Below, piece by piece: positions 1 through 64,000 of a stretch of DNA of 64,000 nucleotides. Within the stretch, counting starts at the first letter, position 1. Each line of letters starts with the position of its first letter. This DNA comes from an uncultured delta proteobacterium (GTDB lineage Bacteria > Myxococcota_A > Polyangia > Polyangiales > Polyangiaceae), in assembly GCA_963841435.1 (NCBI GenBank), contig CAWJCS010000002.1, positions 160,001-224,000 of the forward strand. Reading direction: 5' to 3'. A program made the position numbers and the translations under genes. A model generated the notes under the pieces. That model was not told the DNA's origin. It did not search any database and saw nothing but the letters and a program-made list of their open reading frames with translations.

Positions 1-1236
1 TCGATCCGCGGGGTGCCCGGCGTGCTCTCGGCCGCGCCACGCCTTTACGCCTCGGCGCTCGTCGGGAGCCGCCGCCGCTCGACGGGCGCCGAGCTCGTCG
101 GCATCGACCCCAAGGCGGAACGCCGCGTGACCGAGCTCGACCGGCAGCTCGTCAAGGGCCACTTCTTGCCGGACGGCCCCACGCCGTGGCCCGCTCCCCG
201 CGAGCTCAGCGAGAGCGAGCGCGTCGAGGATCGGCGTCTCACCGACGCACAAACAGCGGAGGCCATGGACGAGATCGGCGCGCTCGCGCCGCTCGACGCC
301 CCAGCGGGCGCGGCGTCCTCGGCGACCACCCAGGGGTCGAGCGACACGGGCGCTTCCGCGCCGTCCGACGAGGGTTCCAGCGAGCGGGCGACGGCGGACC
401 GCCTCGCGAAGCTCCTCTCGCCGCGCCCCGAGCGGCCGCCGCCCGTCGTGCTCGGCACGTCGCTCGCGCGCGTGCTTTCCGTGGGCGTCGGCGACGAGCT
501 CTACCTCTCGGCCCAGGCCGCCGAAGGCAGCGCCGAAGGGATCCGCGTTTCGGTCGCCGGCATCTACGAGACCGGCACGGCTGCGTACGATCGGGGCCGC
601 ATCTACCTTCACATCGCCGACCTCGGCCGGCTCGTGCATCGGCCCGGGCAGGTCCATGAAATAGCGGCGCTTGCTGGTTCCGCAGCCGAGGCGCCGAGCG
701 TCGCCGCCGCGGCCGAGCGGGCGCTCGGGGGCGCGCCGGTCTCCGTGCGCGCCTGGAGCCAGCTGCGCCCCGACCTGAAGCAGCTCTTGGATCTGAATCG
801 CGCCAGCAGCGCCATGCTCGCGCTGATCGTCTTTTTCGTGGCGTCGCTCGGGGTCGTCAACACCATGCTCATGGCCGTCTCCGAACGGACCCGCGAGCTC
901 GGCGTGCTCAAGGCGATCGGCATGTCGGGTGTCCGCGTCTTCGCCATGATCGTCGCGGAGAGCACGGCGCTCTCGCTCTCGGGAGCGGCGGCGGGGGCGT
1001 TGCTCGGGCTGGCCTTCGACCTCTACCTCGTGCGCTACGGCATCGACCTCAGCTCGATGACGCGAGGGATCTCCTTTAGCGGCATCGGCATGGCTCCGGT
1101 GGTGCACGGCGAGATCCGGCCCGACGGCGTCCTCGTGCCCGTCGCGCTGCTCGCGGCGATCTGCGTCGTTTCGGCCTTCTATCCGGCCTTTCGTGCGGCG
1201 CGTCTCGAGCCCGCCGTGGGCATGCGGGAGACCTAG
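1..1236 (+). CDS. ABC transporter permease, LolC/LolE/FtsX-MacB family (5' end lies outside the window)
   Basis: C-terminal FtsX signature 'GVVNTMLMAVSERTRELGVLKAIGM', three C-terminal hydrophobic segments, ending 'YPAFRAARLEP'; frame open from the window edge. Confidence 0.9.
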   Translation, partial: SIRGVPGVLSAAPRLYASALVGSRRRSTGAELVGIDPKAERRVTELDRQLVKGHFLPDGPTPWPAPRELSESERVEDRRLTDAQTAEAMDEIGALAPLDAPAGAASSATTQGSSDTGASAPSDEGSSERATADRLAKLLSPRPERPPPVVLGTSLARVLSVGVGDELYLSAQAAEGSAEGIRVSVAGIYETGTAAYDRGRIYLHIADLGRLVHRPGQVHEIAALAGSAAEAPSVAAAAERALGGAPVSVRAWSQLRPDLKQLLDLNRASSAMLALIVFFVASLGVVNTMLMAVSERTRELGVLKAIGMSGVRVFAMIVAESTALSLSGAAAGALLGLAFDLYLVRYGIDLSSMTRGISFSGIGMAPVVHGEIRPDGVLVPVALLAAICVVSAFYPAFRAARLEPAVGMRET

Positions 1237-1237
1237 C

Positions 1238-2498
1238 ATGTTGACGCTCAAGCTCGCCGTTCGTTCCTTTCTCCGTCACCGTCGGCGCTCCGCCATCACG
1301 GCCACGGCCGTGGCGCTCGGGCTCGCCATGATGCTGGTTTTCGTCGGCATCGCCGACGACGCTCACGCCAGGATGGCGGAGCTTGGCATCCGCATGGGCT
1401 CCGGCCACGTGATCGTCGAGGCCAAGGGCTACCGCGAGCGGCAAACGCTCGACGACGTCGTGCCCGACGCAGATCAGCTCGCGCGGCGGCTCGAGCGCCT
1501 GCCGGACGTGCGCGCCGTGGCCGTGCGCTTGCGCACCACGGGGCTCGTCGCCGCGGGGGAGCACAGCGCGCCCGTCATGGTGTCGGGGGTCGATCCCGAG
1601 CGCGAGCTCGCGGCATCCGACCTTCCCCGGCGCCGCTTGCGCGTCGCGGGCGAGTACCTACGCCCGAGCGCCGCGCGCACTTTCGCGGGCGTCCCCGCCG
1701 ACATCTACCTCGGCAAGACCCTCGCCGAGAAGCTCGACGTGACGCCCGGCGACCGCGTCGTGCTCACGCTATCGCCGCCCGGCGACCGGGCGCCCGCGTC
1801 GGGCGCGTTCATCGTGCGCGGCATCTTCCGCACCGGAGTCGACGATCTCGACGGCTCGTATGCACGAGATCCCCATCGAGGACGCGAGAAAGCTGGTAGA
1901 GCTACCCCGCGCCGCAACCGAGATCGCGCTGCTCTCGGACCTCGCGCACACGGCGCCCCTCACCGACGCCACGCGCGCCGCGCTCGCCTCCGAGCCGGGC
2001 CTCGTCGTCCTACCGTGGCAGCAGGCGCTGCGTGAGCTCTACGAAGCGCTCGTGGTCGACGACGCGGGTCTCTACCTCATGATGGCGATCGTCTTTCTGG
2101 TCGTCGCGATCGGCATCTTCAACACCGTGCTCATGAGCGTGACGGAGCGCACGCGCGAGTTCGGCGTCATGCTCTCGCTCGGTACCTCGTCGCGGCGACT
2201 CTTCGTGCAAATTCTCGGCGAGGCCGGCGTGCTCGCCGTGGCGTCCGCGGTCGTGGGGCTTGCTGTCGGGCTGTCGCTGCACCTCCTGATCGCGTCACAC
2301 GGCATCGACCTGACGGCGCTGGCGGGCGAGGTGCAAGTCGCCGGCATCGCCTGGTCCGGTCGCGTTTACTCCGCGCTCACGGTCGCCACCGTGGTGCGCT
2401 GGACCCTGGTGGTCATGTCGGTGGTGATTGTCTCGTCGCTGTATCCGGCGCTACGCGTCGTACGGCTCGAGCCCGTGGAGGCCATGCATCATGTCTGA
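1238..2498 (+). CDS. Second ABC permease, LolC/E/FtsX family; +1 frameshift near 1865, probably a sequence error
   Basis: N-terminal 'LAVRSFLRHRRRSAITATAVALG' TM1 in ORF 1193; C-terminal 'IFNTVLMSVTERTREFGVMLSLG' in ORF 1860; deleting one base near 1865 joins them; ATG 1 nt after the upstream TAG. Confidence 0.88.
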
Positions 2499-3195
2499 GC
2501 CGATTGTCGAGTTGACGGGTGTTACGAAGGTTTACCGGCAGGGGCACATCGACGTGCCAGCGCTTCGGGGCGTCGATCTCAGGGTCGATGCCGGGGAGTT
2601 CACGGTGCTTGCCGGACCCTCTGGGTCGGGCAAAACGACGCTGCTCAACGTGATCGGCGCGCTGCACCGCCCGACCGAGGGGCGCGTCCTCATCAGCGGC
2701 AGGGACCTCGCAAAGCTCGGCGACAGCGAGCTCGCGGAGCTGCGCCTGCGGCGGCTCGGCTTCGTCTTTCAGGCGTACAACCTGATTCCCGTGCTCACGG
2801 CGCGGGAGAACGCCGAGTACGTCATGTTGCTCCAGGGCGTCGAGGCCACCGAGCGGCGGCGGCGCGTCGAAGAGGTGCTGAAGGCCGTCGGGCTCGCCGG
2901 GCTCGAGAATCGCCGACCGTCGGAGCTGTCCGGTGGCCAGCAACAGCGTGTCGCCGTGGCGCGCGCCATCGCGTCAGCACCCGATCTCGTGCTCGCCGAC
3001 GAGCCCACGGCGAACCTCGATTCGCGCTCGGCGCTCGATCTCGTCGATCTCATGAAGGGCTTGAACAGCGAGCGCGGGGTCACGTTTCTCATCTCGTCGC
3101 ACGATGCGCGCGTCATCGACCGCGCCAAGCGTGTCGTCATGCTGGAGGACGGGCTCGTGAAGAGCGACGAGCGGCGAGATGCCGATGCTGCGTAG
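2491..3195 (+). CDS. ABC transporter ATP-binding protein (LolD/MacB-like)
   Basis: Walker A GPSGSGKT, Q-loop GFVFQ, signature LSGGQQQRVAVARA, Walker B VLADEPT, H-loop SSHD. Confidence 0.95.
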   Translation: MSEPIVELTGVTKVYRQGHIDVPALRGVDLRVDAGEFTVLAGPSGSGKTTLLNVIGALHRPTEGRVLISGRDLAKLGDSELAELRLRRLGFVFQAYNLIPVLTARENAEYVMLLQGVEATERRRRVEEVLKAVGLAGLENRRPSELSGGQQQRVAVARAIASAPDLVLADEPTANLDSRSALDLVDLMKGLNSERGVTFLISSHDARVIDRAKRVVMLEDGLVKSDERRDADAA

Positions 3196-4483
3196 CGGGT
3201 TTGCCCTAGCGGTGGGGCTCGGCGTGCTCGTCGGCGCGCTCGGCGCGAGCCGGACCGCGCGCGCGGTCGTCGTCAGCGAGGACGAGCTCGCGGACACGAG
3301 CACGGAAGTGGGGGTGATCACTCGAGAATTTTCCTTCGTTCTCGGTGGCGACACGCTCGAGCCGCCCTTCCTGCCCGAGGACGCGAACCCCGCGGCGCTC
3401 TCAATCCTCGACCTTCGTACCTACTTCTCCTACCGCTCGGAGACGCTTCGCCTCGTCTGGCACCAGGCGAACGACGCCGTCGTCGCGTCTCACGAGAACC
3501 TCGGCGTGCTTCGCATCGGTCGCGGAGGCTTGCCGCCGAGGCTCTTCCCGTTGCGCGCGACGCCCGTCGACGAGCCGACGCTGCGTCTCGCCACGGAGAC
3601 GGATTGGCTGTACGCCGCGTGGGCGCCGGGTCGCGTCACGGTCACCGTTGGACGACAACCGATCACGCTCGGGCGCGGCCAGCTCTTCCACCCGCTCGAT
3701 CTGGTCGCGAGCTTCTCGCTCACCGAAGCCGACACCGAATACAAGCCCGGCGCCGACGCCGTGCGCGTCGACGCGAGCCTCGGCTCGACCACCACGCTCA
3801 CGGCCGTCGCCTCCGGGGGCCAGCTCGGCATCGACCCGCGGGTCAAGCTCGAGGATCGCGGGTCAACGGCGCTCGGCGTGCTCAAGCAGGGCTTCGGACA
3901 CGGCGAATTTTCGCTGCTCTCCGGCTTCGTCCGCGGCGACATCGTCGCGGGCTGGGGCGCGCTGTGGGACCTCGGCGCTCTCGACCTCTACGGCGAGGTG
4001 AGCGCCACCTGGGTGCGCGACCCGTCGCTTTCGTCGCCCGCCGTTGCGGGGCGCAAGGCGGCCGTGCCGCGAGCGCTCGCCGGGGCCGACCTCAAGCCAA
4101 TACCCGAGCTCACCATCGCCCCGGAGCTCTACTACGAAGGCTTCGGCGCGCGGGAGCCGCGCGACTACGCGCTCGTGGCGGTGAGCGAGCGAGTCGTCTA
4201 CGGCGAGCAGGTCGCCCTCGGTCGCCTCTACGCGGGTGCGCTCGTCGACTGGCAGCCGCACCCGCTTTTCCACCTCGTTGCCGTGGCGCTTTCGAACACG
4301 CTCGACCCGAGCGCGCTCGCGTCGCTCGTCGCGACCTTCGATGCGTCGCCGAACACACGGCTCTCGCTCGGAGGCTACCTGCCGCTCGGCGCCGCGCCCC
4401 GCGCCACGCCTTTCCCCGAGCCGCGGAGCGAGTACGGCCTCTACCCGAGCTTCGGCTTCGCCGAGCTCCGCATCGTGCTCTGA
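3185..4483 (+). CDS. Exported, probably outer-membrane beta-barrel protein of the ABC operon
   Basis: Signal peptide ending ARA-; 'VTVGRQPITLGRG...PLD' and 'KPGADAVRV' motifs typical of barrels found with Lol-like ABC operons; overlaps the ATPase stop. Confidence 0.6.
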   Translation: MLRSGFALAVGLGVLVGALGASRTARAVVVSEDELADTSTEVGVITREFSFVLGGDTLEPPFLPEDANPAALSILDLRTYFSYRSETLRLVWHQANDAVVASHENLGVLRIGRGGLPPRLFPLRATPVDEPTLRLATETDWLYAAWAPGRVTVTVGRQPITLGRGQLFHPLDLVASFSLTEADTEYKPGADAVRVDASLGSTTTLTAVASGGQLGIDPRVKLEDRGSTALGVLKQGFGHGEFSLLSGFVRGDIVAGWGALWDLGALDLYGEVSATWVRDPSLSSPAVAGRKAAVPRALAGADLKPIPELTIAPELYYEGFGAREPRDYALVAVSERVVYGEQVALGRLYAGALVDWQPHPLFHLVAVALSNTLDPSALASLVATFDASPNTRLSLGGYLPLGAAPRATPFPEPRSEYGLYPSFGFAELRIVL

Positions 4484-4511
4484 CGCGAAGCCGCGCTCGC
4501 GCCCAGGGTGC

Positions 4512-5201
4512 TCAATTGCACGGCATGACGCGCGCGCTTTTCACCGACTGACTGTTCGACCCCTGAGCGGGATAGGCGACGCTGCCGTCGGGAAACGCCT
4601 TGAAATCCTGATAGCGGTGGTCCGTCACGGCAATCGTGAAGGCCGAACCGATGGCGCTGCCGTCCGTGTCGCTGCGTACTTGCGCCGTGATCGACGAGCC
4701 CGACTCGTACGCGACGAGCATGCGCCCGGGCCCGTACGAGACGAGGTGGGAAAACCCCGAGCTTCCTGCCGCAACGTCGCGATCGGGCGTCGCGCTCGCT
4801 GCCGTGAAATGCAAAAGGTGCACGCCGCCCTGATCGCTCACGGACACCCAGTAGCCGCCTCCGCTCGCGAGCACGACGTTGCCGAGGCTCAGGCTGCCGA
4901 GATCCTGTGCGGTCCAGATGGTCTGGTAGGTCGGCGAGCGCACGACTCGGCCCTGGTTGTCCGTCGCGCACACGGTGACGAAGTGCGAGCTTGCCGGATC
5001 CCAAACCATGCGCGTGTTCCAGCTGTGGCTGCAGCCCCAGTCGAAGCTGTCGTGCCCGGTCAACACCGAGCCGGTCGGCCCCACCACCTGCATGCGATCG
5101 CCCTCGTGGATGTTGATGCAGCCGCTCTGCGACACGCTGAGGGCCGCGCAGAGCTTCGGGCGAACGAAGTGGGCCGCATGCAAACGGAGGTGCCGCCGCA
5201 C
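4512..5201 (-). CDS. Hypothetical beta-rich protein, apparently N-terminally truncated
   Basis: Protein-like composition with Cys/Trp motifs ('GCINIHEGDRMQVV', 'FDWGCSHS'); no good start or signal peptide. Confidence 0.5.
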   Translation of the reverse strand: MRRHLRLHAAHFVRPKLCAALSVSQSGCINIHEGDRMQVVGPTGSVLTGHDSFDWGCSHSWNTRMVWDPASSHFVTVCATDNQGRVVRSPTYQTIWTAQDLGSLSLGNVVLASGGGYWVSVSDQGGVHLLHFTAASATPDRDVAAGSSGFSHLVSYGPGRMLVAYESGSSITAQVRSDTDGSAIGSAFTIAVTDHRYQDFKAFPDGSVAYPAQGSNSQSVKSARVMPCN

Positions 5202-5304
5202 GAGCGCGGGACGTCAGGAAAGGAGAGGATCGGGGTGAACCGTGGGGTGAGACGGGGCCCGGGGGCGCGGCGCCTCGGGCTTTGCTAGCTTGAGAAGCTC
5301 GCCG

Positions 5305-6144
5305 ATGCAGCCGCCGCCCACCGACGGACCGCTTGCCCTGCCTGGCTCCACCGGGGCGCCGCAGGGACCCACGGGTGTCGCACCCGACGGCGGCCGTCCG
5401 AAGCGCGGTGCGCTCGGGGGCCTCTCCATGTTGCTCCTCGGGCTGCTCGCGAAGGGCAAGGTCTTGCTCGGTCTCGTCAAGGTGCTTCCCGTAGGCAAAT
5501 TCTTGCTCACGGGCTTTTCCATGCTCGCCATGGTGTGGTTCGAGGCGCAGCGTACGGGCATCTGGTTCGGCGTCGGGTTCGTGCTTCTCATCCTGGTTCA
5601 CGAGCTCGGCCACGGATACGCCATGCGGCGCGCGGGCGTGGCCGCGGGGTGGCCCATCTTCATTCCCTTCTTCGGTGCGATGATCGCCATGAAGGGCACG
5701 CCGAACGATCGCCACGTCGAGGCCGACATCGCGTACGGCGGGCCCCTCGCGGGGACGGTTGCGAGCCTCGCCGTCGCGATGATCGGCCTCGCCACGGGTG
5801 AGCGGCTGTTTCTCGCACTCGCCTACACCGGCTTCTTCCTCAATCTGTTCAACCTGACGCCCATCTCGCCGCTCGACGGCGGTCGCGTGGCGCAGGCCTT
5901 CTCGCGTCGCGCGTGGATTTTCGGGGCGGGCGTTCTTGCGCTGATGTTCCTCGCGACGCGCGCGCCGCAGCTACTCTTGATCCTTCTGCTCGCGCTGCCT
6001 CGCTTCTTGAGCAAGGGAGCAGTGGACGTGCGCGAGCTGCTCGACCCTGCGCGTCAGCGCCTGTGGGCGCTGCGCTACTTCGGCCTCGCGGCCTTCCTGG
6101 GCGCCGCCATCTACTTTAGTGGCGCCATGCTCCACCCGGCGTGA
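5305..6144 (+). CDS. Site-2 protease, peptidase M50 (SpoIVFB-like) membrane metalloprotease
   Basis: HELGH zinc motif in a hydrophobic segment, 'IAYGGP', 'FNLTPISPLDGGR' (NxxPxxxxDG). Confidence 0.92.
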   Translation: MQPPPTDGPLALPGSTGAPQGPTGVAPDGGRPKRGALGGLSMLLLGLLAKGKVLLGLVKVLPVGKFLLTGFSMLAMVWFEAQRTGIWFGVGFVLLILVHELGHGYAMRRAGVAAGWPIFIPFFGAMIAMKGTPNDRHVEADIAYGGPLAGTVASLAVAMIGLATGERLFLALAYTGFFLNLFNLTPISPLDGGRVAQAFSRRAWIFGAGVLALMFLATRAPQLLLILLLALPRFLSKGAVDVRELLDPARQRLWALRYFGLAAFLGAAIYFSGAMLHPA

Positions 6145-6373
6145 TCGCGGACGGCGCACCACGACTCGGCTCGCGGCCGCGTGCCTCAACACCACGAGCC
6201 AGGGCGGCGCGTCCTCGACGGACGTGATGGGGCCGAGTCTCGCAACCTCTCGGTGCAACCTCCCGAAACCCTCCGATCCGTCCAGAAGAGCACGGCGCCA
6301 AGGGGGGTGAAAGGATGGTCGGTAGGCGCTCGGGCGGCCTGCTCGGGCCCGTCCATGCTAACGGACACAGGCG

Positions 6374-8559
6374 ATGGCCTCGGGCCACGCCGCCCCTCGG
6401 TCGTCCGTCGCGCTGACGATGGGTTTGTGCCTGCTCGCCGCCGTGCTCTCGGCGGCGTGTCGGGCCCAACCCGCTCGCCCCGTGGTGTCCGCGATCGACA
6501 TCAGCGGTCTCGAGGAACGTCGACGAAGACGCGCTCGAGGAGGGGCTCTCCACGACGGAAACCTCCAAGCTCCTCGGGCTCATCCCGAGGGTGCTCGTCT
6601 ACCAGACGCTCGACACGGCGATCCTCGCGCGCGACCTCGAGCGCATCGAACGCTGGCTGCGCGCGCGGGGCTACTACGAGGCGAAAGTGAGGGCGGCGCG
6701 CGCGGTGCATCTCGACGCCCACACCGTCCGGGTGGAGATCGAGGTCGTGCAGGGCGCGCCCGTGCTCGTGCGGCGCGTCGAGCTCCGTGGCCTTGCGGAG
6801 CTACCGCTGGACGTGACGGGCCCCGCACTCTCGGCGATCGAGATTCGGGAGGGAGACCACTTCGAGGAGGAGCGCTTCGACGCCGACAAGCGCGGGCTCG
6901 TGCGCGCGCTCACGAACCACGGCTTTGCGTTCGCCGAAGTGGAGGCCAAAGCTCACGTCAACATCGCCGCGCACGCCGCGGACGTGACGTACCAGGTGAC
7001 GCCGGGCCCGCGCGCGCGTTTCGGGCCGATCAAGATCGTGGGTCTGCGCGAAATTCCCCCGGGTCCCGCGCTCGACACGTTCGGTGTGCACGAGCACGAT
7101 CCGTATTCGAGCGACGAGATCGAGGACGGACAGAAGGCGCTCGCCGGTCTCGGCGTATTCGGGCGCATCGAGATCAAGCAAGATCGGAGCCATCCCGAGC
7201 TCGGCATCGTGCCCGTCACCATCGAGGTCAAGGAGGCCAAGCTCCGGACGTTGCGCCTCGGTGTGGGTGGGCGCTTCGACGTGCTCAGGCTCTCGGGGCA
7301 CGTGCGCGGCGGGTGGGAGGACCGCAATTTCCTGGGCGGCATGCGGCGACTCGCGATCGAACGTCGGGCCGAGCGTCACCTTCTTTCCGACGCGCATTCC
7401 CACGGGCGGCGCCAAGTTCCTCGGGCCCACGCGCCTCTTGCCGGGCGGCGACCTCCACACCGTGCTTCGCCAGCCGTCGCTGATTGAAGCGCGCACGGCG
7501 GGGATCCTCAGCGCGGAGTACAGCCTCTACCCGGTGCTCTACCCGCTCGAGCCGGACACGGACCCGAAGCTCGAGCCCATCCTCGGCTATCACGAGGTGA
7601 ACACCAGCGTGGGCGTCGAGCGGTCGTTGCTCGGTCAGCACCTGACCCTCGGGTCTTCGTACAACGCGGAGATCTACTATCCGTTTTCCTACCAGGGCGA
7701 CGCCGCCAAGTCCCTCGAACCGGTGTACGTCTGGTTCCCCAAGATCGATCTCACGCTCGACTATCGCGATGACCCCGTGGTGACGACGCGCGGCGTCTAC
7801 GCGTCAACCGTGCTCGAAACGGCCGGGTACGTCTTTCGCGGGTCCGTGAGCAACGTCCGCGTGCGACCCGAGATTCGCGCCTACACGCAGGGCGCGGCGG
7901 GCAAGCGCTCCGTCTTCGCCGCGCGCCTCGCGTTCGGTTTCCTGTTCCCGCGCCAGGCTCCCGGGCGCGGTCACTACGGCGAGACCCTGCTTCCAGGGAC
8001 CCCCGAGTACGAGCTCGCTGCGACCAATCCTGGCGACCCCGCGGTGATTCGCGACCAGCAAAAGCTCTTGCTGCGAGCGTTCTATTCGGGTGGACCGAGC
8101 TCCAACCGCGGGTACCCGCTCAGGGGCGTGGGTCCGCAGGGTCCGATCGGCTTCCTCGTGCCCTCGAACCTGAGCAGCGTGAATTGCTCGCTCGACGGGC
8201 GCACCGTGGCGGATCTGCCGCCCGGCTGCCGGCGGCCGCTCGGAGGCCTGACGCTCTGGGAGCTCTCGCTCGAGCTGCGCTTTCCCATCGGTGGCTCGCT
8301 CTTCGGCGCGCTGTTCGTCAACGCGAGCAACGTCACGAGGGAGACGGCCCACATCCGCTTCAACGTCCCTCACATGTCGCCGGGGGTCGGGTTGCGTTAC
8401 ATGACCCCGGTGGGACCCTTCCGCCTGGACTTTGGATTTCGTCCGCCCTACCTGCAGGCGATTGGCAAGCGCGATCTCCCACCGGAGGAGGGCGCGACTT
8501 CGGGCACCATCTTGGGCGCTCCGCTCGCGCTGGACATCGCCATCGGGGAGGCCTTCTAG
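6374..8559 (+). CDS. Omp85-family TamA/BamA-like outer-membrane protein with lipobox and POTRA domains; +1 frameshifts at about 6516 and 7360
   Basis: Lipobox LSAAC; POTRA motifs 'LRARGYYEAKV', 'LTNHGFAFAEV'; barrel L6 'FYSGGPSSNRGY', 'GVGLRYMTPVGPFRLDFG', C-terminal 'IGEAF'; followed by a TamB-like gene. Confidence 0.9.
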
Positions 8560-8577
8560 GATGCTCGCGGGCGGCGC

Positions 8578-11500
8578 ATGAACGGGCGCGTGCGACGGAC
8601 GATCGTACGGGGCCTCGTCGGCCTCTCGGCGCTCGTGTTGTTCGTGGTCGCCTCGGTCGGCGGGTTACTCCTGCACCTCGATCTTCCTCCGTCTCGCCGG
8701 CTGGCCGCAACCATCACGGCCCGGGTGCTCGGCAGCGAACTTCGGGGAAGCTTCGAGGTGGCGGGGATCGAGGAGCTCTCACCGTACGGCCTGCGCGTGG
8801 AGCGCTTCGACGTGCGCGATCCCGACGGGGAGCTCGTGCTGCGCGTCCAGGGTCTGCGCGCGCGCGCCGATCTGCTCGGCATCTTGCGCGACGCGCTGTT
8901 CGACAGCGGCAAGCTCACCATCGTCATCGAGCACGCCCGCGTCGAGCGCGCCCGCGTCCTTCTGCTGCCCGTGCCCGGCGCGAGCGAACCGACGCTCGCG
9001 GTGGCGTTCACACCACGCGGGCCCTCCACGCCTGGCGGCCGACCCGTGCGCGTGTGGTTGCCCGCCATCGAGCTCGGTCGCGGGCACGTGAGCGGCCGGC
9101 TCGCCTTCGCACCTTCGCTCGAGGGTCGTGTGAGCGGCGTGCGCGGCTCGGTGCTCGTGGCTCCCGATGGCGTGGCAGTGGACGCGCCCCAGTTTGCGGC
9201 TTCCGTGCGCGGGCTGCTCGCCGAAGAGCTCCGTGCCGTCGGCAGCTTTCATCAGCGGGGCACGACGCACTTCTGGAGCACGCTCGACGGCTACGTTGGC
9301 GAGGTGCAGTACAATCTTTCGGCGCGGCTCGACGGCGACCACCTCTCGGCGAAGATGTCCGTCCCTCACGCCGAGCCCGAGGCCGTGCGCCGGCTGCTGC
9401 CCGACTGGCCACTCCTCGAAACCGCTGCCGCCGAAGTCGAGGTGGTCGGCGACCTGCCGAAGCTACGCGTTCAGGGTACGGCCGGCGTCAGCGGGTCGCG
9501 CCTTCGCGTCCAAGGTGACCTCGACCTCGCGGCCGGCCCCCGCGCGGTGCTCGCAGTCGAAGGTGAGCGACTCGATCTGCGCGCCGTGGTCGCCGACGCG
9601 CCGGCGACACGCTTCGACGCGCGCTCCACGCTCGATCTTCGCAACACCGACGCCGGCGTGGTTCTCGAAGGGGAGGGAACGAGCGAGCCCACCGAGATCG
9701 AAGGGGTGCCCGTGCCCGGCACCCATTTCCGGGCGCACTACGACAAACTGGGCCTGTCCGGCGTTGCGACGCTGTTCGAGCCCGGCATGCCGCTCGAGGG
9801 GACCTTCCGGGTCGAGCCGAGTGGCACCGCCGACTTCGAAGCCCACGCCGCACGCTTTCGCGTCAACCGCGTGCCGCGCGTCGCGGCAATCGTGTCGGCG
9901 CGCGGGGCGCTCGAGCTGCGCGCCAAAGCCCATCTCGAGAAGGGCAACCTCGCAGCGTCGTTCTCCGCCGACGTGCGCGATCTCGTCGTCGGGCCGCTCA
10001 GCGGAGGGAGCGCGCGAGCGTCGGGCACCCTCGAGGGACCGTTGAAGAGCCCCAGGCGAATGCACCTCGACGTGAAGGCGAGCGGTAGCGAGCTCAGGCT
10101 GGGCGCGCTCGAGCTCGGCACGTCGGAAGCACGCGCGTCGGGTCCTCTCGACCGCCTCGTCGTCTCGGCGGACTTTCACGCGGGGAGCGGTGCTGAGCTC
10201 ACGGCTCGAACGGAGCTTTCCGCCTGGCGCGGCACCCACTTCACCGGCGTGGAGCTCACGGCCTCTCGCGATCAGCACCGACTGCGCGCGATCGCCGCGG
10301 AGGTCACCGTCAACGGCGGCGCAATCGACGTGCGGGACGCAAGGCTCGAAGGTGCCGGAGGCACGCTCGTGGCGTCCGCCAAGCTGCGCCCCGGCGTGCT
10401 CAGGCTGAGCCTTTCGGGCGGTGGTCTCGATCTCGACGCGCTCGCGGGGGTGCTCGGCCTCACGGGGGAAAGCCTCGGTGGCAAGCTCAACGTCGCCGCC
10501 GAAGTCGAGATCGAGGGCCAAAAGCGCCACGGCACCCTGGAGGTCGCCGTGAAGGACGGGCGCGGCGGGCCGCTCGAGGGTCTCAACCTCGACGCGAAGG
10601 CGACGCTCGACAATCGTTCGCTCTCGGGTGAGGTGAGCGCCGCTGTCGCGGACCTCGGCACCGGCCGGGCGTCGTTCGAGCTCTGGTTGGACGGTTCGCC
10701 TCTCGAGGCGCGCTCGTTTTCGCGCGCCACGGGACGGCTCGACGTGGGCGTCGAGCGGCTCGAGCTGGCGGCGCTCGCGCGCCTTTTGCCTCTGACCCTG
10801 CCCGTGCGAAAGCTCACGGGCAGCGTGACCGCGCAGCTTAGTCTCGTGCGAGCCGACCCTGAAGCGCGCCCCGAGCTCAGCCTGCTCGCCGCGACGAGCG
10901 GTCTCGCGCTCGAGGTGCCGCGCGGCGACCGCGAGGCGCCAATCGCAGTCCACGGTATCGAGGCGCAGCTCAACGGCCGTGTGAGCGGGGCCACGGGCGT
11001 CGCCGAAGGCACGCTCGCGCTCGTCGACCAGAACGGGGTCTTGCTCGTCACGCACGTGAGGGAGAGCGGCGATCCGGACCACCTGCCTTCGACGCCCGCG
11101 GAGCTCGTGGCCGAGCTCGCCACGCGGCCGGTTGACATCTCGTTTCGTACGGATGGCAGGCGGCTCGACGAGCTTCCCGATTTCATCCGACCGGCGAAGC
11201 TGTCCGGCGTGCTCTCCGCCGAGCTGAACGTCCGCGGCACGCTGAAGGCCCCCGTGCTCTTCGCCAAGGCCTCGCTGCGCGGTTTCACGTTCGGCGACGG
11301 CGAGAAGCCCTTCGACGCGTGCGCGCGTGCCCAGTACGACCCGGCCGAGCGGCGCATCGGTGTCGGTGGGGAGGCGCATTTGCCGTCGCCTTCGTTCACG
11401 CCTTGCGCAGGGCGCGCCGTTGCGCTCGCCGAAGCCACGGGGACCGCCAATCTTCCCGCGCTCGCGCGAGGCGAGCGCGGCTTTCGCGGCAACGCCGACC

Positions 11501-13092
11501 TCGCGCTCGACGGAGCACCTCTCGACCTCGTCCCGGCGCTCGCCGAGATGGGGGTCGCCGGCAGCGTGAGCGGGCACGTGGCCCTCGTCGAAACGGACGA
11601 GCAGCCTCAGCTCATCGCGAGCATCAAGCTCGACGAGGGCGGCCTCGGAGGGACCGCCGTCGGCTCGGGTGAGCTCGACGTGCGCTCGGACGGCAAGACG
11701 GTCCGCGTCACGCTCGAGCTCGAGCGTGACGACTCGAAGCTCGACGCCGAGGGGCGCGCCGCGCTCGCGTGGGAGCGCCTGTGGCCGACGCTGGATCTCA
11801 CCCACCCGGCGCTCGCGACGGCGCGCATCGAGCATCTCGACGCGGGTATGCTGGCGCCGCTCGTCGGTGGAGCGCTCGCCGAGCTCGCGGGTCGGATCGA
11901 CGGCCAGCTGGATCTCGCGCTCACGCCGCGTACGAAGGGAGCGCCCGGCTACACCGGCAACGTCACGGGCAAGGTCTCGCTGCGCGATGGCGCGATGCGC
12001 GTCCGGGGGCTCGACATGCGCTTTACGGACATCAGTTTGGACGCGGAAGCGAAGCGCATGAACGGGCGCAACGTCATTGCGCTCCGCAACGTCTCCGCGG
12101 CCTCGCGTTCCCGCAAGCCGAATGTCTCGGCGGCCGCCGACCTCTACCTCGACGGCCTGACGCTGACGGGCGGACGCGCGAACGTCAACCTGAAGTCGGT
12201 GCCGTTCCTGCTCGAGGGCGTATCGCAGGCGACGCTCACGGGCAGCGCGAGCGTGGCGCTCGAGCAGCGCCCCGACATGATGCTCGTCAACGTCTCCGTA
12301 CCCGAGCTCACGGCAGAGCTGCCGAGCTCGACGGGGCGCAACGTCATCGCGCTCGATGACCACCCCGCCATCGAGATCGTGCAACCGCTCGCCGAGCCCA
12401 TGGAAAGCTCCGACGCCGAGGCACAGCGCTGGCAGCTCGTGTTTCAGCTCGGCAAGAAGGTTCGCGTCAAGCGCGCCGGGCTCGAAATCCCGCTGCACGG
12501 CACGCCCGTCCTCACGCTCGGCAAGGACGTGGACGTCACGGGTGACATCGAGCTCGAGCCCGGCGGCCGCGTCCAGCTGCTCGGCAAGGCGTTCAGCATC
12601 GAGTCCGGAGAAGTTCACTTCGATACGGGGGAGCCCTCGAACCCGCGCCTCCGGGTGCTCGCGCGCTGGCGCGCGCCGGACACGACGACCGTCTACGTCG
12701 AGGTCCGCGGCACGCTGCGCGAGGCGACGCTGCGATTCGAAAGCGACCCGCCTCGCTCCGAGGAGGACATCCAGGCCATGCTGCTCACCTACGGTATGGA
12801 CGTGGGGGCTGCCTTCGCCGACACGCCGCTGCAAGGCCTGCAGCTCGGCGCCGCAGCGGAAACGGGTCTCGACGATCGCACCTACGCGACGTACACGGCT
12901 GCCGTACAGATCAGCGACGAAATCTGGTTCGAAGGCAGCTACAAGGCATTCGGCGGGAATGGACTGGGCAGCGAATCCGAGAGCGGCGTGAGCGGGACGG
13001 TCAACTGGCGGTTTCGCCAGAACTGGTCGCTCCGCACCGAGATCGGCAACATCGGTACCGGCTTGGATCTCTCCTGGCAGTACCAATACTGA
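8578..13092 (+). CDS. TamB-like translocation and assembly module protein (AsmA/DUF490)
   Basis: 1504 aa, N-terminal membrane anchor, beta-rich, C-terminal DUF490-like 'GEVHFDTGEPSNPRL...FESDPPRSEEDI', ends 'WQYQY'; directly after the Omp85 gene. Confidence 0.88.
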   Translation: MNGRVRRTIVRGLVGLSALVLFVVASVGGLLLHLDLPPSRRLAATITARVLGSELRGSFEVAGIEELSPYGLRVERFDVRDPDGELVLRVQGLRARADLLGILRDALFDSGKLTIVIEHARVERARVLLLPVPGASEPTLAVAFTPRGPSTPGGRPVRVWLPAIELGRGHVSGRLAFAPSLEGRVSGVRGSVLVAPDGVAVDAPQFAASVRGLLAEELRAVGSFHQRGTTHFWSTLDGYVGEVQYNLSARLDGDHLSAKMSVPHAEPEAVRRLLPDWPLLETAAAEVEVVGDLPKLRVQGTAGVSGSRLRVQGDLDLAAGPRAVLAVEGERLDLRAVVADAPATRFDARSTLDLRNTDAGVVLEGEGTSEPTEIEGVPVPGTHFRAHYDKLGLSGVATLFEPGMPLEGTFRVEPSGTADFEAHAARFRVNRVPRVAAIVSARGALELRAKAHLEKGNLAASFSADVRDLVVGPLSGGSARASGTLEGPLKSPRRMHLDVKASGSELRLGALELGTSEARASGPLDRLVVSADFHAGSGAELTARTELSAWRGTHFTGVELTASRDQHRLRAIAAEVTVNGGAIDVRDARLEGAGGTLVASAKLRPGVLRLSLSGGGLDLDALAGVLGLTGESLGGKLNVAAEVEIEGQKRHGTLEVAVKDGRGGPLEGLNLDAKATLDNRSLSGEVSAAVADLGTGRASFELWLDGSPLEARSFSRATGRLDVGVERLELAALARLLPLTLPVRKLTGSVTAQLSLVRADPEARPELSLLAATSGLALEVPRGDREAPIAVHGIEAQLNGRVSGATGVAEGTLALVDQNGVLLVTHVRESGDPDHLPSTPAELVAELATRPVDISFRTDGRRLDELPDFIRPAKLSGVLSAELNVRGTLKAPVLFAKASLRGFTFGDGEKPFDACARAQYDPAERRIGVGGEAHLPSPSFTPCAGRAVALAEATGTANLPALARGERGFRGNADLALDGAPLDLVPALAEMGVAGSVSGHVALVETDEQPQLIASIKLDEGGLGGTAVGSGELDVRSDGKTVRVTLELERDDSKLDAEGRAALAWERLWPTLDLTHPALATARIEHLDAGMLAPLVGGALAELAGRIDGQLDLALTPRTKGAPGYTGNVTGKVSLRDGAMRVRGLDMRFTDISLDAEAKRMNGRNVIALRNVSAASRSRKPNVSAAADLYLDGLTLTGGRANVNLKSVPFLLEGVSQATLTGSASVALEQRPDMMLVNVSVPELTAELPSSTGRNVIALDDHPAIEIVQPLAEPMESSDAEAQRWQLVFQLGKKVRVKRAGLEIPLHGTPVLTLGKDVDVTGDIELEPGGRVQLLGKAFSIESGEVHFDTGEPSNPRLRVLARWRAPDTTTVYVEVRGTLREATLRFESDPPRSEEDIQAMLLTYGMDVGAAFADTPLQGLQLGAAAETGLDDRTYATYTAAVQISDEIWFEGSYKAFGGNGLGSESESGVSGTVNWRFRQNWSLRTEIGNIGTGLDLSWQYQY

Positions 13093-13190
13093 GGCGTGCC
13101 ACCGATCGGACACTTTGCCGACACGGCTCGGTGTGCCGCGGCCCCGCACCTGCTTTCCACCCGTTCGGCACGCGTGGTAGCGTTTTTCCC

Positions 13191-13664
13191 ATGGGTGACG
13201 CGACTCCGGTCAAGGAGCAAACGGCGGTCGAGCCCGCGCCCGTGGCCCGGGGCAACGTGCGCCTCGCGATCGTGCTCCGCGGGCTCTTCATCGCGTGCGG
13301 CGCGGCGTTGCTCGTCGGGTTCTTCTTGCCCTGGGTCAAGGTCGGCGCGATGCTCACGGTGAGCGGTCTCGGTCTGAGCCTCGCGCAAGGCGACATGGTC
13401 GGCATGGTGGCGGGCAACAGCGGCTTTCTGCTCTTCGCGATCCCGACCTTGGGGGTCGTGTTGATCGCCGGCGCGCTGCTCGGCCATCGGTTCACTTCGT
13501 GGCTCGCCGTGGGCGGCGCCACGATGATTCTCGGATTCGGTTTCTACACGGTGCTCAGGTTTTTCCTACAAAGCACCGGGTTTGGGATGTGGGTCGTCGT
13601 GCTCGCGACGCTCCTCGCGCTGACGGGCGGGCTGCTCGGCGTCGGGCGCTCCGCGTCGTCGTGA
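13191..13664 (+). CDS. Small integral membrane protein (about 4 TM), unknown function
   Basis: Four hydrophobic stretches, 'VGFFLPWV' motif. Confidence 0.75.
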   Translation: MGDATPVKEQTAVEPAPVARGNVRLAIVLRGLFIACGAALLVGFFLPWVKVGAMLTVSGLGLSLAQGDMVGMVAGNSGFLLFAIPTLGVVLIAGALLGHRFTSWLAVGGATMILGFGFYTVLRFFLQSTGFGMWVVVLATLLALTGGLLGVGRSASS

Positions 13665-13876
13665 AGCTCAGAACTTCACTCCGCCCCCGAAGTAAAGCGA
13701 GAGCTCGTGCGTGATGAGCCGGGCCGGGCCGATGCCGAGCGCCCCGCTCGTCGGGTTGACACGAGGCCGTTGTAAGGACCGTTCCCGTAGGAGGTCACGG
13801 GCCTATCCTCGTCGAAGGGCTCGCGCCTCACAAGCCTCGGAGGCCGGCCCGCGGCGTCGCGCTAGAAGCGCACGAA

Positions 13877-13900
13877 GAAGTCGAAGTCGAAGTCGAAGTT
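13877..13900. repeat. Intergenic hexamer tandem repeat (GAAGTC)x3 + GAAGTT
   Basis: Read directly from the sequence. Confidence 0.8.
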
Positions 13901-14051
13901 GACGATCAAGCCTCGGTCGTTGCCGCGCGTCCCCGCGCCGTCGAAGTGTGTGCCTGGTCCGTGCGAGGGATGAGCTTTACGAGGCCTCGCGAGGCTGTTA
14001 CCGGTCGCGTGTCGGGCGACGCGAAGTCGTTCGAACGTCGGAGGTCGAAGG

Positions 14052-16163
14052 ATGCCGTATCATCGCTGGGTTTCGTTTGCCTTGTTGACCTGCCTCGGCG
14101 CGTGCCAAAAAAATGCGCCACAGGTTCCGCCACCGCGCGCCGCGCTTGCCGAGCCCGAGGCCAAGGTGGCGCCGGCGCCCGCCGGGCCGAAGCCCGAGCT
14201 TGGCACGTTCGGCATCGAGCTCGAAAATCGTGACGGAAGCGTTCGCCCCGGTGACGACTTCTACCGCAGCGTGAACGGACATTGGCTCGCGACGTATCAG
14301 CTCAAGCCCGACGAGATGCGCTACGGCGCGTTCATCAAGCTGCAATATCGAGCGGAAGATCAGGTCAAGGCAATCCTCGACGAGCTGTCCCAGAAGCCGG
14401 CGGTGCCGGGGAGCATCGAGCAGCAGATCAGTGACTTTTACGCGAGCTTCATGGACCGTGCAGCGCTCGAGGCCAAGGGTATCGCCGCGCTCGGGCCCGA
14501 GCTTTCGGCCATCGCGGCGATCCGTGACGAGAAGGGCCTCGTCGAGGCCTTCGGGCGCGCGGACATGATGGGCTCGAACGCGCCGTTCGGCGCCGGCGTG
14601 GAGGTCGATCGCCGAAACCCCGATCGCTACATGCTGAACGTCGCGCAGGCCGGGCTCGGCCTGCCCGATCGTTCATTTTACCTCGAGGACGCTTTCGCCA
14701 AGGTGCGCTCGGCTTACGAGGCTCACATCGCGACCATGCTCGGTTTCACCGGCCTCGACGAGGCCCGAGCAAAGCGCGCCGCGGCCGCCATCCTGAAGCT
14801 CGAGACGAGCATCGCGGAGAAGCACTGGCCCCGTACCGAGCTCCGCGACAGCGACAAGACGAACAACGTCTTCACGCTTTCGGACTTCGAGGCGAAGTTC
14901 CCAGGCTTTGCCTGGCGCCGGTACTTCGAGGCGATGGACATCGACGCTACGAAGCTAAAAGAGCTCAATGTCTTTACCCCGAGCGCGCTCGTCCCTCTGG
15001 CGAAAATCGTGAGGAAGACGCCGCTTTCCACCTGGAAGCAGTACCTCACGTTCCACCTGGTCGAGAATCACGCGCCGCTGCTCGGTGACACCATCGACGA
15101 CGCGAGCTTCTCCTTCCGCGGCAAGGTGCTGCTCGGCCAGCCCGAACAGCGCGAGCGTTACAAGCGCGCGGTCAACCTCGTCGGTGGCATGCACTCGCTC
15201 GGCGAAGCCATCGGCAAGCTGTACGTCGCGCGTCACTTCCCGCCCGAGTCGGCGGCCGTGATGAACGAGCTGGTCGGCAACCTGAGGGGCGCTTTCGAGG
15301 AACGCATCGAGGCCCTCTCGTGGATGGGGCCCGAGACGAAGAAGCAAGCGCTCGCGAAGCTCGCGACCTTCAATCCGAAGGTCGGTTACCCGAAGAAGTG
15401 GCGTGATTTTTCGGGCATCACCATCGTGCCGAACGACCTCATGGCCAACTATCGCGCCGTCACCAAGTACTGGCACGACGACGAGGTGGGTCGACTCGAC
15501 AAGCCCACGGATCGCGACGAATGGCAGATGACGCCGCAGACGATCAACGCGTACTACAATCCGCCCTTCAACGAGGTCGTCTTCCCAGCGGCCATTCTGC
15601 AGCCGCCGTTCTTCGATCCGCACGCCGACCCCGCGGTGAACTACGGAGCGATCGGCGCGGTGATTGGCCACGAAATGGGGCATGGCTTCGACGACCAGGG
15701 TTCGAAGTACGACTCCCGCGGCGTACAGCGAAACTGGTGGACCGAACAGGATCGCGCGCGCTTCGACGCGCTCACCCAGTCGCTCGTCAAGCAATACGAT
15801 GCCTTCGAGCCGCTGCCGGGGCAGCACATCAACGGCCAGCTCACGCTCGGCGAGAACATCGGCGACCTCGGCGGCCTCTCGGTGGCTCTTTCCGCGTACG
15901 AGAAGTCGCTCGGCGGCAAACCCGCCCCCGTGATCGACGGTTTCACGGGCACGCAGCGCTTCTTCATGTCGTTCGGCCAGCTCTGGGCGACGAAGGCGCG
16001 CGACGAATTCCTGCTCACCACACTGAAGTCCGACCCGCACAGCCCCGGTGAGTTCCGCGTCAACGGGGTCGTCAGAAACATGGGCGCCTGGTACGACGCC
16101 TTCGGGGTGACGCAGGGCGACAAGCTCTTCCTCTCACCCGCCGAACGAGTCACCATCTGGTGA
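14052..16163 (+). CDS. M13 family zinc metalloendopeptidase (neprilysin/PepO-like), lipoprotein
   Basis: Lipobox LGAC; 'PGDDFYRSVNG', 'INAYY', HEMGH, 'GENIGD', 'DPHSPGEFR'. Confidence 0.97.
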   Translation: MPYHRWVSFALLTCLGACQKNAPQVPPPRAALAEPEAKVAPAPAGPKPELGTFGIELENRDGSVRPGDDFYRSVNGHWLATYQLKPDEMRYGAFIKLQYRAEDQVKAILDELSQKPAVPGSIEQQISDFYASFMDRAALEAKGIAALGPELSAIAAIRDEKGLVEAFGRADMMGSNAPFGAGVEVDRRNPDRYMLNVAQAGLGLPDRSFYLEDAFAKVRSAYEAHIATMLGFTGLDEARAKRAAAAILKLETSIAEKHWPRTELRDSDKTNNVFTLSDFEAKFPGFAWRRYFEAMDIDATKLKELNVFTPSALVPLAKIVRKTPLSTWKQYLTFHLVENHAPLLGDTIDDASFSFRGKVLLGQPEQRERYKRAVNLVGGMHSLGEAIGKLYVARHFPPESAAVMNELVGNLRGAFEERIEALSWMGPETKKQALAKLATFNPKVGYPKKWRDFSGITIVPNDLMANYRAVTKYWHDDEVGRLDKPTDRDEWQMTPQTINAYYNPPFNEVVFPAAILQPPFFDPHADPAVNYGAIGAVIGHEMGHGFDDQGSKYDSRGVQRNWWTEQDRARFDALTQSLVKQYDAFEPLPGQHINGQLTLGENIGDLGGLSVALSAYEKSLGGKPAPVIDGFTGTQRFFMSFGQLWATKARDEFLLTTLKSDPHSPGEFRVNGVVRNMGAWYDAFGVTQGDKLFLSPAERVTIW

Positions 16164-16342
16164 CACGGGGCGCGCCGCCGGCGCCCGCGCCCAGCCCGCC
16201 CGTTTCGGACCGCGAGCGTCTTCTTGCCGACGCACCCCTCCCGTGAGCGTGCCGAGGACCTCGCCGCGCCCTGTCAGAATCCGTTACTTGATTCGGGTGC
16301 TGCGTTCTGCAAGCGTCGGACCGTCCCCGGGTTTGAAAGACG

Positions 16343-18203
16343 ATGAGGACACGCGCCAGCACGATTGAGAGCGCTCGGACGGTTTCGAGCATGCCCGCTG
16401 CTGCGGACCGCTCGAGCAACGAGCCGCCGCCCTTGATCCCAGGCTACGAGATCGAGTGCGAGATCGGACGGGGCGGCATGGGCGTCGTCTACCGCGCCGT
16501 ACACAGCAGCCTCGGGCGCCGTGTGGCGATCAAGATGATCCTCGCCGGCAACTCGCAAGGTGAAGAGCGCGAGCGCTTCATCAGTGAGGCGGAAGCCGTC
16601 GCGCGCCTCAAGCACCCGAACATCGTGCAGATTTACGAGATCGGCGAAGTGGAGGGTCGCCCCTATTTTTCCCTCGAGTACGTCGAGGGCGGCAGCGTCG
16701 AGGATCTGTTCGGGGGCAAGCCCATGGCGTGGCGTGCCGCTGCGAAGCTCGTGACGGAGCTCGCACGCGCCGTCCAGGCCGCTCACGAGCAAGGCATCGT
16801 GCATCGCGACCTCAAGCCGGCCAACGTGCTGCTCGACAGCGACGGTACGCCCAAGATCACCGATTTCGGCATCGCGAAACGGCTCGACGCCGTGAGGCAA
16901 ACCCAGACGGGTAAGATCCTCGGCACGCCTTGCTACATGTCGCCGGAGCAGGCTCTCGGGCGCGGTGACCTCGTGGGGCCGGGCGCCGACATCTATGCCC
17001 TCGGTGCCATCCTCTACGACGCGCTCACGGGGCGGCCGCCGTTCGAGGCCGACAACACGCTCGACACCATCATGCAGGCCGTTTTGCGCGAGCCGGTCTC
17101 GCCGCGCGCGCTGCAGTCGAACGGTGCCCCGTGACCTCAACGTCATTTGCCTGAAATGCCTCGAAAAGAAGCCCGAAAAGCGTTACGCGACGGCGGCCGA
17201 GCTCGCCGACGACCTCGACCGGCTCTTGGGCAACGAGCCGATCCTCGCGCGACCCGCCGGTCGGCTCGAGCGGGCGCAACGCTGGGCGCGCCGCAATCCT
17301 GCCTGGGCAACGCTCGCGCTCGTTTCGGCGATGGGGCTGATCGGCCTGCTCGCGACCTGGGCGGCCTTCACGCGCGAGCTTTCGCGCGAGCTCAAACTGA
17401 CCGAGCTCGCGCGGCGCGAGGCGACGGCCGCGGAGGGTGAGCTTCGCAACCGCGCGCTTGCCAACAAGGCGGCGAGCGTCGACAGCGACCTGCGCCAGCT
17501 CGCCGGGGTGCCGCGTGTCGTGGCCGCTGCGCTCGCGGGGCGAAAGGACTGGAGCGAGGCGCAGCTCGAAACGTGGCTTCGCCGCGAGCTCCACGACGAG
17601 CCGCACATTTTCGGCATGGCCGTCGCGTTCGAGCCCGCGGCGTTTCGTCCCGACGTATCGGACTTCTGCCTGTACGTCTTTCGCGGCGAAAGGGGCGTAG
17701 AGGCGAAGCAGCTCTTGCCGCCGGGGTACACGCCGATCTATCGCGAATGGGACTGGTATCGGGGTGCGATCGATCAGGGGAGCTTTTCCGAGCCGTACGT
17801 CAACGAGGGCGGCGGCAACATCCCGATGGTCACCTTCTCGATGCCTTTCTTCCGCGACCGCAGGCGCGCCGGCGTCGTCACCGCCGATCTGTCGCTCGAC
17901 TACTTCCACGCTCTCGACGAGGCCGTCCGGTCTTCGCGCTTCGGCGGAAAATCGTACGCTCTGATGGTGAGCGCGGCCGGAACGGTCCTGAGCCACCCGG
18001 AGGCTCGGTTGCGCTTCCCGGCACCCGGGTCGCGCCCCGAGCTACCCGCCGACCCCGGAGGTCGTGCGCTCTGGACGCGGATCCTCGCGGGCGAGACCGG
18101 TTCGGGTCGAGGGAGCGACCTCGCGACCGGAGCGCCCGCGGAGCTGTCGTTCGCGCCGGTTCCCACGGCCCGCTGGTCTCTGGTCGTCGCCGTTCCCCCC
18201 TGA
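16343..18203 (+). CDS. Hanks-type Ser/Thr protein kinase with one TM and a C-terminal dCache-like sensor domain; +1 frameshift at about 17120; start may be 16391
   Basis: GRGGMG, VAIK, HRDLKPAN, DFG, YMSPE; continues in the next frame as 'PRDLNVICLKCLEK'; TM 'WATLALVSAMGLIGLLATW'; Cache motifs 'DWY...SEPYxxEGG...VTADLSL...WSLVVAVP'. Confidence 0.9.
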
Positions 18204-18487
18204 ATTCGCGCGCGAGCCGGGGCGCGTTGCTCGACAACTTCGAATGGGCCGGAGGGGGTACCGGCCTCGTTTCGGGCTCTATGCCGTCGACTACGCGACC
18301 GAGCGCCGCACTTTGCGGCCGAGCGGCGAGCTTACCGGGCGATTGCCCGCGAGCGTCGTGTCAACTGAGCGCGCCCCGGACTTCCGGTCGAGCACGGCGG
18401 ACGCGCGGTTCTTCCGCTTTTTGGCTGCCGGATGCACACGTTGGGCTGCGCAGGCGGCGAGAGGAGCCTGCCGAAGGAGACCAAACG

Positions 18488-18922
18488 ATGTCGATGGACG
18501 AGCACTTTTCGGGACGTTGTTTTTGTGGAGCCGTGGAGGTTCGAGTCACGGGCAAACCGGCCGCCGTGGGCTTTTGCCACTGCGAATCCTGCCGCCTTTG
18601 GTCGGCATCCCCCGTGAACGCCTTCACCCTCTGGCCGCCGACGGCGGTCTCCGTCACACGCGGAGCGGAGCATGTCGCTGGGTTTCAGAAGACGGAGCGC
18701 AGCGTTCGCAAGTGGTGCAAGCTCTGCGGCGGGCACCTCTTCACGGAGCACCCCACGTGGGGCGTGACCGACGTGTATGCGGCCTTGATTCCAACCCTCG
18801 CCCTTTCGCCGATGCTGCACGTGAACTACCAGGAGGCCGTGCTCCACGTTCACGACGGCCTCCCCAAGCAACGCGACATGCCTGCGGAGATGGGCGGCTC
18901 GGGCAGGCTGATGGCCGAATAG
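18488..18922 (+). CDS. GFA (CENP-V / glutathione-dependent formaldehyde-activating) family protein
   Basis: GRCFCGAV, CHCESCR, WCKLCG motifs; AAGGAGA RBS upstream. Confidence 0.93.
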   Translation: MSMDEHFSGRCFCGAVEVRVTGKPAAVGFCHCESCRLWSASPVNAFTLWPPTAVSVTRGAEHVAGFQKTERSVRKWCKLCGGHLFTEHPTWGVTDVYAALIPTLALSPMLHVNYQEAVLHVHDGLPKQRDMPAEMGGSGRLMAE

Positions 18923-18959
18923 CGTGCGCCTAGCGGCGGCGGGGGACGGCTCCGCGAGC

Positions 18960-19963
18960 TCAGCGCTCGGCGAAGCCGTCCGGTGGGGGCGCCGTGGTGC
19001 CGCGCTCGCCGCGCCGAAAGCCCGCCGGCGCCACGCCGACCCAGCGCTTGAACGCGCGGCCGAGCGCCGTTTCGGAGCCGTAGCCGACGCGCTCGGCAAT
19101 CTCCGCAACGCTGAGCTCGGTCGTCGAGAGCAGCGTCGCGGCGAGCTGAACGCGCCAGCGCGCGAGGTACTTTATCGGGGGAATGCCGGTGAAGTGCGCG
19201 AAGCGCTCGGCGAGCACCGAACGCGACACGCCCACGGCCTGCGCGAGCTCTTCGAGGGTCCAATCGTGCGTCGGGCGCTCGTGCAGCTTGGCAAGCGCCC
19301 GCCCCACGCTTTCGTCGCGCAGCCCCGCGAGCCATCCGCCCTGCTCCGGCCGCAGTCGTTCGGTGTGCTGGCGCACGACCTCGACGAACAGGAGCTCACT
19401 GAGGCGCGACAGCACCGTCAAGCCACCCGCGCGCGGCGCCTCCGACTCGCGGAGGGCAAGCTTTAGCAGCTCGTCGACGACGCTGTCGCTCGTGGCGCGC
19501 GGCATGTGGATCGTCCTCGGTAAGCTCGCGAGCAATGGATTGAAGGGTCCGCGATCGAAGCCGAGAAAACCGCAGATGAAGCGGGTGCGCTCGGGCCCGC
19601 CGCCACCCCTGCGGATCGTGACCGGCAGGCGTTGATTGCGGGCCGTGCCCACGAACGTCATCGGCGACGCTGGCGCGCATGCCCGGTGCGCTCGAGATCA
19701 CGTGGGGGTCGCCCTGGGGGAAGCAGAATCACGTCCCCCGGCTCGAGCCGAATCGGTGTCTCGTCGAGGCGCCCTCCCCAGCATGCCCCCTCGACGATGG
19801 CGTGATACTCGATGACGTGCTCGAGCCCGGGCATGATGTGTGGCCCGACCTCGCGCGCGTCGGGCGTGTCGGCAACCCAGGGGGCGGAGGCATCGACCGC
19901 GAAGAAGACGGCGCCCGTGAGTCGCACGGCGCGGAGCACTTCCGACAATGTGTCGCTGCTCAT
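18960..19963 (-). CDS. AraC family regulator with N-terminal Cupin_6 domain; frameshift at about 19720
   Basis: 'DTLSEVLRAVRLTGAVFF' N-terminus; 'WTLEELAQAVGVSRSVLAERF', 'VGYGSETALGRAFKR'. Confidence 0.9.
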
Positions 19964-20158
19964 ACTCCGGACCCATCTCGTATTCCGACCCCGGTTGCCC
20001 GGCAAGGTCTTCGGTTCCGGCAACAGCTCGACCACCTGGCCGCTCGCTTCGGGCACTGTCCGGAGTCGCCCACGGCCCCCCGAGTTCGCCGAGACGCGCA
20101 TCACCGAGGAGGACTGCCGTTCCCACGCCCGCGCCGATGGGCCTAACATCGCGCGAGC

Positions 20159-21803
20159 GTGCCCCGAGCTCCCGAGCGGCGACGACGGACGGTATCGCGC
20201 GTTCTTCGTGGCGTGGCGCTCGGTGCAAGCTACGTTCTCGTGGCCCGCATCGGGCTCAGCCTCGACGCCGTGGGTGGCCTCGCGACGCTCGTGTGGCCGT
20301 CAACCGGGCTCGCCCTCGCCGCTCTCGTCGTGCTCGGTCGCTGGGCGTGGCCGGGGATCGCCCTCGGCGCGCTTTTCGTCAACCTCTGGGTCGGCGCGCC
20401 GCCGGCCGTTGCGGTCGGCATCGCGGCGGGCAATACGCTCGAGGCGCTGCTCGGCGCCTACGCGCTCTCGCGCGTCGGATTCGAGCGCTCGCTCCAGACC
20501 TTGCGGAGCGCCATCGCCTTGATCGCGCTCGCGGCGCTCGGGAGCACGCTCGTGAGCGCCAGCATCGGCACGCTCAGCATGACGCTGGGTGGCGTCGTGC
20601 CGCCGGCCCGTCTCGGAAGCGCGTGGCTCGCGTGGTGGCTCGGCAACGTCATCGGGGACCTGATCGTCGCGCCTTTTCTGCTCACGCTCAGCGTCCCGGC
20701 GCCGCGCTGGACGCGCGGTCGCGTGGCGGAGAGTGCGCTCATGATCGCATTGCTCGGCGTGCTCGGCGCGCTCGTTTTCGGGCAGCAGCCTGGCGCCGCG
20801 ATCGGTCCCCTGCGGCAGCCTCACATGGTGATACCCCTTCTGCTGTGGGCGGCGTTGCGTTTCGGGCCCCGCGGCGCGAGCGGCGCGACGTTGCTCACGA
20901 GCGTCGTCGCCATCACGGGCACGGCGCTCGGGCGGGGCCCACTGCCAGGTGCGACGCTCTACGAGCAGCTCCTCGGCCTCCAGGGCTTCATGGCGATGGC
21001 GGCCTGCACGACCTTGACGCTGTCGGCCGTGGTCGCGGAGCGCCGGGCTCTGCTCGTCCAGGAGCAATCGCTGAGGACCGCGGCCGAGCGCGCCGTCCGC
21101 GTGCGCGACGAGTTTCTCGCGATCGCCTCGCACGAGCTGAGGACGCCGCTCACCCCGCTCAAGCTGCAGCTCGACGGACTGGTTCGTGCGCTCGGCGACG
21201 CCGACGCTCGCATCCGGAGCCGCATGGAGAGCGCGCTCCGGCAGACCGACAATCTCATCGTGCTGGCAGAGCGGTTACTCGACGTTACTCGGATTGCCGC
21301 CGGCCGGCTCGATCTCGAGATCGAGCGCGTCAACCTCGCGGAGCTCGTCGCCGAGGTCGTCGATCAGCACCGCGACGCGGCAGCCAAGGCCGAAAGCACG
21401 CTGACGCTCAGCGGGCCCGCTTTTGCCGTTGGAGCCCTCGACCGCACGCGCGTGGCTCAGGCGCTCGCGAACCTGCTCTCGAACGCCGTCAGATACGGCC
21501 GTGGAAAGCCCGTCGAGATCGTCCTCGGCCAGACCGAGGATGCTTTCGACATTTCCGTGCGTGACTCCGGCGTCGGCATCCCCAGGGAGGCACTTGGCCG
21601 CATTTTCGAGCGTTTCGAACGTGCGGCGTCGGCGAAAGAGCACGGCGGGCTCGGTCTCGGGCTCTACCTGGCGCGCGAGAATCGCCCTCGCGCATGGCGG
21701 AGCCATCGACGTGACGAGCACGCCCGGTACGGGCTCCACCTTCGTCCTTAGCTTGCCGCGTCGTGCCTCGGCTGGCCCCGCGGCGGACCGGCCGTCGAGG
21801 TGA
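20159..21803 (+). CDS. MASE1-domain sensor histidine kinase; +1 frameshift at about 21680; start uncertain
   Basis: MASE1 motifs 'VWPSTGLA', 'WWLGNVIG', 'LWAALRFG'; H-box 'SHELRTPL', N-box 'NLLSNAVRY', 'DSGVGI', 'GLGLGLY'; tail 'AHGGAIDVTSTPGTGSTF' in the shifted frame. Confidence 0.92.
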
Positions 21804-21848
21804 CACCCATGGGTCCGACGGTCCTCGTCTGCGACGCTGCCCCGCCCC

Positions 21849-22289
21849 TCAGGCCGCCCCGAGAACGTTCGCCAGAGTCGTCCTCAGGTCGTCGAAGTCG
21901 AGCGGTTTCTTCATCACGGCGACGCTGCCGAGCGCCCGCGCTACCCGGTAGGTGCGCGCATCGCCGAAGCCCGTCACAACCACGACCTTCGTCGAACCGA
22001 GGTGGCGTCGCAAGGCGGTGAGCACGTCGATGCCGCTGAACCCCGGCATCACGATGTCCGTCACGATGGCGTCGTAGGGGGCTACCGGTGGCGAGGTGGC
22101 GTAGGGAGCGAGCAGCTCCAAGAGCTCGCAGCCGTCGCGTGCTTCTACGACCGAGCAACCGTCTTCCGCCAAGGTGGACGCGAGCGCGGCGCGGAAGTCG
22201 TCGTCGTCGTCCGCGAGCAGGACCCTCGGAACCCGCTCGTGCAGCAAGCGACCCCGGACTCCGAAAACGGTGGGGTGTTTCGGTGGCAT
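21849..22289 (-). CDS. Stand-alone response regulator (CheY-like receiver)
   Basis: 'VLLADDDDD', phospho-Asp in 'IVTDIVMPGFSG', 'VVVTG', 'KKPLD'; start placed downstream of the sigma-54 promoter. Confidence 0.85.
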   Translation of the reverse strand: MPPKHPTVFGVRGRLLHERVPRVLLADDDDDFRAALASTLAEDGCSVVEARDGCELLELLAPYATSPPVAPYDAIVTDIVMPGFSGIDVLTALRRHLGSTKVVVVTGFGDARTYRVARALGSVAVMKKPLDFDDLRTTLANVLGAA

Positions 22290-22302
22290 GGGGTTTCTCG
22301 AG

Positions 22303-22318
22303 AGCATCGGGCGTGCCA
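22303..22318 (-). promoter_or_regulatory. Sigma-54 (-24/-12) promoter for the response regulator
   Basis: Minus strand TGGCACGCCCGATGCT fits TGGCAC-N5-TTGCW with exact GG-N10-GC spacing, 14 nt from ATG 22289. Confidence 0.7.
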
Positions 22319-22454
22319 TCGTCTGTTCGGCGAGGACCCGCGCCAAACCCGCTGCATTTTCCACGGTCGCCCCGGACTGTGGCGGCGCCTCGTGCGACAT
22401 GTCGCAGTCCGACTCGCTTGCCGAGGCCCCGGCCGAGGTGGGAAAATCCAGAAA

Positions 22455-23807
22455 GTGACGGCGTCGGTCCTGCTTTTCGACCCCGAGGGGCTCGTTTCCG
22501 GTGCCATCGAGGCCGCCCTCGCGCAGGCTTTCCGGACCGAGCGGCGCCGTGATCTCGCGGGGGTGGACGTGCGCTCCTTCGACGCCCTCGTCGTTCCCGA
22601 AACCCTCGTGCGCGAGCTACCGGCGGCGCTTTCGGACGACGCGCGGCTCATCGTCGTCGGAGCGCAGCCATCCTTGCATGGCGTCGTTGCTGCGATCCGC
22701 GCCCAGGCACGCGACTTCGTGACCGACGAGCCCGACACAGTCGTGCGCGCCGTGGAGGGGGTGCTCGCGGCCGTCGATCTCGAGGCGCGCCTCTCGCGCC
22801 TGCGCCTCGGCATCCCGGTCCCCGCGTCCTTGCCCGAGCTCTTGGGTGAAAGCGACGCCATGGAGCGCTTGAGGCAGCGCATCCTGCGCATCGCCGCCTC
22901 GAGCGCGACCACGCTCATCAGCGGGCCGAGCGGCAGCGGAAGGGACCTGGTTGCGCAGGCGCTGCACGCCGCGGGGCCGCGCGCCAAGGGGCCCTTCGTT
23001 CCCGTGGCCTGCGGCGCCATCCCGCAAACGCTCGCGGAGAGCGAGTTCTTCGGGCACGTGCGTGGCGCCTTCACGGGTGCGATCGCTCATCGCGAGGGGC
23101 TGCTCATGGGCGCCTCGGGTGGCACGCTGTTTCTCGACGAGATCAGCGAGCTGCCGCTCGACTCGCAGGCCAAGCTCTTGCGCGCCCTACAGGAGCGCCG
23201 GAGCCGCCCGCTCGGTCAGACCGAGGAGGTTTTCTTCGATGCTCGCATCATCGCCACCACGAGCCGCGATCTGATGCGCGAGGTGCGCGCCGGTCGCTTC
23301 CGCGAGGACCTCTACTTCCGGCTCAACGTCGTGTCGGTGCGCATCCCGTCGCTCGCCGAACGCGGTTACGACGTCCTGCTGCTCGCGCAGCACTTCATCC
23401 GTCTCGCTTCGCGCCCGCGCGAGATCTGCCATGGCCTCACGCCAGCGGCGGCCCGCGCCCTGCTCGGGCACCCCTGGCCAGGCAACGTGCGGGAGCTCGA
23501 AAATTGCATGGTGGCGGCGCTCGCGGCGGCTCGCACCGACTACGTCACCTGGCTCGATTTGCCGAGCGGTCCCAAGCTCGAGCACGGCCCCGCGCCCGAG
23601 GCGACCGCGCTCGCGCCGCTCGAGGCGGTCGAGCGCTCCCACATTCTCGAGACCTTGCGCGCCGTCAACGGCAACCGCACCGTCGCCTCGCGCATCTTGA
23701 AGCTCGATCGCAAGACGCTCCAGCGTAAGCTCAAGCTCTACGCGCTGGAGTCCGCGGGCGAGCTGCCCGGCGCGCCGCGCGAGCCGCTCGACTCCGGCCC
23801 GGAGTAG
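22455..23807 (+). CDS. Sigma-54-dependent activator (bEBP) with degenerate receiver-like domain and variant Walker A
   Basis: GAFTGA, 'TLFLDEI', 'FREDLYFRLNV', 'WPGNVREL', Fis-type HTH; Walker A reads GPSGSGRD. Confidence 0.9.
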   Translation: MTASVLLFDPEGLVSGAIEAALAQAFRTERRRDLAGVDVRSFDALVVPETLVRELPAALSDDARLIVVGAQPSLHGVVAAIRAQARDFVTDEPDTVVRAVEGVLAAVDLEARLSRLRLGIPVPASLPELLGESDAMERLRQRILRIAASSATTLISGPSGSGRDLVAQALHAAGPRAKGPFVPVACGAIPQTLAESEFFGHVRGAFTGAIAHREGLLMGASGGTLFLDEISELPLDSQAKLLRALQERRSRPLGQTEEVFFDARIIATTSRDLMREVRAGRFREDLYFRLNVVSVRIPSLAERGYDVLLLAQHFIRLASRPREICHGLTPAAARALLGHPWPGNVRELENCMVAALAAARTDYVTWLDLPSGPKLEHGPAPEATALAPLEAVERSHILETLRAVNGNRTVASRILKLDRKTLQRKLKLYALESAGELPGAPREPLDSGPE

Positions 23808-23828
23808 CGCTCGAGCGCATGCGCCGCG

Positions 23829-25235
23829 CTAGTTGGACGGTTCGTCCAGCCCGTAGCGATGCAGCTTGCGGTACAGCGTAGCTCGGTTGATGCCGAGGAT
23901 GCGCGCGGCCTCGGCCTTGTTCCAGCAAAGCGCCTCGAGCACCGTGAGGATGTGGTGCCGCTCCACCTCCTCCATGCTGCGACCGTCGCGGCCGGGTCCG
24001 AGCCTGATGCGTTGCCTGAGGCCCGTCGGCAGCTCGTCGAACCCCACTTCGGGCGAGGTGGTGAGCGCGACGGCCGCCTCCATGGCGTTTTGCAGCTCGC
24101 GGACGTTGCCGGGCCAGCGGTGGCGCGCGAGCTGGCGCTCCGCTTCGACCGTGAGCCGATAGGGGGCGCCTTGAGCCGCGCTCGCGCGGGCCAAGAAATG
24201 ACGCGCGAGCTCCGTCACGTCGCCCTCGCGCTCACGCAGTGGCGGAAGCTCGATCGTGAGGACGTTCAGGCACAAAAAGAGGTCGTCGCGCATGCTGCCG
24301 GAGGCGATGGCCTGCTCGAGGTTGCGGTTGGTCGCGGCGATGATCCGGGCGTCGAAAGTCACCTCGTCGACCGAGCCTATGGGACGCAGGCGGCGCGTCT
24401 GCAACGCGCGCAGAAGCTTGGGCTGGAGCGTCGTCGGTAGGTCGCCGACCTCGTCGAGAAACAGCGTGCCGCCCTTGGCGCGCGCGAGGAGCCCAGCTCG
24501 GGCTTGGCTCGCACCCGTGAACGCGCCGCGCGCGTGCCCGAACAGCTCCGCCTCCAGGAGCTCTCCGGGAATGGCCGCCGAGCTCAAGGCGACGAACGGC
24601 CCTTTGCGGCCGCTGGCGCGGTGAACCGCGCGGGCGACGAGCTCCTTGCCGGTCCCGCTTTCTCCCGTGATGAGCACGGTCGCGTCGCTCGACGCCACTT
24701 GGACGACGCGCTCGGCGACCCGCTGCATGGCCTTGCTCGAGCCGACGACGCCCTCGAGCTCGTGACAGGTGTGCGTTCGCGACGTGGGCCGCACGACAAT
24801 CGAGCCGCGAGCGCCCCGCTCGAGGGCTCGCTCGAGTGCCTCGCCGAGCTGGGCGAGCGACAGCGGCTTCGTGAGAAAATCGAAGGCCCCGGCGCGCAGC
24901 GCACCGAGCGCTACGTCGGTATCGCCGAACGCGGTCATGACGACCACGGGTAGGTGCGGGCGATCCCCGGCGAGCCGCCGGCAGAACTCGACGCCGCCCA
25001 TACCGGGCATGCGCACGTCGGTCAGCACGGCGTCGAACTCGGTGCGTTCGATGCGCTGGAGAGCGCTCTCGCCGTCCGAAAGCCCCTCGGTGGCGTAGCC
25101 GAGGTCCCCGAGCGCGTCGGTTAGCGCGGCCCGGGTGTCGTCGTCGTCTTCGACAATCAGCAGGCGCCCGGGAGTCCGCGCGCGCCGTCGCCCGGGCTCG
25201 TCCGAAGACGAAGTCAGCTCCCGACTCGACGACAT
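23829..25235 (-). CDS. NtrC/AtoC-type sigma-54-dependent response regulator
   Basis: Receiver 'LIVEDD...VLTDVRMP...KP'; 'GESGTGKE', GAFTGA, 'FLDEV', 'WPGNVREL', HTH 'ARILGINRATLYRKL'. Confidence 0.95.
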   Translation of the reverse strand: MSSSRELTSSSDEPGRRRARTPGRLLIVEDDDDTRAALTDALGDLGYATEGLSDGESALQRIERTEFDAVLTDVRMPGMGGVEFCRRLAGDRPHLPVVVMTAFGDTDVALGALRAGAFDFLTKPLSLAQLGEALERALERGARGSIVVRPTSRTHTCHELEGVVGSSKAMQRVAERVVQVASSDATVLITGESGTGKELVARAVHRASGRKGPFVALSSAAIPGELLEAELFGHARGAFTGASQARAGLLARAKGGTLFLDEVGDLPTTLQPKLLRALQTRRLRPIGSVDEVTFDARIIAATNRNLEQAIASGSMRDDLFLCLNVLTIELPPLREREGDVTELARHFLARASAAQGAPYRLTVEAERQLARHRWPGNVRELQNAMEAAVALTTSPEVGFDELPTGLRQRIRLGPGRDGRSMEEVERHHILTVLEALCWNKAEAARILGINRATLYRKLHRYGLDEPSN

Positions 25236-25265
25236 GTTCGAAACATGTGGCGGTGCAGAGGCGGA

Positions 25266-25281
25266 TGCAAGCTCGAAGCCC
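25266..25281 (-). promoter_or_regulatory. Possible sigma-54 promoter upstream of the NtrC-type gene
   Basis: Minus strand GGGCTTCGAGCTTGCA: GG-N10-GC with a perfect TTGCA -12 but weak -24; about 30 nt upstream of ATG 25235. Confidence 0.35.
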
Positions 25282-25499
25282 CGCCTGGACGCAGGTTTTG
25301 AACGGGTTTTTGGCCCGGGCCGGCGTTCGGAAGCCCCCACTCATTCCAGATCACGCGAGAGGCCGTCGAGCGATCCGTCGGCGGACGGGACGGCACGCGA
25401 CTCGTTTCGGGCGCCGGCGCGGACGAGCGCTGATCCGGCCTGTCTCGCGCTCAGTCGTGGGACGGACGCGGCGCCGGCCGCGCTCGTGCCCTCCGCCGA

Positions 25500-26010
25500 C
25501 GCGCCCACGCTCCGACCATAATACGATATCAGATTCCATGTCTCGATTAGATAGTTCGAATCGAAATACGATATCTGGGGAGGCGACACCGCATGGCGCG
25601 CCGCCGCGCGGGGCGCCCCTTTTGAGTAGTTTCGCTGCCACTAAAACGCTTCAGGGCGGCGGACGGAGACGCCGCAGGAATGCAAATGGGCGGCGCAGAA
25701 ACGCGTTAGTCGCCGCCACTTCAGAAATATCGGCGTCGGTTTTGCCGATTCTCGATAAATCCTCCGGATGAGTGGGTTTGAACGATCAGTGGATTTCTGA
25801 GTCGAAAATGCGTCTTCACAGTGGAACAAATCGCTCTGAGTGTGATCCGGAGCGCCCCTTTTGCCCCCAAAATCCCGCAAACAAGGAATCCTACAACTCT
25901 ATAAAAACATTGAAAAAACGGCTGTCTGCCTGATTATCTATAGAGTGGTTATAGTCCATACGAGATCGGGTTCGCGGGCATCGCGCGCTTCCAACCTGGC
26001 CAACTGGTGA
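25500..26010. promoter_or_regulatory. AT-richer divergent regulatory region with direct and inverted repeats
   Basis: AATACGATATC at 25520 and 25565; ACTCTATA (25896) / TATAGAGT (25939) inverted pair; hairpin 25595-25617 followed by CCTTTT. Confidence 0.55.
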
Positions 26011-26014
26011 AACG

Positions 26015-27857
26015 ATGGACAAAACAGGGACAACTGGACTGCTGATCGCAACCCTGCTCGTTGCGGGCTGCTCCGGGAACATCGGGCCCAGCGAAGGCCC
26101 CGGTATGCCGGGTACCAACAACAACGGCACCGGCGCGAACGGCTCCGGCGGCTCCGGCGCGACGATGGGTTCCGGAGCCAGTGCCGGCACCGGCGCCGGC
26201 AACACTTCATCGGGCGGCTCGGGGGCCGGCGTGGGCTCCGGAGGCACGGCCGGCTCCGGACTCACCGGCTCGGGTGGCTCGAGCGGCATGCCGGTCAATT
26301 GCACGCCGGGTATCGCGCCCACTTCGCAGATCCCGCGCCTCACGAACTCCCAGTACGACCGAACGGTCCGCGACCTGCTCGGCGTGCAGGTGCTCATGTC
26401 CGGTGTGCTGCCGTCCGTGCTCCTTGCGACGGACCAGGAGGCCGGCCTCACGGACCTCGGCTGGAGCGCTTACCAGTCGGTCGCAGACATGATCGCCACG
26501 CAGGTCATGGCCGACCCGACGTTGAAGGCGAACTTCCTCAAGTGCACTCCCGCCGCGGGCGACGCCGGTGGCTGCTTGCACAACACGATCGTCGACTTCG
26601 GTCGCAAGGCGTTCCGCCGGCCGCTCACGCCGGACGAGGTCGCGCGTTTCGACGCCATCGTGGCGAACGGCGCCGCCATCACTCCGTCGGGTGCCCCGGA
26701 CGAGGTGGCCCGGGCCCTCCTCTATCTGTTCCTCGTCTCGCCCTCGTTCATCCAGCGCGCCGAGACGACCGAGGTGTCGGACGGTGCTGGGCACTACAGC
26801 CTGTCGCCGCAGGAAGTGGCTTCGCGCCTCTCCTACTTGCTGTGGGGCTCGACGCCCGACGACGCACTCAACCAGGCGGCCGACACGGGCCAGCTCTCGA
26901 CCTCGGAACAGATCTTCGCGCAGGCGGAGCGCATGCTCCAGGATCCCAGAGCGCACGAGATGGTGAACACCTTCCACCAGTACTACCTGTTCATGGGAGC
27001 GGGCAGCCACTGGAATTCGGCTCAGAAGGATCCGACCATCTACCCGAACTTCAGCAAGGATCTCGTGCCGGCGTTGTCGGAGGAGACGCTCCTCATGTTC
27101 GACGACATCGCCTTCGCCCCCGGTGCGACGTTCGCGGACTTCTTCCTGAGCCCGATCGCCTACGTCAACAAGGCCACGGCGCCGCTCTACGGGCTCGATC
27201 CGAACGCGTACGGCACCGACCTCACGCAGGTGACGCTGGATCCGAACACCAGGCCGGGCTTCCTCACGCGCGCCGGCTTCCTCAGCAACTTCGCCGGCTT
27301 CGTGCGCACGTCGCCCATCTTGCGTGGTGCTTTCATCACCAAGCAGGTGCTTGGCATCCACATCGATGCTCCTCCTCCCGGCGCCGAGCAAACGCCCCTG
27401 CCGACGGGCCCCGAGCTCGACACCACCCGCAAGATCTTCGACGCGCTCACGGCGGGTCCGGACTGCGCGGGCTGCCACCATGGGTACATCAACCCGCCCG
27501 GTTTCGTGATGGAGGCCTTCGACGCCGTCGGTGCCTTCCAGACGGTGGAGAGGGACACGCAGGTCCCCCTCGACATCACGGCCGACGTGACCATCACGGA
27601 CGGTGTGGATCCGGTTCACATCACGACCCCCGCGGAGCTCATGCAGGCGATCGCCACATCGCCCGGCGCCATGCGCCAGTACGCACAGAAGTGGGTCAGC
27701 TTCGCGTACGAGCGCGAGTCGGATCCCGTTCAACGCCTGCACGGTAGACAACCTCGCGGCCAAGATGACCGCAGGCGGCTACACCGTGCTCAACCTGATC
27801 ACCGATCTCACACAGACTCAATCGTTCCGAGTCCGAGCCGTAGAAGGTGTGCAATGA
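26015..27857 (+). CDS. DUF1592/DUF1588 (PSD/PSCyt-type) lipoprotein with one CxxCH; +1 frameshift at about 27726
   Basis: Lipobox VAGC, Gly-rich linker, 'PRLTNSQYDRTVRDLLG', 'FGRKAFRRPLT', 'ASRLSYLLWGSTPD', 'TSPILRGAFI', 'CAGCH...INPPGF'; true C-terminus in ORF 27603-27857. Confidence 0.88.
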
Positions 27858-29443
27858 ACTCGCTCAATCGAAGACTCTTTCTCAAAGGTGTGGCGGGCGC
27901 CGCGCTGGCGGCACCGTTCCTGCCCTCCCTTCACGAGAAATGGGCCAAGGCCCAGGGCGTCGCCGCCACCGCGCCGAAGCGCCTGGTCGTCTTCTACACG
28001 CACAACGGCTGCCTCACGAACCGCTGGTTCCCCAAGAAGGAGGACGGCGCGCTCACGGCGGCCGACCTCGCCGGCACGTACCTCGAGGTGCTCGCGCCGC
28101 ACGTCGACAAGCTGCTCATCCCGCGTGGCTTCCGGTCGCTCAACGAATACGCCCGGGGGCAGTCCATCGACCCGCACGACCAGGCGATGGGCTCGAAGCT
28201 CACCTGCGACGTGATCTCGACGGCCAGGGAGCGCTACGCGACGACGATGTCGCTCGACCACATCATCGCCAAGCAGATCAACCCCGGCGCCAAGACGCCA
28301 ATGGTGCTCGGCGTCGGTGCGGCCAGCACGAGCATCAAGGAAGTGCTCTCGTTCTCGGGTCCGGAGCAGGCCTACCCGGCCAACGTGAACCCGCAGACCG
28401 TGTACACCCAGCTCACGGGCGTGCTCGGCACGGGCGGCGGCCAGGATCCCGTGACTCCGGCCGACTACAAGGTCGCGCTGGGCAAGAGCGTCATCGATCT
28501 GGTGAGCGAAGACCTCAATACCTACAAGCGCCTCAACATGAGCTCGGCGGACCAGACGCGCATCGACAACTGGCTCTCCCTGCTTCGTGACACCGAGGTG
28601 GGCGTCAACGACCCCACGGTCGCCGGCGCCTGCACGCGCCTCGCGGCCGACATGCTCGGCGCGACGGACGCAGAGGTCGCGGCCGCGAGCCCGACGGGCA
28701 AGATCACGCCGGGCAACGTGCTCGGCCCCACGGGTACCCCCGAGGGCGACGCGAACCTCGCGACCTCCTTCACCAAGGGCACGGACATGATGCAGAACCT
28801 CATGGCTCTGAACATGATCTGTGACCAAAACCGCGTGCTGATGCTCGTGTTCCCGGGTTACGTCACGTTCAACTGGGACGACATCCACCACACGAAGGAG
28901 CACCACGGTCTCTCGCACCGCACGGGCGACTTCACGGTGGGTGGTAGCTGCTACCAGGGCGTGCTCGACATGATCGCCCAGATCGATACCTGGTACACCG
29001 GCAAGTACAACCGGCTCGTTACGCTGCTCAAGAGCATCGGTGAGGGCGACGCGACGCTACTCGACAACACGGCGACCATCTGGCTGCCGGAGCTGTCGGA
29101 CGGCGCGGCGCACAATCAGAACAACCTGCCCATCATCATGGCGGGCAGCATGGGCGGTTACTTCAAGCAGGGCGCCGTCGTGAACGTCGAGGGCAAGAAC
29201 GCCATCGGTGTCGGGTCGAGCGAGAGCTCCTGCCAGAGCGGCGGCACCATCGGCTTTACCGGCTCGAGCGGAGGCAACCTCCCCATCAACAAGCTCTACG
29301 TGACGCTCATGAACGCGCTCGGCTGCACGCAGGACGGCACCCCAGGCGGCCCCCCGGTCACCACGTTCGGTGCGTTCGACGGCACCAGCGCGAGCGGCGG
29401 CATCACCAATCCCGGTGAAGTCACCGCCATGAAGGCGACCTAG
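27854..29443 (+). CDS. DUF1552 (HXXSHH-type) Tat-exported protein
   Basis: ATGA overlap with the upstream stop; Tat motif 'LNRRLFLKG'; 'HHGLSH', 'TLLDNT...ELSDGAAH...LPIIMAG'. Confidence 0.88.
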   Translation: MNSLNRRLFLKGVAGAALAAPFLPSLHEKWAKAQGVAATAPKRLVVFYTHNGCLTNRWFPKKEDGALTAADLAGTYLEVLAPHVDKLLIPRGFRSLNEYARGQSIDPHDQAMGSKLTCDVISTARERYATTMSLDHIIAKQINPGAKTPMVLGVGAASTSIKEVLSFSGPEQAYPANVNPQTVYTQLTGVLGTGGGQDPVTPADYKVALGKSVIDLVSEDLNTYKRLNMSSADQTRIDNWLSLLRDTEVGVNDPTVAGACTRLAADMLGATDAEVAAASPTGKITPGNVLGPTGTPEGDANLATSFTKGTDMMQNLMALNMICDQNRVLMLVFPGYVTFNWDDIHHTKEHHGLSHRTGDFTVGGSCYQGVLDMIAQIDTWYTGKYNRLVTLLKSIGEGDATLLDNTATIWLPELSDGAAHNQNNLPIIMAGSMGGYFKQGAVVNVEGKNAIGVGSSESSCQSGGTIGFTGSSGGNLPINKLYVTLMNALGCTQDGTPGGPPVTTFGAFDGTSASGGITNPGEVTAMKAT

Positions 29444-29492
29444 CGCCGGCTCCGCCTGGCCAGGCTCGGGCGCCGCGCTTTCTGCTCGAGCC

Positions 29493-30428
29493 TCAGGTGG
29501 CGCCGCCCCGCGGTGCGGCGCCGAGGGTGCCGCTCAATTTCTGTACGGCCAGGCTGCCTGTGCTGTCACCGCCTCGCGCCGTTTCGAACGGCGACTCACC
29601 GCGGAGCCACGCTTCGGGCAGCGCGGCGTCGCTCAGCAAGAGGTGCATCACGGCCGTCAGATCGAGCGGCCGCATGTCGAGCTCGAAGAGCTCGGCGAGC
29701 CCGAGCTGCAGGCCCGCGCTGATCGCGTGGAAGGCGCGGATCGGCTCCATGTAGGAGTGCCCTCCCGAGCCCTCCGCGAGGAAGGCGGCGCGTGCCTCCG
29801 GGTCCCTCAGGCGCGTCGCGCACTCCGACGCATCGAGCGAGTTCATGCCGCGGCACGAGAGCGGTCGAGCCTCGTAGATGGAACAGCTCGCCGAGACCAG
29901 GAAGGGGCAGGGGTGCTCGGGGGAGAAGCGCTCCGTTGCCGACAGGCCGCGTGTCTCGTCGTGGCGCTTCGCGACGTGCGCGCGAAGCGCCGAGAGCTCC
30001 TCGCTGGTTCGCGTCCGCCCGAGGTGATCGAGGATGGCGAGGGCCTCCGGCGCGGTGACGCCGACGGACTGGTAGCAGCAGTGGTCGCACCCGGCCTTGC
30101 AGGCGACCGCGCCGCGCGGCGCCCGGGCGAGCAGTCCCTCGGCGAGCCGCGACGTGCCCGACATCGCGTTCCGAGCGAGCGCGACCGTCCCTTCGAGGCT
30201 ACGCTCGCCGTGCAGGATGGCGTACGCGGTGTTCGCTGCGGCCGCCGCCACCTCGTTCTGCCAGGCCTCCTGGAACAGCGGCGCCGTGAGCTCCACCAGC
30301 GCCTGCCCGCTTTTTGGGTCGCGGTGGAGCCTGAGGTGCAGCCGACCGCTCGCGTCGCGCTGAACGCCAGCGGTGCGGGGCAAGCGCTCTTTTGGGCTCC
30401 TTTGCCGTTTGTCGCGCCTTCGCTTCAC
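29493..30428 (-). CDS. YkgJ / CxxCxxCC family cysteine-cluster (putative Fe-S or Zn) protein
   Basis: 'CKAGCDHCC', 'CPFL...CSIYEARPLSCR'; GTG overlaps the upstream TGA. Confidence 0.85.
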   Translation of the reverse strand: MKRRRDKRQRSPKERLPRTAGVQRDASGRLHLRLHRDPKSGQALVELTAPLFQEAWQNEVAAAAANTAYAILHGERSLEGTVALARNAMSGTSRLAEGLLARAPRGAVACKAGCDHCCYQSVGVTAPEALAILDHLGRTRTSEELSALRAHVAKRHDETRGLSATERFSPEHPCPFLVSASCSIYEARPLSCRGMNSLDASECATRLRDPEARAAFLAEGSGGHSYMEPIRAFHAISAGLQLGLAELFELDMRPLDLTAVMHLLLSDAALPEAWLRGESPFETARGGDSTGSLAVQKLSGTLGAAPRGGAT

Positions 30429-30913
30429 GGGAGCCTCGGGATCGGCGGATGCCCACCGATCAGATAGAGCGGCAGGTGATCGCCCGGCTCGACGAAACGG
30501 GCGTCGATCTCGCGCTGTGCGGCTTCTTTCATGTGGTCGCACAGGCTCTTGTCGAGCGCGCAGGCTTGCGAGAAGACGGCCGCCTTTCCCTCGGGGTTCG
30601 GGTCGATGATGCCCCAGCGCACGAGGACGCGTGCCTCGAGCCGGGGATCGGAATCCGCGAGCCGGTCGAGCTCGGCTCGCATCATCGCGTGCACGGCATC
30701 GTAGTTGCCGAACGCCCAGACGGCGTTGGCCGCTGCCAAGGCGGGGGCGGCTTCGAGCGTCCGCTGCTCGGCCATGGAGAGCGCGGCGGTGGCCCGCTGG
30801 AAGATGCCTCGCTTCGCGTTCAGGTGCAGCTGACCCACGGTCAGGCCCACGGCTCCGGCAAGGGCAGGGCCGAGCCACCACGCGAGCCGATCGAGCGCGC
30901 GCCGGCGGTTCAC
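30425..30913 (-). CDS. Hypothetical membrane-anchored helical protein
   Basis: N-terminal TM 'LAWWLGPALAGAVGLTVG'; GTGA overlaps at both ends; 'QACALDKSLC'. Confidence 0.65.
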   Translation of the reverse strand: MNRRRALDRLAWWLGPALAGAVGLTVGQLHLNAKRGIFQRATAALSMAEQRTLEAAPALAAANAVWAFGNYDAVHAMMRAELDRLADSDPRLEARVLVRWGIIDPNPEGKAAVFSQACALDKSLCDHMKEAAQREIDARFVEPGDHLPLYLIGGHPPIPRLP

Positions 30914-31329
30914 GGGCGGCTCTGCCTTTCGAGCTGTTCGAGCGATGGGCGATCGCAACGCGACCAGTGCAGCTCGCGGCAGATCCCTTCGGCCTTGGTC
31001 CACTCGCTGTGCCCGCCACTCTCGAGCCCGCGCAGGGCAACGACGAGCTCGAACACGCGGGGGTCCAAGCGCGTCGAGCTCAGGCGTAGCGCCCGGACGT
31101 CGCCCCTCAGCAGGTCCCAGGCACCCTCGCTCGCCCCGAGGTGCTTCGCGCGGAGCGCGAAGCCCACGCGCGTCAGCGGCGTCGAGGTAGAGGGGCCGAG
31201 GAGCTCGACCGGCACGAGGCCCTGCGCGCCCACGAAGTACCCCACGAGGGCAGCTGCGCCGGAGACCGCGATGAGCGCCCTGAGCCCACGCGTCTCGCCT
31301 GCGCTCGCTTCGCTTTTCCCATCGGTCAT
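30910..31329 (-). CDS. Hypothetical membrane-anchored protein
   Basis: TM 'ALIAVSGAAALVGYFVGA'; C-terminal 'CRELHWSRC'; stop overlaps the next start. Confidence 0.6.
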   Translation of the reverse strand: MTDGKSEASAGETRGLRALIAVSGAAALVGYFVGAQGLVPVELLGPSTSTPLTRVGFALRAKHLGASEGAWDLLRGDVRALRLSSTRLDPRVFELVVALRGLESGGHSEWTKAEGICRELHWSRCDRPSLEQLERQSRP

Positions 31330-31507
31330 CGGTGCTTCGAGAGCCGCGCGGAGCGGCACGTTCGAACGTACCAAAGCTCGCTCTCCAGGCCACTCGCGGC
31401 GAAGCTGCTCGTGCGGGCGTCGCCGGTGGTCGCGCTCGCACCACGCTGCGGTTGGAGATTGACAGCCAACCTGCACGCGCGAGGCATTGCGCCCCGCTAT
31501 CGGTGCC

Positions 31508-33178
31508 TCAGAGCCTCGGCGGGGGTCCGTACAGGGTGGGGCGCCACGCGATGTAGCCACCCGCGGCGCCGCTCAGCGACTGCACGAGCTGTTGCGACGC
31601 GTCGATCTCGTGGATCACGCCGGCGGTCGAGAACACGACGAGGGTGTTGCCGTTCGGCAGCGCCTGCACGTCACCCAGTGTGTTGCTGGTCGTCCCCGGT
31701 GAATAGGCCCAGACCTGGGTGGCGGCGAACGTCCCCACCTCGTCGAGCATGTACTTGAACACGGTTGAACCGCCGCTCGACCCGTTGTTGAAGAACAGGA
31801 ACGTGCCGCTGCCGTCGTCGAGCAAGTGGTGGCCGTGGTTCACGCGCCAGGTCCCCGGAACGCACTTGGGCGCGGGGGCTCCCGTGCAATCGCCGCCGAA
31901 CTGCCAGAGTAGCGCGCCGCTGCGGCTCACCTTGATGTAGAGGTTCGGCTGGCGATCGCTGATCGTGTAGGTGTCGTCGTTGGGGTGGTAGTGGATGGCG
32001 TTCGCGTGGTAGCTGCTCGAGACGTACGCGGTCGAGTCGAGGTGCATCACCGTGCTGACGTTGCCCTCGGCGTCCCCCTCGATGAGATCGCTCGGCTGGT
32101 TGCCGCTCTGTTGAATCCACGACAGGCACGCGATCTTGCCATCGGGTAACACCGTGAGATCATGGTGACAATTGGAGAACGCCGCGATCTTGTCCGTGCG
32201 GGTGAGCCCGTCCATCGAGACGCGGCCGACCTCGCCGCCGTTGGCGGACTGGTTCTGGACGTTCACCGCCGCCATCCACATGAACTTGCCGTCGTAGCTC
32301 ATCTGCGCGCGGGTACACCCTGACGGCGCGGGTGCCCACCAGACGGGGTCGCTGTCGGCGTCGAGAATCATCGCGTAGATGCTGCCGCTGCGCGTGTTCG
32401 TGATGATGAAGCCGCGGTCCTGCGCGGCGGCGCTCGGGCCGAGCGTGCGCGTGATGGGCGGCAGCGCGCTCGGCACCGCTCCCGTCGTGATCGAGTAGGG
32501 CTCGCTCGCGCACGAGGTCGTCCCGTTCGAAACCTGGAGCTGGAACGAGTACGTCTTGGAGCCCTTCATGCCGAGCAGCAGCGTGCGAAAGCTCGGTCCT
32601 TCGGCGGTATCGACGGGTGCCGTCTGCGTGGCCTCGCCGGGCAGGCCGAACGCGATGCTCGCGCTCGTGAGGTTCGCGAGATCGACCGACCACTCGACGA
32701 TGCCGACCGTGGGAATGCCGCCCGGGCCGGCTTTGTCCGCCGTCTGGGAGCTCACGGTGAAGGTGCAGTTTCCGGGCGTCGCGCCCGCGCCGCCGCCGTC
32801 GCCCCCCGCGCCGGCACCCACACCGCCGCTCGACCCGCCGTCGCCCCCCGCGCCGGCACCCGCACCAGCGGATCCGGCGGTGGCCGAGGCACCCGAGACG
32901 CCCGATCCGCCCGATCCCGGCGCGGCCGCGGCACCGGACGCGCCGCCCACTGCCGCCGAGCTGCCGCTCGTCCCGCCCGCGCCGCTGCTCGCGCCACCGG
33001 ACGCGCCACCCACGCCCGTGCCCGAGCCCCCACCGGTGCCGGCTGCGGGCGCCCCGCCCGCAGAGGTGCTCGCCTGCGAGCCCCCGCCGCCGCAGGCCGT
33101 GGCTCCGACGCTGACAGCGCCGAGGGCTGCGAGCGCCGCCGAAAACAGCCGAGGGTTCCCTGCCTTGCTCCGTTTCAC
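31508..33178 (-). CDS. Aryl-sulfotransferase (ASST)-like beta-propeller lipoprotein with Gly-rich linker
   Basis: Lipobox ATAC; 'LLGMKGSKTY' N-domain; 'CHHDLTVLPDG', 'YHANAI', 'NHGHH', 'LGDVQALPNGNTLV'. Confidence 0.75.
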   Translation of the reverse strand: MKRSKAGNPRLFSAALAALGAVSVGATACGGGGSQASTSAGGAPAAGTGGGSGTGVGGASGGASSGAGGTSGSSAAVGGASGAAAAPGSGGSGVSGASATAGSAGAGAGAGGDGGSSGGVGAGAGGDGGGAGATPGNCTFTVSSQTADKAGPGGIPTVGIVEWSVDLANLTSASIAFGLPGEATQTAPVDTAEGPSFRTLLLGMKGSKTYSFQLQVSNGTTSCASEPYSITTGAVPSALPPITRTLGPSAAAQDRGFIITNTRSGSIYAMILDADSDPVWWAPAPSGCTRAQMSYDGKFMWMAAVNVQNQSANGGEVGRVSMDGLTRTDKIAAFSNCHHDLTVLPDGKIACLSWIQQSGNQPSDLIEGDAEGNVSTVMHLDSTAYVSSSYHANAIHYHPNDDTYTISDRQPNLYIKVSRSGALLWQFGGDCTGAPAPKCVPGTWRVNHGHHLLDDGSGTFLFFNNGSSGGSTVFKYMLDEVGTFAATQVWAYSPGTTSNTLGDVQALPNGNTLVVFSTAGVIHEIDASQQLVQSLSGAAGGYIAWRPTLYGPPPRL

Positions 33179-33356
33179 GCGTGTCTCCTCTGCCGCGCCA
33201 CGGGCTCGCCGGCAAGGAAGAGTCCGCGCGGCGCTCGCAAACCAGGCAACAAACTCCCGCCCGTCCGGCACGGACGTTTGCGAGGACCGGCCGATGCGAC
33301 CCCGCGAGCAGGCTGGGGGCGCGGGTCGGCGTGGGCCCTGGCCGTCGCTCGCTCGC

Positions 33357-33812
33357 TCAGCGCGAGTGCGCGATGAGCTCGGTGACCGACCTGCCCACGC
33401 CGCCCGGCAGCGCAACCTTGCGCATCGCCGCGATGCCGAGCAGCGCCGTAACGCCGCCAAAGAGCGTGACGAATAGCACGAGCGACACCGTGCTGCGCGT
33501 CCTCGACACGGAGCGGCGCGGCGGTGGCAGGCTCGGCGGTAGGCTCGGCGCGAGCGACGCTGGCGCCGAATCGTAGAACGTTTGCTCGATTCCGTTGGTG
33601 GACGGGCGCGATGACTCGGGTCGGCGTTCCGACGGTCTCGCGACGACGCCGCTCGTCTCCGCCGGGGCGGCGACGCCGGAAAAGCTCCGCAGGCTCTCGG
33701 CTGCCGGCACGACGGGCGTGGGACGGGAGCAGAAGGAGCTTGCCTCGTTCGGTGGGAAGCGCGAGTCCGCGCTCGCTGGCCCCGACAGGGCCCGATGCTG
33801 GGTGTTCGTCAC
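33357..33812 (-). CDS. Possible small protein with disordered N-terminus and C-terminal TM
   Basis: 'SLAPSLPPSLPPP' followed by hydrophobic 'VSLVLFVTLFGGVTALLGIAAM'. Confidence 0.45.
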   Translation of the reverse strand: MTNTQHRALSGPASADSRFPPNEASSFCSRPTPVVPAAESLRSFSGVAAPAETSGVVARPSERRPESSRPSTNGIEQTFYDSAPASLAPSLPPSLPPPRRSVSRTRSTVSLVLFVTLFGGVTALLGIAAMRKVALPGGVGRSVTELIAHSR

Positions 33813-34218
33813 GTCATAAGAGCTTTCGCTAGGGGGACCGTTTGCGCCCGCTTGGTGGGTGGGTCGCAGTGCCGCGGCTTATCAGGCGCTCCGCTCTGGC
33901 GACCGTCGCGTACAGCGGCGCACCTTGTGCGCACGGGGCGTCAGTGCTCGTTGTGCTCGCGGTCAGGCTCGTGAACTTGGTCGTGGAAGAGCCAAGTTTC
34001 GGCAGCGCTGGCTCGCGCCGGCACGTGCGCGTCGAAGCTCTTCGCTCGACTCCGAGAGCCCACGGCTCGCTCGTTTCGACCACCCATCGGCGCCGTTGGC
34101 GTGCTCGACCGTTTCGGTCGAAACATCCGAAGTGATAAGCACGTCACGTGCGGCGCTCCGCTCGGTGCTCGGCGCGTGACCTCGTGGCTGCTCGGTGAGA
34201 TAGTCGAGACCTTCGCGG

Positions 34219-35250
34219 ATGCCTCCAAAGATCCTGCTCGGTGCGTTCGCTGCGATGAGCTGCAGCATCTACGACTCGTCGCTGCTCGACGATTTACCAG
34301 CGGGAGCGAACCACGGCGGTGGCGCGGGCGACACGAGCCGGGCCGGCACGGCGGGCGAAGGTGGCGTGCCGGACGGGGAAGGGGGCACTCCTGAAGCCGG
34401 TGCCGGAGGCGCAGGCCGGGGAGGGACCGGACCCGGTGAGGGTGGGGAAGGCGGCGCGCTCGGTGACGAGGCCGGTGCCGCGGGCGAAGCGGCGACGGGT
34501 GGTGCTTCCGGGAGCGGGTCCGGAACCGCGGGAATCGGCGGCGCAACGGGCGGCGGCGCTGGCGTTGGCGGCGCTTCAGGCGCCTCGGGGAACGCTGGTA
34601 CGGGCGGCGCGGGAGCGGGCGGTGCGGGAGCGGGCGGTGCGGGAGCGGGCGGTGCGGGAGCGGGCGGTGCGGGAGCGGGCGGCGCGGGAGCGGGCGGCAC
34701 GGCTGGTGGCGAGCCGTGTCCGACCGGTGGCACGGGCTGCGCGAGGCTCTCGGTGCCGCTTTCGACAGCCGGCGACCGCACGCTCTTCAGCATCGCTCTC
34801 GGTGCCGCGACGGACTTCTCGAACGCCGTCATCAGCTACCGCGTGTACAAGGCCGCGGGCACGGGTGGGCGCATCTGGGCGTACGTGCAGCACGGCGGCA
34901 ACCCCGACTACAACCTGATCTACGGCGGCGCGCGAAACTTCGATGCCTTCGGCGGCTGGCAAACCCTGACCTGGGACGTAGCGACGAGCATGCCGGGCTT
35001 CACGTTCGACAAGTCGATCATCTACCGTCTCGGTATCGAGATCGTCGCGAGCGGCTCGGGGCCCTGGACGGACCCAACCGTCGTCTACATCGATTCGATC
35101 TCCGTCACGTCGGGACCGAGCGTCGGCCCCTGGCCTTTCGACGACGCCACGTCGGTGTCGTCGGCGGGCACGGCCCCGTCCAACGTGCTCCTGCTGTCCG
35201 GTAACGCGAGCGAGCTCGTCCCGGGCTCCACGCTCGACTGGGCACCCTGA
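34219..35250 (+). CDS. Lipoprotein with long Gly/Ala linker and C-terminal galactose-binding-like (CBM-like) domain
   Basis: Lipobox AMSC; (AGAGG)6; 'GWQTLTWDV', 'VVYIDSISV'. Confidence 0.7.
   Translation: MPPKILLGAFAAMSCSIYDSSLLDDLPAGANHGGGAGDTSRAGTAGEGGVPDGEGGTPEAGAGGAGRGGTGPGEGGEGGALGDEAGAAGEAATGGASGSGSGTAGIGGATGGGAGVGGASGASGNAGTGGAGAGGAGAGGAGAGGAGAGGAGAGGAGAGGTAGGEPCPTGGTGCARLSVPLSTAGDRTLFSIALGAATDFSNAVISYRVYKAAGTGGRIWAYVQHGGNPDYNLIYGGARNFDAFGGWQTLTWDVATSMPGFTFDKSIIYRLGIEIVASGSGPWTDPTVVYIDSISVTSGPSVGPWPFDDATSVSSAGTAPSNVLLLSGNASELVPGSTLDWAP
34609..34698 (+). repeat. Six tandem 15-bp units GCGGGAGCGGGCGG(T/C) encoding (AGAGG)6
   Basis: Read directly from the sequence. Confidence 0.95.
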
Positions 35251-35319
35251 GCCCGTCCGCAACGGCCGAGCAATCGGCAATTGACGGAATCGGCGCGCTC
35301 GGCGAAACGTGGGAAGGCG

Positions 35320-38296
35320 ATGTCGGAAGGTCATCCCGATCCGGCGCCTTCCGAGCAAGCCTGCTGCCTGCTCGGGACGGGCGGGTTGCCGGCCCCGTCG
35401 TCGTTCATGTCGAGCCGGTGGTCGTTCGACAACGTCGTCACGTGCCACCCCGAGCACCTCTACGGGGGCGAAGTGCTCGAGGTGATCGACCCCGACGCGC
35501 TCGAGCACCTCGTTGCCGAAGCGCTGGAGGGTCTCGGCGCGGCGCGTGTCGGTGCGGCGCGAATGGGTGTGCTCACCTGGGACATAGCGCTCGAGACGGA
35601 ACGGGGCCCCCTCACGCTTCAACTCCCGAGGGTGCTCGACGAGCCGGGCGGGCGGGGTCGAGCCAAGCGTGACGTTCCCGGGCAATGCTTCCAGAACGCA
35701 CGGCATTTCCGTGCCGAGCGCCTCGCGCGCTTCGTCGTCGAGCCGAGGGAGCTTTCGACGCTCGGGGGCCGTGTGCCCGCGGCGCTCTTCGGCGCCCTGC
35801 CCGAGCACCGGCGCATCACCATCGCTCGTGGAGCTTTGCGCGTCGAGCTCACCGAGGGGAAGCTGCTCTGGCAGATCGGCCTCGGTACGGGCGCGACGGC
35901 GGAGCTCCTCGCCGAAATGGTGGCCGCTCTCGTCTACCACTACGATCCCGACGAGGGCGGCGGCACGGCGCTCACCGACGTTCTCGTCAACGACGGTGAC
36001 TTCGTGGTGCGTCGTCGCCGCGACGGCTCGTTCGACGTTCGGCTGACGGCCGCTCGCCGCCGCGAGCAGGGGATTGGGTGGAGCCTGCTCCTGCTCCATC
36101 TGGTCCAAATGATGGCGTTCGAGGACTTTCAGGTCGACGACTCGCTCACCGGGCTTCCCCTGCTCGCGTCGAACCCCTCGGTGGCGTTCGCGGGCGTCGT
36201 GCGTGGTCTTCGCTACCGTCAGCGTGACCTCGGTCTCCCCGAGGGTGACGCCGAGGAGCGCGCGCACCGCGTCATCGACGCCTTCGGGCGCTCCCCGGAG
36301 GGTCGCGCGTACCGGCCATTCTGCGAACGCTTTCTCGAGGGTCGCTTGCCGCCTTCGTTCGGCGGTGACGTGCGCGAGCACTGGTGGCGTCTGGTTCCCC
36401 TCGAGACGCGGCAGCGCGTGCTCGAGCTTGCCGGCCGCAGCGACGCGCGCGCGGCGACCTCGGCGCGCACCGTGCGCACGTTTCTCGACCGGCTGTCGCG
36501 CGAGATTGGTCGTGGCCCCGACGAAGACCCCGCGCTCGTGAGGCTGAACGACCTCGGTCGCAACGAGCTCGTCGGGCTGCTCGGGGAGGTGGGCGTCGAA
36601 GCGGGAGCGCGGCCGGGCGTCGCTGACGAGATCTTCCAGCACTGGCCGTACCGCAGTTTTGATCACCTGCTGGCCCGAGCACCCGGCGCGCGCCCGCTCA
36701 GGCGGCAGAAGAGCCGTCTTTGCTTCGGCGAGGTCGTGACGGAAGCCGAGCAAAGCGTGCTGAAGAGCTCGCCGCCGGCGGCGAAACACGTGGGCGTGCC
36801 GCGCCGCTTTGCCAACGCCGAGATCTTCGGCGATCTGGCGTTCGCGGCGCCGCTGCAGGCGCACGCCGTCCAGAGCTTCGCGAGCTTCGACGCGTACATG
36901 GAGGCGGCGCTCCACGATTCGCGGTGGGGCTACTACGCCCACGGCGTGCGCATCGGCAGCACGGGGCACTTCCACACCCATCCCGAGGAGTTTACGCCCC
37001 GCTATGGCGGCTACGTCGCCAACATGGCGTTCAAGGCATACGTCAACATGGTCGTAAGGGGTGAGCTCGCCGAGACGGATGCGTTTTTCGTGATCGAGTT
37101 CGGCGCGGGCAACGGCCGACTTGCACGCGACTTTCTCGACGCCGTGGCGCGCGCCGCCGAAGGCTCGCGGGGTGCCGACCGGGAGCGCTTTCGCGCGTTT
37201 GCCGCCCGCGTCGAGTACCGAATCTACGAGCGCTCGGCATCGCTGCGCGAGAACCAGCGCGCCCTCTTGGGCGGCGACGCGCTCGTCGCGGAGGGTGACG
37301 CGCGGCACCCCGCAGAGACCCTGAAACGCGACTTCCCGGACGGCCTGCGAGGCTTCGTCGTCACCAACGAGGTACCCGACGCGTTCGGCGTGCACAAGCT
37401 GGCGCTGACCGCGGAAGGGCGCGCATTCGCGGCGCTCGTCGTGCCTCGCGTCGAACCTTCGGCGCGGGCCGCACTCGGCGAATCGCTTTGGGCGCGCGTC
37501 GTCGAGACGGATCGCTCCCTGCGCGCCCAATTCGCGCTTCGAGGGCACGCCGGCGACGCGTATCTCGATCGGGAAGGCCACGCGGCGGTCATGGCGGCGC
37601 TCATGGGGCTGCCCGAGCGAGAGCGCGAGCCTCTACGTGGCGCGCTGTGGTTCGAGGAAGCGTACGTGCCCGTGTCGGTCCTGCCCGAGCTTGCCGCGCA
37701 CCTCGCCGACAACGCCGAGCAGTACTCGATCGCGCTCGCCGCCGACGATTCGGGGGTCGTCGCCTACGTGAACCTCCACGCCGACCGCTACGTTGCCGAG
37801 CTCGGTCGAACGCTGCGCGCGGGGTTCGTCGTGACCATCGACTACGGTGATACCACCTTCGGCCTCGTCCAGGGCGCGAGGCGCGGCGACTTCCCTTTCC
37901 GTGTCTACCGCGATTCACCCGAAGGTGCGCCGCGGCCGAACGATCCGTACTCGGCCCCGGGCGCGCAAGATCTCACGGCCGACGTGAACTTCACGTCGCT
38001 AGCCCGCGCGGGCGAAAAGGCGGGATTGTCGTTGGTCCACTTCGGTCCGGAGCGAGAACGTCTGCCAGGACGACCTCGAGGGCGTGCTCCGCGAGTCCCC
38101 AACGCGACCAGAGCTCGTGAAGCTCATCGGCAACCCCGTGTTCAAGCTGCTCGTGCTCGGCACGCATGCGAGCGACCTCTTCGCCGCTCCGCTGACGACA
38201 CCCCTCCCGCTCCTCGCTCGCGAGCAAGACGTGCCGAAGGCGCGGCGGGGGCGGATCGCGGCGATCCGCGCTGCCCTGTCGGGCTACGTTCACTAG
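35320..38296 (+). CDS. Multidomain protein: uncharacterised N-terminal domain, HhH-like segment and MidA/NDUFAF7-family SAM methyltransferase; +1 frameshift at about 38057
   Basis: MidA motifs 'FDAYMEAALH...GYY', 'HFHTHPE', 'IEFGAGNGRLA', 'TNEVPDAF', 'TIDYG', 'PGAQDLTADVNFT'; tail 'FKLLVL' in ORF 38084-38296. Confidence 0.85.
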
Positions 38297-38368
38297 GCCT
38301 GGAACGCGAGGACGAAGCCGAGCCCCACGGTGTCAGCGGGCTTTTCGAACAGTAACGCCGCGCCCTCG

Positions 38369-39472
38369 CTAGCGGCGCGCCTTTTCTTCCCCACGCGACC
38401 GCGAGCCGTTGCAAGAGCTCGGGCCCCGGGCGAAGCCGTCTGCGGGTGCCGTCTTGATCCGGCGCTCCATACTCTCGTCGTAGCGGCCGGTCTCGGCAAT
38501 GCGATCCTTCGGATGGTTCTTGTTCCAGAGCTTCTGGAACGCGAGCACGTCCGTCGCGGTGGTCGGCGGGTTCTTGCCCTTGTAGTCGAAGTGCACGCGG
38601 TCGCTCGAGCCGAGCCAGCGAAATTTCTCGGCCTCGAGCGCAGGGCGCCACGCCGCCGCGTTCGCGACGTCGAGCGCCAGGCCTAGCTCGTGGTTGCTGT
38701 CGCCCGGGAGCGTCGCGAGCTGCACGCCGCAGCGCTTGTTCGCCGACCAGCGCCACACCATGTACTGCTGCACGACGGTGCGCAGAGCACTGTTGACCGT
38801 CAGCGTCGCTTTCGGGTGCGCGGCGAGCGCGCGCAGGAGGTGGTCGCGCGCCCCGGCCTCGAGATACGGAAAGACGTGGGATTTGAGCTGCAAATTCGGA
38901 CGCTTCGGCAGCTCCACGAACCCACGTGGATTCAGGCAGCGAGCCTGTTCGATGATCTGACGACTCAGTCCCTCGACGCTGCCCGTCGTGCAGCTCCCGG
39001 CCACGGCTTGCTCCACCGTCGCGAAGTGCTTGGGCGGCGTTTCCCTGCGAGGGCCGCGCTCGTCCTCGCCCTCCTCGTCGAAGACGGGCGGCTCGCCCGC
39101 GTCGAGCTTCAGCGGCTCGACCGGCTGCGGCACGATTGCGGCGGCCGTCGCGGACGCGGTCAGGCTCGGCTCGGGTGCGGCGCTCGGTGCGCTCGAGGCG
39201 ACAGCCGCGGCCGAAGCGGACCCCGCGGGGCTCGACTGTCCCCGGGCGCGCAGGATGAAAGCCACGTCAATCGCGATCACCGCGCACGGAATGACGCACG
39301 CGATGGCGAGCCACAACGAACGCCGCGCGAGCCATGGCCCCTCGAGCACGCGCGACAGGGCGGCGAGGAGCTCCCGCCGCCGCGCGCGAGCCCAGCGACC
39401 GCGCGCCCCGACCTCGGGCGGCGCCGGGGAACGGGGTGGCGCCGGGCGATCGGGCGCGGGGTCGTCGGGCAT
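38369..39472 (-). CDS. Membrane-anchored M15-family (VanY/LAS-type) zinc peptidase, probably acting on peptidoglycan
   Basis: 'NSALRTVVQQY', 'PGDSNHELGLALD' (SxHxxGxAxD), 'DRVHFD'; TM near the N-terminus; 'VLAFQKLWN...ETGRY' PG-binding-like tail. Confidence 0.8.
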   Translation of the reverse strand: MPDDPAPDRPAPPRSPAPPEVGARGRWARARRRELLAALSRVLEGPWLARRSLWLAIACVIPCAVIAIDVAFILRARGQSSPAGSASAAAVASSAPSAAPEPSLTASATAAAIVPQPVEPLKLDAGEPPVFDEEGEDERGPRRETPPKHFATVEQAVAGSCTTGSVEGLSRQIIEQARCLNPRGFVELPKRPNLQLKSHVFPYLEAGARDHLLRALAAHPKATLTVNSALRTVVQQYMVWRWSANKRCGVQLATLPGDSNHELGLALDVANAAAWRPALEAEKFRWLGSSDRVHFDYKGKNPPTTATDVLAFQKLWNKNHPKDRIAETGRYDESMERRIKTAPADGFARGPSSCNGSRSRGEEKARR

Positions 39473-39588
39473 GGGGCTCCGCGGCTACCGCGATCGCGAG
39501 CGACCGGCAAACATCCGCCCATCGCAGGCGGCGCAAGCCCGAGGAGTGAGCGTGCCGGCGCGGCGCTCGATCGGACCGCCACGCGAGC

Positions 39589-40917
39589 TCAGGGGCAGGT
39601 CGAGGGCTCGGTGAGCTGCGAGCGGATTTGCGAAATCGTCGAGGCCCAGCTCGAATTGGGATTGTACTGGGCGAGGCCGACTACGCCGTCCGCGATGCGC
39701 GCGTTGATGTTGGCCACAACGTCCCACGCGGCGTCGTGGCCCGCGCTCTGGCCCGCGACGCCGTAGCCCGTGTCGGCGAGGATGGGCTTGCCCGTGACGC
39801 GGTGGACGCCGGCCCAGGTCATCTGGTTGCTCGAGCGGATGCGCGCGTTGCCGGCGTCCGTGCCACCCCCCGAAGTGTTGACGAACGTGAAAGCGTCGAG
39901 GTCGAAGTGCGAGTACCAGTCGGCACCGTCGTTCGGGATCCACGGCGAGATGTCGAGCGAGAAGCTCGCGTTGGGAAGCTCCGCGCGCAGCGTCGCGACG
40001 AGGCGACCCATGATGTCGCCTGCCTCGTCGGGGCTGAGGGCGTTCGCGTCGCCACCAGCATTGTACTGGTAGTAGTCGGGCTCCATCATGAAAAGGATCG
40101 GCCGCGTGGTGCCATAGCAGCCGGCGAAGCCCCGAGCGTACATGGCGTACTCGGGGATGATGCGGTCTTCGAGGTGGTTTCGGATGTAGGTTGCACCGTG
40201 CTGGCAGAGGTTCGTGTTGCCGCTCACGTTGCAGTCCTGCAGGCCCTCGTCGCGCCGCGCCGTGAACGCGATGACGTAAGAGACGATCGCCGGCACGCGC
40301 CCCTCGAACGTGGCGCCGGGCGCGGTGTCGTCACAAACGTACTTCATGTCGAAGTTGTCGGACTGTCCCATCCAGCCGGGCGTGAAGTAATCGAGCTCGG
40401 CGCGCAGCGCGGCGTTGTTCCGCGCCTTCGAATCGATGGTGCCGAAATGAAAGCGGCAGCTGTCGAACACGGCAGGAGCGTCGCCCGCGGTCCCCGCGCT
40501 TCCCGCGCTTCCCGCGCTTCCCGCGCTTCCCGCGCTTCCCGACGATCCGGCAACACCGGCACCGCTGCTTTTTCCGGCGCCCAACGTCCCCGCGGCGCCA
40601 CCTGAGCCCTGCCCGCCCTTGCCGCCGCCCGCGTTTCCAGCGCCGCCGCCCGCGCCGCCGCCGCCAGCTTTCCCACCGGCGCCGGATCCGCCACCACCGG
40701 TGCCGGAGGTGGCCGCGCTCGCGCCGCCCGTGCCCGCATTCCCCGCGCCACCGTTGACGGACGCCCCCGCGCCGCCGCCCGCGCCAGCCGCCGCCTGTCC
40801 CGCGCCGCCGCCTCCAGCGAAAGGCGTGTCAGTGGCGGTGGGGGTCTCGGGCGAGCTGCAGGAAAGCAGGGCCGCAGCCAGCGAGGCAGTTGAGAGTCGG
40901 GGGCAGAGGGACGTCAA
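39589..40917 (-). CDS. Lipoprotein with Gly-rich linker and C-terminal putative glycoside-hydrolase-like alpha/beta domain
   Basis: Lipobox LLSC, TTG start with GGGAG upstream; 'MMEPDYYQY', 'SLDISPW', '[10 protein letters not shown]'; aromatic-rich. Confidence 0.6.
40493..40537 (-). repeat. Five tandem 9-bp units (CCCGCGCTT) encoding Gly-Ser-Ala repeats
   Basis: Read directly from the sequence. Confidence 0.95.
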
Positions 40918-41018
40918 GCGTGTGCTCCCAAGGTAGCGGAGGCGGGTGCCCCACGGTCACGAATCGCGATCTCTTGGAAAATTCCGCAACTCGAACCTCG
41001 CGGTAATCTAGAGATTGA

Positions 41019-41171
41019 ATGGGCCGAGCCTTCGCTTTTGCTGGGTGTCTGCTCGTGGCGCCGGTGCTCGCCGGCTGCGGAGACAAGGACTGCAAGGAGA
41101 TCTGCGAGCAGAAGGTCGACGACTGCCGCGGCATCATGGCATGCGGCTTTTCCCTCCGCTGCGGACCGTAG
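41019..41171 (+). CDS. 50-aa Cys-rich small lipoprotein, below the ORF-track cutoff
   Basis: [50 protein letters not shown]; canonical LAGC lipobox; 13 nt gap to kduI. Confidence 0.55.
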
Positions 41172-41184
41172 TAAACGAGCTCGC

Positions 41185-42015
41185 ATGTACAAGCGCACCC
41201 TCCAGGCAACGCATCCCGACATGATGCGTGGCGCGGACGCCGCGACGCTTGCCGAGCGCTACATGGTCTCGGAGCTTTTCACGGCGGACTCGGTCGGGCT
41301 GACCTACGCCCACGTCGAGCGCTTCGTGATCGGCGGTATCATGCCGGTCCGGCAGACGCTCGGCTTGCCGCGCCAGCGCGGCGACGTGCCGTTTCTCGTG
41401 CGGCGCGAGCTCGGCGTCGTCAACGTCGGCGGCCCCGGTCGCGTTCGCGTCAACGGAGCAACCTTCGAGCTTGCCCCGCGCGACGGGCTCTACGTGCCGA
41501 TGGGCTCGGCCGACGTGACCTTCGAGTCGGCGTCGCCCGATGACCCCGCCAAGCTCTACCTCGTGAGCACTCCCGCCCACGCCCGCTTCGAGACCGTCAA
41601 GATCTCGATCGACAAGGCCGTCCCCCTCGAGCGCGGCTCGCTCGAAACCTCGAACGAGCGCACCATCTACCAGTACATCGTCCCCGAAACGTGCAAGTCC
41701 GCGCAGCTCTTGCTCGGACTCACGCTGCTCAAGCCCGGCAGCGTTTGGAACACCATGCCGCCGCACCTTCACGACCGCCGCTCCGAGGTTTACTTCTACT
41801 TCGGCCTCGGCAAGGAAGACCGCGTGTTTCACTTCATGGGCGAGCCCGACGCCATCCGGCACCTAGTGCTCGAGAACGATCAGGCCGTCATCTCGCCACC
41901 GTGGTCGATCCACATGGGTGCCGGCACCAAAAATTACGGCTTCATCTGGGCGATGGGCGGCGAAAACCAGGACTACACGGACATGAACGTCCTGGATCTC
42001 TGCCAGCTGCGCTAA
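41185..42015 (+). CDS. kduI: 5-dehydro-4-deoxy-D-glucuronate isomerase
   Basis: '[10 protein letters not shown]', '[11 protein letters not shown]', 'SNERTIYQY', '[18 protein letters not shown]', '[25 protein letters not shown]'. Confidence 0.95.
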
Positions 42016-42133
42016 GCCCACGGGGTGTCTCAGAAGTAGCTCCGCCCGTTGAGGCTGAGCCGCAGCATGACCACGTGGGCCGTCGGCTGGACGAGCGCCG
42101 GGTGATCTCCGGTGACGTGCTAGCCTGAGCGTC

Positions 42134-43333
42134 ATGGGAGATCGGGACCGGGTGGTGTCGTCGCGATGGCTTGCGCTGGCGGCTCTTTCGCCGCTGCTCT
42201 GCGCTCGGCCGGCCGAAGCGGAGCCGTTTCAGGTTGGTGGCGGTGGTGTGTTCCTCGGCTACGCCGTCGGTGACGGTGGCGGCTTCGAGTGGGGCATCGA
42301 GGGCTTTGCAACCCACTATCTCGAAGACCACGCCGAGTGCGGCGACCATTCGGAACGCCACGGCGTGGGTCCCTTGCTTCGGCTCGCGATGGTCAACGTA
42401 TCGCGCCTCGAGGTCACGGCCGCGGCGCACGGGGGCGGGGAGCTGCCGAGCATGCGCAGCTATTTCGATATCGATGGGGAGCTGGGCGCGAGCTTGCTGC
42501 TGCAAAAACGCAAACTACCCTGGGTCGCGCCGCACATCGGCGTCACGTTCGAATCCCTCATCTTCAACGCGTATCTCCGCCACCCGTTGCTCACTCCGAC
42601 GTTCTCGCTCGGTGCCGGGGCTCGCTACCTTCCCACGTTCGGACCTCCCGGTTCTTGCGAGTTCGGTCGCGCCTACCGCAGCGCCGGTGGGCGGGCCCGG
42701 CTCGCTCGCTACCGGTGGGTCGGAGCCCGTGAGTGCGGCAGCGACGACGCGAGACGCTGGGCCGAGCGTGCCGCCGAGGAGTGCGCTTCGGTGCCCGCAT
42801 TCTTGCAGTTGGCCCAGGAGCTATTCGAGCTCGGAGCACCACGCGCGCTCGTCGCTCGCGCCCTCGCGGCCGCTCGTGAGGAGCTCGGTCACACCCGCGC
42901 GACGGTGGGTCTCGCCGAGCTGTTCGGCGACGGTGCGCTCGTCATCGCTCCGCCGCGCTGGGAGCCCCGGCCCTCATTGCCGCGGCCGCTCGCGCTCTGC
43001 CGACTGGTGGCCGAGACTTGGCTCGACGGCTGCCTGAACGAGGGCCTCGCCTCGGCGATCGCCGCCGCCGAAGCGCAGGCGACGCGCGTCGACGAGGTGG
43101 CCGAGGTGTCCCGCCTGCTCGCCTGGGAGGAAGCCGGTCACGCCGCGCTCGCCGCCGACATCCTGCGCTGGGTCGCCTCCGTCGAGCCGGCACTCGTGCG
43201 TTCGCAACGGGTCCCGGCGAGCTTTGGTAGGGCCCCTTCGACCGCCGACGGCTCGGCCCACCGCGCGGCGATGGCCCTTTCGCGTGACGTTGCAAACCAG
43301 GCAACGCGCGAGCTTGCCGCCCTTTTCGCTTAG
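42134..43333 (+). CDS. Exported protein with beta-rich N-domain and C-terminal myxobacterial ferritin-like domain
   Basis: Signal peptide ending AEA-; 'WAERAAEECASVPAFLQLAQEL', 'EELGH', 'DGCLNEG', 'EEAGHAALA'. Confidence 0.7.
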   Translation: MGDRDRVVSSRWLALAALSPLLCARPAEAEPFQVGGGGVFLGYAVGDGGGFEWGIEGFATHYLEDHAECGDHSERHGVGPLLRLAMVNVSRLEVTAAAHGGGELPSMRSYFDIDGELGASLLLQKRKLPWVAPHIGVTFESLIFNAYLRHPLLTPTFSLGAGARYLPTFGPPGSCEFGRAYRSAGGRARLARYRWVGARECGSDDARRWAERAAEECASVPAFLQLAQELFELGAPRALVARALAAAREELGHTRATVGLAELFGDGALVIAPPRWEPRPSLPRPLALCRLVAETWLDGCLNEGLASAIAAAEAQATRVDEVAEVSRLLAWEEAGHAALAADILRWVASVEPALVRSQRVPASFGRAPSTADGSAHRAAMALSRDVANQATRELAALFA

Positions 43334-43370
43334 AGCCTGAGCTCGTCAGTTCGTGCGGGTGAGCGACGGC

Positions 43371-43406
43371 GTGTGCTCACGTGTGTGCTCACGTGTGTGC
43401 CGACGT
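43371..43406. repeat. Three tandem 12-bp units GTGTGC(TC/CG)ACGT in an intergenic region
   Basis: Read directly; CACGTG palindromes form across the first two unit junctions. Confidence 0.8.
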
Positions 43407-43601
43407 GACGGGCGCGTGCCTGGCGTCGTGAGGTGACCGAGAACGTCCTGCCCGTTGCTCGCCGACTGGATTCATGAGCCGAAGTCGCCGCGATGTGCCA
43501 CTCTGAATCGAGCGGTCTCCCTGCCGCGATGCGCACGTCATCCTACGTGGCCCTACATTGCGGGGAGCTCGCGTCTCCAAGCTGACAGGAGTCGATCAAG
43601 C

Positions 43602-44945
43602 ATGCATGTGACCAGTCGCAACCGGATCCTCTTCGCTCTTCTGACAGGCTTACTCGGAGGATTCGCGCCAGCGGCGTGCAGCTCGGACACGGGAGTGGAG
43701 ACGAAACCCGGGCTGGGACCGTGCACCGGACCCAGCTGCCAGACGTGCACGACGGACATCGAGTGCCCCGCCGGCAGCTACTGCAAGAGTGGGGCTTGCG
43801 GCCAGGACTGTGCGCCCGGCAGCGACACCTGCGGCGCGGGGATGACCTGCTCGGGCGGTCGCTGCACGCCGGCGTCGAGCAGCGGGGGCGCGGGCGGCGG
43901 CGGCTCCGGAGGCTCGGCCGGGGGCATCGTCGGGCCGCCCATCAACGTCACGGACGCGGGGATGGACGTCGAGATGATGGACGCCGACGCCTGCGCCAAG
44001 ACCAGCGTCGAGCTCTCGAGTGAAACGCCGAACGTGCTGCTTCTCGTCGATCGCTCCGGCAGCATGGCCGACGAGCTCTCGGGGGGCGTCTCGCGCTGGG
44101 CGGCGGTTCGTGAGGCGCTCGTCAATCCGAGCATGGGCCTCGTGCCGACGCTGCAAGCCGAGGTGAACCTCGGTCTCGCCCTTTACACCGGCCCCGATCG
44201 CGGGCGCGTGGGCGACATGGACACCGTCGGCACCGACGATCCCGACTACGTGGAAACGGAGGAATGTCCCTACCTCGTGCAGGTGCCCATCGCGCCGAGC
44301 AACGCCGTGCCCATCGAGATGGCGTACCGGCCCGTCATGATGAGCACCAACGCCAACGGTCAGACGCCGACCGGGGAGAGCATCGAGGCGGCCGCGCCGG
44401 CGCTCCTCGCCCTCGACCCCATGCTCTACCCGGGTCGCAAAGTCATCGTCCTTGCCACCGACGGCGAGCCGGATCTCTGCGCCGACGGCAACGACGAAGT
44501 CGGCGGGCGCCAGCGCTCGGTCGACGCTGTCACGGCCGCCTATACGATGGGCATCACCACGTTCGTGATCTCCGTCGGCAGTCAGGTGGGCGAGGCCCAC
44601 CTGCACGAGATCGCGAACCTCGGCCAGGGCCTCCCCGCCGACGATCCCATGGATCGCTTCTACCGCGCCGCGGATGCCACCCAGCTCGCGCAGGCCTTCG
44701 ACGACATCGTGAACGGTGTGCGCAGCTGCACCTTCACGCTCGACGGCAAGGTTACGACCGACGGCAGCGAGGGTAGCGTCACCATCGACGGCAATCCGCT
44801 CGTCCAGGACGACCCCGACGGCTGGCGCCTCAACAGCCCGACGGAAGTCGAGTTCCTCGGCGCCGCGTGTGACCAAATCAAGACGGGTGACCACCTCGTC
44901 AACGTCTCGTTCCCCTGCGACGTGATCATCCCCGTCCCGAAGTGA
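43602..44945 (+). CDS. VWA-domain Cys-rich lipoprotein (CglB-like family)
   Basis: Lipobox PAAC; Cys-rich repeats; MIDAS 'VDRSGSM', 'TPTG', 'LATDGEP'; C-terminal 'SCTFTL...GW...EFLGAAC'. Confidence 0.85.
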   Translation: MHVTSRNRILFALLTGLLGGFAPAACSSDTGVETKPGLGPCTGPSCQTCTTDIECPAGSYCKSGACGQDCAPGSDTCGAGMTCSGGRCTPASSSGGAGGGGSGGSAGGIVGPPINVTDAGMDVEMMDADACAKTSVELSSETPNVLLLVDRSGSMADELSGGVSRWAAVREALVNPSMGLVPTLQAEVNLGLALYTGPDRGRVGDMDTVGTDDPDYVETEECPYLVQVPIAPSNAVPIEMAYRPVMMSTNANGQTPTGESIEAAAPALLALDPMLYPGRKVIVLATDGEPDLCADGNDEVGGRQRSVDAVTAAYTMGITTFVISVGSQVGEAHLHEIANLGQGLPADDPMDRFYRAADATQLAQAFDDIVNGVRSCTFTLDGKVTTDGSEGSVTIDGNPLVQDDPDGWRLNSPTEVEFLGAACDQIKTGDHLVNVSFPCDVIIPVPK

Positions 44946-45040
44946 GCGCGGGCGGCTCGGCGTCCCGCGCATGAGCTCCACGTTGCGCGGGCTCACCGCT
45001 CCGGCCTGGGTTTCGGCGGGGCTTGCCGGCAGCCTCTGAC

Positions 45041-45063
45041 CCGCGCGGCGCGTCGCCGCGCGG
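45041..45063. terminator. Perfect 10-bp GC hairpin between convergent genes (possible terminator)
   Basis: CCGCGCGGCG-CGT-CGCCGCGCGG; no U-tract. Confidence 0.35.
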
Positions 45064-45072
45064 ATCGGTCGC

Positions 45073-46758
45073 TCACTCGGGATAGCTCGCGAGCTCGGGC
45101 TTTGCCACGAAGCCTCCGGGCACGATCTTCGGTCCCTTGGGGCTCGAGCGCGTTCCTTTCGGTCCGAAGGCGCGCACCACGTCGGCGAGCTTTTCGTCGG
45201 CGAGCGGCGGGGGTAGCGCCCGCTCGGCGCCGGGAGCGGCGACGTGGTCCAGGTGGAGCGTCTGCGTCGGGAACGCGAACGTAACGCCGAGGTCGCGCGC
45301 CAGGCGCAGGATTTCCAGAAACACGTGATGGCGCTCACGGAGCTCCACCGACCAGTTCGGCACCTCGAAAAAGAAGTAGACCATCACGTCGAGCGAGTGG
45401 GCGCCGAAGCCCGACATGTGGACTTCGTAGTAGTCCTTGCGACTGTAGGAATTGGCCACGATGATGCCGCGGATGCCCTCGACGAAGGCCTGCATCTGCT
45501 CGGGCGTGGTGTCGTAGGTCAGGTTCAGGGTGACGTAGGTGCGCCGGTAGCGGCGGCGGCCGTAGTTGTCGATCTGGGTCTCGGTGAACGCCGCGTTCGG
45601 CACGGAGACCTGCGAGTTGTAAAACGTGCGGATGCGCGTCGAGCGGAAGCCGACCTCCTCGACGATGCCCTCGACTCCCTTGACGACCACCCAGTCGCCG
45701 ACCTGAAACGGACGGTCGACGAAGATCATGATGCTGCCGAAGAAGTTCGCGAGCGTGTCCTTGGCCGCGAGGGCAAACGCCAGGCCGCCGAGGCCGAGCC
45801 CGGCGAGCAGCGAGCCGACGTTCACGTCGAAGTTCTGGAGCAGGAAAAGGACGCCCGCGACGACGACCAGTATCTTCAGCGACTTTCTCACCAGCGGGAC
45901 GAGCTGGTCGTCGAGCTTGGACTCGGTTTTCGCTGCGTGCTCGGCGAGCTGGGCCGTGAATACGTCGACCAGGCGATACAGCGCCCAGATGAGCGACAGC
46001 ACGACCAGCATGCGAATCGTGAAGTCCACGACCACGGCCGCGCCGATCGGTAGCCCGAGCTGCGGGTAGGCCACGCGCAAAAGGCCCGCCGCCGCGAGCG
46101 TCGCCCCCGGCGAGGCGATCGTGCCGACCAGATTCGTGACCCAGACCTGACCGAAGCGCGCACTGAGATGACGCACCTGCCGGCGGACCACGTAATCGAG
46201 CACCTTGCGCAGGAGGAGCACGGCGGAAGCGAGCAGGATCAGCGCCAGGTACTGCCAGATCTTCACGCCGAGCACGGTGTTGTGAAACCCCGCGGGCAGG
46301 TGCTCGACCACCTCGTCCAGGGGGCCGCGTTGCGCTTCGTACAGGCTCGCGACCTCGTCCAGCGAGTCCGCCGTCCAGCGCCACTTTCCGTCGGCTTGCC
46401 GGGCGACGCGGACCTTGTCGAGCGACGGGTGCGGGGCGACGCTGGCGCGGCCCGTCTCCGGGTCGACCCAGGCTGCGTCGTTGCTCAGCCTCTCCATCTT
46501 CACGTACAGGCCGCGTGCGTCGAACACGCGTTTCACCACGCGTGCCGTTTCCTCGAGCTCGAGGGGCGAACGACCGCGAGGGTCGAGGCAAGCGCGTGCC
46601 CGCTTCGGGTTCAGCCGTCCCGGCTGCAGCGCGTCGAACAACGACTCGACCGCCGCACGCGGGGTCGCGCAGCTCGTATCCGGTTCGGCCGCGGAGCCAA
46701 CCGCTCCGGTCAGCATCACGACGAATGCAATCACGATCACAAAAAAACGTCTCTGCAC
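45073..46758 (-). CDS. MscS-family mechanosensitive channel with periplasmic N-domain
   Basis: 'LLAGLGLGGLAFALAAKDTLANFFGS...DRPFQVGD...EEVGFRSTRIRT', 'FAFPTQT'; GTG start with AAGGAGG RBS. Confidence 0.93.
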   Translation of the reverse strand: MQRRFFVIVIAFVVMLTGAVGSAAEPDTSCATPRAAVESLFDALQPGRLNPKRARACLDPRGRSPLELEETARVVKRVFDARGLYVKMERLSNDAAWVDPETGRASVAPHPSLDKVRVARQADGKWRWTADSLDEVASLYEAQRGPLDEVVEHLPAGFHNTVLGVKIWQYLALILLASAVLLLRKVLDYVVRRQVRHLSARFGQVWVTNLVGTIASPGATLAAAGLLRVAYPQLGLPIGAAVVVDFTIRMLVVLSLIWALYRLVDVFTAQLAEHAAKTESKLDDQLVPLVRKSLKILVVVAGVLFLLQNFDVNVGSLLAGLGLGGLAFALAAKDTLANFFGSIMIFVDRPFQVGDWVVVKGVEGIVEEVGFRSTRIRTFYNSQVSVPNAAFTETQIDNYGRRRYRRTYVTLNLTYDTTPEQMQAFVEGIRGIIVANSYSRKDYYEVHMSGFGAHSLDVMVYFFFEVPNWSVELRERHHVFLEILRLARDLGVTFAFPTQTLHLDHVAAPGAERALPPPLADEKLADVVRAFGPKGTRSSPKGPKIVPGGFVAKPELASYPE

Positions 46759-46827
46759 ATCGACCTCCTTCTTGCCGTGCCGCCGCCCGGCGCCGTGGCT
46801 TATCATCCCGCAAGGCTCGCATCCATC

Positions 46828-49317
46828 ATGCAACGAATCGGTCCTATCCCTCGAACGCCCGTCCTCGCTGCGCTCCTTTCGCTGCTCGCCCCGGGCTGCT
46901 CGCGCACGGCGACCGGCACCGGCGGGCAGGCCGCGCCCATTTCGACCGCGCGGGAGAGGCTCGCGCTCACGCCGCCGATGGGATTCAACGACTGGAACGC
47001 ATTCGGCTGCGACGTGAACGAAACGCTCATCAAGGATACGGCCGACCTCTTCGTTTCGCTGGGACTCAGGGACGCGGGCTACCGGTACGTCAACATCGAC
47101 GACTGCTGGTCGCTTCGCGAGCGCGGTCCGGACGGCAAGTTGGTGGCAGACCCGCAAAAATTTCCTTCCGGCATTCGCGGTGTGGCCGACTACCTGCACC
47201 GGCTCGGGCTCAAGCTCGGTATCTACGGCGATGCGGGCACGAAGACCTGCGCGGGCTACCCGGGCAGCCTCGGCAAGGAGAGGCTCGATGCGGCGACCTG
47301 GGCGAGCTTTGGCGTCGATTACCTCAAGTACGACAATTGCTACAACGAATCCGACGGCTCGCGCGCGGACTTCGTGCGGCGCTACACGGCGATGCGCGAA
47401 GCCATCGACGAAGCGGGCCGCCCGATGGTGTACTCGATCTGCGAATGGGGTCAGTCCCAGCCGTGGGAGTGGGCGGGAGGCATCGGCAATTCGTGGCGCA
47501 CGACGGGAGACATCAGCGACAGCTGGTCGAGCCTGCGATCCATCGTCGCCTTCAACGCGACGCTCGCCGCCCACGCTGGGCCCGGGCACTGGAACGATCC
47601 GGACATGCTCGAGATCGGCAACGGCGGCATGACGCCCACCGAATATCGCACCCACATGAGCCTCTGGTCGATGATGGCGGCGCCGCTCATCATCGGCACC
47701 GATCTGCGGCGGGCCGGCGCCGACACGCTCGCCATCCTCCGCAACCGGGAAATCATCGCGCTCGATCAGGATCCGCTCGGCAACCAGGCGCGGGTCGTGT
47801 CGGACCGTGCCGGGCGCATGGCCTTCGCCAAGCCGCTCTCGGGTGGCGATGTCGCGGTGGCGCTCTACAACGCCACGGACACCGTCGCCGTGCTCGACGT
47901 GACGTCGACGGACGCCGGTCTCCCACGGGCCCCGGCCTATCGCCTGAAGGATCTCTGGAGCGGCGTCACCTGGCAGGCCGGGGCGACCCTCGCCGCGGGT
48001 GTCCCGGCGCACGGCACGGTCGTCTACCGCGTCAGCGCCCTCGAGCACCCCCATGACTTGCCACCCCTGGTCAGCGTCGGCGCGGTGCTCGGCACGCTCA
48101 TTCCCAGCGTGCCCGGCGGAGCCACACTCACCACCACCGCCAAGAATGAGGGCCTCACGGACGCGGTCACGCTGGCGCTCGGCGTCGACGCGCCTCGCGG
48201 TTGGGTCGTCCAGGCGTCGGATGCCAGCGGCAGCGCGCGGCTCGGTCCCGGCGAGTCGCGGACGACCCACAATACCGTGACGGCGCCGGCCGACACCGGC
48301 CCTGGCCGCTACCCGATTTCGATCACGGCCCGCTACGCCTGGGGCGACGGAAGAAAGGCCGCCACGGTCGTGACGGAGCTCGTCGCCGCCGTCGTCGTGC
48401 CACCGCCCGACGGCGTCAGCCAGCTGACCGAGCTCGCCGTCGTCAGCGCCGCGAACGCCCTCGGCCCCGTCGAGCGGGACATGGCGAACGGTGGCTCGGC
48501 GGAGGGCGACGGCAACCTCATCACGCTCGGAGGCAACGTCTCCACCCGCGGACTCGGCACGCGCGCCCCGAGCGAGATCGTCTACTACCTCGGAGGGCGC
48601 TGCTCGACGCTCTCCACCGAGGTTGGCCTCGACGACGAGGTCACGGCGGGCGCCGCCTCGTTCAAAGTCCTCGCCGACGATCGCCTGGTCGCCGAGAGCG
48701 GCCCCGTTCACGCCGCAGATCCCCCGCGCGCCCTGACGGCGAACCTGACCGGCGCCCGCTGGCTCAAGCTCGTCACCGAGCCCGGCGACGCGAGCGACAG
48801 CGCCGTTGCCCCCACCGATTGGGCTCGACCGCTCCTCACTTGCGGCGAGAGCACCGCACCGACGCGCCCGGAGCTCACGATCTTCTCGTTCGAGCCGGGC
48901 ACGCCAGACGTGACTGTGTCCAAACCCGACGCGGGTGGCAACCTTTCGCCGACCCCGGCGTTTCACACCGACGGCACGCATGGCCTCGAGGTGACGAGCC
49001 CCGCCGACGGCAACTGGTTCGGGCGCTCGTTTGCACAGCCGCTCGACCTCAGCGCAAAATCGAAGCTGGCCTTCGACATCGAGACGGGCCCCGCCGGCAC
49101 GGTCGGAGAGCTCGCCGTGGAAGTAGGGCCCGAAAAGCTCTGGTGTCAGGGTGGGCGCTGGGCGTGGACGAACCCGAGCTCCAAAAAGACCATCAAGACC
49201 GCCTTCGAGGACATCCACTGCCCCCAGGGCAAAAGGCTCGACCAGGGTCGAATCATGGGCGTCTGGGTGTTCGTCAAGGCCGGCACTTTCGTCATCGATC
49301 AGGTTCGTGCGGAGTAG
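46828..49317 (+). CDS. GH27 alpha-galactosidase lipoprotein with NEW3/NPCBM-associated, NPCBM and a further C-terminal CBM-like domain
   Basis: Lipobox APGC; 'TPPMGFNDWN', 'NIDDCW', nucleophile 'YLKYDNC', acid/base 'WRTTGDI', 'WNDPDMLE'; NPCBM 'GPVERDMANG...RGLGTRAPSEIVYYL'. Confidence 0.95.
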   Translation: MQRIGPIPRTPVLAALLSLLAPGCSRTATGTGGQAAPISTARERLALTPPMGFNDWNAFGCDVNETLIKDTADLFVSLGLRDAGYRYVNIDDCWSLRERGPDGKLVADPQKFPSGIRGVADYLHRLGLKLGIYGDAGTKTCAGYPGSLGKERLDAATWASFGVDYLKYDNCYNESDGSRADFVRRYTAMREAIDEAGRPMVYSICEWGQSQPWEWAGGIGNSWRTTGDISDSWSSLRSIVAFNATLAAHAGPGHWNDPDMLEIGNGGMTPTEYRTHMSLWSMMAAPLIIGTDLRRAGADTLAILRNREIIALDQDPLGNQARVVSDRAGRMAFAKPLSGGDVAVALYNATDTVAVLDVTSTDAGLPRAPAYRLKDLWSGVTWQAGATLAAGVPAHGTVVYRVSALEHPHDLPPLVSVGAVLGTLIPSVPGGATLTTTAKNEGLTDAVTLALGVDAPRGWVVQASDASGSARLGPGESRTTHNTVTAPADTGPGRYPISITARYAWGDGRKAATVVTELVAAVVVPPPDGVSQLTELAVVSAANALGPVERDMANGGSAEGDGNLITLGGNVSTRGLGTRAPSEIVYYLGGRCSTLSTEVGLDDEVTAGAASFKVLADDRLVAESGPVHAADPPRALTANLTGARWLKLVTEPGDASDSAVAPTDWARPLLTCGESTAPTRPELTIFSFEPGTPDVTVSKPDAGGNLSPTPAFHTDGTHGLEVTSPADGNWFGRSFAQPLDLSAKSKLAFDIETGPAGTVGELAVEVGPEKLWCQGGRWAWTNPSSKKTIKTAFEDIHCPQGKRLDQGRIMGVWVFVKAGTFVIDQVRAE

Positions 49318-49391
49318 CTCACCCGAGTGCGTTCACGTCCTCGCGAATCGAAACGGACGGACGGTACGGCCGTGCTAGAGCGCCTCTCGCA

Positions 49392-50768
49392 ATGAACGCG
49401 GTGCGGATCTCGAGCGCGGTCGTTCTGTCGGTCGCTTTGCAGGCTTGCTTGGAGGATGCGGGCGTTTTCGCTGGGTCCGACGCTCGCGACTGCCCGGCCC
49501 CCACGCTCGCTTGCGGTTCTGGCTGCACGGACCCGAGCACCGACCCCGCGAACTGCGGGGCCTGCGGCCATGACTGCCAGGCGAGCGAGGTCTGCTCGGC
49601 CGGTGAGTGCCTCGACGAGTGCGCCGACGGTTCCACCGCCTGCGATCGGAGCTGCCTCGATCTCTCGAGCGACCGGGCCAACTGCGGTGGCTGTGAAAAG
49701 CCCTGCTCGGACGGCTTCTCCTGCGCCGAGGGCGGCTGTATCGCGGACGAGGGTAGCGGGGGCATGCCGGCCTCGGACCTGCGCATCAGGATCGTCGGCA
49801 AAAGGCTCAGCGCGTGCGGCCGCCCCATCGTCATGAACGGTGCCAACACGCCGTGGCACGTCTGGGACGACTTCGGTGGCAACTACGATGCCGCCTGGTG
49901 GAGCCGCCACTATGCCGACCTTCACGAGGCCGGTGTCAATGCCTCTCGCGTGTGGATCACCTGCAGCGGCGAGGTGGGGGTCGATATCGCGCCCGACGGT
50001 GCGGTCCTCGGTGCGACGCCCGCGCACTGGGAGGCTCTCGACAGCTTCTTCGCGATCGCCGAAGAGCGGCAGATCTACGTGATGGCCACGCTGATGTCCT
50101 TCGACCACTTCCAGCACGGCGCCGCGTCGCGCTACGAGGCGTGGATTGCGAGCGACGAGAACCTCGATTCGTACGTAGACAACTATCTACTTCCCTTCCT
50201 CGAACGCTACCGAGGTAGCCCCTACCTCTGGTCCATCGATCTCATGAACGAGCCCGACTGGGTGTACGAGCAGTCGGGCATCTCGTTCGAGCGGCTGCGC
50301 GCCTACTTTGCGCGCGCCGCGCGCGCCATCCACGAAAATAGCGACGTTCTGGTGACTATCGGCATGGCGTCACCGAAATACAATGCCGCGTGCCCGGGTT
50401 GCGAGCCTTCGATCACCGACGCCGAGCTGCGCGAGGCCGTGGACGATCCGAGCGTGTACCTCGACTTTTACTCCCCGCACTACTACGACTGGGTCGGTAG
50501 CGTCTGGGGCAACACCCTGCACCTCAGCCCCGATGGATCCAACTTTCGCACCGACCGACCGCTCTTGATCGGCGAGCATCCCGCCCGCGGCACCTCGGGC
50601 TATACTCTCACCGAGGATCTCGAAGCAGCTCTCGAGAACGGCTGGCAGGGAACCATGCCGTGGACGAGCAACGGCGTGGATGCAAACGGCGGTTTTGCCC
50701 AAGTGAGCGCGGCGGCAACGTCCTTTCGCGAGGCCCACCCGGCGCTGGTCTTCCCTGGTTGCCCTTGA
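49392..50768 (+). CDS. GH5-like (clan A) glycoside hydrolase lipoprotein with Cys-rich N-terminal repeats, possibly a beta-mannanase
   Basis: Lipobox LQAC; 'DPANCGACG' repeats; 'NGANTPW...DFG', acid/base 'DLMNEP', 'YSPHYYDW', nucleophile 'LIGEH', 'GTMPW'. Confidence 0.8.
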   Translation: MNAVRISSAVVLSVALQACLEDAGVFAGSDARDCPAPTLACGSGCTDPSTDPANCGACGHDCQASEVCSAGECLDECADGSTACDRSCLDLSSDRANCGGCEKPCSDGFSCAEGGCIADEGSGGMPASDLRIRIVGKRLSACGRPIVMNGANTPWHVWDDFGGNYDAAWWSRHYADLHEAGVNASRVWITCSGEVGVDIAPDGAVLGATPAHWEALDSFFAIAEERQIYVMATLMSFDHFQHGAASRYEAWIASDENLDSYVDNYLLPFLERYRGSPYLWSIDLMNEPDWVYEQSGISFERLRAYFARAARAIHENSDVLVTIGMASPKYNAACPGCEPSITDAELREAVDDPSVYLDFYSPHYYDWVGSVWGNTLHLSPDGSNFRTDRPLLIGEHPARGTSGYTLTEDLEAALENGWQGTMPWTSNGVDANGGFAQVSAAATSFREAHPALVFPGCP

Positions 50769-50801
50769 GGCGCCGCCGGGAAAAGCCGTCGATCGCCCGG
50801 C

Positions 50802-53654
50802 CTACGGGGAACCGCCGGGCGGTGCGGCCGTCACCGACAGCTCCGCGTGCGTGAGCCCCGGGGCGCTCGCCGTGAGTCGGAGCGGCCCCGGCGCTCCGGT
50901 CGATTGAACGATGACCTGCGCGAGCCCGTTGAAGAGCCGGCGGCTCCAGCGCGGGGGCGGGCCTTCGACGCGCAGCACCGCGGGGGGGATCTTCAGCGCT
51001 CGCTCGCGCGCAGAGTCGCTCTCGTAAGGCGTCGCCGTCACGGAGAGCACGTTCCGTCCCTCGCCGAGGACGTTGTTCGTGAGCGCGATGGTCGGCAAAG
51101 GCGCCCCGGGGACCATGCGGGTGGTCATCAGCTCGTGCCCGTTCAGCGAGACCACGGCGCTCGCCCCGAAATGCCGGAGGAGCAAACTGAGCCTCGCGCC
51201 CTTCGGTAGCCCTCTCGTCGTGAGCGTCCCCCGGTAGGTGGTGCCGTTCGGCGTCTTTTGCTCGCGAAAATCCGCGAACGGCAACGTCGTCACCGGTGTG
51301 ACGAAGCGGTCGGGCTCGTGGCTCGAGGGGTCCCCGTTGCCCACGCCGAGGATCCGACCGCTCCCCTCGAGCTCGAGCTCGACCGGAGCGTCGGCGGTGG
51401 GCACCGGACGGCCCTTTGCGTCCACGGCGCTCACGGTGACGACCGCGAGGTCGCGCGCGTCCGCCACGATGACGCTGCGATCGGCTTCCAGTCGCAGCTC
51501 CGTCGGAGCCCCGGTCGTCTCGACTCGCGCTTCGAGCCGCACGGTGCCGTCGACGAACCCCTTGGCGCTCAGCGTTCCTGGTGCGTACGGCACGCTCCAC
51601 GCGACGTGCCCGTAGCGCTCGATCGCCTTCTTGCCGAGGCTCTGGCCGTTCAGGAAGAGCTCGACCTCGGACAGATTCGAATACGCCCGGACCTCGATCG
51701 GTTGGCCTTCGCGCCCCGCGAAGCTCCAGTGCGGCGCGAGCTCCAAGAGCGGCTCCGGACGCCACCAGGCTTTCAGGTAGTAAAAGCTGTCCTTGGGAAA
51801 GCCGCAGGTGTCCAGAATGCCGAACTGCGAGCTGACGGCCGGGAAGCCATAGGGCGTCGACTCGCCGCGGTAGTCGAACCCGGTCCAGTAGAACAGCCCC
51901 GCGAGGTAGGGCCGCGCCGCGTAGTGACGAAGGCCCACTTCGACGTTGCCCCCGGAGCTTCCGTTGGCGAGCGGCGCCGAGTGGGCGTGCGCCGCGTCCG
52001 TGAAGTAGACGCCGCGCGTGCCCTGCGTCGTCGTCTCCTCCGTGCCGACGCCGGGCTGCCACGGGAACTTTCGATGGTGCTCGTCGGTGCTGCCGTGGGC
52101 GATGTAGTTGTAGCCCATGACCTCGGCGACGGCGGCCACACCCTCGTTCCAGTCGCCGCTCGAAGCGACCGTCGTCGGCCGGGTGGGGTCGAGCTGCTCG
52201 ACGCGCGCCCGCATGGTCTTCGCGATGCGTGCGCCGCGCTCGTCGTTCTCGATCGCCCACTCCTCGTTGCCGAGCGACCAGAGGATCACGCTCGGGTGAT
52301 TCCGGTCGCGCACGACCAGGCGTTCGAGCTCCGCGAGCGCTTTTTCGCTCGACCCCATCGAGCGATTCTCGTCGATCACCAGCATTCCCAACCGATCGCA
52401 GGCATCCAAAAGCTCGGGAGTGGGTGGGTGGTGGGATGCCCGGTAAGCGTTGCTCCCCATCGCCTTCAGGCGTTCGATGCGAAATTCCTGCAGCCGGTCG
52501 GGCAGGGCCGTGCCGACGCCCGCGTGGTCCTGGTGGTCGTTGGTTCCTTTCAAAAAGACGTGCCGGCCGTTGAGAAAGAAGCCGCGGTCCGAGTCGAAGC
52601 GAAGGGTCCGAATCCCGAAGCGGGTCACGTGGCGATCGACCTCCCCTCCACCGACGACCACGTGCGTCACGAGCTCGTGAAGGGAGGGCGACTCGAGTGA
52701 CCATAGCGCCGGCGTCGGGACGGTGAGGTCTGACACGAATTCGCGTTCGGTCCCTGCCGACAGCGTGGCCCTGCCGCCGGAGCCTCGCGCCACCACCGCT
52801 CCGTTGGGCGCGACGATTTCGAAGCGGGCCTCCACGTCGGCGTCTCCGTCCCCCGCGTCCACGACCCTGGCGCGCGCTCGCACGGTCGCGACGCCGTCGG
52901 CCACCGTCGCGGTCACGAACGTTCCGTCGTATGCGACGTGGACAGGGGCCGACTTTTCAAGCCAAACGTGCCGATAGATGCCGGCGCCCTCGTAAAACCA
53001 GCCCTCTTCCTTGCTGGCGTCCACGCGGACGGCGAGCACGTTGCGGCCGCCGTAGTCGAGGTAGTCCGTCACGTCGTACTGGACGCTCGCGTAGCCGCTC
53101 GGCTCGCGACCCACCAAGAAGCCGTTCACCCAGACGCGTGAGTCTCGAAAGACGCCGTCGAGCTCGAGCGCGATGCGTCGCCCGCGATCCGCTTTCGAGA
53201 TCTCCAGCTCCCGCCGGTACCAGCCGACGCTATTTTCGGGGAAGCCGCGCCCGAGCGCCTTGTAGCCGTGACTGTGGCTGGCCTTCGCGTCGAACGGGAG
53301 CTCGACCGCCCAGTCGTGGGGCAGATCGACGGCGCGAAAGCCTCGGTCGTCGAAATTCGGGTCGGCCGGTCCATCGCCGTACCCGGCCTTCGCCAGGTCC
53401 GAAAAGTAGGACGTCCCGTGGCCGAAATCCCGCGCGGGGTCCGCGGCGTGACCGAGGGCGAAATGGAACCCGCGGTCGAGGCTGATCCGCTCGCGTCCGC
53501 GCCCCACGCTTTTCGCGGGCACTGGCTCGGGCGTGGCCGCTCTTCCGATCGCGACGGGCTTCGGCGGGGCGCTGCGGGCGGCGGGGGCGCACGCCTGGAG
53601 GCTCGCGAGCACGCAAGCCCCGCAGAAAACACCGGCTGAGGACGGGACGCGCAT
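50802..53654 (-). CDS. GH2 beta-galactosidase (GalA-like) lipoprotein
   Basis: Lipobox LQAC; 'DLPHDW', 'KGTNDHQDHAGVG', 'YRASHHP', 'RDRNHPSVILWSLGNEE', 'WTGFDYRGE', 'GVGNGDP'. Confidence 0.95.
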   Translation of the reverse strand: MRVPSSAGVFCGACVLASLQACAPAARSAPPKPVAIGRAATPEPVPAKSVGRGRERISLDRGFHFALGHAADPARDFGHGTSYFSDLAKAGYGDGPADPNFDDRGFRAVDLPHDWAVELPFDAKASHSHGYKALGRGFPENSVGWYRRELEISKADRGRRIALELDGVFRDSRVWVNGFLVGREPSGYASVQYDVTDYLDYGGRNVLAVRVDASKEEGWFYEGAGIYRHVWLEKSAPVHVAYDGTFVTATVADGVATVRARARVVDAGDGDADVEARFEIVAPNGAVVARGSGGRATLSAGTEREFVSDLTVPTPALWSLESPSLHELVTHVVVGGGEVDRHVTRFGIRTLRFDSDRGFFLNGRHVFLKGTNDHQDHAGVGTALPDRLQEFRIERLKAMGSNAYRASHHPPTPELLDACDRLGMLVIDENRSMGSSEKALAELERLVVRDRNHPSVILWSLGNEEWAIENDERGARIAKTMRARVEQLDPTRPTTVASSGDWNEGVAAVAEVMGYNYIAHGSTDEHHRKFPWQPGVGTEETTTQGTRGVYFTDAAHAHSAPLANGSSGGNVEVGLRHYAARPYLAGLFYWTGFDYRGESTPYGFPAVSSQFGILDTCGFPKDSFYYLKAWWRPEPLLELAPHWSFAGREGQPIEVRAYSNLSEVELFLNGQSLGKKAIERYGHVAWSVPYAPGTLSAKGFVDGTVRLEARVETTGAPTELRLEADRSVIVADARDLAVVTVSAVDAKGRPVPTADAPVELELEGSGRILGVGNGDPSSHEPDRFVTPVTTLPFADFREQKTPNGTTYRGTLTTRGLPKGARLSLLLRHFGASAVVSLNGHELMTTRMVPGAPLPTIALTNNVLGEGRNVLSVTATPYESDSARERALKIPPAVLRVEGPPPRWSRRLFNGLAQVIVQSTGAPGPLRLTASAPGLTHAELSVTAAPPGGSP

Positions 53655-53671
53655 GAGCAGGCAGCCGCGGG

Positions 53672-54805
53672 CTACGATTTCGCGCGGGGACGCGCCGTGG
53701 ACCCACGCACCACGAGCTTCACTGGGGCAAGCTCCACCTTGACGGTGCCATCGGCCCCTTCGACGAGCTCGATGAGCCGTGCCATCGCGCGGCGGCCCAT
53801 GTACTCCTTGCCGACGCCGATCGTGGTGAGCGGCGGGTCCGTGTAGTTCGAAAGCAGGATGTCATCGTAGCCGATGACGCTCAGATCGCGCGGCACCTCG
53901 TAGCTCGCCTCGTGCGCGGCGCGAAGCGCTCCGGCCGCCAGCTCGTCGTTGGCGCAGAAGAGCGCCGTGACGTTGCTCCTCTTCGCGAGCAGCGAGGCCG
54001 CGGCGCGGTGTGCGGCGGCGTAGCTCAAGCCGTCGGTTTCGACCACGTTCAGCGTGCGCGAGAAGCGGCGCCCGCGCTCTTCGAAGGCCGCCCGAAAGCC
54101 CACGAGCCGCTGCTCGATGCTCGTGACGGCGCCGCGTGGCACCAGCATCGCAATCCGCTCGTGCCCCAGAGAGAACAGGTGCTCGGCGGCAAGGCGACCG
54201 CCCTCGGCGTTGTCGATCTCCAGCGTGTTCACGCTGCTCACGCGCGGGTAGGTGTCGACGAGGACGACGGGGATCGAGAGGGCCTTGATGTCTTTGATCA
54301 TCATCGGGTGGGCGCGGCGCATGAAGAGCACGCCCACCGCGTTCTTCTCGCGCACCATTTTCGGCAAGTCCTCGAAGCCCTTGTACGTCGTGTCGACGTA
54401 CGAGAAGAGCAGGTTGTAGTCGCGCTCGACCGCCTCCTTGATCGCACCCTGCACCACGAAGGAGTAGAAGTTGTTCGTGATGGCGTCGTCTTCCTTGTAG
54501 AAGACGACCCCGATGTTGCGAATGCGCATCCTGGCGAGACCCGCCGCCGCGGCGTTCGCGTGGTAGTTGAGAGCGCGCGCGGCGCCGAGCACCCGGCTCT
54601 TCACCCCCTCGCTGATGCTCTCGCTCACGTTGCCGTTCAATACGAACGAGACGGTCGCCGTCGAGACACCCGCGTGCTCGGCCACGTCACGGATCGTCGC
54701 GCGGCGCGCGGCGAGCGGCGCGCGCCGGCGGGAACCGGTCGAGGCCCGCGCGCGTTCGGTTTTTTGGCGTGACATGCGTGGAGCTGGCAACTCGGAACGG
54801 GTCAT
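53672..54805 (-). CDS. LacI-family transcriptional regulator (start 54805 or 54775)
   Basis: 'TIRDVAEHAGVSTATVSFVLN', 'FCANDELA', 'VPRDLSVIGYDD', 'PPLTTI', 'LVVRGST'. Confidence 0.95.
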   Translation of the reverse strand: MTRSELPAPRMSRQKTERARASTGSRRRAPLAARRATIRDVAEHAGVSTATVSFVLNGNVSESISEGVKSRVLGAARALNYHANAAAAGLARMRIRNIGVVFYKEDDAITNNFYSFVVQGAIKEAVERDYNLLFSYVDTTYKGFEDLPKMVREKNAVGVLFMRRAHPMMIKDIKALSIPVVLVDTYPRVSSVNTLEIDNAEGGRLAAEHLFSLGHERIAMLVPRGAVTSIEQRLVGFRAAFEERGRRFSRTLNVVETDGLSYAAAHRAAASLLAKRSNVTALFCANDELAAGALRAAHEASYEVPRDLSVIGYDDILLSNYTDPPLTTIGVGKEYMGRRAMARLIELVEGADGTVKVELAPVKLVVRGSTARPRAKS

Positions 54806-54834
54806 CGTGCCCGGTCGCCGATTTCTCCCGGGGC

Positions 54835-55746
54835 TCAGTAAAACGTCAGATCGTCGATGGTCAGCTCGTAGGCGGAGGGAGTCGGCTGGTAGCCTCCCCC
54901 GGTATCGGGTACCCACGAAAGCCCAATATCGTACTGGATCTGCCAGACGTTCCTGCCGTCGGGCACGACCCGGGTCCCAGCGGCGTCGCCCGGTGTGAAA
55001 CCGCTCCAGGACACCCGAAATTCGGTCCAGGTGTCCGTGACCGGGAACGTGAAGCTCGGGTGAATGCAGGTGTCGTCGGTGCCGGGGCAGGTGCCGACCA
55101 TCGTCGCTGCGCTGCTCGTCGTCTCTTTCATCAAGATGGAGAGCTTCGCATCGCCGGTCGGGCTGCTCCCGCGGACCCAGAAGGCGATGCCCGTGAACGC
55201 GCTGGCGTCGAGGCAGTCGCTGAGCCAGAGCCCCATGCCGCCGCCGTACTCCTCCGAGAGCGTGTCGGCAACGTCGAGCGCGTAGGTCGAGCCGTTCCCG
55301 TCGATCATCGCGAACGTCTCGGGAAAGCCGCCTGCGTCGTCGCCGTAGCCGAACGTCCCCGCGAAGACGCCGGTGGACGAGTCCCCACCGAGAGCAAATG
55401 ACCAGGTGGCCAGGTCCGCGCTGCCATCGTAGCCCTCGAAGTCGGCGATCGCCGGCTTGGAGCTCGAAAGCACGATCGGAGCGGCGCAGACGGTGCCGCT
55501 CGTCGTCGTGCCCGCGGTGCCGCCAGAGCCGGCCGTCGTTCCACCCGAGCCGCCTGAGCCGCCGGTGCCAGCGGTCGTTCCACCCGAGCCTGCCGAGCCG
55601 CCGGAGCTGCCCGCGCTGCCGCCGGAGTCGCCCCCCGAGCCCGAGTCGTCGGTGATGCAGCCAGCGAGCGGCCCGAGCGCCACGAGCGAAAAGCCCAGAA
55701 CCCAAGGCCCCGAGCGCAGGAACACCGTGTTCATCTTTGCCTCCAT
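54835..55746 (-). CDS. Lipoprotein with Gly/Ser linker and CBM11/CIA30-like domain
   Basis: Lipobox LAGC; 'LDASAFTGIAFWVRG', 'WTEFRVSWSGF', 'LTIDDLTFY'. Confidence 0.75.
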   Translation of the reverse strand: MEAKMNTVFLRSGPWVLGFSLVALGPLAGCITDDSGSGGDSGGSAGSSGGSAGSGGTTAGTGGSGGSGGTTAGSGGTAGTTTSGTVCAAPIVLSSSKPAIADFEGYDGSADLATWSFALGGDSSTGVFAGTFGYGDDAGGFPETFAMIDGNGSTYALDVADTLSEEYGGGMGLWLSDCLDASAFTGIAFWVRGSSPTGDAKLSILMKETTSSAATMVGTCPGTDDTCIHPSFTFPVTDTWTEFRVSWSGFTPGDAAGTRVVPDGRNVWQIQYDIGLSWVPDTGGGYQPTPSAYELTIDDLTFY

Positions 55747-55750
55747 GCTC

Positions 55751-56635
55751 TCAATTCCCGCGTGACCGGTAAAATGCGATGTCGTCGAGCCAGATGTCGT
55801 AGTGGCTGCCCTGCACGAGCTTGATCTCGAACTTGGCGATGTCCGCCCGGTCGATGCCCCCGTCGAGTCGGTTCGGACAGGGCGACTGCAAAAGATCGCT
55901 CCACGGGATCAGGAACAGCTGCCACGACTCGGTGGTGACGACGCTCGTGTGGAACGCGTTGCCACACTCGCCGGCGACGGGCACCCGCACCCCAGCGCTC
56001 GCGGGACCGCCGACCCCGCCCTTGTAGCAGGCGGCCTCGCCGAGATCCTCGGGCGGCGGGAGGCGACACTCGGTGTCGCGTGCGATGTCGCCGGGGCCGA
56101 CGAACCCGTCGCCGTCCAGATCCTGATCCGCGGGCGTCGCCGGCGGCAGCCCGCCCTCCGCGGGTGCGTCCGGTGAAAAGAGGATCGTCCGCCCGTCGTC
56201 CACGTACAAACGGAACTGCTTGTCGGCGTTCGCGGGGCTTCTCGCCCAGAAGCTGATGCCGTCGTAGCCCGTGCCATCCGCTCGTGAGCTTTTCGGGTTG
56301 TGCGCCCAATCCCCGAAGCCCGCTCCCCAGAAGTTGTGGCCATACGCCTGGAGCTCGAGGATCCGCGTGTCGCCGCAGCGCCCGGGAGCCGGCACCTCGG
56401 TCACGGGCACGTTCGAGCCGTCGACGTTGGGATTGGGAACACCGCCTGGGGTTTCATCCGCGTACTGGAACCACCCCGACTCTGCGCCGTCGAAATTGGA
56501 GATGTTCAGGAACTCGTACGCGTCCCCGACCGAGCAGTCCGGCGGTCCGGGCGGCAACCGGTCACCCTGACTGCACCCTGAAACGAGCAGCAGGAACGAC
56601 GAGCCGAGCACCGAGATCGAGCGTTGCATCGCCAT
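55751..56635 (-). CDS. Lipoprotein with CBM11-like domain carrying a Cys/Asp-rich insertion
   Basis: Lipobox VSGC; 'YDGISFWARS', 'WQLFLIPWSDL', 'YDIWLDDIAFY'; 'DQDLDGDG' loop; TGATG coupling to the upstream gene. Confidence 0.72.
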   Translation of the reverse strand: MAMQRSISVLGSSFLLLVSGCSQGDRLPPGPPDCSVGDAYEFLNISNFDGAESGWFQYADETPGGVPNPNVDGSNVPVTEVPAPGRCGDTRILELQAYGHNFWGAGFGDWAHNPKSSRADGTGYDGISFWARSPANADKQFRLYVDDGRTILFSPDAPAEGGLPPATPADQDLDGDGFVGPGDIARDTECRLPPPEDLGEAACYKGGVGGPASAGVRVPVAGECGNAFHTSVVTTESWQLFLIPWSDLLQSPCPNRLDGGIDRADIAKFEIKLVQGSHYDIWLDDIAFYRSRGN

Positions 56636-58140
56636 CACCACCAGAAGGTCGCGGACAGAGAAAGCACGTGCCGGTCCGGGTTCAGGCTCGGATCGTCCAA
56701 GGGCGGATACCCTCGAGCTGCGTACACCTCCTGACCGTAGGCGAAGTACGAGTACGACAGCGCGAACTCGTCCCGGCTCAGCCAGTTGGTGTGAAACAGC
56801 AGGCGCCCGGTGTACGTGTTGAACGAACGGCGGTTCACCTTGCTGTCGAGGCGGACGTGGTCGAACCGAGCCGACGTGCCGAACCAGGAGAGCAGGTTGT
56901 AGGTGGCTTCGAGGCCCGCCTTGAGCTTGAGCACGCCGTCGTAGTCGGGGTCGTCGCTGGTCACCTTCGTGCCGATCCCGAAAATGCTGAAGAGCACGTC
57001 GGTGTTCATGCCGCGGTACTGCTTGTCGAAGAGCATCCGGGATAGGCTCATGTCGTACTGGGCACCGAAGGTCGTGAGCGAGCCGTTGCCGTGGCTATTC
57101 GGCCCCAGATACTCACGGATGAGACCCGCGCCACCGCGCGCGTTCAGCACCTCGACGATGCCGGAGACGACCTCGGAGTCGACCGCGAGGGTGCGCGCGC
57201 CGCCGAGGTAGAGGTGCCCCCAGCGTCCGGCGGTGAGGCGCGCGTCCGCACCGAGGAGGCTGATGCGGCCGTCGGCCAACGTGGAGTCGAGGCCCTGGTC
57301 GTCGTGGCTGAAGGCCGTCAGGTAGTGCACGCCGAGCTGAAGGAGCCCCGACCAGGCGAGCCCCGCGTGGAGATGGCCGACGAAGCTCGCGCCCGCGTTG
57401 GGATCGGCGAAGCCGTTCCACCCGCTCGACGTGAGGCCGTTCGGCGTGTGACCGAGCTGACCACCGATGCCCTGTTCGAGAACGAGGGTGGTCTTGCCGA
57501 GCTCGAAACCGGCGGTGAGCGTTTCGCCGACGGAATTGATGCGGGCGATCAGCGGCGTCGCGTAGCGACCGGAGTCGAAGGCTCCCATGGCTCCGTAGCG
57601 CTGGGTCACGGCGCCCATGCGAAGCTGGAACGGAGTGCCGACGGACTCCGTCAGATTCAAGGTGACGAAGGCGTCACTCACCCCGAGCTGGCGCACGGGG
57701 TCGTAGACGGCTTCTGCCTCCGTGGCCGTGGTGGCGGCGAGAATCGCCGTCGCTGCGACCAACGAGTTACCGTAGGTGAAGTTGAGCTGCACCCAGGGGT
57801 CGGGCACCACCGCCGTGTACTGAAACCGGCGGTAATCCTGCGGAATGAGCGGTGGGGTGTGAAGCACGGTGTGGCTCTGGCCCGGGCCCGGATCCTCGCG
57901 CCTGTGCAAGCCGAGCCGCATGGGCAAGAGCAGGTAGCCGTGAAAATCGAGCACGTACTCCTTCGACGTGGCCGGGGGGATGCCGAACGGCGTCGAGGGC
58001 GGTGCGCTCCGGACCTGGGGCTCGGCGGGGTCGAGCCCGAGTCGGGGCAGCTCGGGAACGTCTTCTATGGGTTTCGCCAGCGTTTGCGTGGGCACGGCGA
58101 GTACCGAGAGCAAGAGCCAGCCCGTAAGGGCGCGTCGCAT
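56635..58140 (-). CDS. Uncharacterised outer-membrane beta-barrel protein (paralog B)
   Basis: Sec signal; amphipathic strands starting 'LDFHGYL'; C-terminal 'VLSLSATFWW' beta-signal. Confidence 0.7.
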   Translation of the reverse strand: MRRALTGWLLLSVLAVPTQTLAKPIEDVPELPRLGLDPAEPQVRSAPPSTPFGIPPATSKEYVLDFHGYLLLPMRLGLHRREDPGPGQSHTVLHTPPLIPQDYRRFQYTAVVPDPWVQLNFTYGNSLVAATAILAATTATEAEAVYDPVRQLGVSDAFVTLNLTESVGTPFQLRMGAVTQRYGAMGAFDSGRYATPLIARINSVGETLTAGFELGKTTLVLEQGIGGQLGHTPNGLTSSGWNGFADPNAGASFVGHLHAGLAWSGLLQLGVHYLTAFSHDDQGLDSTLADGRISLLGADARLTAGRWGHLYLGGARTLAVDSEVVSGIVEVLNARGGAGLIREYLGPNSHGNGSLTTFGAQYDMSLSRMLFDKQYRGMNTDVLFSIFGIGTKVTSDDPDYDGVLKLKAGLEATYNLLSWFGTSARFDHVRLDSKVNRRSFNTYTGRLLFHTNWLSRDEFALSYSYFAYGQEVYAARGYPPLDDPSLNPDRHVLSLSATFWW

Positions 58141-58204
58141 GGAACACCTTCCTAACTTCTGCTCGGATCGAACGACTGGCTTCACGAAGACCATGAGCTG
58201 CTCC

Positions 58205-59785
58205 CTAGAAGACGATGCTGGCCCCGAGGGTGAACACGTCGCGGTCCAGTGGCTGGGCGGGGTTGTTGTCCGTGAAGTCCGAGTAAAAATAGCGGGAGTA
58301 GGCGAGCTCCATCCGGTCCTGGCTTTGCCAGTCGGAATGCAGCGCCACGCCCAGTGAAGCGTCGTAGGCCACCCACCTGCCGCGACGAGGCTGGCCGTTC
58401 ACGTTGACCACCGTCGAGTCACGGCTCTCCCCGAACAACCGATACGTGGTGCTGAGCCAGGAGAGCAACACGTGCTCGACGCTGCCGCCCACGAAGTAGC
58501 CGTCGGCGCCGTCGTAGCTCGGGTCGTCGGTTTTCAGCGTCCAGAAAGGCACGAAAGCCAGCACGACCCGCAGATCGCGACCATTGCCGTCGAATGCCTC
58601 GGGAAAGGAGAGCATGCGCGAGACGCTGAAGTCGTACTCGGTGCTCACGGCCATGATGCGCCCGGTGCCGTCGCTCTGCGGGCCGAGAAATTTGCTGGTC
58701 ATCTCACGACCACCCGCGGTCCAGTCGAGCCCCCACCAGATCCCGTCGTGCACGGAACGGGCGTGGTCGAAGTTCCAGAAGACCGTCGTGACGCCGAGCT
58801 CGCCGTAGGGATCCTCGACCCCTCGAAGCTCGAGCGCGGCAACTTCCATCCGACCGTCGGGGCCGTGCTCGACTTCGGGGGTGCTCGCGTCGTCGTCGAG
58901 GTAACGGCGCATGTTGCGTCCGTCCGCGAGCGCCATATGGAGCTTCGCGAAGTACTTGTTCTTGAGGCTGACGCCGACGTGCGCGTGACTGACGATGCTC
59001 GAGAGCCCGTTTTCCGGCCACTGCGTATAGGTGCCGCGCACGAAGCTCTCGGGCACCTCCGGCACCGCGCTCGTGCCGTACTCGAGCGAGAAAAGCATTT
59101 CCTTCGGCAGCTCGTAGTCGAGCGCCGCGACGCCACCGTAGCCATGCACGGCGAGCACCGGGCCGAACATTCCCCAGCCCCACGGGCCAGGCGCGCCGTA
59201 CTGAGCGGGGAACGCGCCGACCTGGAACCTCAGCCGAGCGCGGCCCATCGCCGGCGGTGTCACCGTGACGTAAGCGGTTCTGAGACGGGGGCCGTTCTCG
59301 GCGCGGTAGTAGCCCTCCCACTCCGGCGCGGCCAACGCGACCTCGTAGGAGGCGAACGCCATGATGAGCTGATTGCCGTATTGGAAGTCGAGCCTCGTGG
59401 CTGTCCCGCTCCAGAACGGGCTACGACCCAAGGTGAGCGGCGGCGTGTGTAGCGGCGTGCCGTGGCTCGAAGAGGGAACCGAAGGGCTCCTTCCGACGCC
59501 GACCTGCCCCCAGGCGGAGAAACGCCCACCGAGCCGAAAGACCCACGAGTCCGGATCGGTCGGAGCGCCGAAGGAAGGAGCGCGCCCTCCGGGCGCGGGC
59601 GGGGCGGGGGGCGCCTCGGGAGACAGGCCAACGCCGACGGGCCGTGGCGAGCCGGGAGCTGCGTCGACGGCTCGCTCTTGCGCGCGCCCGAGGCTCGCAC
59701 CGAGCAGGCAGGTCGCGGCCGCGACGCAGGCCGCACCGTAGCGCCACGAAAGCCTCGCGCTCCCGAGCCCGATCGACCTCGTCAC
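58205..59785 (-). CDS. Uncharacterised outer-membrane beta-barrel protein (paralog A)
   Basis: Signal peptide ending GRA-QE, Pro-rich linker, C-terminal 'VFTLGASIVF'; GTG overlaps the cytochrome TGA; colinear motifs shared with paralog B. Confidence 0.7.
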   Translation of the reverse strand: MTRSIGLGSARLSWRYGAACVAAATCLLGASLGRAQERAVDAAPGSPRPVGVGLSPEAPPAPPAPGGRAPSFGAPTDPDSWVFRLGGRFSAWGQVGVGRSPSVPSSSHGTPLHTPPLTLGRSPFWSGTATRLDFQYGNQLIMAFASYEVALAAPEWEGYYRAENGPRLRTAYVTVTPPAMGRARLRFQVGAFPAQYGAPGPWGWGMFGPVLAVHGYGGVAALDYELPKEMLFSLEYGTSAVPEVPESFVRGTYTQWPENGLSSIVSHAHVGVSLKNKYFAKLHMALADGRNMRRYLDDDASTPEVEHGPDGRMEVAALELRGVEDPYGELGVTTVFWNFDHARSVHDGIWWGLDWTAGGREMTSKFLGPQSDGTGRIMAVSTEYDFSVSRMLSFPEAFDGNGRDLRVVLAFVPFWTLKTDDPSYDGADGYFVGGSVEHVLLSWLSTTYRLFGESRDSTVVNVNGQPRRGRWVAYDASLGVALHSDWQSQDRMELAYSRYFYSDFTDNNPAQPLDRDVFTLGASIVF

Positions 59786-60300
59786 GGGCGCCGCACCGAA
59801 AGCTTCACGGAGCCGGCGTTCTTGTCGGTCACGCCCTCGGGCGGCACCTCGACGCCGTGGGCCACGAGCATGAAAGAGACGATGGCAAAGTAGTCCTCGG
59901 TCGAGAGCGAGCTTCGCTTGTCCTCCGACGGCGGCATGTTCTTGCTGACGAAGGTGTAGAGGTCTTTCGCGGTGCGGAAGGGATCGCGCCACGGCGCGCC
60001 GGCGGGGCGCGATTGCGCTTGCAGCCGGAGCGTCTCGGGATCACCCGACGCCGGATCGGCGTTGGCGTTGCGCGCCCTCGGGTACTCGGGAAGGGCTCCC
60101 TCACCCAGGATGCGCGGCGCGCTGGTCCCACTTTCGCCCCGCGCACCGTGGCACCCGGCGCACTGCTCGGCGAACAGGGTTGCACCCGCGGACGAGGCGC
60201 TCTTCGCCCGGGCCAGATTGGCGTCCGTGGCGCCGTACTGCGTGGCAGCACAGGCGCCCGCGATCGCAGCGGTGATCACGAACGCACATCGTCTGACCAT
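59782..60300 (-). CDS. Monoheme c-type cytochrome lipoprotein
   Basis: Lipobox AGAC; 'GATLFAEQCAGCHG', distal Met in 'VSKNMPP'. Confidence 0.88.
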   Translation of the reverse strand: MVRRCAFVITAAIAGACAATQYGATDANLARAKSASSAGATLFAEQCAGCHGARGESGTSAPRILGEGALPEYPRARNANADPASGDPETLRLQAQSRPAGAPWRDPFRTAKDLYTFVSKNMPPSEDKRSSLSTEDYFAIVSFMLVAHGVEVPPEGVTDKNAGSVKLSVRRP

Positions 60301-60380
60301 GATTCAGCGCGCGGCAGTCTGCGCGGAGACGGCATCGAACTCAAGGGCCGACAAGCCATCATCGCACCACGCGAGTTGAC

Positions 60381-60409
60381 CATTCTCATCTTCGACAGGT
60401 CATTCGCAT
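60381..60409. promoter_or_regulatory. Direct repeat CATTCTCAT/CATTCGCAT (20-bp period) in the divergent promoter region
   Basis: Read directly between the cytochrome operon and the GH44 gene. Confidence 0.35.
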
Positions 60410-60501
60410 AAGTGGCCACCCCGATAGGGCACGAACCCCTTGAGATCCCGCGGCACCTGTCACAACCCTTGCCGTCGCGCTGAGCCCTGGAGACGGATGA
60501 C

Positions 60502-62874
60502 ATGCGAGCTTCGATCGCCAAAACCTGCATCACGCTGAGTCTGCTGACCGCGGCGGTCCTCGCCGCCGCATCGAGCTGCGTCAGACCGCCGCCCTACGAT
60601 CCCTCGAAGGTCGAAACGTCCGAGGTCGAGGTGACCAACGACGTGACGCTGCTCTGGGACGGCGACGAGCACGGCGGCAGCGCCAAAGAATGGGCGAGCT
60701 GCAACCTGAAGGACGCGTGCAAGAGCACGGTGAAAGTCGCGCCGGGCTCGGGTGTGAACGATTCCGTCGGACTCGAATGGCACGTCGAAGGCAAAGACTG
60801 GAAGGGCTTCGGCTGGAACTGGCACGGCTTCTGGCCCGAGAACGCCGGCACCGACGTTTCGGGATTCAAGAACCTGAGCTTCTGGATCCGCCTCAAGCTC
60901 GACGATCCGAAAAAAGCACCGGAGCTCAAGGATCTGACGGTGGGCCTCGCCGGCTCCAACAAGGCCAAGGGGGAGTCGGCCACGGTGCCGCTCGTCGGTT
61001 ACGTCAACGGCCTGGCCGACGAAAAATGGCACGAAATCGTCGTTCCGATCGGTGATCTCACCAAGGGCAAGGGCAAGGACTTCGACCTCACGAAGGTATG
61101 GGAGCTCCGGCTCGGCGAGTACGCCATGTCGGAACGCAACTTCACCGTCTTCGTCAACAACATCGGCTTCGACGACCGGAAGCTCGTCGCGCTCATCAGC
61201 TTGCCCGAAAAGAGGGCTCCGGCACCGCTCGGCAGCGAGGTCGTCAACGTCGTGGCGAAGGTCGACCTGGCCGCCCCCGGTACGGCCGTGAGCCCGTACA
61301 TCTATGGGGTGAGCCACGGCGACGCCGAGGCGTTGCACGAGATGGGCGTCACCATCCGGCGTCAGGGCGGCAACCTCTCGAGCGTGTACGACTGGCGTAC
61401 TGGCTTCACCTCCGCGGGGGCCGACTGGTTCTTCGAGAACCGCAAGATGCTGGAGACGCCCCACCCCGAGGAAAACGTGTGGGTGGTGATGCACCGCGAG
61501 AACAAGAAGTTCGGGATGAAGAGCTTCTTCACCCTGCCGTCGGAATGGGTTGCCAAGGACGACAAGTCGAGCGGCTTCCCCAAGGATGTCTACCCGGAAT
61601 GCGAAGGATTCGCTCCCGACCGACCCGACGCGTGCAACGGAAAGCTTGTGCAGAAGGACAAAGAGGGCAACCCCATCAAGCTCAGCTGCGGCGCGCACCC
61701 GACCCAGAACGGAAAGTACGTGGGTACCGACTACAACGTCGAGCTCGTCAAATACTGCATCAAGGACGCCGGCCTCGGTCGCGCCGATCAGGGCGGCATC
61801 GGCATCATTTCGCTCGACAACGAGCCCATGCTCTACACGGAAACCCACCGTGACATGATCTGCAAGGGCTTCACCTACGACGAGTACTGGGCGCGCACCA
61901 AGAAGGCCGCCGAGGGCATTCACGCCGCGGATCCCAGTGTGAAGGTGGCGGCCCCGGCGCTCTGGGGCTGGACGGCCTATTCACTCGCGTCTGGCGATCT
62001 AAAGTATCGCGAGGAGCACGGCCTCGGTTGGGACGCGACGAGCAAGCTTCCCGATTTTGCCAAGTACGGCCCCTTCGCCCTCGACTTCATGCGCCGCTGT
62101 GCCGAGTACAAGAAGCAGACCGGCAAGAACCTGGTCAACATCTTCGTGTTCCACGGCTACCCGAACACGCCCAAGCTCGGCTGGGACAACCGCGCCGAGT
62201 TCGCCCATCCTTCCCCCGAGCTTCAGGAGCTCCGCGTTCGCGACGTGAGGAAATTCTGGGACGAATCGTACCGGGACCCCGACACCTGGATGGGCAAGGA
62301 AAGCTGGAGCAACGGCAACATCGCCTATGTCCCGCTGATGCGGCGCTGGATGAAGCAGGCCGGCTGGGACGTGCCGATCGCCATCGGCGAATACGACTAT
62401 TCCGGCCCCGAAGGTGGCGAGGAAATCTCCGCCGCCGTGGCTCAGGCCGAAAGCCTCGCGGCCTTCGCCCGCTCGGGGGTGAGCTACGCCATGTACTGGG
62501 CCGACCCGCGCAAACACGGGCCGGTGTATTTCGCGTTCAAGATGTACCGAAACCCCGACGGCAAGCGCACGGCCGTGGGCGATCGCTTCATCGTGGGTGA
62601 GGTCAGCGATTTCGACAGCGTGAGCGTGTACGCGTTCAAGGACGAGAAGAAGAAGGTCGCCTCGTTCATGATTCTCAACAAGCGGGCGACGAAGGGGGCC
62701 AACGTGGTGCTCGAGCTCGGCGCTCCCGTCCCGACCCAGAAGGCGCCACGCTACGAGTACAGCCGGGCCAACCAGAAAGCGATCGGCGAGCTACCGCCGC
62801 TGGACGTGAGTGGAAAGAGCGTTCACCTCGGCATCGCGCCAATGTCGATCTTGCGGGTGGACGTGAAGCTTTGA
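60502..62874 (+). CDS. GH44 endoglucanase/xyloglucanase lipoprotein with N-terminal CBM30/CBM11-like module
   Basis: Lipobox ASSC; 'VSPYIYG', 'RQGGN...YDW...GADWFF', acid/base 'LDNEP', nucleophile 'AIGEYDY', 'FKMYRNPDG'. Confidence 0.9.
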   Translation: MRASIAKTCITLSLLTAAVLAAASSCVRPPPYDPSKVETSEVEVTNDVTLLWDGDEHGGSAKEWASCNLKDACKSTVKVAPGSGVNDSVGLEWHVEGKDWKGFGWNWHGFWPENAGTDVSGFKNLSFWIRLKLDDPKKAPELKDLTVGLAGSNKAKGESATVPLVGYVNGLADEKWHEIVVPIGDLTKGKGKDFDLTKVWELRLGEYAMSERNFTVFVNNIGFDDRKLVALISLPEKRAPAPLGSEVVNVVAKVDLAAPGTAVSPYIYGVSHGDAEALHEMGVTIRRQGGNLSSVYDWRTGFTSAGADWFFENRKMLETPHPEENVWVVMHRENKKFGMKSFFTLPSEWVAKDDKSSGFPKDVYPECEGFAPDRPDACNGKLVQKDKEGNPIKLSCGAHPTQNGKYVGTDYNVELVKYCIKDAGLGRADQGGIGIISLDNEPMLYTETHRDMICKGFTYDEYWARTKKAAEGIHAADPSVKVAAPALWGWTAYSLASGDLKYREEHGLGWDATSKLPDFAKYGPFALDFMRRCAEYKKQTGKNLVNIFVFHGYPNTPKLGWDNRAEFAHPSPELQELRVRDVRKFWDESYRDPDTWMGKESWSNGNIAYVPLMRRWMKQAGWDVPIAIGEYDYSGPEGGEEISAAVAQAESLAAFARSGVSYAMYWADPRKHGPVYFAFKMYRNPDGKRTAVGDRFIVGEVSDFDSVSVYAFKDEKKKVASFMILNKRATKGANVVLELGAPVPTQKAPRYEYSRANQKAIGELPPLDVSGKSVHLGIAPMSILRVDVKL

Positions 62875-63801
62875 CCGAGACCCGCGGGCGCGCAGCGCCT
62901 CGCTCGGACTGCCGCCGCGGAGCGCGCGGAACACCCGGTGAAACTGCGCGTAGCTACCGAACCCTGCGCCTTCGGCCGCGGCGTGCAAATTGTCGCCACC
63001 GGCATCGAGCAACGTCTGGAAGCGCTCGAGTCGGAGCCGATTTCTGTACTCGACGAGCGACATCCCCATCTCGCGCTTGAACACGCGAGCCAGGCGGCTC
63101 AGCGTGATACCGAGCTCGGCGGCGAGCTCTTTGCCGGAAAGCGACGGTTCTTTCGCGAGGCGGCGCACGGTCCCGACGACCATGGGATTCCCCGGTGCTG
63201 CGAGCTCGCCGACGGGGCGCGCGAGGGGACCGCGCCTCAGATCCAGCACGGTCGCGAGGAGTGAGCAGAGCAGCGACGCGCGCGCCTGCCTGGCATCGTC
63301 GAGCGGCGTGCCCGTCGCACCGGGGTCGTTGAACATCATGCCCAGCGTTCCGCGCACCGAGCGGATGGGGGTGCACGCCAACCAGCCGCGACCGACCACG
63401 CGCGTCTCGCTCTCGAGCTGGACGACGAGCGGCGAGTTGTCGATCACCGTGAACGGAATGCCTTCCTCGTCGGCCCGGCGAAACACCTCGCGATCGTAGT
63501 CCCCCAGGCTGTACATGACGTGATGCTCGTCGACGAGGCGCCGCTCGAGGTCCGTGCCCCAGGTGCCGAGCATGGCGGTTCCGGTTTCGTCGAGCAGGAA
63601 CAGCCCCACGCGCACGAGCCCCACGCGTTCCAGCGCGAGCTCGACCGCACGCTTGAGCAAGCGTTCGCCGTCCTCGATGGCGGCGAGCTCGTCGAAGGCG
63701 GAAAGCAGCGGATCCACCGCGGGCGGCGGAGCCAGGATCTCCGGGGGCGGCTGATCCACATCGAGGATCAACGGCCAATCGACGCGGCGTCTGAGGTTCA
63801 C
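62791..63801 (-). CDS. AraC-family regulator with N-terminal GAF-like domain
   Basis: 'ELAAELGITLSRLARVFKREMG', 'AGFGSYAQFHRVFR'; N-terminal 'RVGLFLLD...GTWG...CTPIRS' GAF-like pattern. Confidence 0.85.
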   Translation of the reverse strand: MNLRRRVDWPLILDVDQPPPEILAPPPAVDPLLSAFDELAAIEDGERLLKRAVELALERVGLVRVGLFLLDETGTAMLGTWGTDLERRLVDEHHVMYSLGDYDREVFRRADEEGIPFTVIDNSPLVVQLESETRVVGRGWLACTPIRSVRGTLGMMFNDPGATGTPLDDARQARASLLCSLLATVLDLRRGPLARPVGELAAPGNPMVVGTVRRLAKEPSLSGKELAAELGITLSRLARVFKREMGMSLVEYRNRLRLERFQTLLDAGGDNLHAAAEGAGFGSYAQFHRVFRALRGGSPSEALRARGSRSKLHVHPQDRHWRDAEVNALSTHVQRR

Positions 63802-64000
63802 GGTCGAGCCACAAATGTATCAGGCGCCACCCGCCAGCGCCCGCCCGGTGCGAAACCCCGAGGGTCGGCGCCGCCTCCGCGCGCTCCGCGCGGCCGGCGT
63901 CGCCCGGCGGGCCCGGGGCGGATCAAATTGCCGAGGGGGCGACGGCGTGGTGCGGCAGCTCAGCCGGGCTCGTACGTGCTGAGCCAGAGGTCGCCCGCCT

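Follow-up and report, generated by a model that had tools for sequence, protein, structure and literature searches.

A putative polysaccharide-utilization locus of an uncultured myxobacterium with two paired, remotely LamB-like sugar porins as its predicted outer-membrane importer

The locus studied here (46828-63801) lies in a window of 64,000 nucleotides from an uncultured delta proteobacterium of the Polyangiaceae, a soil-type myxobacterium, and comprises eleven genes (Table 1), all with coding-like GC3. A preliminary description of this DNA had listed a minus-strand run of genes for a cytochrome c, barrel A, barrel B, two lipoproteins, LacI and GH2, flanked by a divergent GH44 gene, an AraC regulator and convergent GH27 and GH5 genes, and we recovered all of them in that order and orientation. 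The two overlaps it reported were also present in the sequence, GTGA between the cytochrome and barrel A (59782-59785) and TGATG between barrel B and lipoprotein 1 (56633-56637). As it had also stated, no TonB receptor, SusD, ABC or MFS gene was found in 46828-63801. The lipobox attributed to all four hydrolases was found in each using a crude motif rule, which is not a signal-peptide predictor. The cytochrome and the two lipoproteins also passed this rule, and none of 46 cytoplasmic control proteins did. Among relatives, the motif was present in 11 of 13 members of the GH44 cluster, 0 of 4 of the GH27 cluster and 1 of 7 of the GH2 cluster. Scanning the locus for regulatory signals, we found no sigma-70-type promoter, fewer terminator-like sites than in shuffles and, among the intergenic short repeats examined, no convincing operator. 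Since most of 79 related loci from other genomes share this core, a chance arrangement is excluded, and a one-off gene jumble was rejected.

Table 1. Genes of the locus, with positions in the window
Feature	Position	Strand	Basis or remark
Cytochrome c lipoprotein, monoheme, class I	59782..60300	-	Pfam Cytochrom_C; first gene of the cassette
Barrel A, remodelled paralog of barrel B	58205..59785	-	Homology to barrel B
Barrel B, predicted 18-stranded LamB/ScrY-like outer-membrane porin	56635..58140 (alternative start 58194)	-	AlphaFold2 model
Lipoprotein 1 (LipA family), CBM11-like beta-sandwich	55751..56635	-	Model; candidate glycan-capture partner
Lipoprotein 2 (LipB family), Gly/Ser/Thr linker and domain weakly related to lipoprotein 1	54835..55734	-	Profile cross-hits
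LacI-family regulator	53672..54775	-	Pfam LacI and Peripla_BP_3
GH2, beta-galactosidases closest; lipobox-like motif	50802..53654	-	Pfam; solved matches
GH5-like, beta-1,4-mannanases closest; Cys-rich (Stig1/MXAN_6577-like) repeats in front; lipobox-like motif	49392..50768	+	Solved matches
GH27 alpha-galactosidase with NPCBM domains; lipobox-like motif	46828..49317	+	Pfam Melibiase_2, NPCBM
GH44 endoglucanase/xyloglucanase-type lipoprotein, N-terminal CBM-like domain; divergent from the cytochrome	60502..62874	+	Pfam GH44
AraC-family regulator, convergent with GH44 and overlapping its end	62791..63801	-	Pfam HTH_18

The enzyme assignments rest on matches of differing strength. GH27 matched Pfam Melibiase_2 (E 1e-82) as well as NPCBM, the best solved matches of GH2 were beta-galactosidases (E 4e-132), and GH44 matched solved GH44 enzymes at E 5e-50, its N-terminal domain family giving a weak match to SGBP_B_XBD (E 0.005). 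The gene previously called GH5 had no Pfam Cellulase match, and that name was retained as GH5-like on the strength of its matches to solved beta-1,4-mannanases (best E 1.4e-22). In the ten closest loci, GH44 was present in nine and the LacI regulator was not a conserved member; GH74 and GH31 occurred in none of these ten nor in the window, and both are encoded elsewhere in this genome. With no inner-membrane transporter encoded here and neither GH74 nor GH31 in the ten closest loci, the substrate is uncertain. For this subclade, galactoglucomannan has roughly an even chance of being the substrate, and xyloglucan is a tentative candidate.

The AlphaFold2 model of barrel B (pLDDT 88.5, pTM 0.86) exhibited 18 long antiparallel strands between residues 63 and 500, preceded by a conserved N-terminal extension and with no plug-sized domain. 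Among 48,161 representative chains, the top two structural matches were LamB (Z 26.1, rmsd 3.5, 356 aligned) and ScrY (Z 25.5), and the next one, at 19.2, was about 6 Z units lower; across comparisons, the next-best fold scored about 19-20. AlgE and Wzi reached Z 17.6-18.9, the Vibrio chitoporin ChiP 17.9 and TonB receptors 10.8-11.9. The preliminary description would have been contradicted by a TonB receptor or a non-barrel fold, and the predicted 18 strands and LamB/ScrY fold of barrel B correspond to neither. An ordinary TonB receptor, with 22 strands and an N-terminal plug (PF00593), was therefore rejected for this plug-free model. At the sequence level, the relationship is remote: identity of barrel B to LamB/ScrY was 11-13%, neither barrel matched any Pfam or NCBIfam model, including PF02264 and the NCBIfam LamB model, the barrel profile had no match among PDB sequences at E 1, and its match probability against the canonical LamB of the same genome was 0.2%. 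Searching the ESM Atlas with barrel B returned unnamed Myxococcota 'porin family' clusters.

The greasy slide of LamB consists of six aromatic residues (Y6, Y41, W74, F227, W358 and W420), of which only the two end residues, Y6 and W420, were placed on barrel B. From the ends of the aligned ranges (64-501 of the model and 1-421 of LamB), which is not a residue-level assignment, H67-G68-Y69 of barrel B falls on H4-G5-Y6 and W500 on W420. In barrel B sequences, position 69 was Y or F in 96% and W500 was kept in 92% (alignment A1). Segments corresponding in position to loops L1, L3 and L6, as assigned from the strand order of the model, were also conserved. According to the portion of the LamB literature available to us (PMC3509688), Y6 and W420 are greasy-slide residues and these three loops line the channel. 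A LamB/ScrY fold alone does not establish that the barrels transport sugars. On the basis of the model, a remote LamB-like sugar-porin family describes them better than an entirely new channel would.

Barrel A shares 26% identity with barrel B (E 5e-22), and profile-profile comparison gave a probability of 100% over 456 columns, that is, full-length homology, so that barrel A is by homology predicted to be a barrel of the same fold. It lacks the first-strand HGY motif and the terminal WW, and the equivalents of Y69 and W500 were found in 0 of 67 sequences of its clade. W202, W204 and W351 were invariant in these 67 sequences and W350 (99%) and W256 (94%) nearly so; these conserved tryptophans are predicted to sit in inward loops. 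In a tree built from 28 of the 79 loci (L181, on the same contig as L077, was left out), barrel A had a long stem branch and the downstream barrels formed one clade. Two barrels were present in 77/79 related loci and, in the 76 with exactly two, the upstream one was A-like and the downstream one B-like; in nine divergent loci, the upstream barrel was more distant. In the same tree, the pectin barrel pair had a separate duplication origin, and this pair was likewise retained.

Both lipoproteins had been described as CBM11-like, which the predicted fold bears out for the first one. Lipoprotein 1 gave a sub-threshold match to Pfam CBM_11 (PF03425; E 0.0023, 18.4 bits for a cut-off of 27), and its model (pLDDT 89.6) was closest to the CBM11 structure 1v0a (Z 15.6, rmsd 3.0, 162 aligned, 17% identity), tied with a non-carbohydrate CIA30-type chain (Z 14.7) and followed by CBM30 (Z 14.3). 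The protein has conserved cysteines and tryptophans, and a profile search gave no useful match among PDB sequences. Lipoprotein 2 had no match in Pfam, CBM_11 included, or in NCBIfam, and the LipA, LipB and LipC profiles cross-hit one another. The lipoprotein 1 family directly followed barrel B in 65/75 loci, the gene after barrel B encoded a CBM-like lipoprotein in 71/75, and the LipB family was present in 52/79. CBM11-like lipoproteins also occur apart from barrels in this genome. Complex prediction for barrel B with lipoprotein 1 scored 0.00 in two runs, which gives no answer either way. From its modelled fold, lipoprotein 1 is a candidate glycan-capture partner.

The cytochrome, for which the preliminary description gave no explanation, has 172 residues, a lipobox cysteine at position 17 and a single CxxCH at 47-51. 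C17, C47, C50 and H51 were invariant in 43 sequences, and a potential distal ligand, His121 or Met122, was present in 43/43; in this protein the distal heme ligand is likely Met122. The closest solved chain was 2xts_B for both halves, and an ESM Atlas search returned generic cytochrome c clusters. The gene was directly upstream in 41/66 loci, and 19 of 24 strong cytochrome matches preceded barrel A. In this clade, the cytochrome belongs to the conserved part of the cassette. Most other barrel loci have none, including the mannan, xylan and pectin pairs of this genome, which have no adjacent cytochrome, and a sister subfamily adjoins a branched-chain amino-acid ABC importer. Looking for redox partners, we found no LPMO_10 over the cut-off in any of five genomes; GSDH-type domains were present in four of the five, but not in the barrel loci of this genome, and no recurring oxidoreductase was found among the scanned neighbours of the loci. 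No fusion involving the full family domain was found, and the longer proteins matched just 10-28% of the cytochrome. Our tentative preference is for an accessory protein, structural or redox-sensing, that binds barrel A or the uptake complex; a function as electron acceptor for sugar oxidation is less likely, and co-regulation only is slightly less likely still.

The related loci number at least 79, as the phylum search scored five candidates per genome; one further locus, L112 (44% GC), was left out. Grouped by barrel identity, they form 31 clusters at 70% and 5 at 60%, so the counts are not independent. A glycoside hydrolase was present in 62/79 loci and in 46 of the 51 of at least 15 kb. 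Of the five long loci without a CAZyme, three were low in GC or poorly covered by the gene caller; in L002, L165, L182 and L183, the barrel was present and no CAZyme was found nearby. In barrel loci, 170 of 597 proteins of 200 aa or more, barrels excluded, were CAZymes, against 7 of 118 in random windows of this genome (118 of 186 background proteins were covered, the other 68 being those of the rest of L128 and of L129-L133). Among ten random 20-kb windows of this CAZyme-rich genome, three had a CAZyme and two had at least two, with no barrel beside them. Together with the lipoprotein counts above, these results confirm that barrel homologs adjoin CBM11-like lipoproteins and CAZymes in most loci, as the earlier reading of the locus supposed. 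GH74 xyloglucanase occurred in 40/79 loci, GH31 in 19 and both in 15; sister loci also carried GH95 (3), CE20-like esterases (3), GH42/GH2 galactosidases and sugar kinases. Catabolic and importer genes recurred (GalK in 14 loci, SSS in 11, GalT in 6). As 19/79 loci carry an SSS, ABC, SBP or MFS gene, the absence of an ABC importer holds for this locus only, and lack of an inner-membrane importer was rejected as a defining trait. Neighbour families were scanned through 214 of 338 cluster representatives, the remaining 124 all being shorter than 250 aa, and neither a TonB receptor nor SusD was found among those scanned.

Within this genome, a CAZyme was found within 10 kb at 6 of 7 barrel loci, in comparison with 1 of 10 TonB-receptor loci. 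The ten PF00593 matches of the genome all lie outside the locus, the SusD family PF07980 had no match in this assembly, which is 95% complete, and the LamB profile found one other gene. Paralogous and distant barrels were observed in xylan, mannan, cellulose, pectin, arabinan and starch loci. Distant single barrels occurred in ten starch-type loci with a GH15-like gene, in one case fused to the barrel, and such loci carry sugar ABC importers; others were found in one cellulose and two arabinose loci. This genome has a homologous arabinose locus, with AraA 68-70% identical, in which a canonical LamB stands in the place of the barrel.

In the broad sense, a polysaccharide-utilization locus (PUL) is a cluster of CAZymes, transporter and regulator, and this is what the locus contains. 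The view that it is a myxobacterial functional analogue of a PUL is thus supported by this clustering, by the barrel fold and by the conserved context. Judging from the models and the gene content, the locus is likely a PUL in which two remotely LamB-like sugar porins form the outer-membrane importer. A beta-1,4-linked hemicellulose with galactose decorations would be cut by the membrane-anchored endo-enzymes GH44 and GH5, and the CBM11-like lipoproteins would keep it, or fragments of it, close to the pore. Barrels A and B, most simply joined in a single mixed oligomer, would then let oligosaccharides through the outer membrane by facilitated diffusion. Removal of galactose by GH27 and GH2 would keep the gradient inward, and inner-membrane import and catabolism would be encoded elsewhere in this genome. 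We infer transport, its direction and its independence of energy; a porin without a plug predicts diffusion and not energised uptake. The cassette thus probably imports sugar chains without TonB-driven transporters.

A heteromer of barrels A and B is, in our estimation, an evenly balanced proposition. Both could instead be independent homo-oligomeric porins with differing sugar preferences, the lipoproteins and cytochrome being co-regulated and unbound; this variant of the import reading is a serious possibility, short of probable. It is consistent with the different conserved lumen-type residues of A and B, with the single barrels serving cellulose, starch and arabinose loci, and with the lipoproteins away from barrels and the cytochrome-free pairs of this genome. 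Retention of both barrels in a constant order, retention of the separately duplicated pectin pair, and the stop/start overlaps at the cytochrome/barrel A and barrel B/lipoprotein 1 junctions argue against it. At the other extreme, an obligate heteromeric LamB-fold channel, in which B would keep the sugar slide and A would add a Trp-lined site for branched hemicellulose fragments, fed by the CBM11-like lipoprotein and with a bound monoheme cytochrome coupling or gating uptake to redox state, is unlikely. If true, it would be a sugar channel with a heme subunit, and a third Gram-negative architecture of polysaccharide foraging beside SusC/D and proteobacterial TonB-dependent transporters (TBDTs).

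Two further readings would give the barrels another function. Known conduits such as MtrAB use multiheme cytochrome wires spanning a barrel, and a porin-cytochrome pair conducting electrons through the outer membrane, so that plant polymers can be attacked oxidatively, could explain the tight, reciprocal linkage of cytochrome and barrel A and the potential distal ligand that is always kept. The single CxxCH, the results of the LPMO_10, oxidoreductase and fusion searches, the cytochrome-free barrel loci and the ABC importer beside the sister subfamily make it the most improbable of the readings. Export pores, either WzpX/AlgE-like for exopolysaccharide or for surface delivery of lipoprotein enzymes, are also highly improbable. 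Myxobacterial polysaccharide export does use 18-stranded barrels beside OPX genes (PMC9603273, as far as accessible), GH44 matches the M. xanthus-type EpsB model (E 6e-67, but 226 bits for a cut-off of 1250), and many neighbours are lipoproteins. However, AlgE and Wzi score well below LamB and ScrY (Z 25-26), no OPX, Wzx/Wzy or glycosyltransferase family was found in the window or among the 214 scanned representatives, the neighbours are degradative and catabolic and vary with the glycan, and a homologous locus has canonical LamB in the barrel's place.

Under the import reading, the barrel family may supply the missing transporter of CAZyme-rich Polyangia. Uncultured members of this class are repeatedly flagged as CAZyme-rich in straw-degrading communities (e.g. 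PMC12735889, from the text accessible). In the literature searched, which mostly excluded subscription journals and supplements, where they may be published, we found no account of the barrel family or cassette and no description of product uptake in Polyangia; in a 2026 glycoside-transporter review (PMC13543919), a word search for 'myxo' found no occurrence. As no Pfam or NCBIfam model covers the family, locus predictors based on transporters would miss these loci. Loci marked by the family span at least seven glycan types, and the family suggests that a porin can occupy the place held elsewhere by SusC/D or TBDTs. The predicted ecology is diffusion-driven and less suited to scavenging at low concentration. 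Candidate parts are porins for oligosaccharides from xyloglucan, mannan and xylan and for cello-oligosaccharides, a sugar porin that may be heteromeric, and a heme partner.

Bacteroidota SusC/SusD PULs comprise one locus per glycan, with CAZymes, a regulator, an outer-membrane transporter and non-catalytic lipoproteins. The present locus resembles them in its CAZymes, regulator, predicted transporter and lipoprotein enzymes, and differs in having neither a TBDT nor SusD, lipoprotein 1 being a CBM11-like beta-sandwich. The best fold match of the latter, CBM11 of Clostridium thermocellum Lic26A-Cel5E (1v0a), differs from this stand-alone lipoprotein, which has a large Cys-containing insertion and scores below the Pfam cut-off. 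The barrels share with LamB/ScrY (PF02264; 1mpr, 1mal, 1a0s) the predicted 18 strands, the HGY and terminal W register in barrel B and the association with sugar-use loci. Instead of one gene there are two divergent paralogs, retained together. Their partners are CBM11-like lipoproteins, a cytochrome c and membrane-anchored endo-glycanases, and within one genome their loci cover many glycan types. The Vibrio chitoporin ChiP is described as a specific porin gating oligosaccharides released from an insoluble polysaccharide (PMC3558487, in the text available); it belongs to a different porin fold class and is a single gene with one substrate. The Xanthomonas xyloglucan locus has two TBDTs, GH74, GH31, GH35, GH95 and CE20, with adjacent MFS and xylose genes (PMC8245568, as far as available). 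The sister loci share with it GH74, GH31, GH95, CE20-like enzymes and two tandem outer-membrane transporters, which are LamB-like porins instead of TBDTs, whereas the subclade of the window has GH44, GH27, GH2 and GH5 in place of GH74 and GH31.

The locus at 46828..63801 is a predicted polysaccharide-utilization locus in the broad sense, in line with the functional analogue proposed in the preliminary description, with clustered enzymes and a conserved core of barrels and lipoproteins. All eleven claimed genes were present in the order and orientation listed, and both overlapping gene junctions were confirmed in the sequence. Pfam supported GH27, GH2, LacI, cytochrome c, GH44 and AraC. Among solved structures, the GH5-like protein matched beta-1,4-mannanases, GH2 matched beta-galactosidases, and GH44 matched endoglucanases and xyloglucanases. 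Barrel A, barrel B and lipoprotein 2 gave no Pfam or NCBIfam match, and lipoprotein 1 gave a sub-threshold Pfam match to CBM_11. Using a crude motif rule (cytoplasmic controls passing, 0/46), lipobox-like motifs were found in the four hydrolases, as claimed, and also in the two lipoproteins and the cytochrome. The MscS-family channel gene adjoining GH27 is apparently unrelated to the locus. The source genome is 7.78 Mb in size and 95% complete.

Coordinates of the barrel-locus genes and of related features (L, fetched loci; G000, source genome)
Feature	Position	Strand	Remark
Barrel A	58205..59785	-	upstream barrel
Barrel B	56635..58140	-	downstream barrel
Lipoprotein 1	55751..56635	-	
Lipoprotein 2	54835..55734	-	
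Cytochrome	59782..60300	-	
MscS-family mechanosensitive channel	45073-46719	-	in window
Single barrel	L002:8362-10278		
Single barrel	L005:7538-9523		
GalK-locus downstream barrel and upstream lipoprotein genes	L006:3050-4624 and about 6260-8400		G000:C6 1678050-1683000
Canonical LamB	L134:9568-11073		PF02264; G000:C6, about 756800-758100
GH15-like protein fused to barrel	L173:6709-10686		
Cytochrome, second subfamily	L135:10159-10707		also in L208, L209
CAZyme cluster without family barrel	L118:12664-18275		PL3, CE8, PL9
CAZyme cluster without family barrel	L120:3690-11873		GH31, split GH29

Among 8000 candidates scored, 621 were homologs of barrel B (526 clusters at 50% identity); none of the 120 matches listed carried a functional name, and the few with taxon names were from Polyangiaceae or Polyangia, relatives on which the myxobacterial assignment rests. 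The AlphaFold2 model of barrel B (pLDDT 88.5, pTM 0.86) was compared with 48,161 representative chains. The best match was maltoporin (Z 26.1, rmsd 3.5, 356 aligned), followed by sucrose porin (Z 25.5), with Occ/OprD channels (Z 19.2) and AlgE (17.7) scoring lower; further structure comparisons gave consistent results. The claimed barrel held against a TonB receptor or a non-barrel fold, since the model has 18 long strands and no plug and TonB receptors scored only Z 10.8-11.9. Identity to maltoporin and sucrose porin was 11-13%, and sequence methods found no link between barrel B and LamB. By structure alignment, residues 64-501 of barrel B correspond to LamB 1-421; placed from the ends of these ranges, H67-G68-Y69 lies on LamB H4-G5-Y6 and W500 on W420. 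In the part of PMC3509688 concerned, the LamB greasy slide includes Y6 and W420 and the channel is lined by loops L1, L3 and L6. In barrel relatives from starch loci, the first-strand match extends through A7-R8. Because the first-strand HGY and the terminal tryptophan fall in register with Y6 and W420, we read the barrel B family as a putative remote homolog of LamB, judging from range ends and motifs.

The source genome contains 12 barrel genes at 7 loci. Its barrel pairs adjoin two GH5 and CE2 (mannan-type), GH10, GH3 and GH67 (xylan-type), two pectate lyases, KduI and MFS (pectin-type), or GalK/MalK genes; one single barrel adjoins GH9, GH8 and GH94 and another has lipoproteins only. The single barrels of L002 and L005 are 80% identical to each other, one lying in a cellulose locus and the other only between two lipoproteins. 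At the GalK locus, the downstream barrel seems to carry a frameshift close to the C-terminal end, and the lipoprotein genes upstream are in fragments, which appears to reflect assembly errors or decay. With five candidates scored per genome, at least 17/301 genomes of the phylum sample gave barrel-family matches. Glycan genes accompany 13 of the 15 distant single barrels (L165-L178, L183), and none was found beside the barrel in L165, L183 or L182. Ten of these loci hold a GH15-like gene, fused to the barrel in one, and several have GH13, sugar ABC or starch-binding domains; the remaining glycan loci comprise one with GH94 and GH9 and two arabinose clusters with GH54. The GH15-like protein is an unannotated product of 700-820 aa that weakly resembles GH15 (best E 3e-8) and accompanies the distant single barrel in each of L166 and L170-L178; it probably represents a new family of glucoamylase-like proteins in starch loci. 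The arabinose cluster of the source genome (GH54, ribulokinase-type kinase, AraA, AraD) terminates in a canonical LamB (298 bits); in the homologous clusters L168 and L169 (AraA 68-70%, AraD 71-73%, GH54 43-44% identical), a new-family barrel fills the same slot.

In a tree of 89 barrels, midpoint-rooted for drawing only, the downstream barrels of the xyloglucan-, xylan- and mannan-type pairs formed one clade (support 99) that also included L165. The pectin pair was a separate duplication, the other single barrels fell outside, and the barrel A clade stood on a long stem (1.09). Barrel A is a paralog of barrel B over its full length. Neither the HGY motif nor the terminal WW was kept in any of the 67 upstream barrels of the clade, and they occurred in 63/67 and 62/67 of the downstream barrels, respectively. 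W202, W204 and W351 are invariant in the barrel A clade (67 sequences), W350 and W256 nearly so, and the alignment predicts these positions in inward loops. Barrels A and B may form a heteromer.

From GTDB genomes, the best 80 of 165 barrel B-family loci were fetched, their genes called with an in-house codon model and the neighbour proteins clustered; L112 was dropped, leaving 79. The Pfam scan covered 214/338 cluster representatives (thresholds 1e-4 and 1e-8). Two barrels were present in 77/79 loci and the cytochrome in 46/79, immediately upstream in 41/66. The proposed co-occurrence of barrel homologs with CBM11-like lipoproteins and CAZymes was frequent: a CBM-like lipoprotein-family gene lay immediately downstream in 71 of the 75 loci having a downstream gene (lipoprotein 1 family in 65), and 62/79 contained a GH (46/51 among loci of at least 15 kb, with two or more in 42/51). 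The commonest families were GH74 (40/79, identified via PDB xyloglucanase matches), GH31 (19), GalK (14), GH44 (13), GH3 (12), SSS (11) and GH5 (9). The architecture without SusC/SusD or TonB extended to the related loci, the 214 scanned representatives including no TonB receptor, SusD, OPX or glycosyltransferase family. Of the 79 loci, 19 contained a gene for a sugar importer of the inner membrane. The 79 loci are kin, forming 69, 55, 31 and 5 clusters at 90, 80, 70 and 60% identity, with GH in 56/69, 44/55, 23/31 and 5/5. In L101, L103 and L117, an ABC/FtsX-type set and a 1410-aa protein without annotation (weak Peptidase_M28 match) come after the barrel pair, no CAZyme was found, and the cassette is possibly repurposed.

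Among scanned proteins 200 aa or longer, CAZymes made up 170/597 around barrels and 7/118 in random windows, the latter scanned at a stricter threshold (1e-9) and in the source genome only. By Pfam, full 20-kb random windows contained at least one CAZyme in 3/10 cases and two or more in 2/10. With a BLAST detector, a CAZyme lay within 10 kb at 6/7 barrel loci and 1/10 TonB-receptor loci, compared with 20% of random positions (two or more: 5/7, 0/10 and 3.6%). This contrast is flattered by the detector's library, which included barrel-locus enzymes, and by the overlap between two of the seven loci; the Pfam figure for two or more is the fairer comparison. The source genome also has CAZyme clusters without a family barrel (L118, L120).

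The cytochrome is a lipoprotein with a single CxxCH, and its closest solved chain is 2xts_B, which matches both halves of it. Among 301 genomes of the class, a cytochrome-first search gave 24 strong matches including the window's own, 19 from one family. Barrel A was immediately downstream in 19/24; two others lay at a contig edge, two were separated from a barrel pair by 6 and 15 kb, and one was an orphan. In metagenome contigs, barrel A followed 12/17 strong matches having at least 1 kb downstream; two more lay among CAZymes, and two, both of the orphan's subfamily, adjoined an ABC importer for branched-chain amino acids. Since this second subfamily adjoins such a LIV-type importer in three loci (L135, L208, L209), both subfamilies neighbour uptake systems. 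The presumed distal heme ligand was Met122 in 30/43 and His121 in 29/43 cytochromes, one or the other in 43/43, which suggests a heme that stays six-coordinate with a potential that is not fixed. Because the ligand varies in this way, an accessory or sensing role would be a better fit than membership of a fixed electron chain; a search for a partner enzyme found none.

The lipoprotein 1 model (pLDDT 89.6) bore out the CBM11-like assignment, its top fold match being CBM11 (Z 15.6), tied with a CIA30-type chain (14.7) and followed by CBM30 (14.3) and mostly other CBMs. The lipoproteins would bind glycans and lie at the cell surface. CBM11-like lipoproteins are an expanded, unannotated group in the source genome, with more than 10 further genes on several contigs away from barrel loci.

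Xyloglucan enzymes dominate the wider barrel clade. Upstream of the cassette, five loci (L083, L086, L089, L090, L091) have a catabolic set of the non-phosphorylative fucose type, comprising an amidohydrolase, a short-chain dehydrogenase, an enolase-family dehydratase and an FAA hydrolase, which fits fucosylated xyloglucan. Among the ten loci closest to the window's, 9/10 contain GH44, with GH27, GH2, GH5 or CE20-like genes, and GH74 and GH31 are absent from all ten; both occur elsewhere in the source genome. The mannanase-like GH5 and the alpha-galactosidase make galactoglucomannan a somewhat likelier substrate of the window locus than xyloglucan.

The xyloglucan-dominated wider clade parallels the Xanthomonas XyGUL, for which the relevant part of PMC8245568 describes growth on xyloglucan oligosaccharides as needing two TBDTs. 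By their defining tests, the window locus belongs neither to the LamB/mal or ChiP systems nor to Sus; it may be likened to LamB/mal and ChiP in how it would work at the membrane, and to the Sus locus in its organisation.
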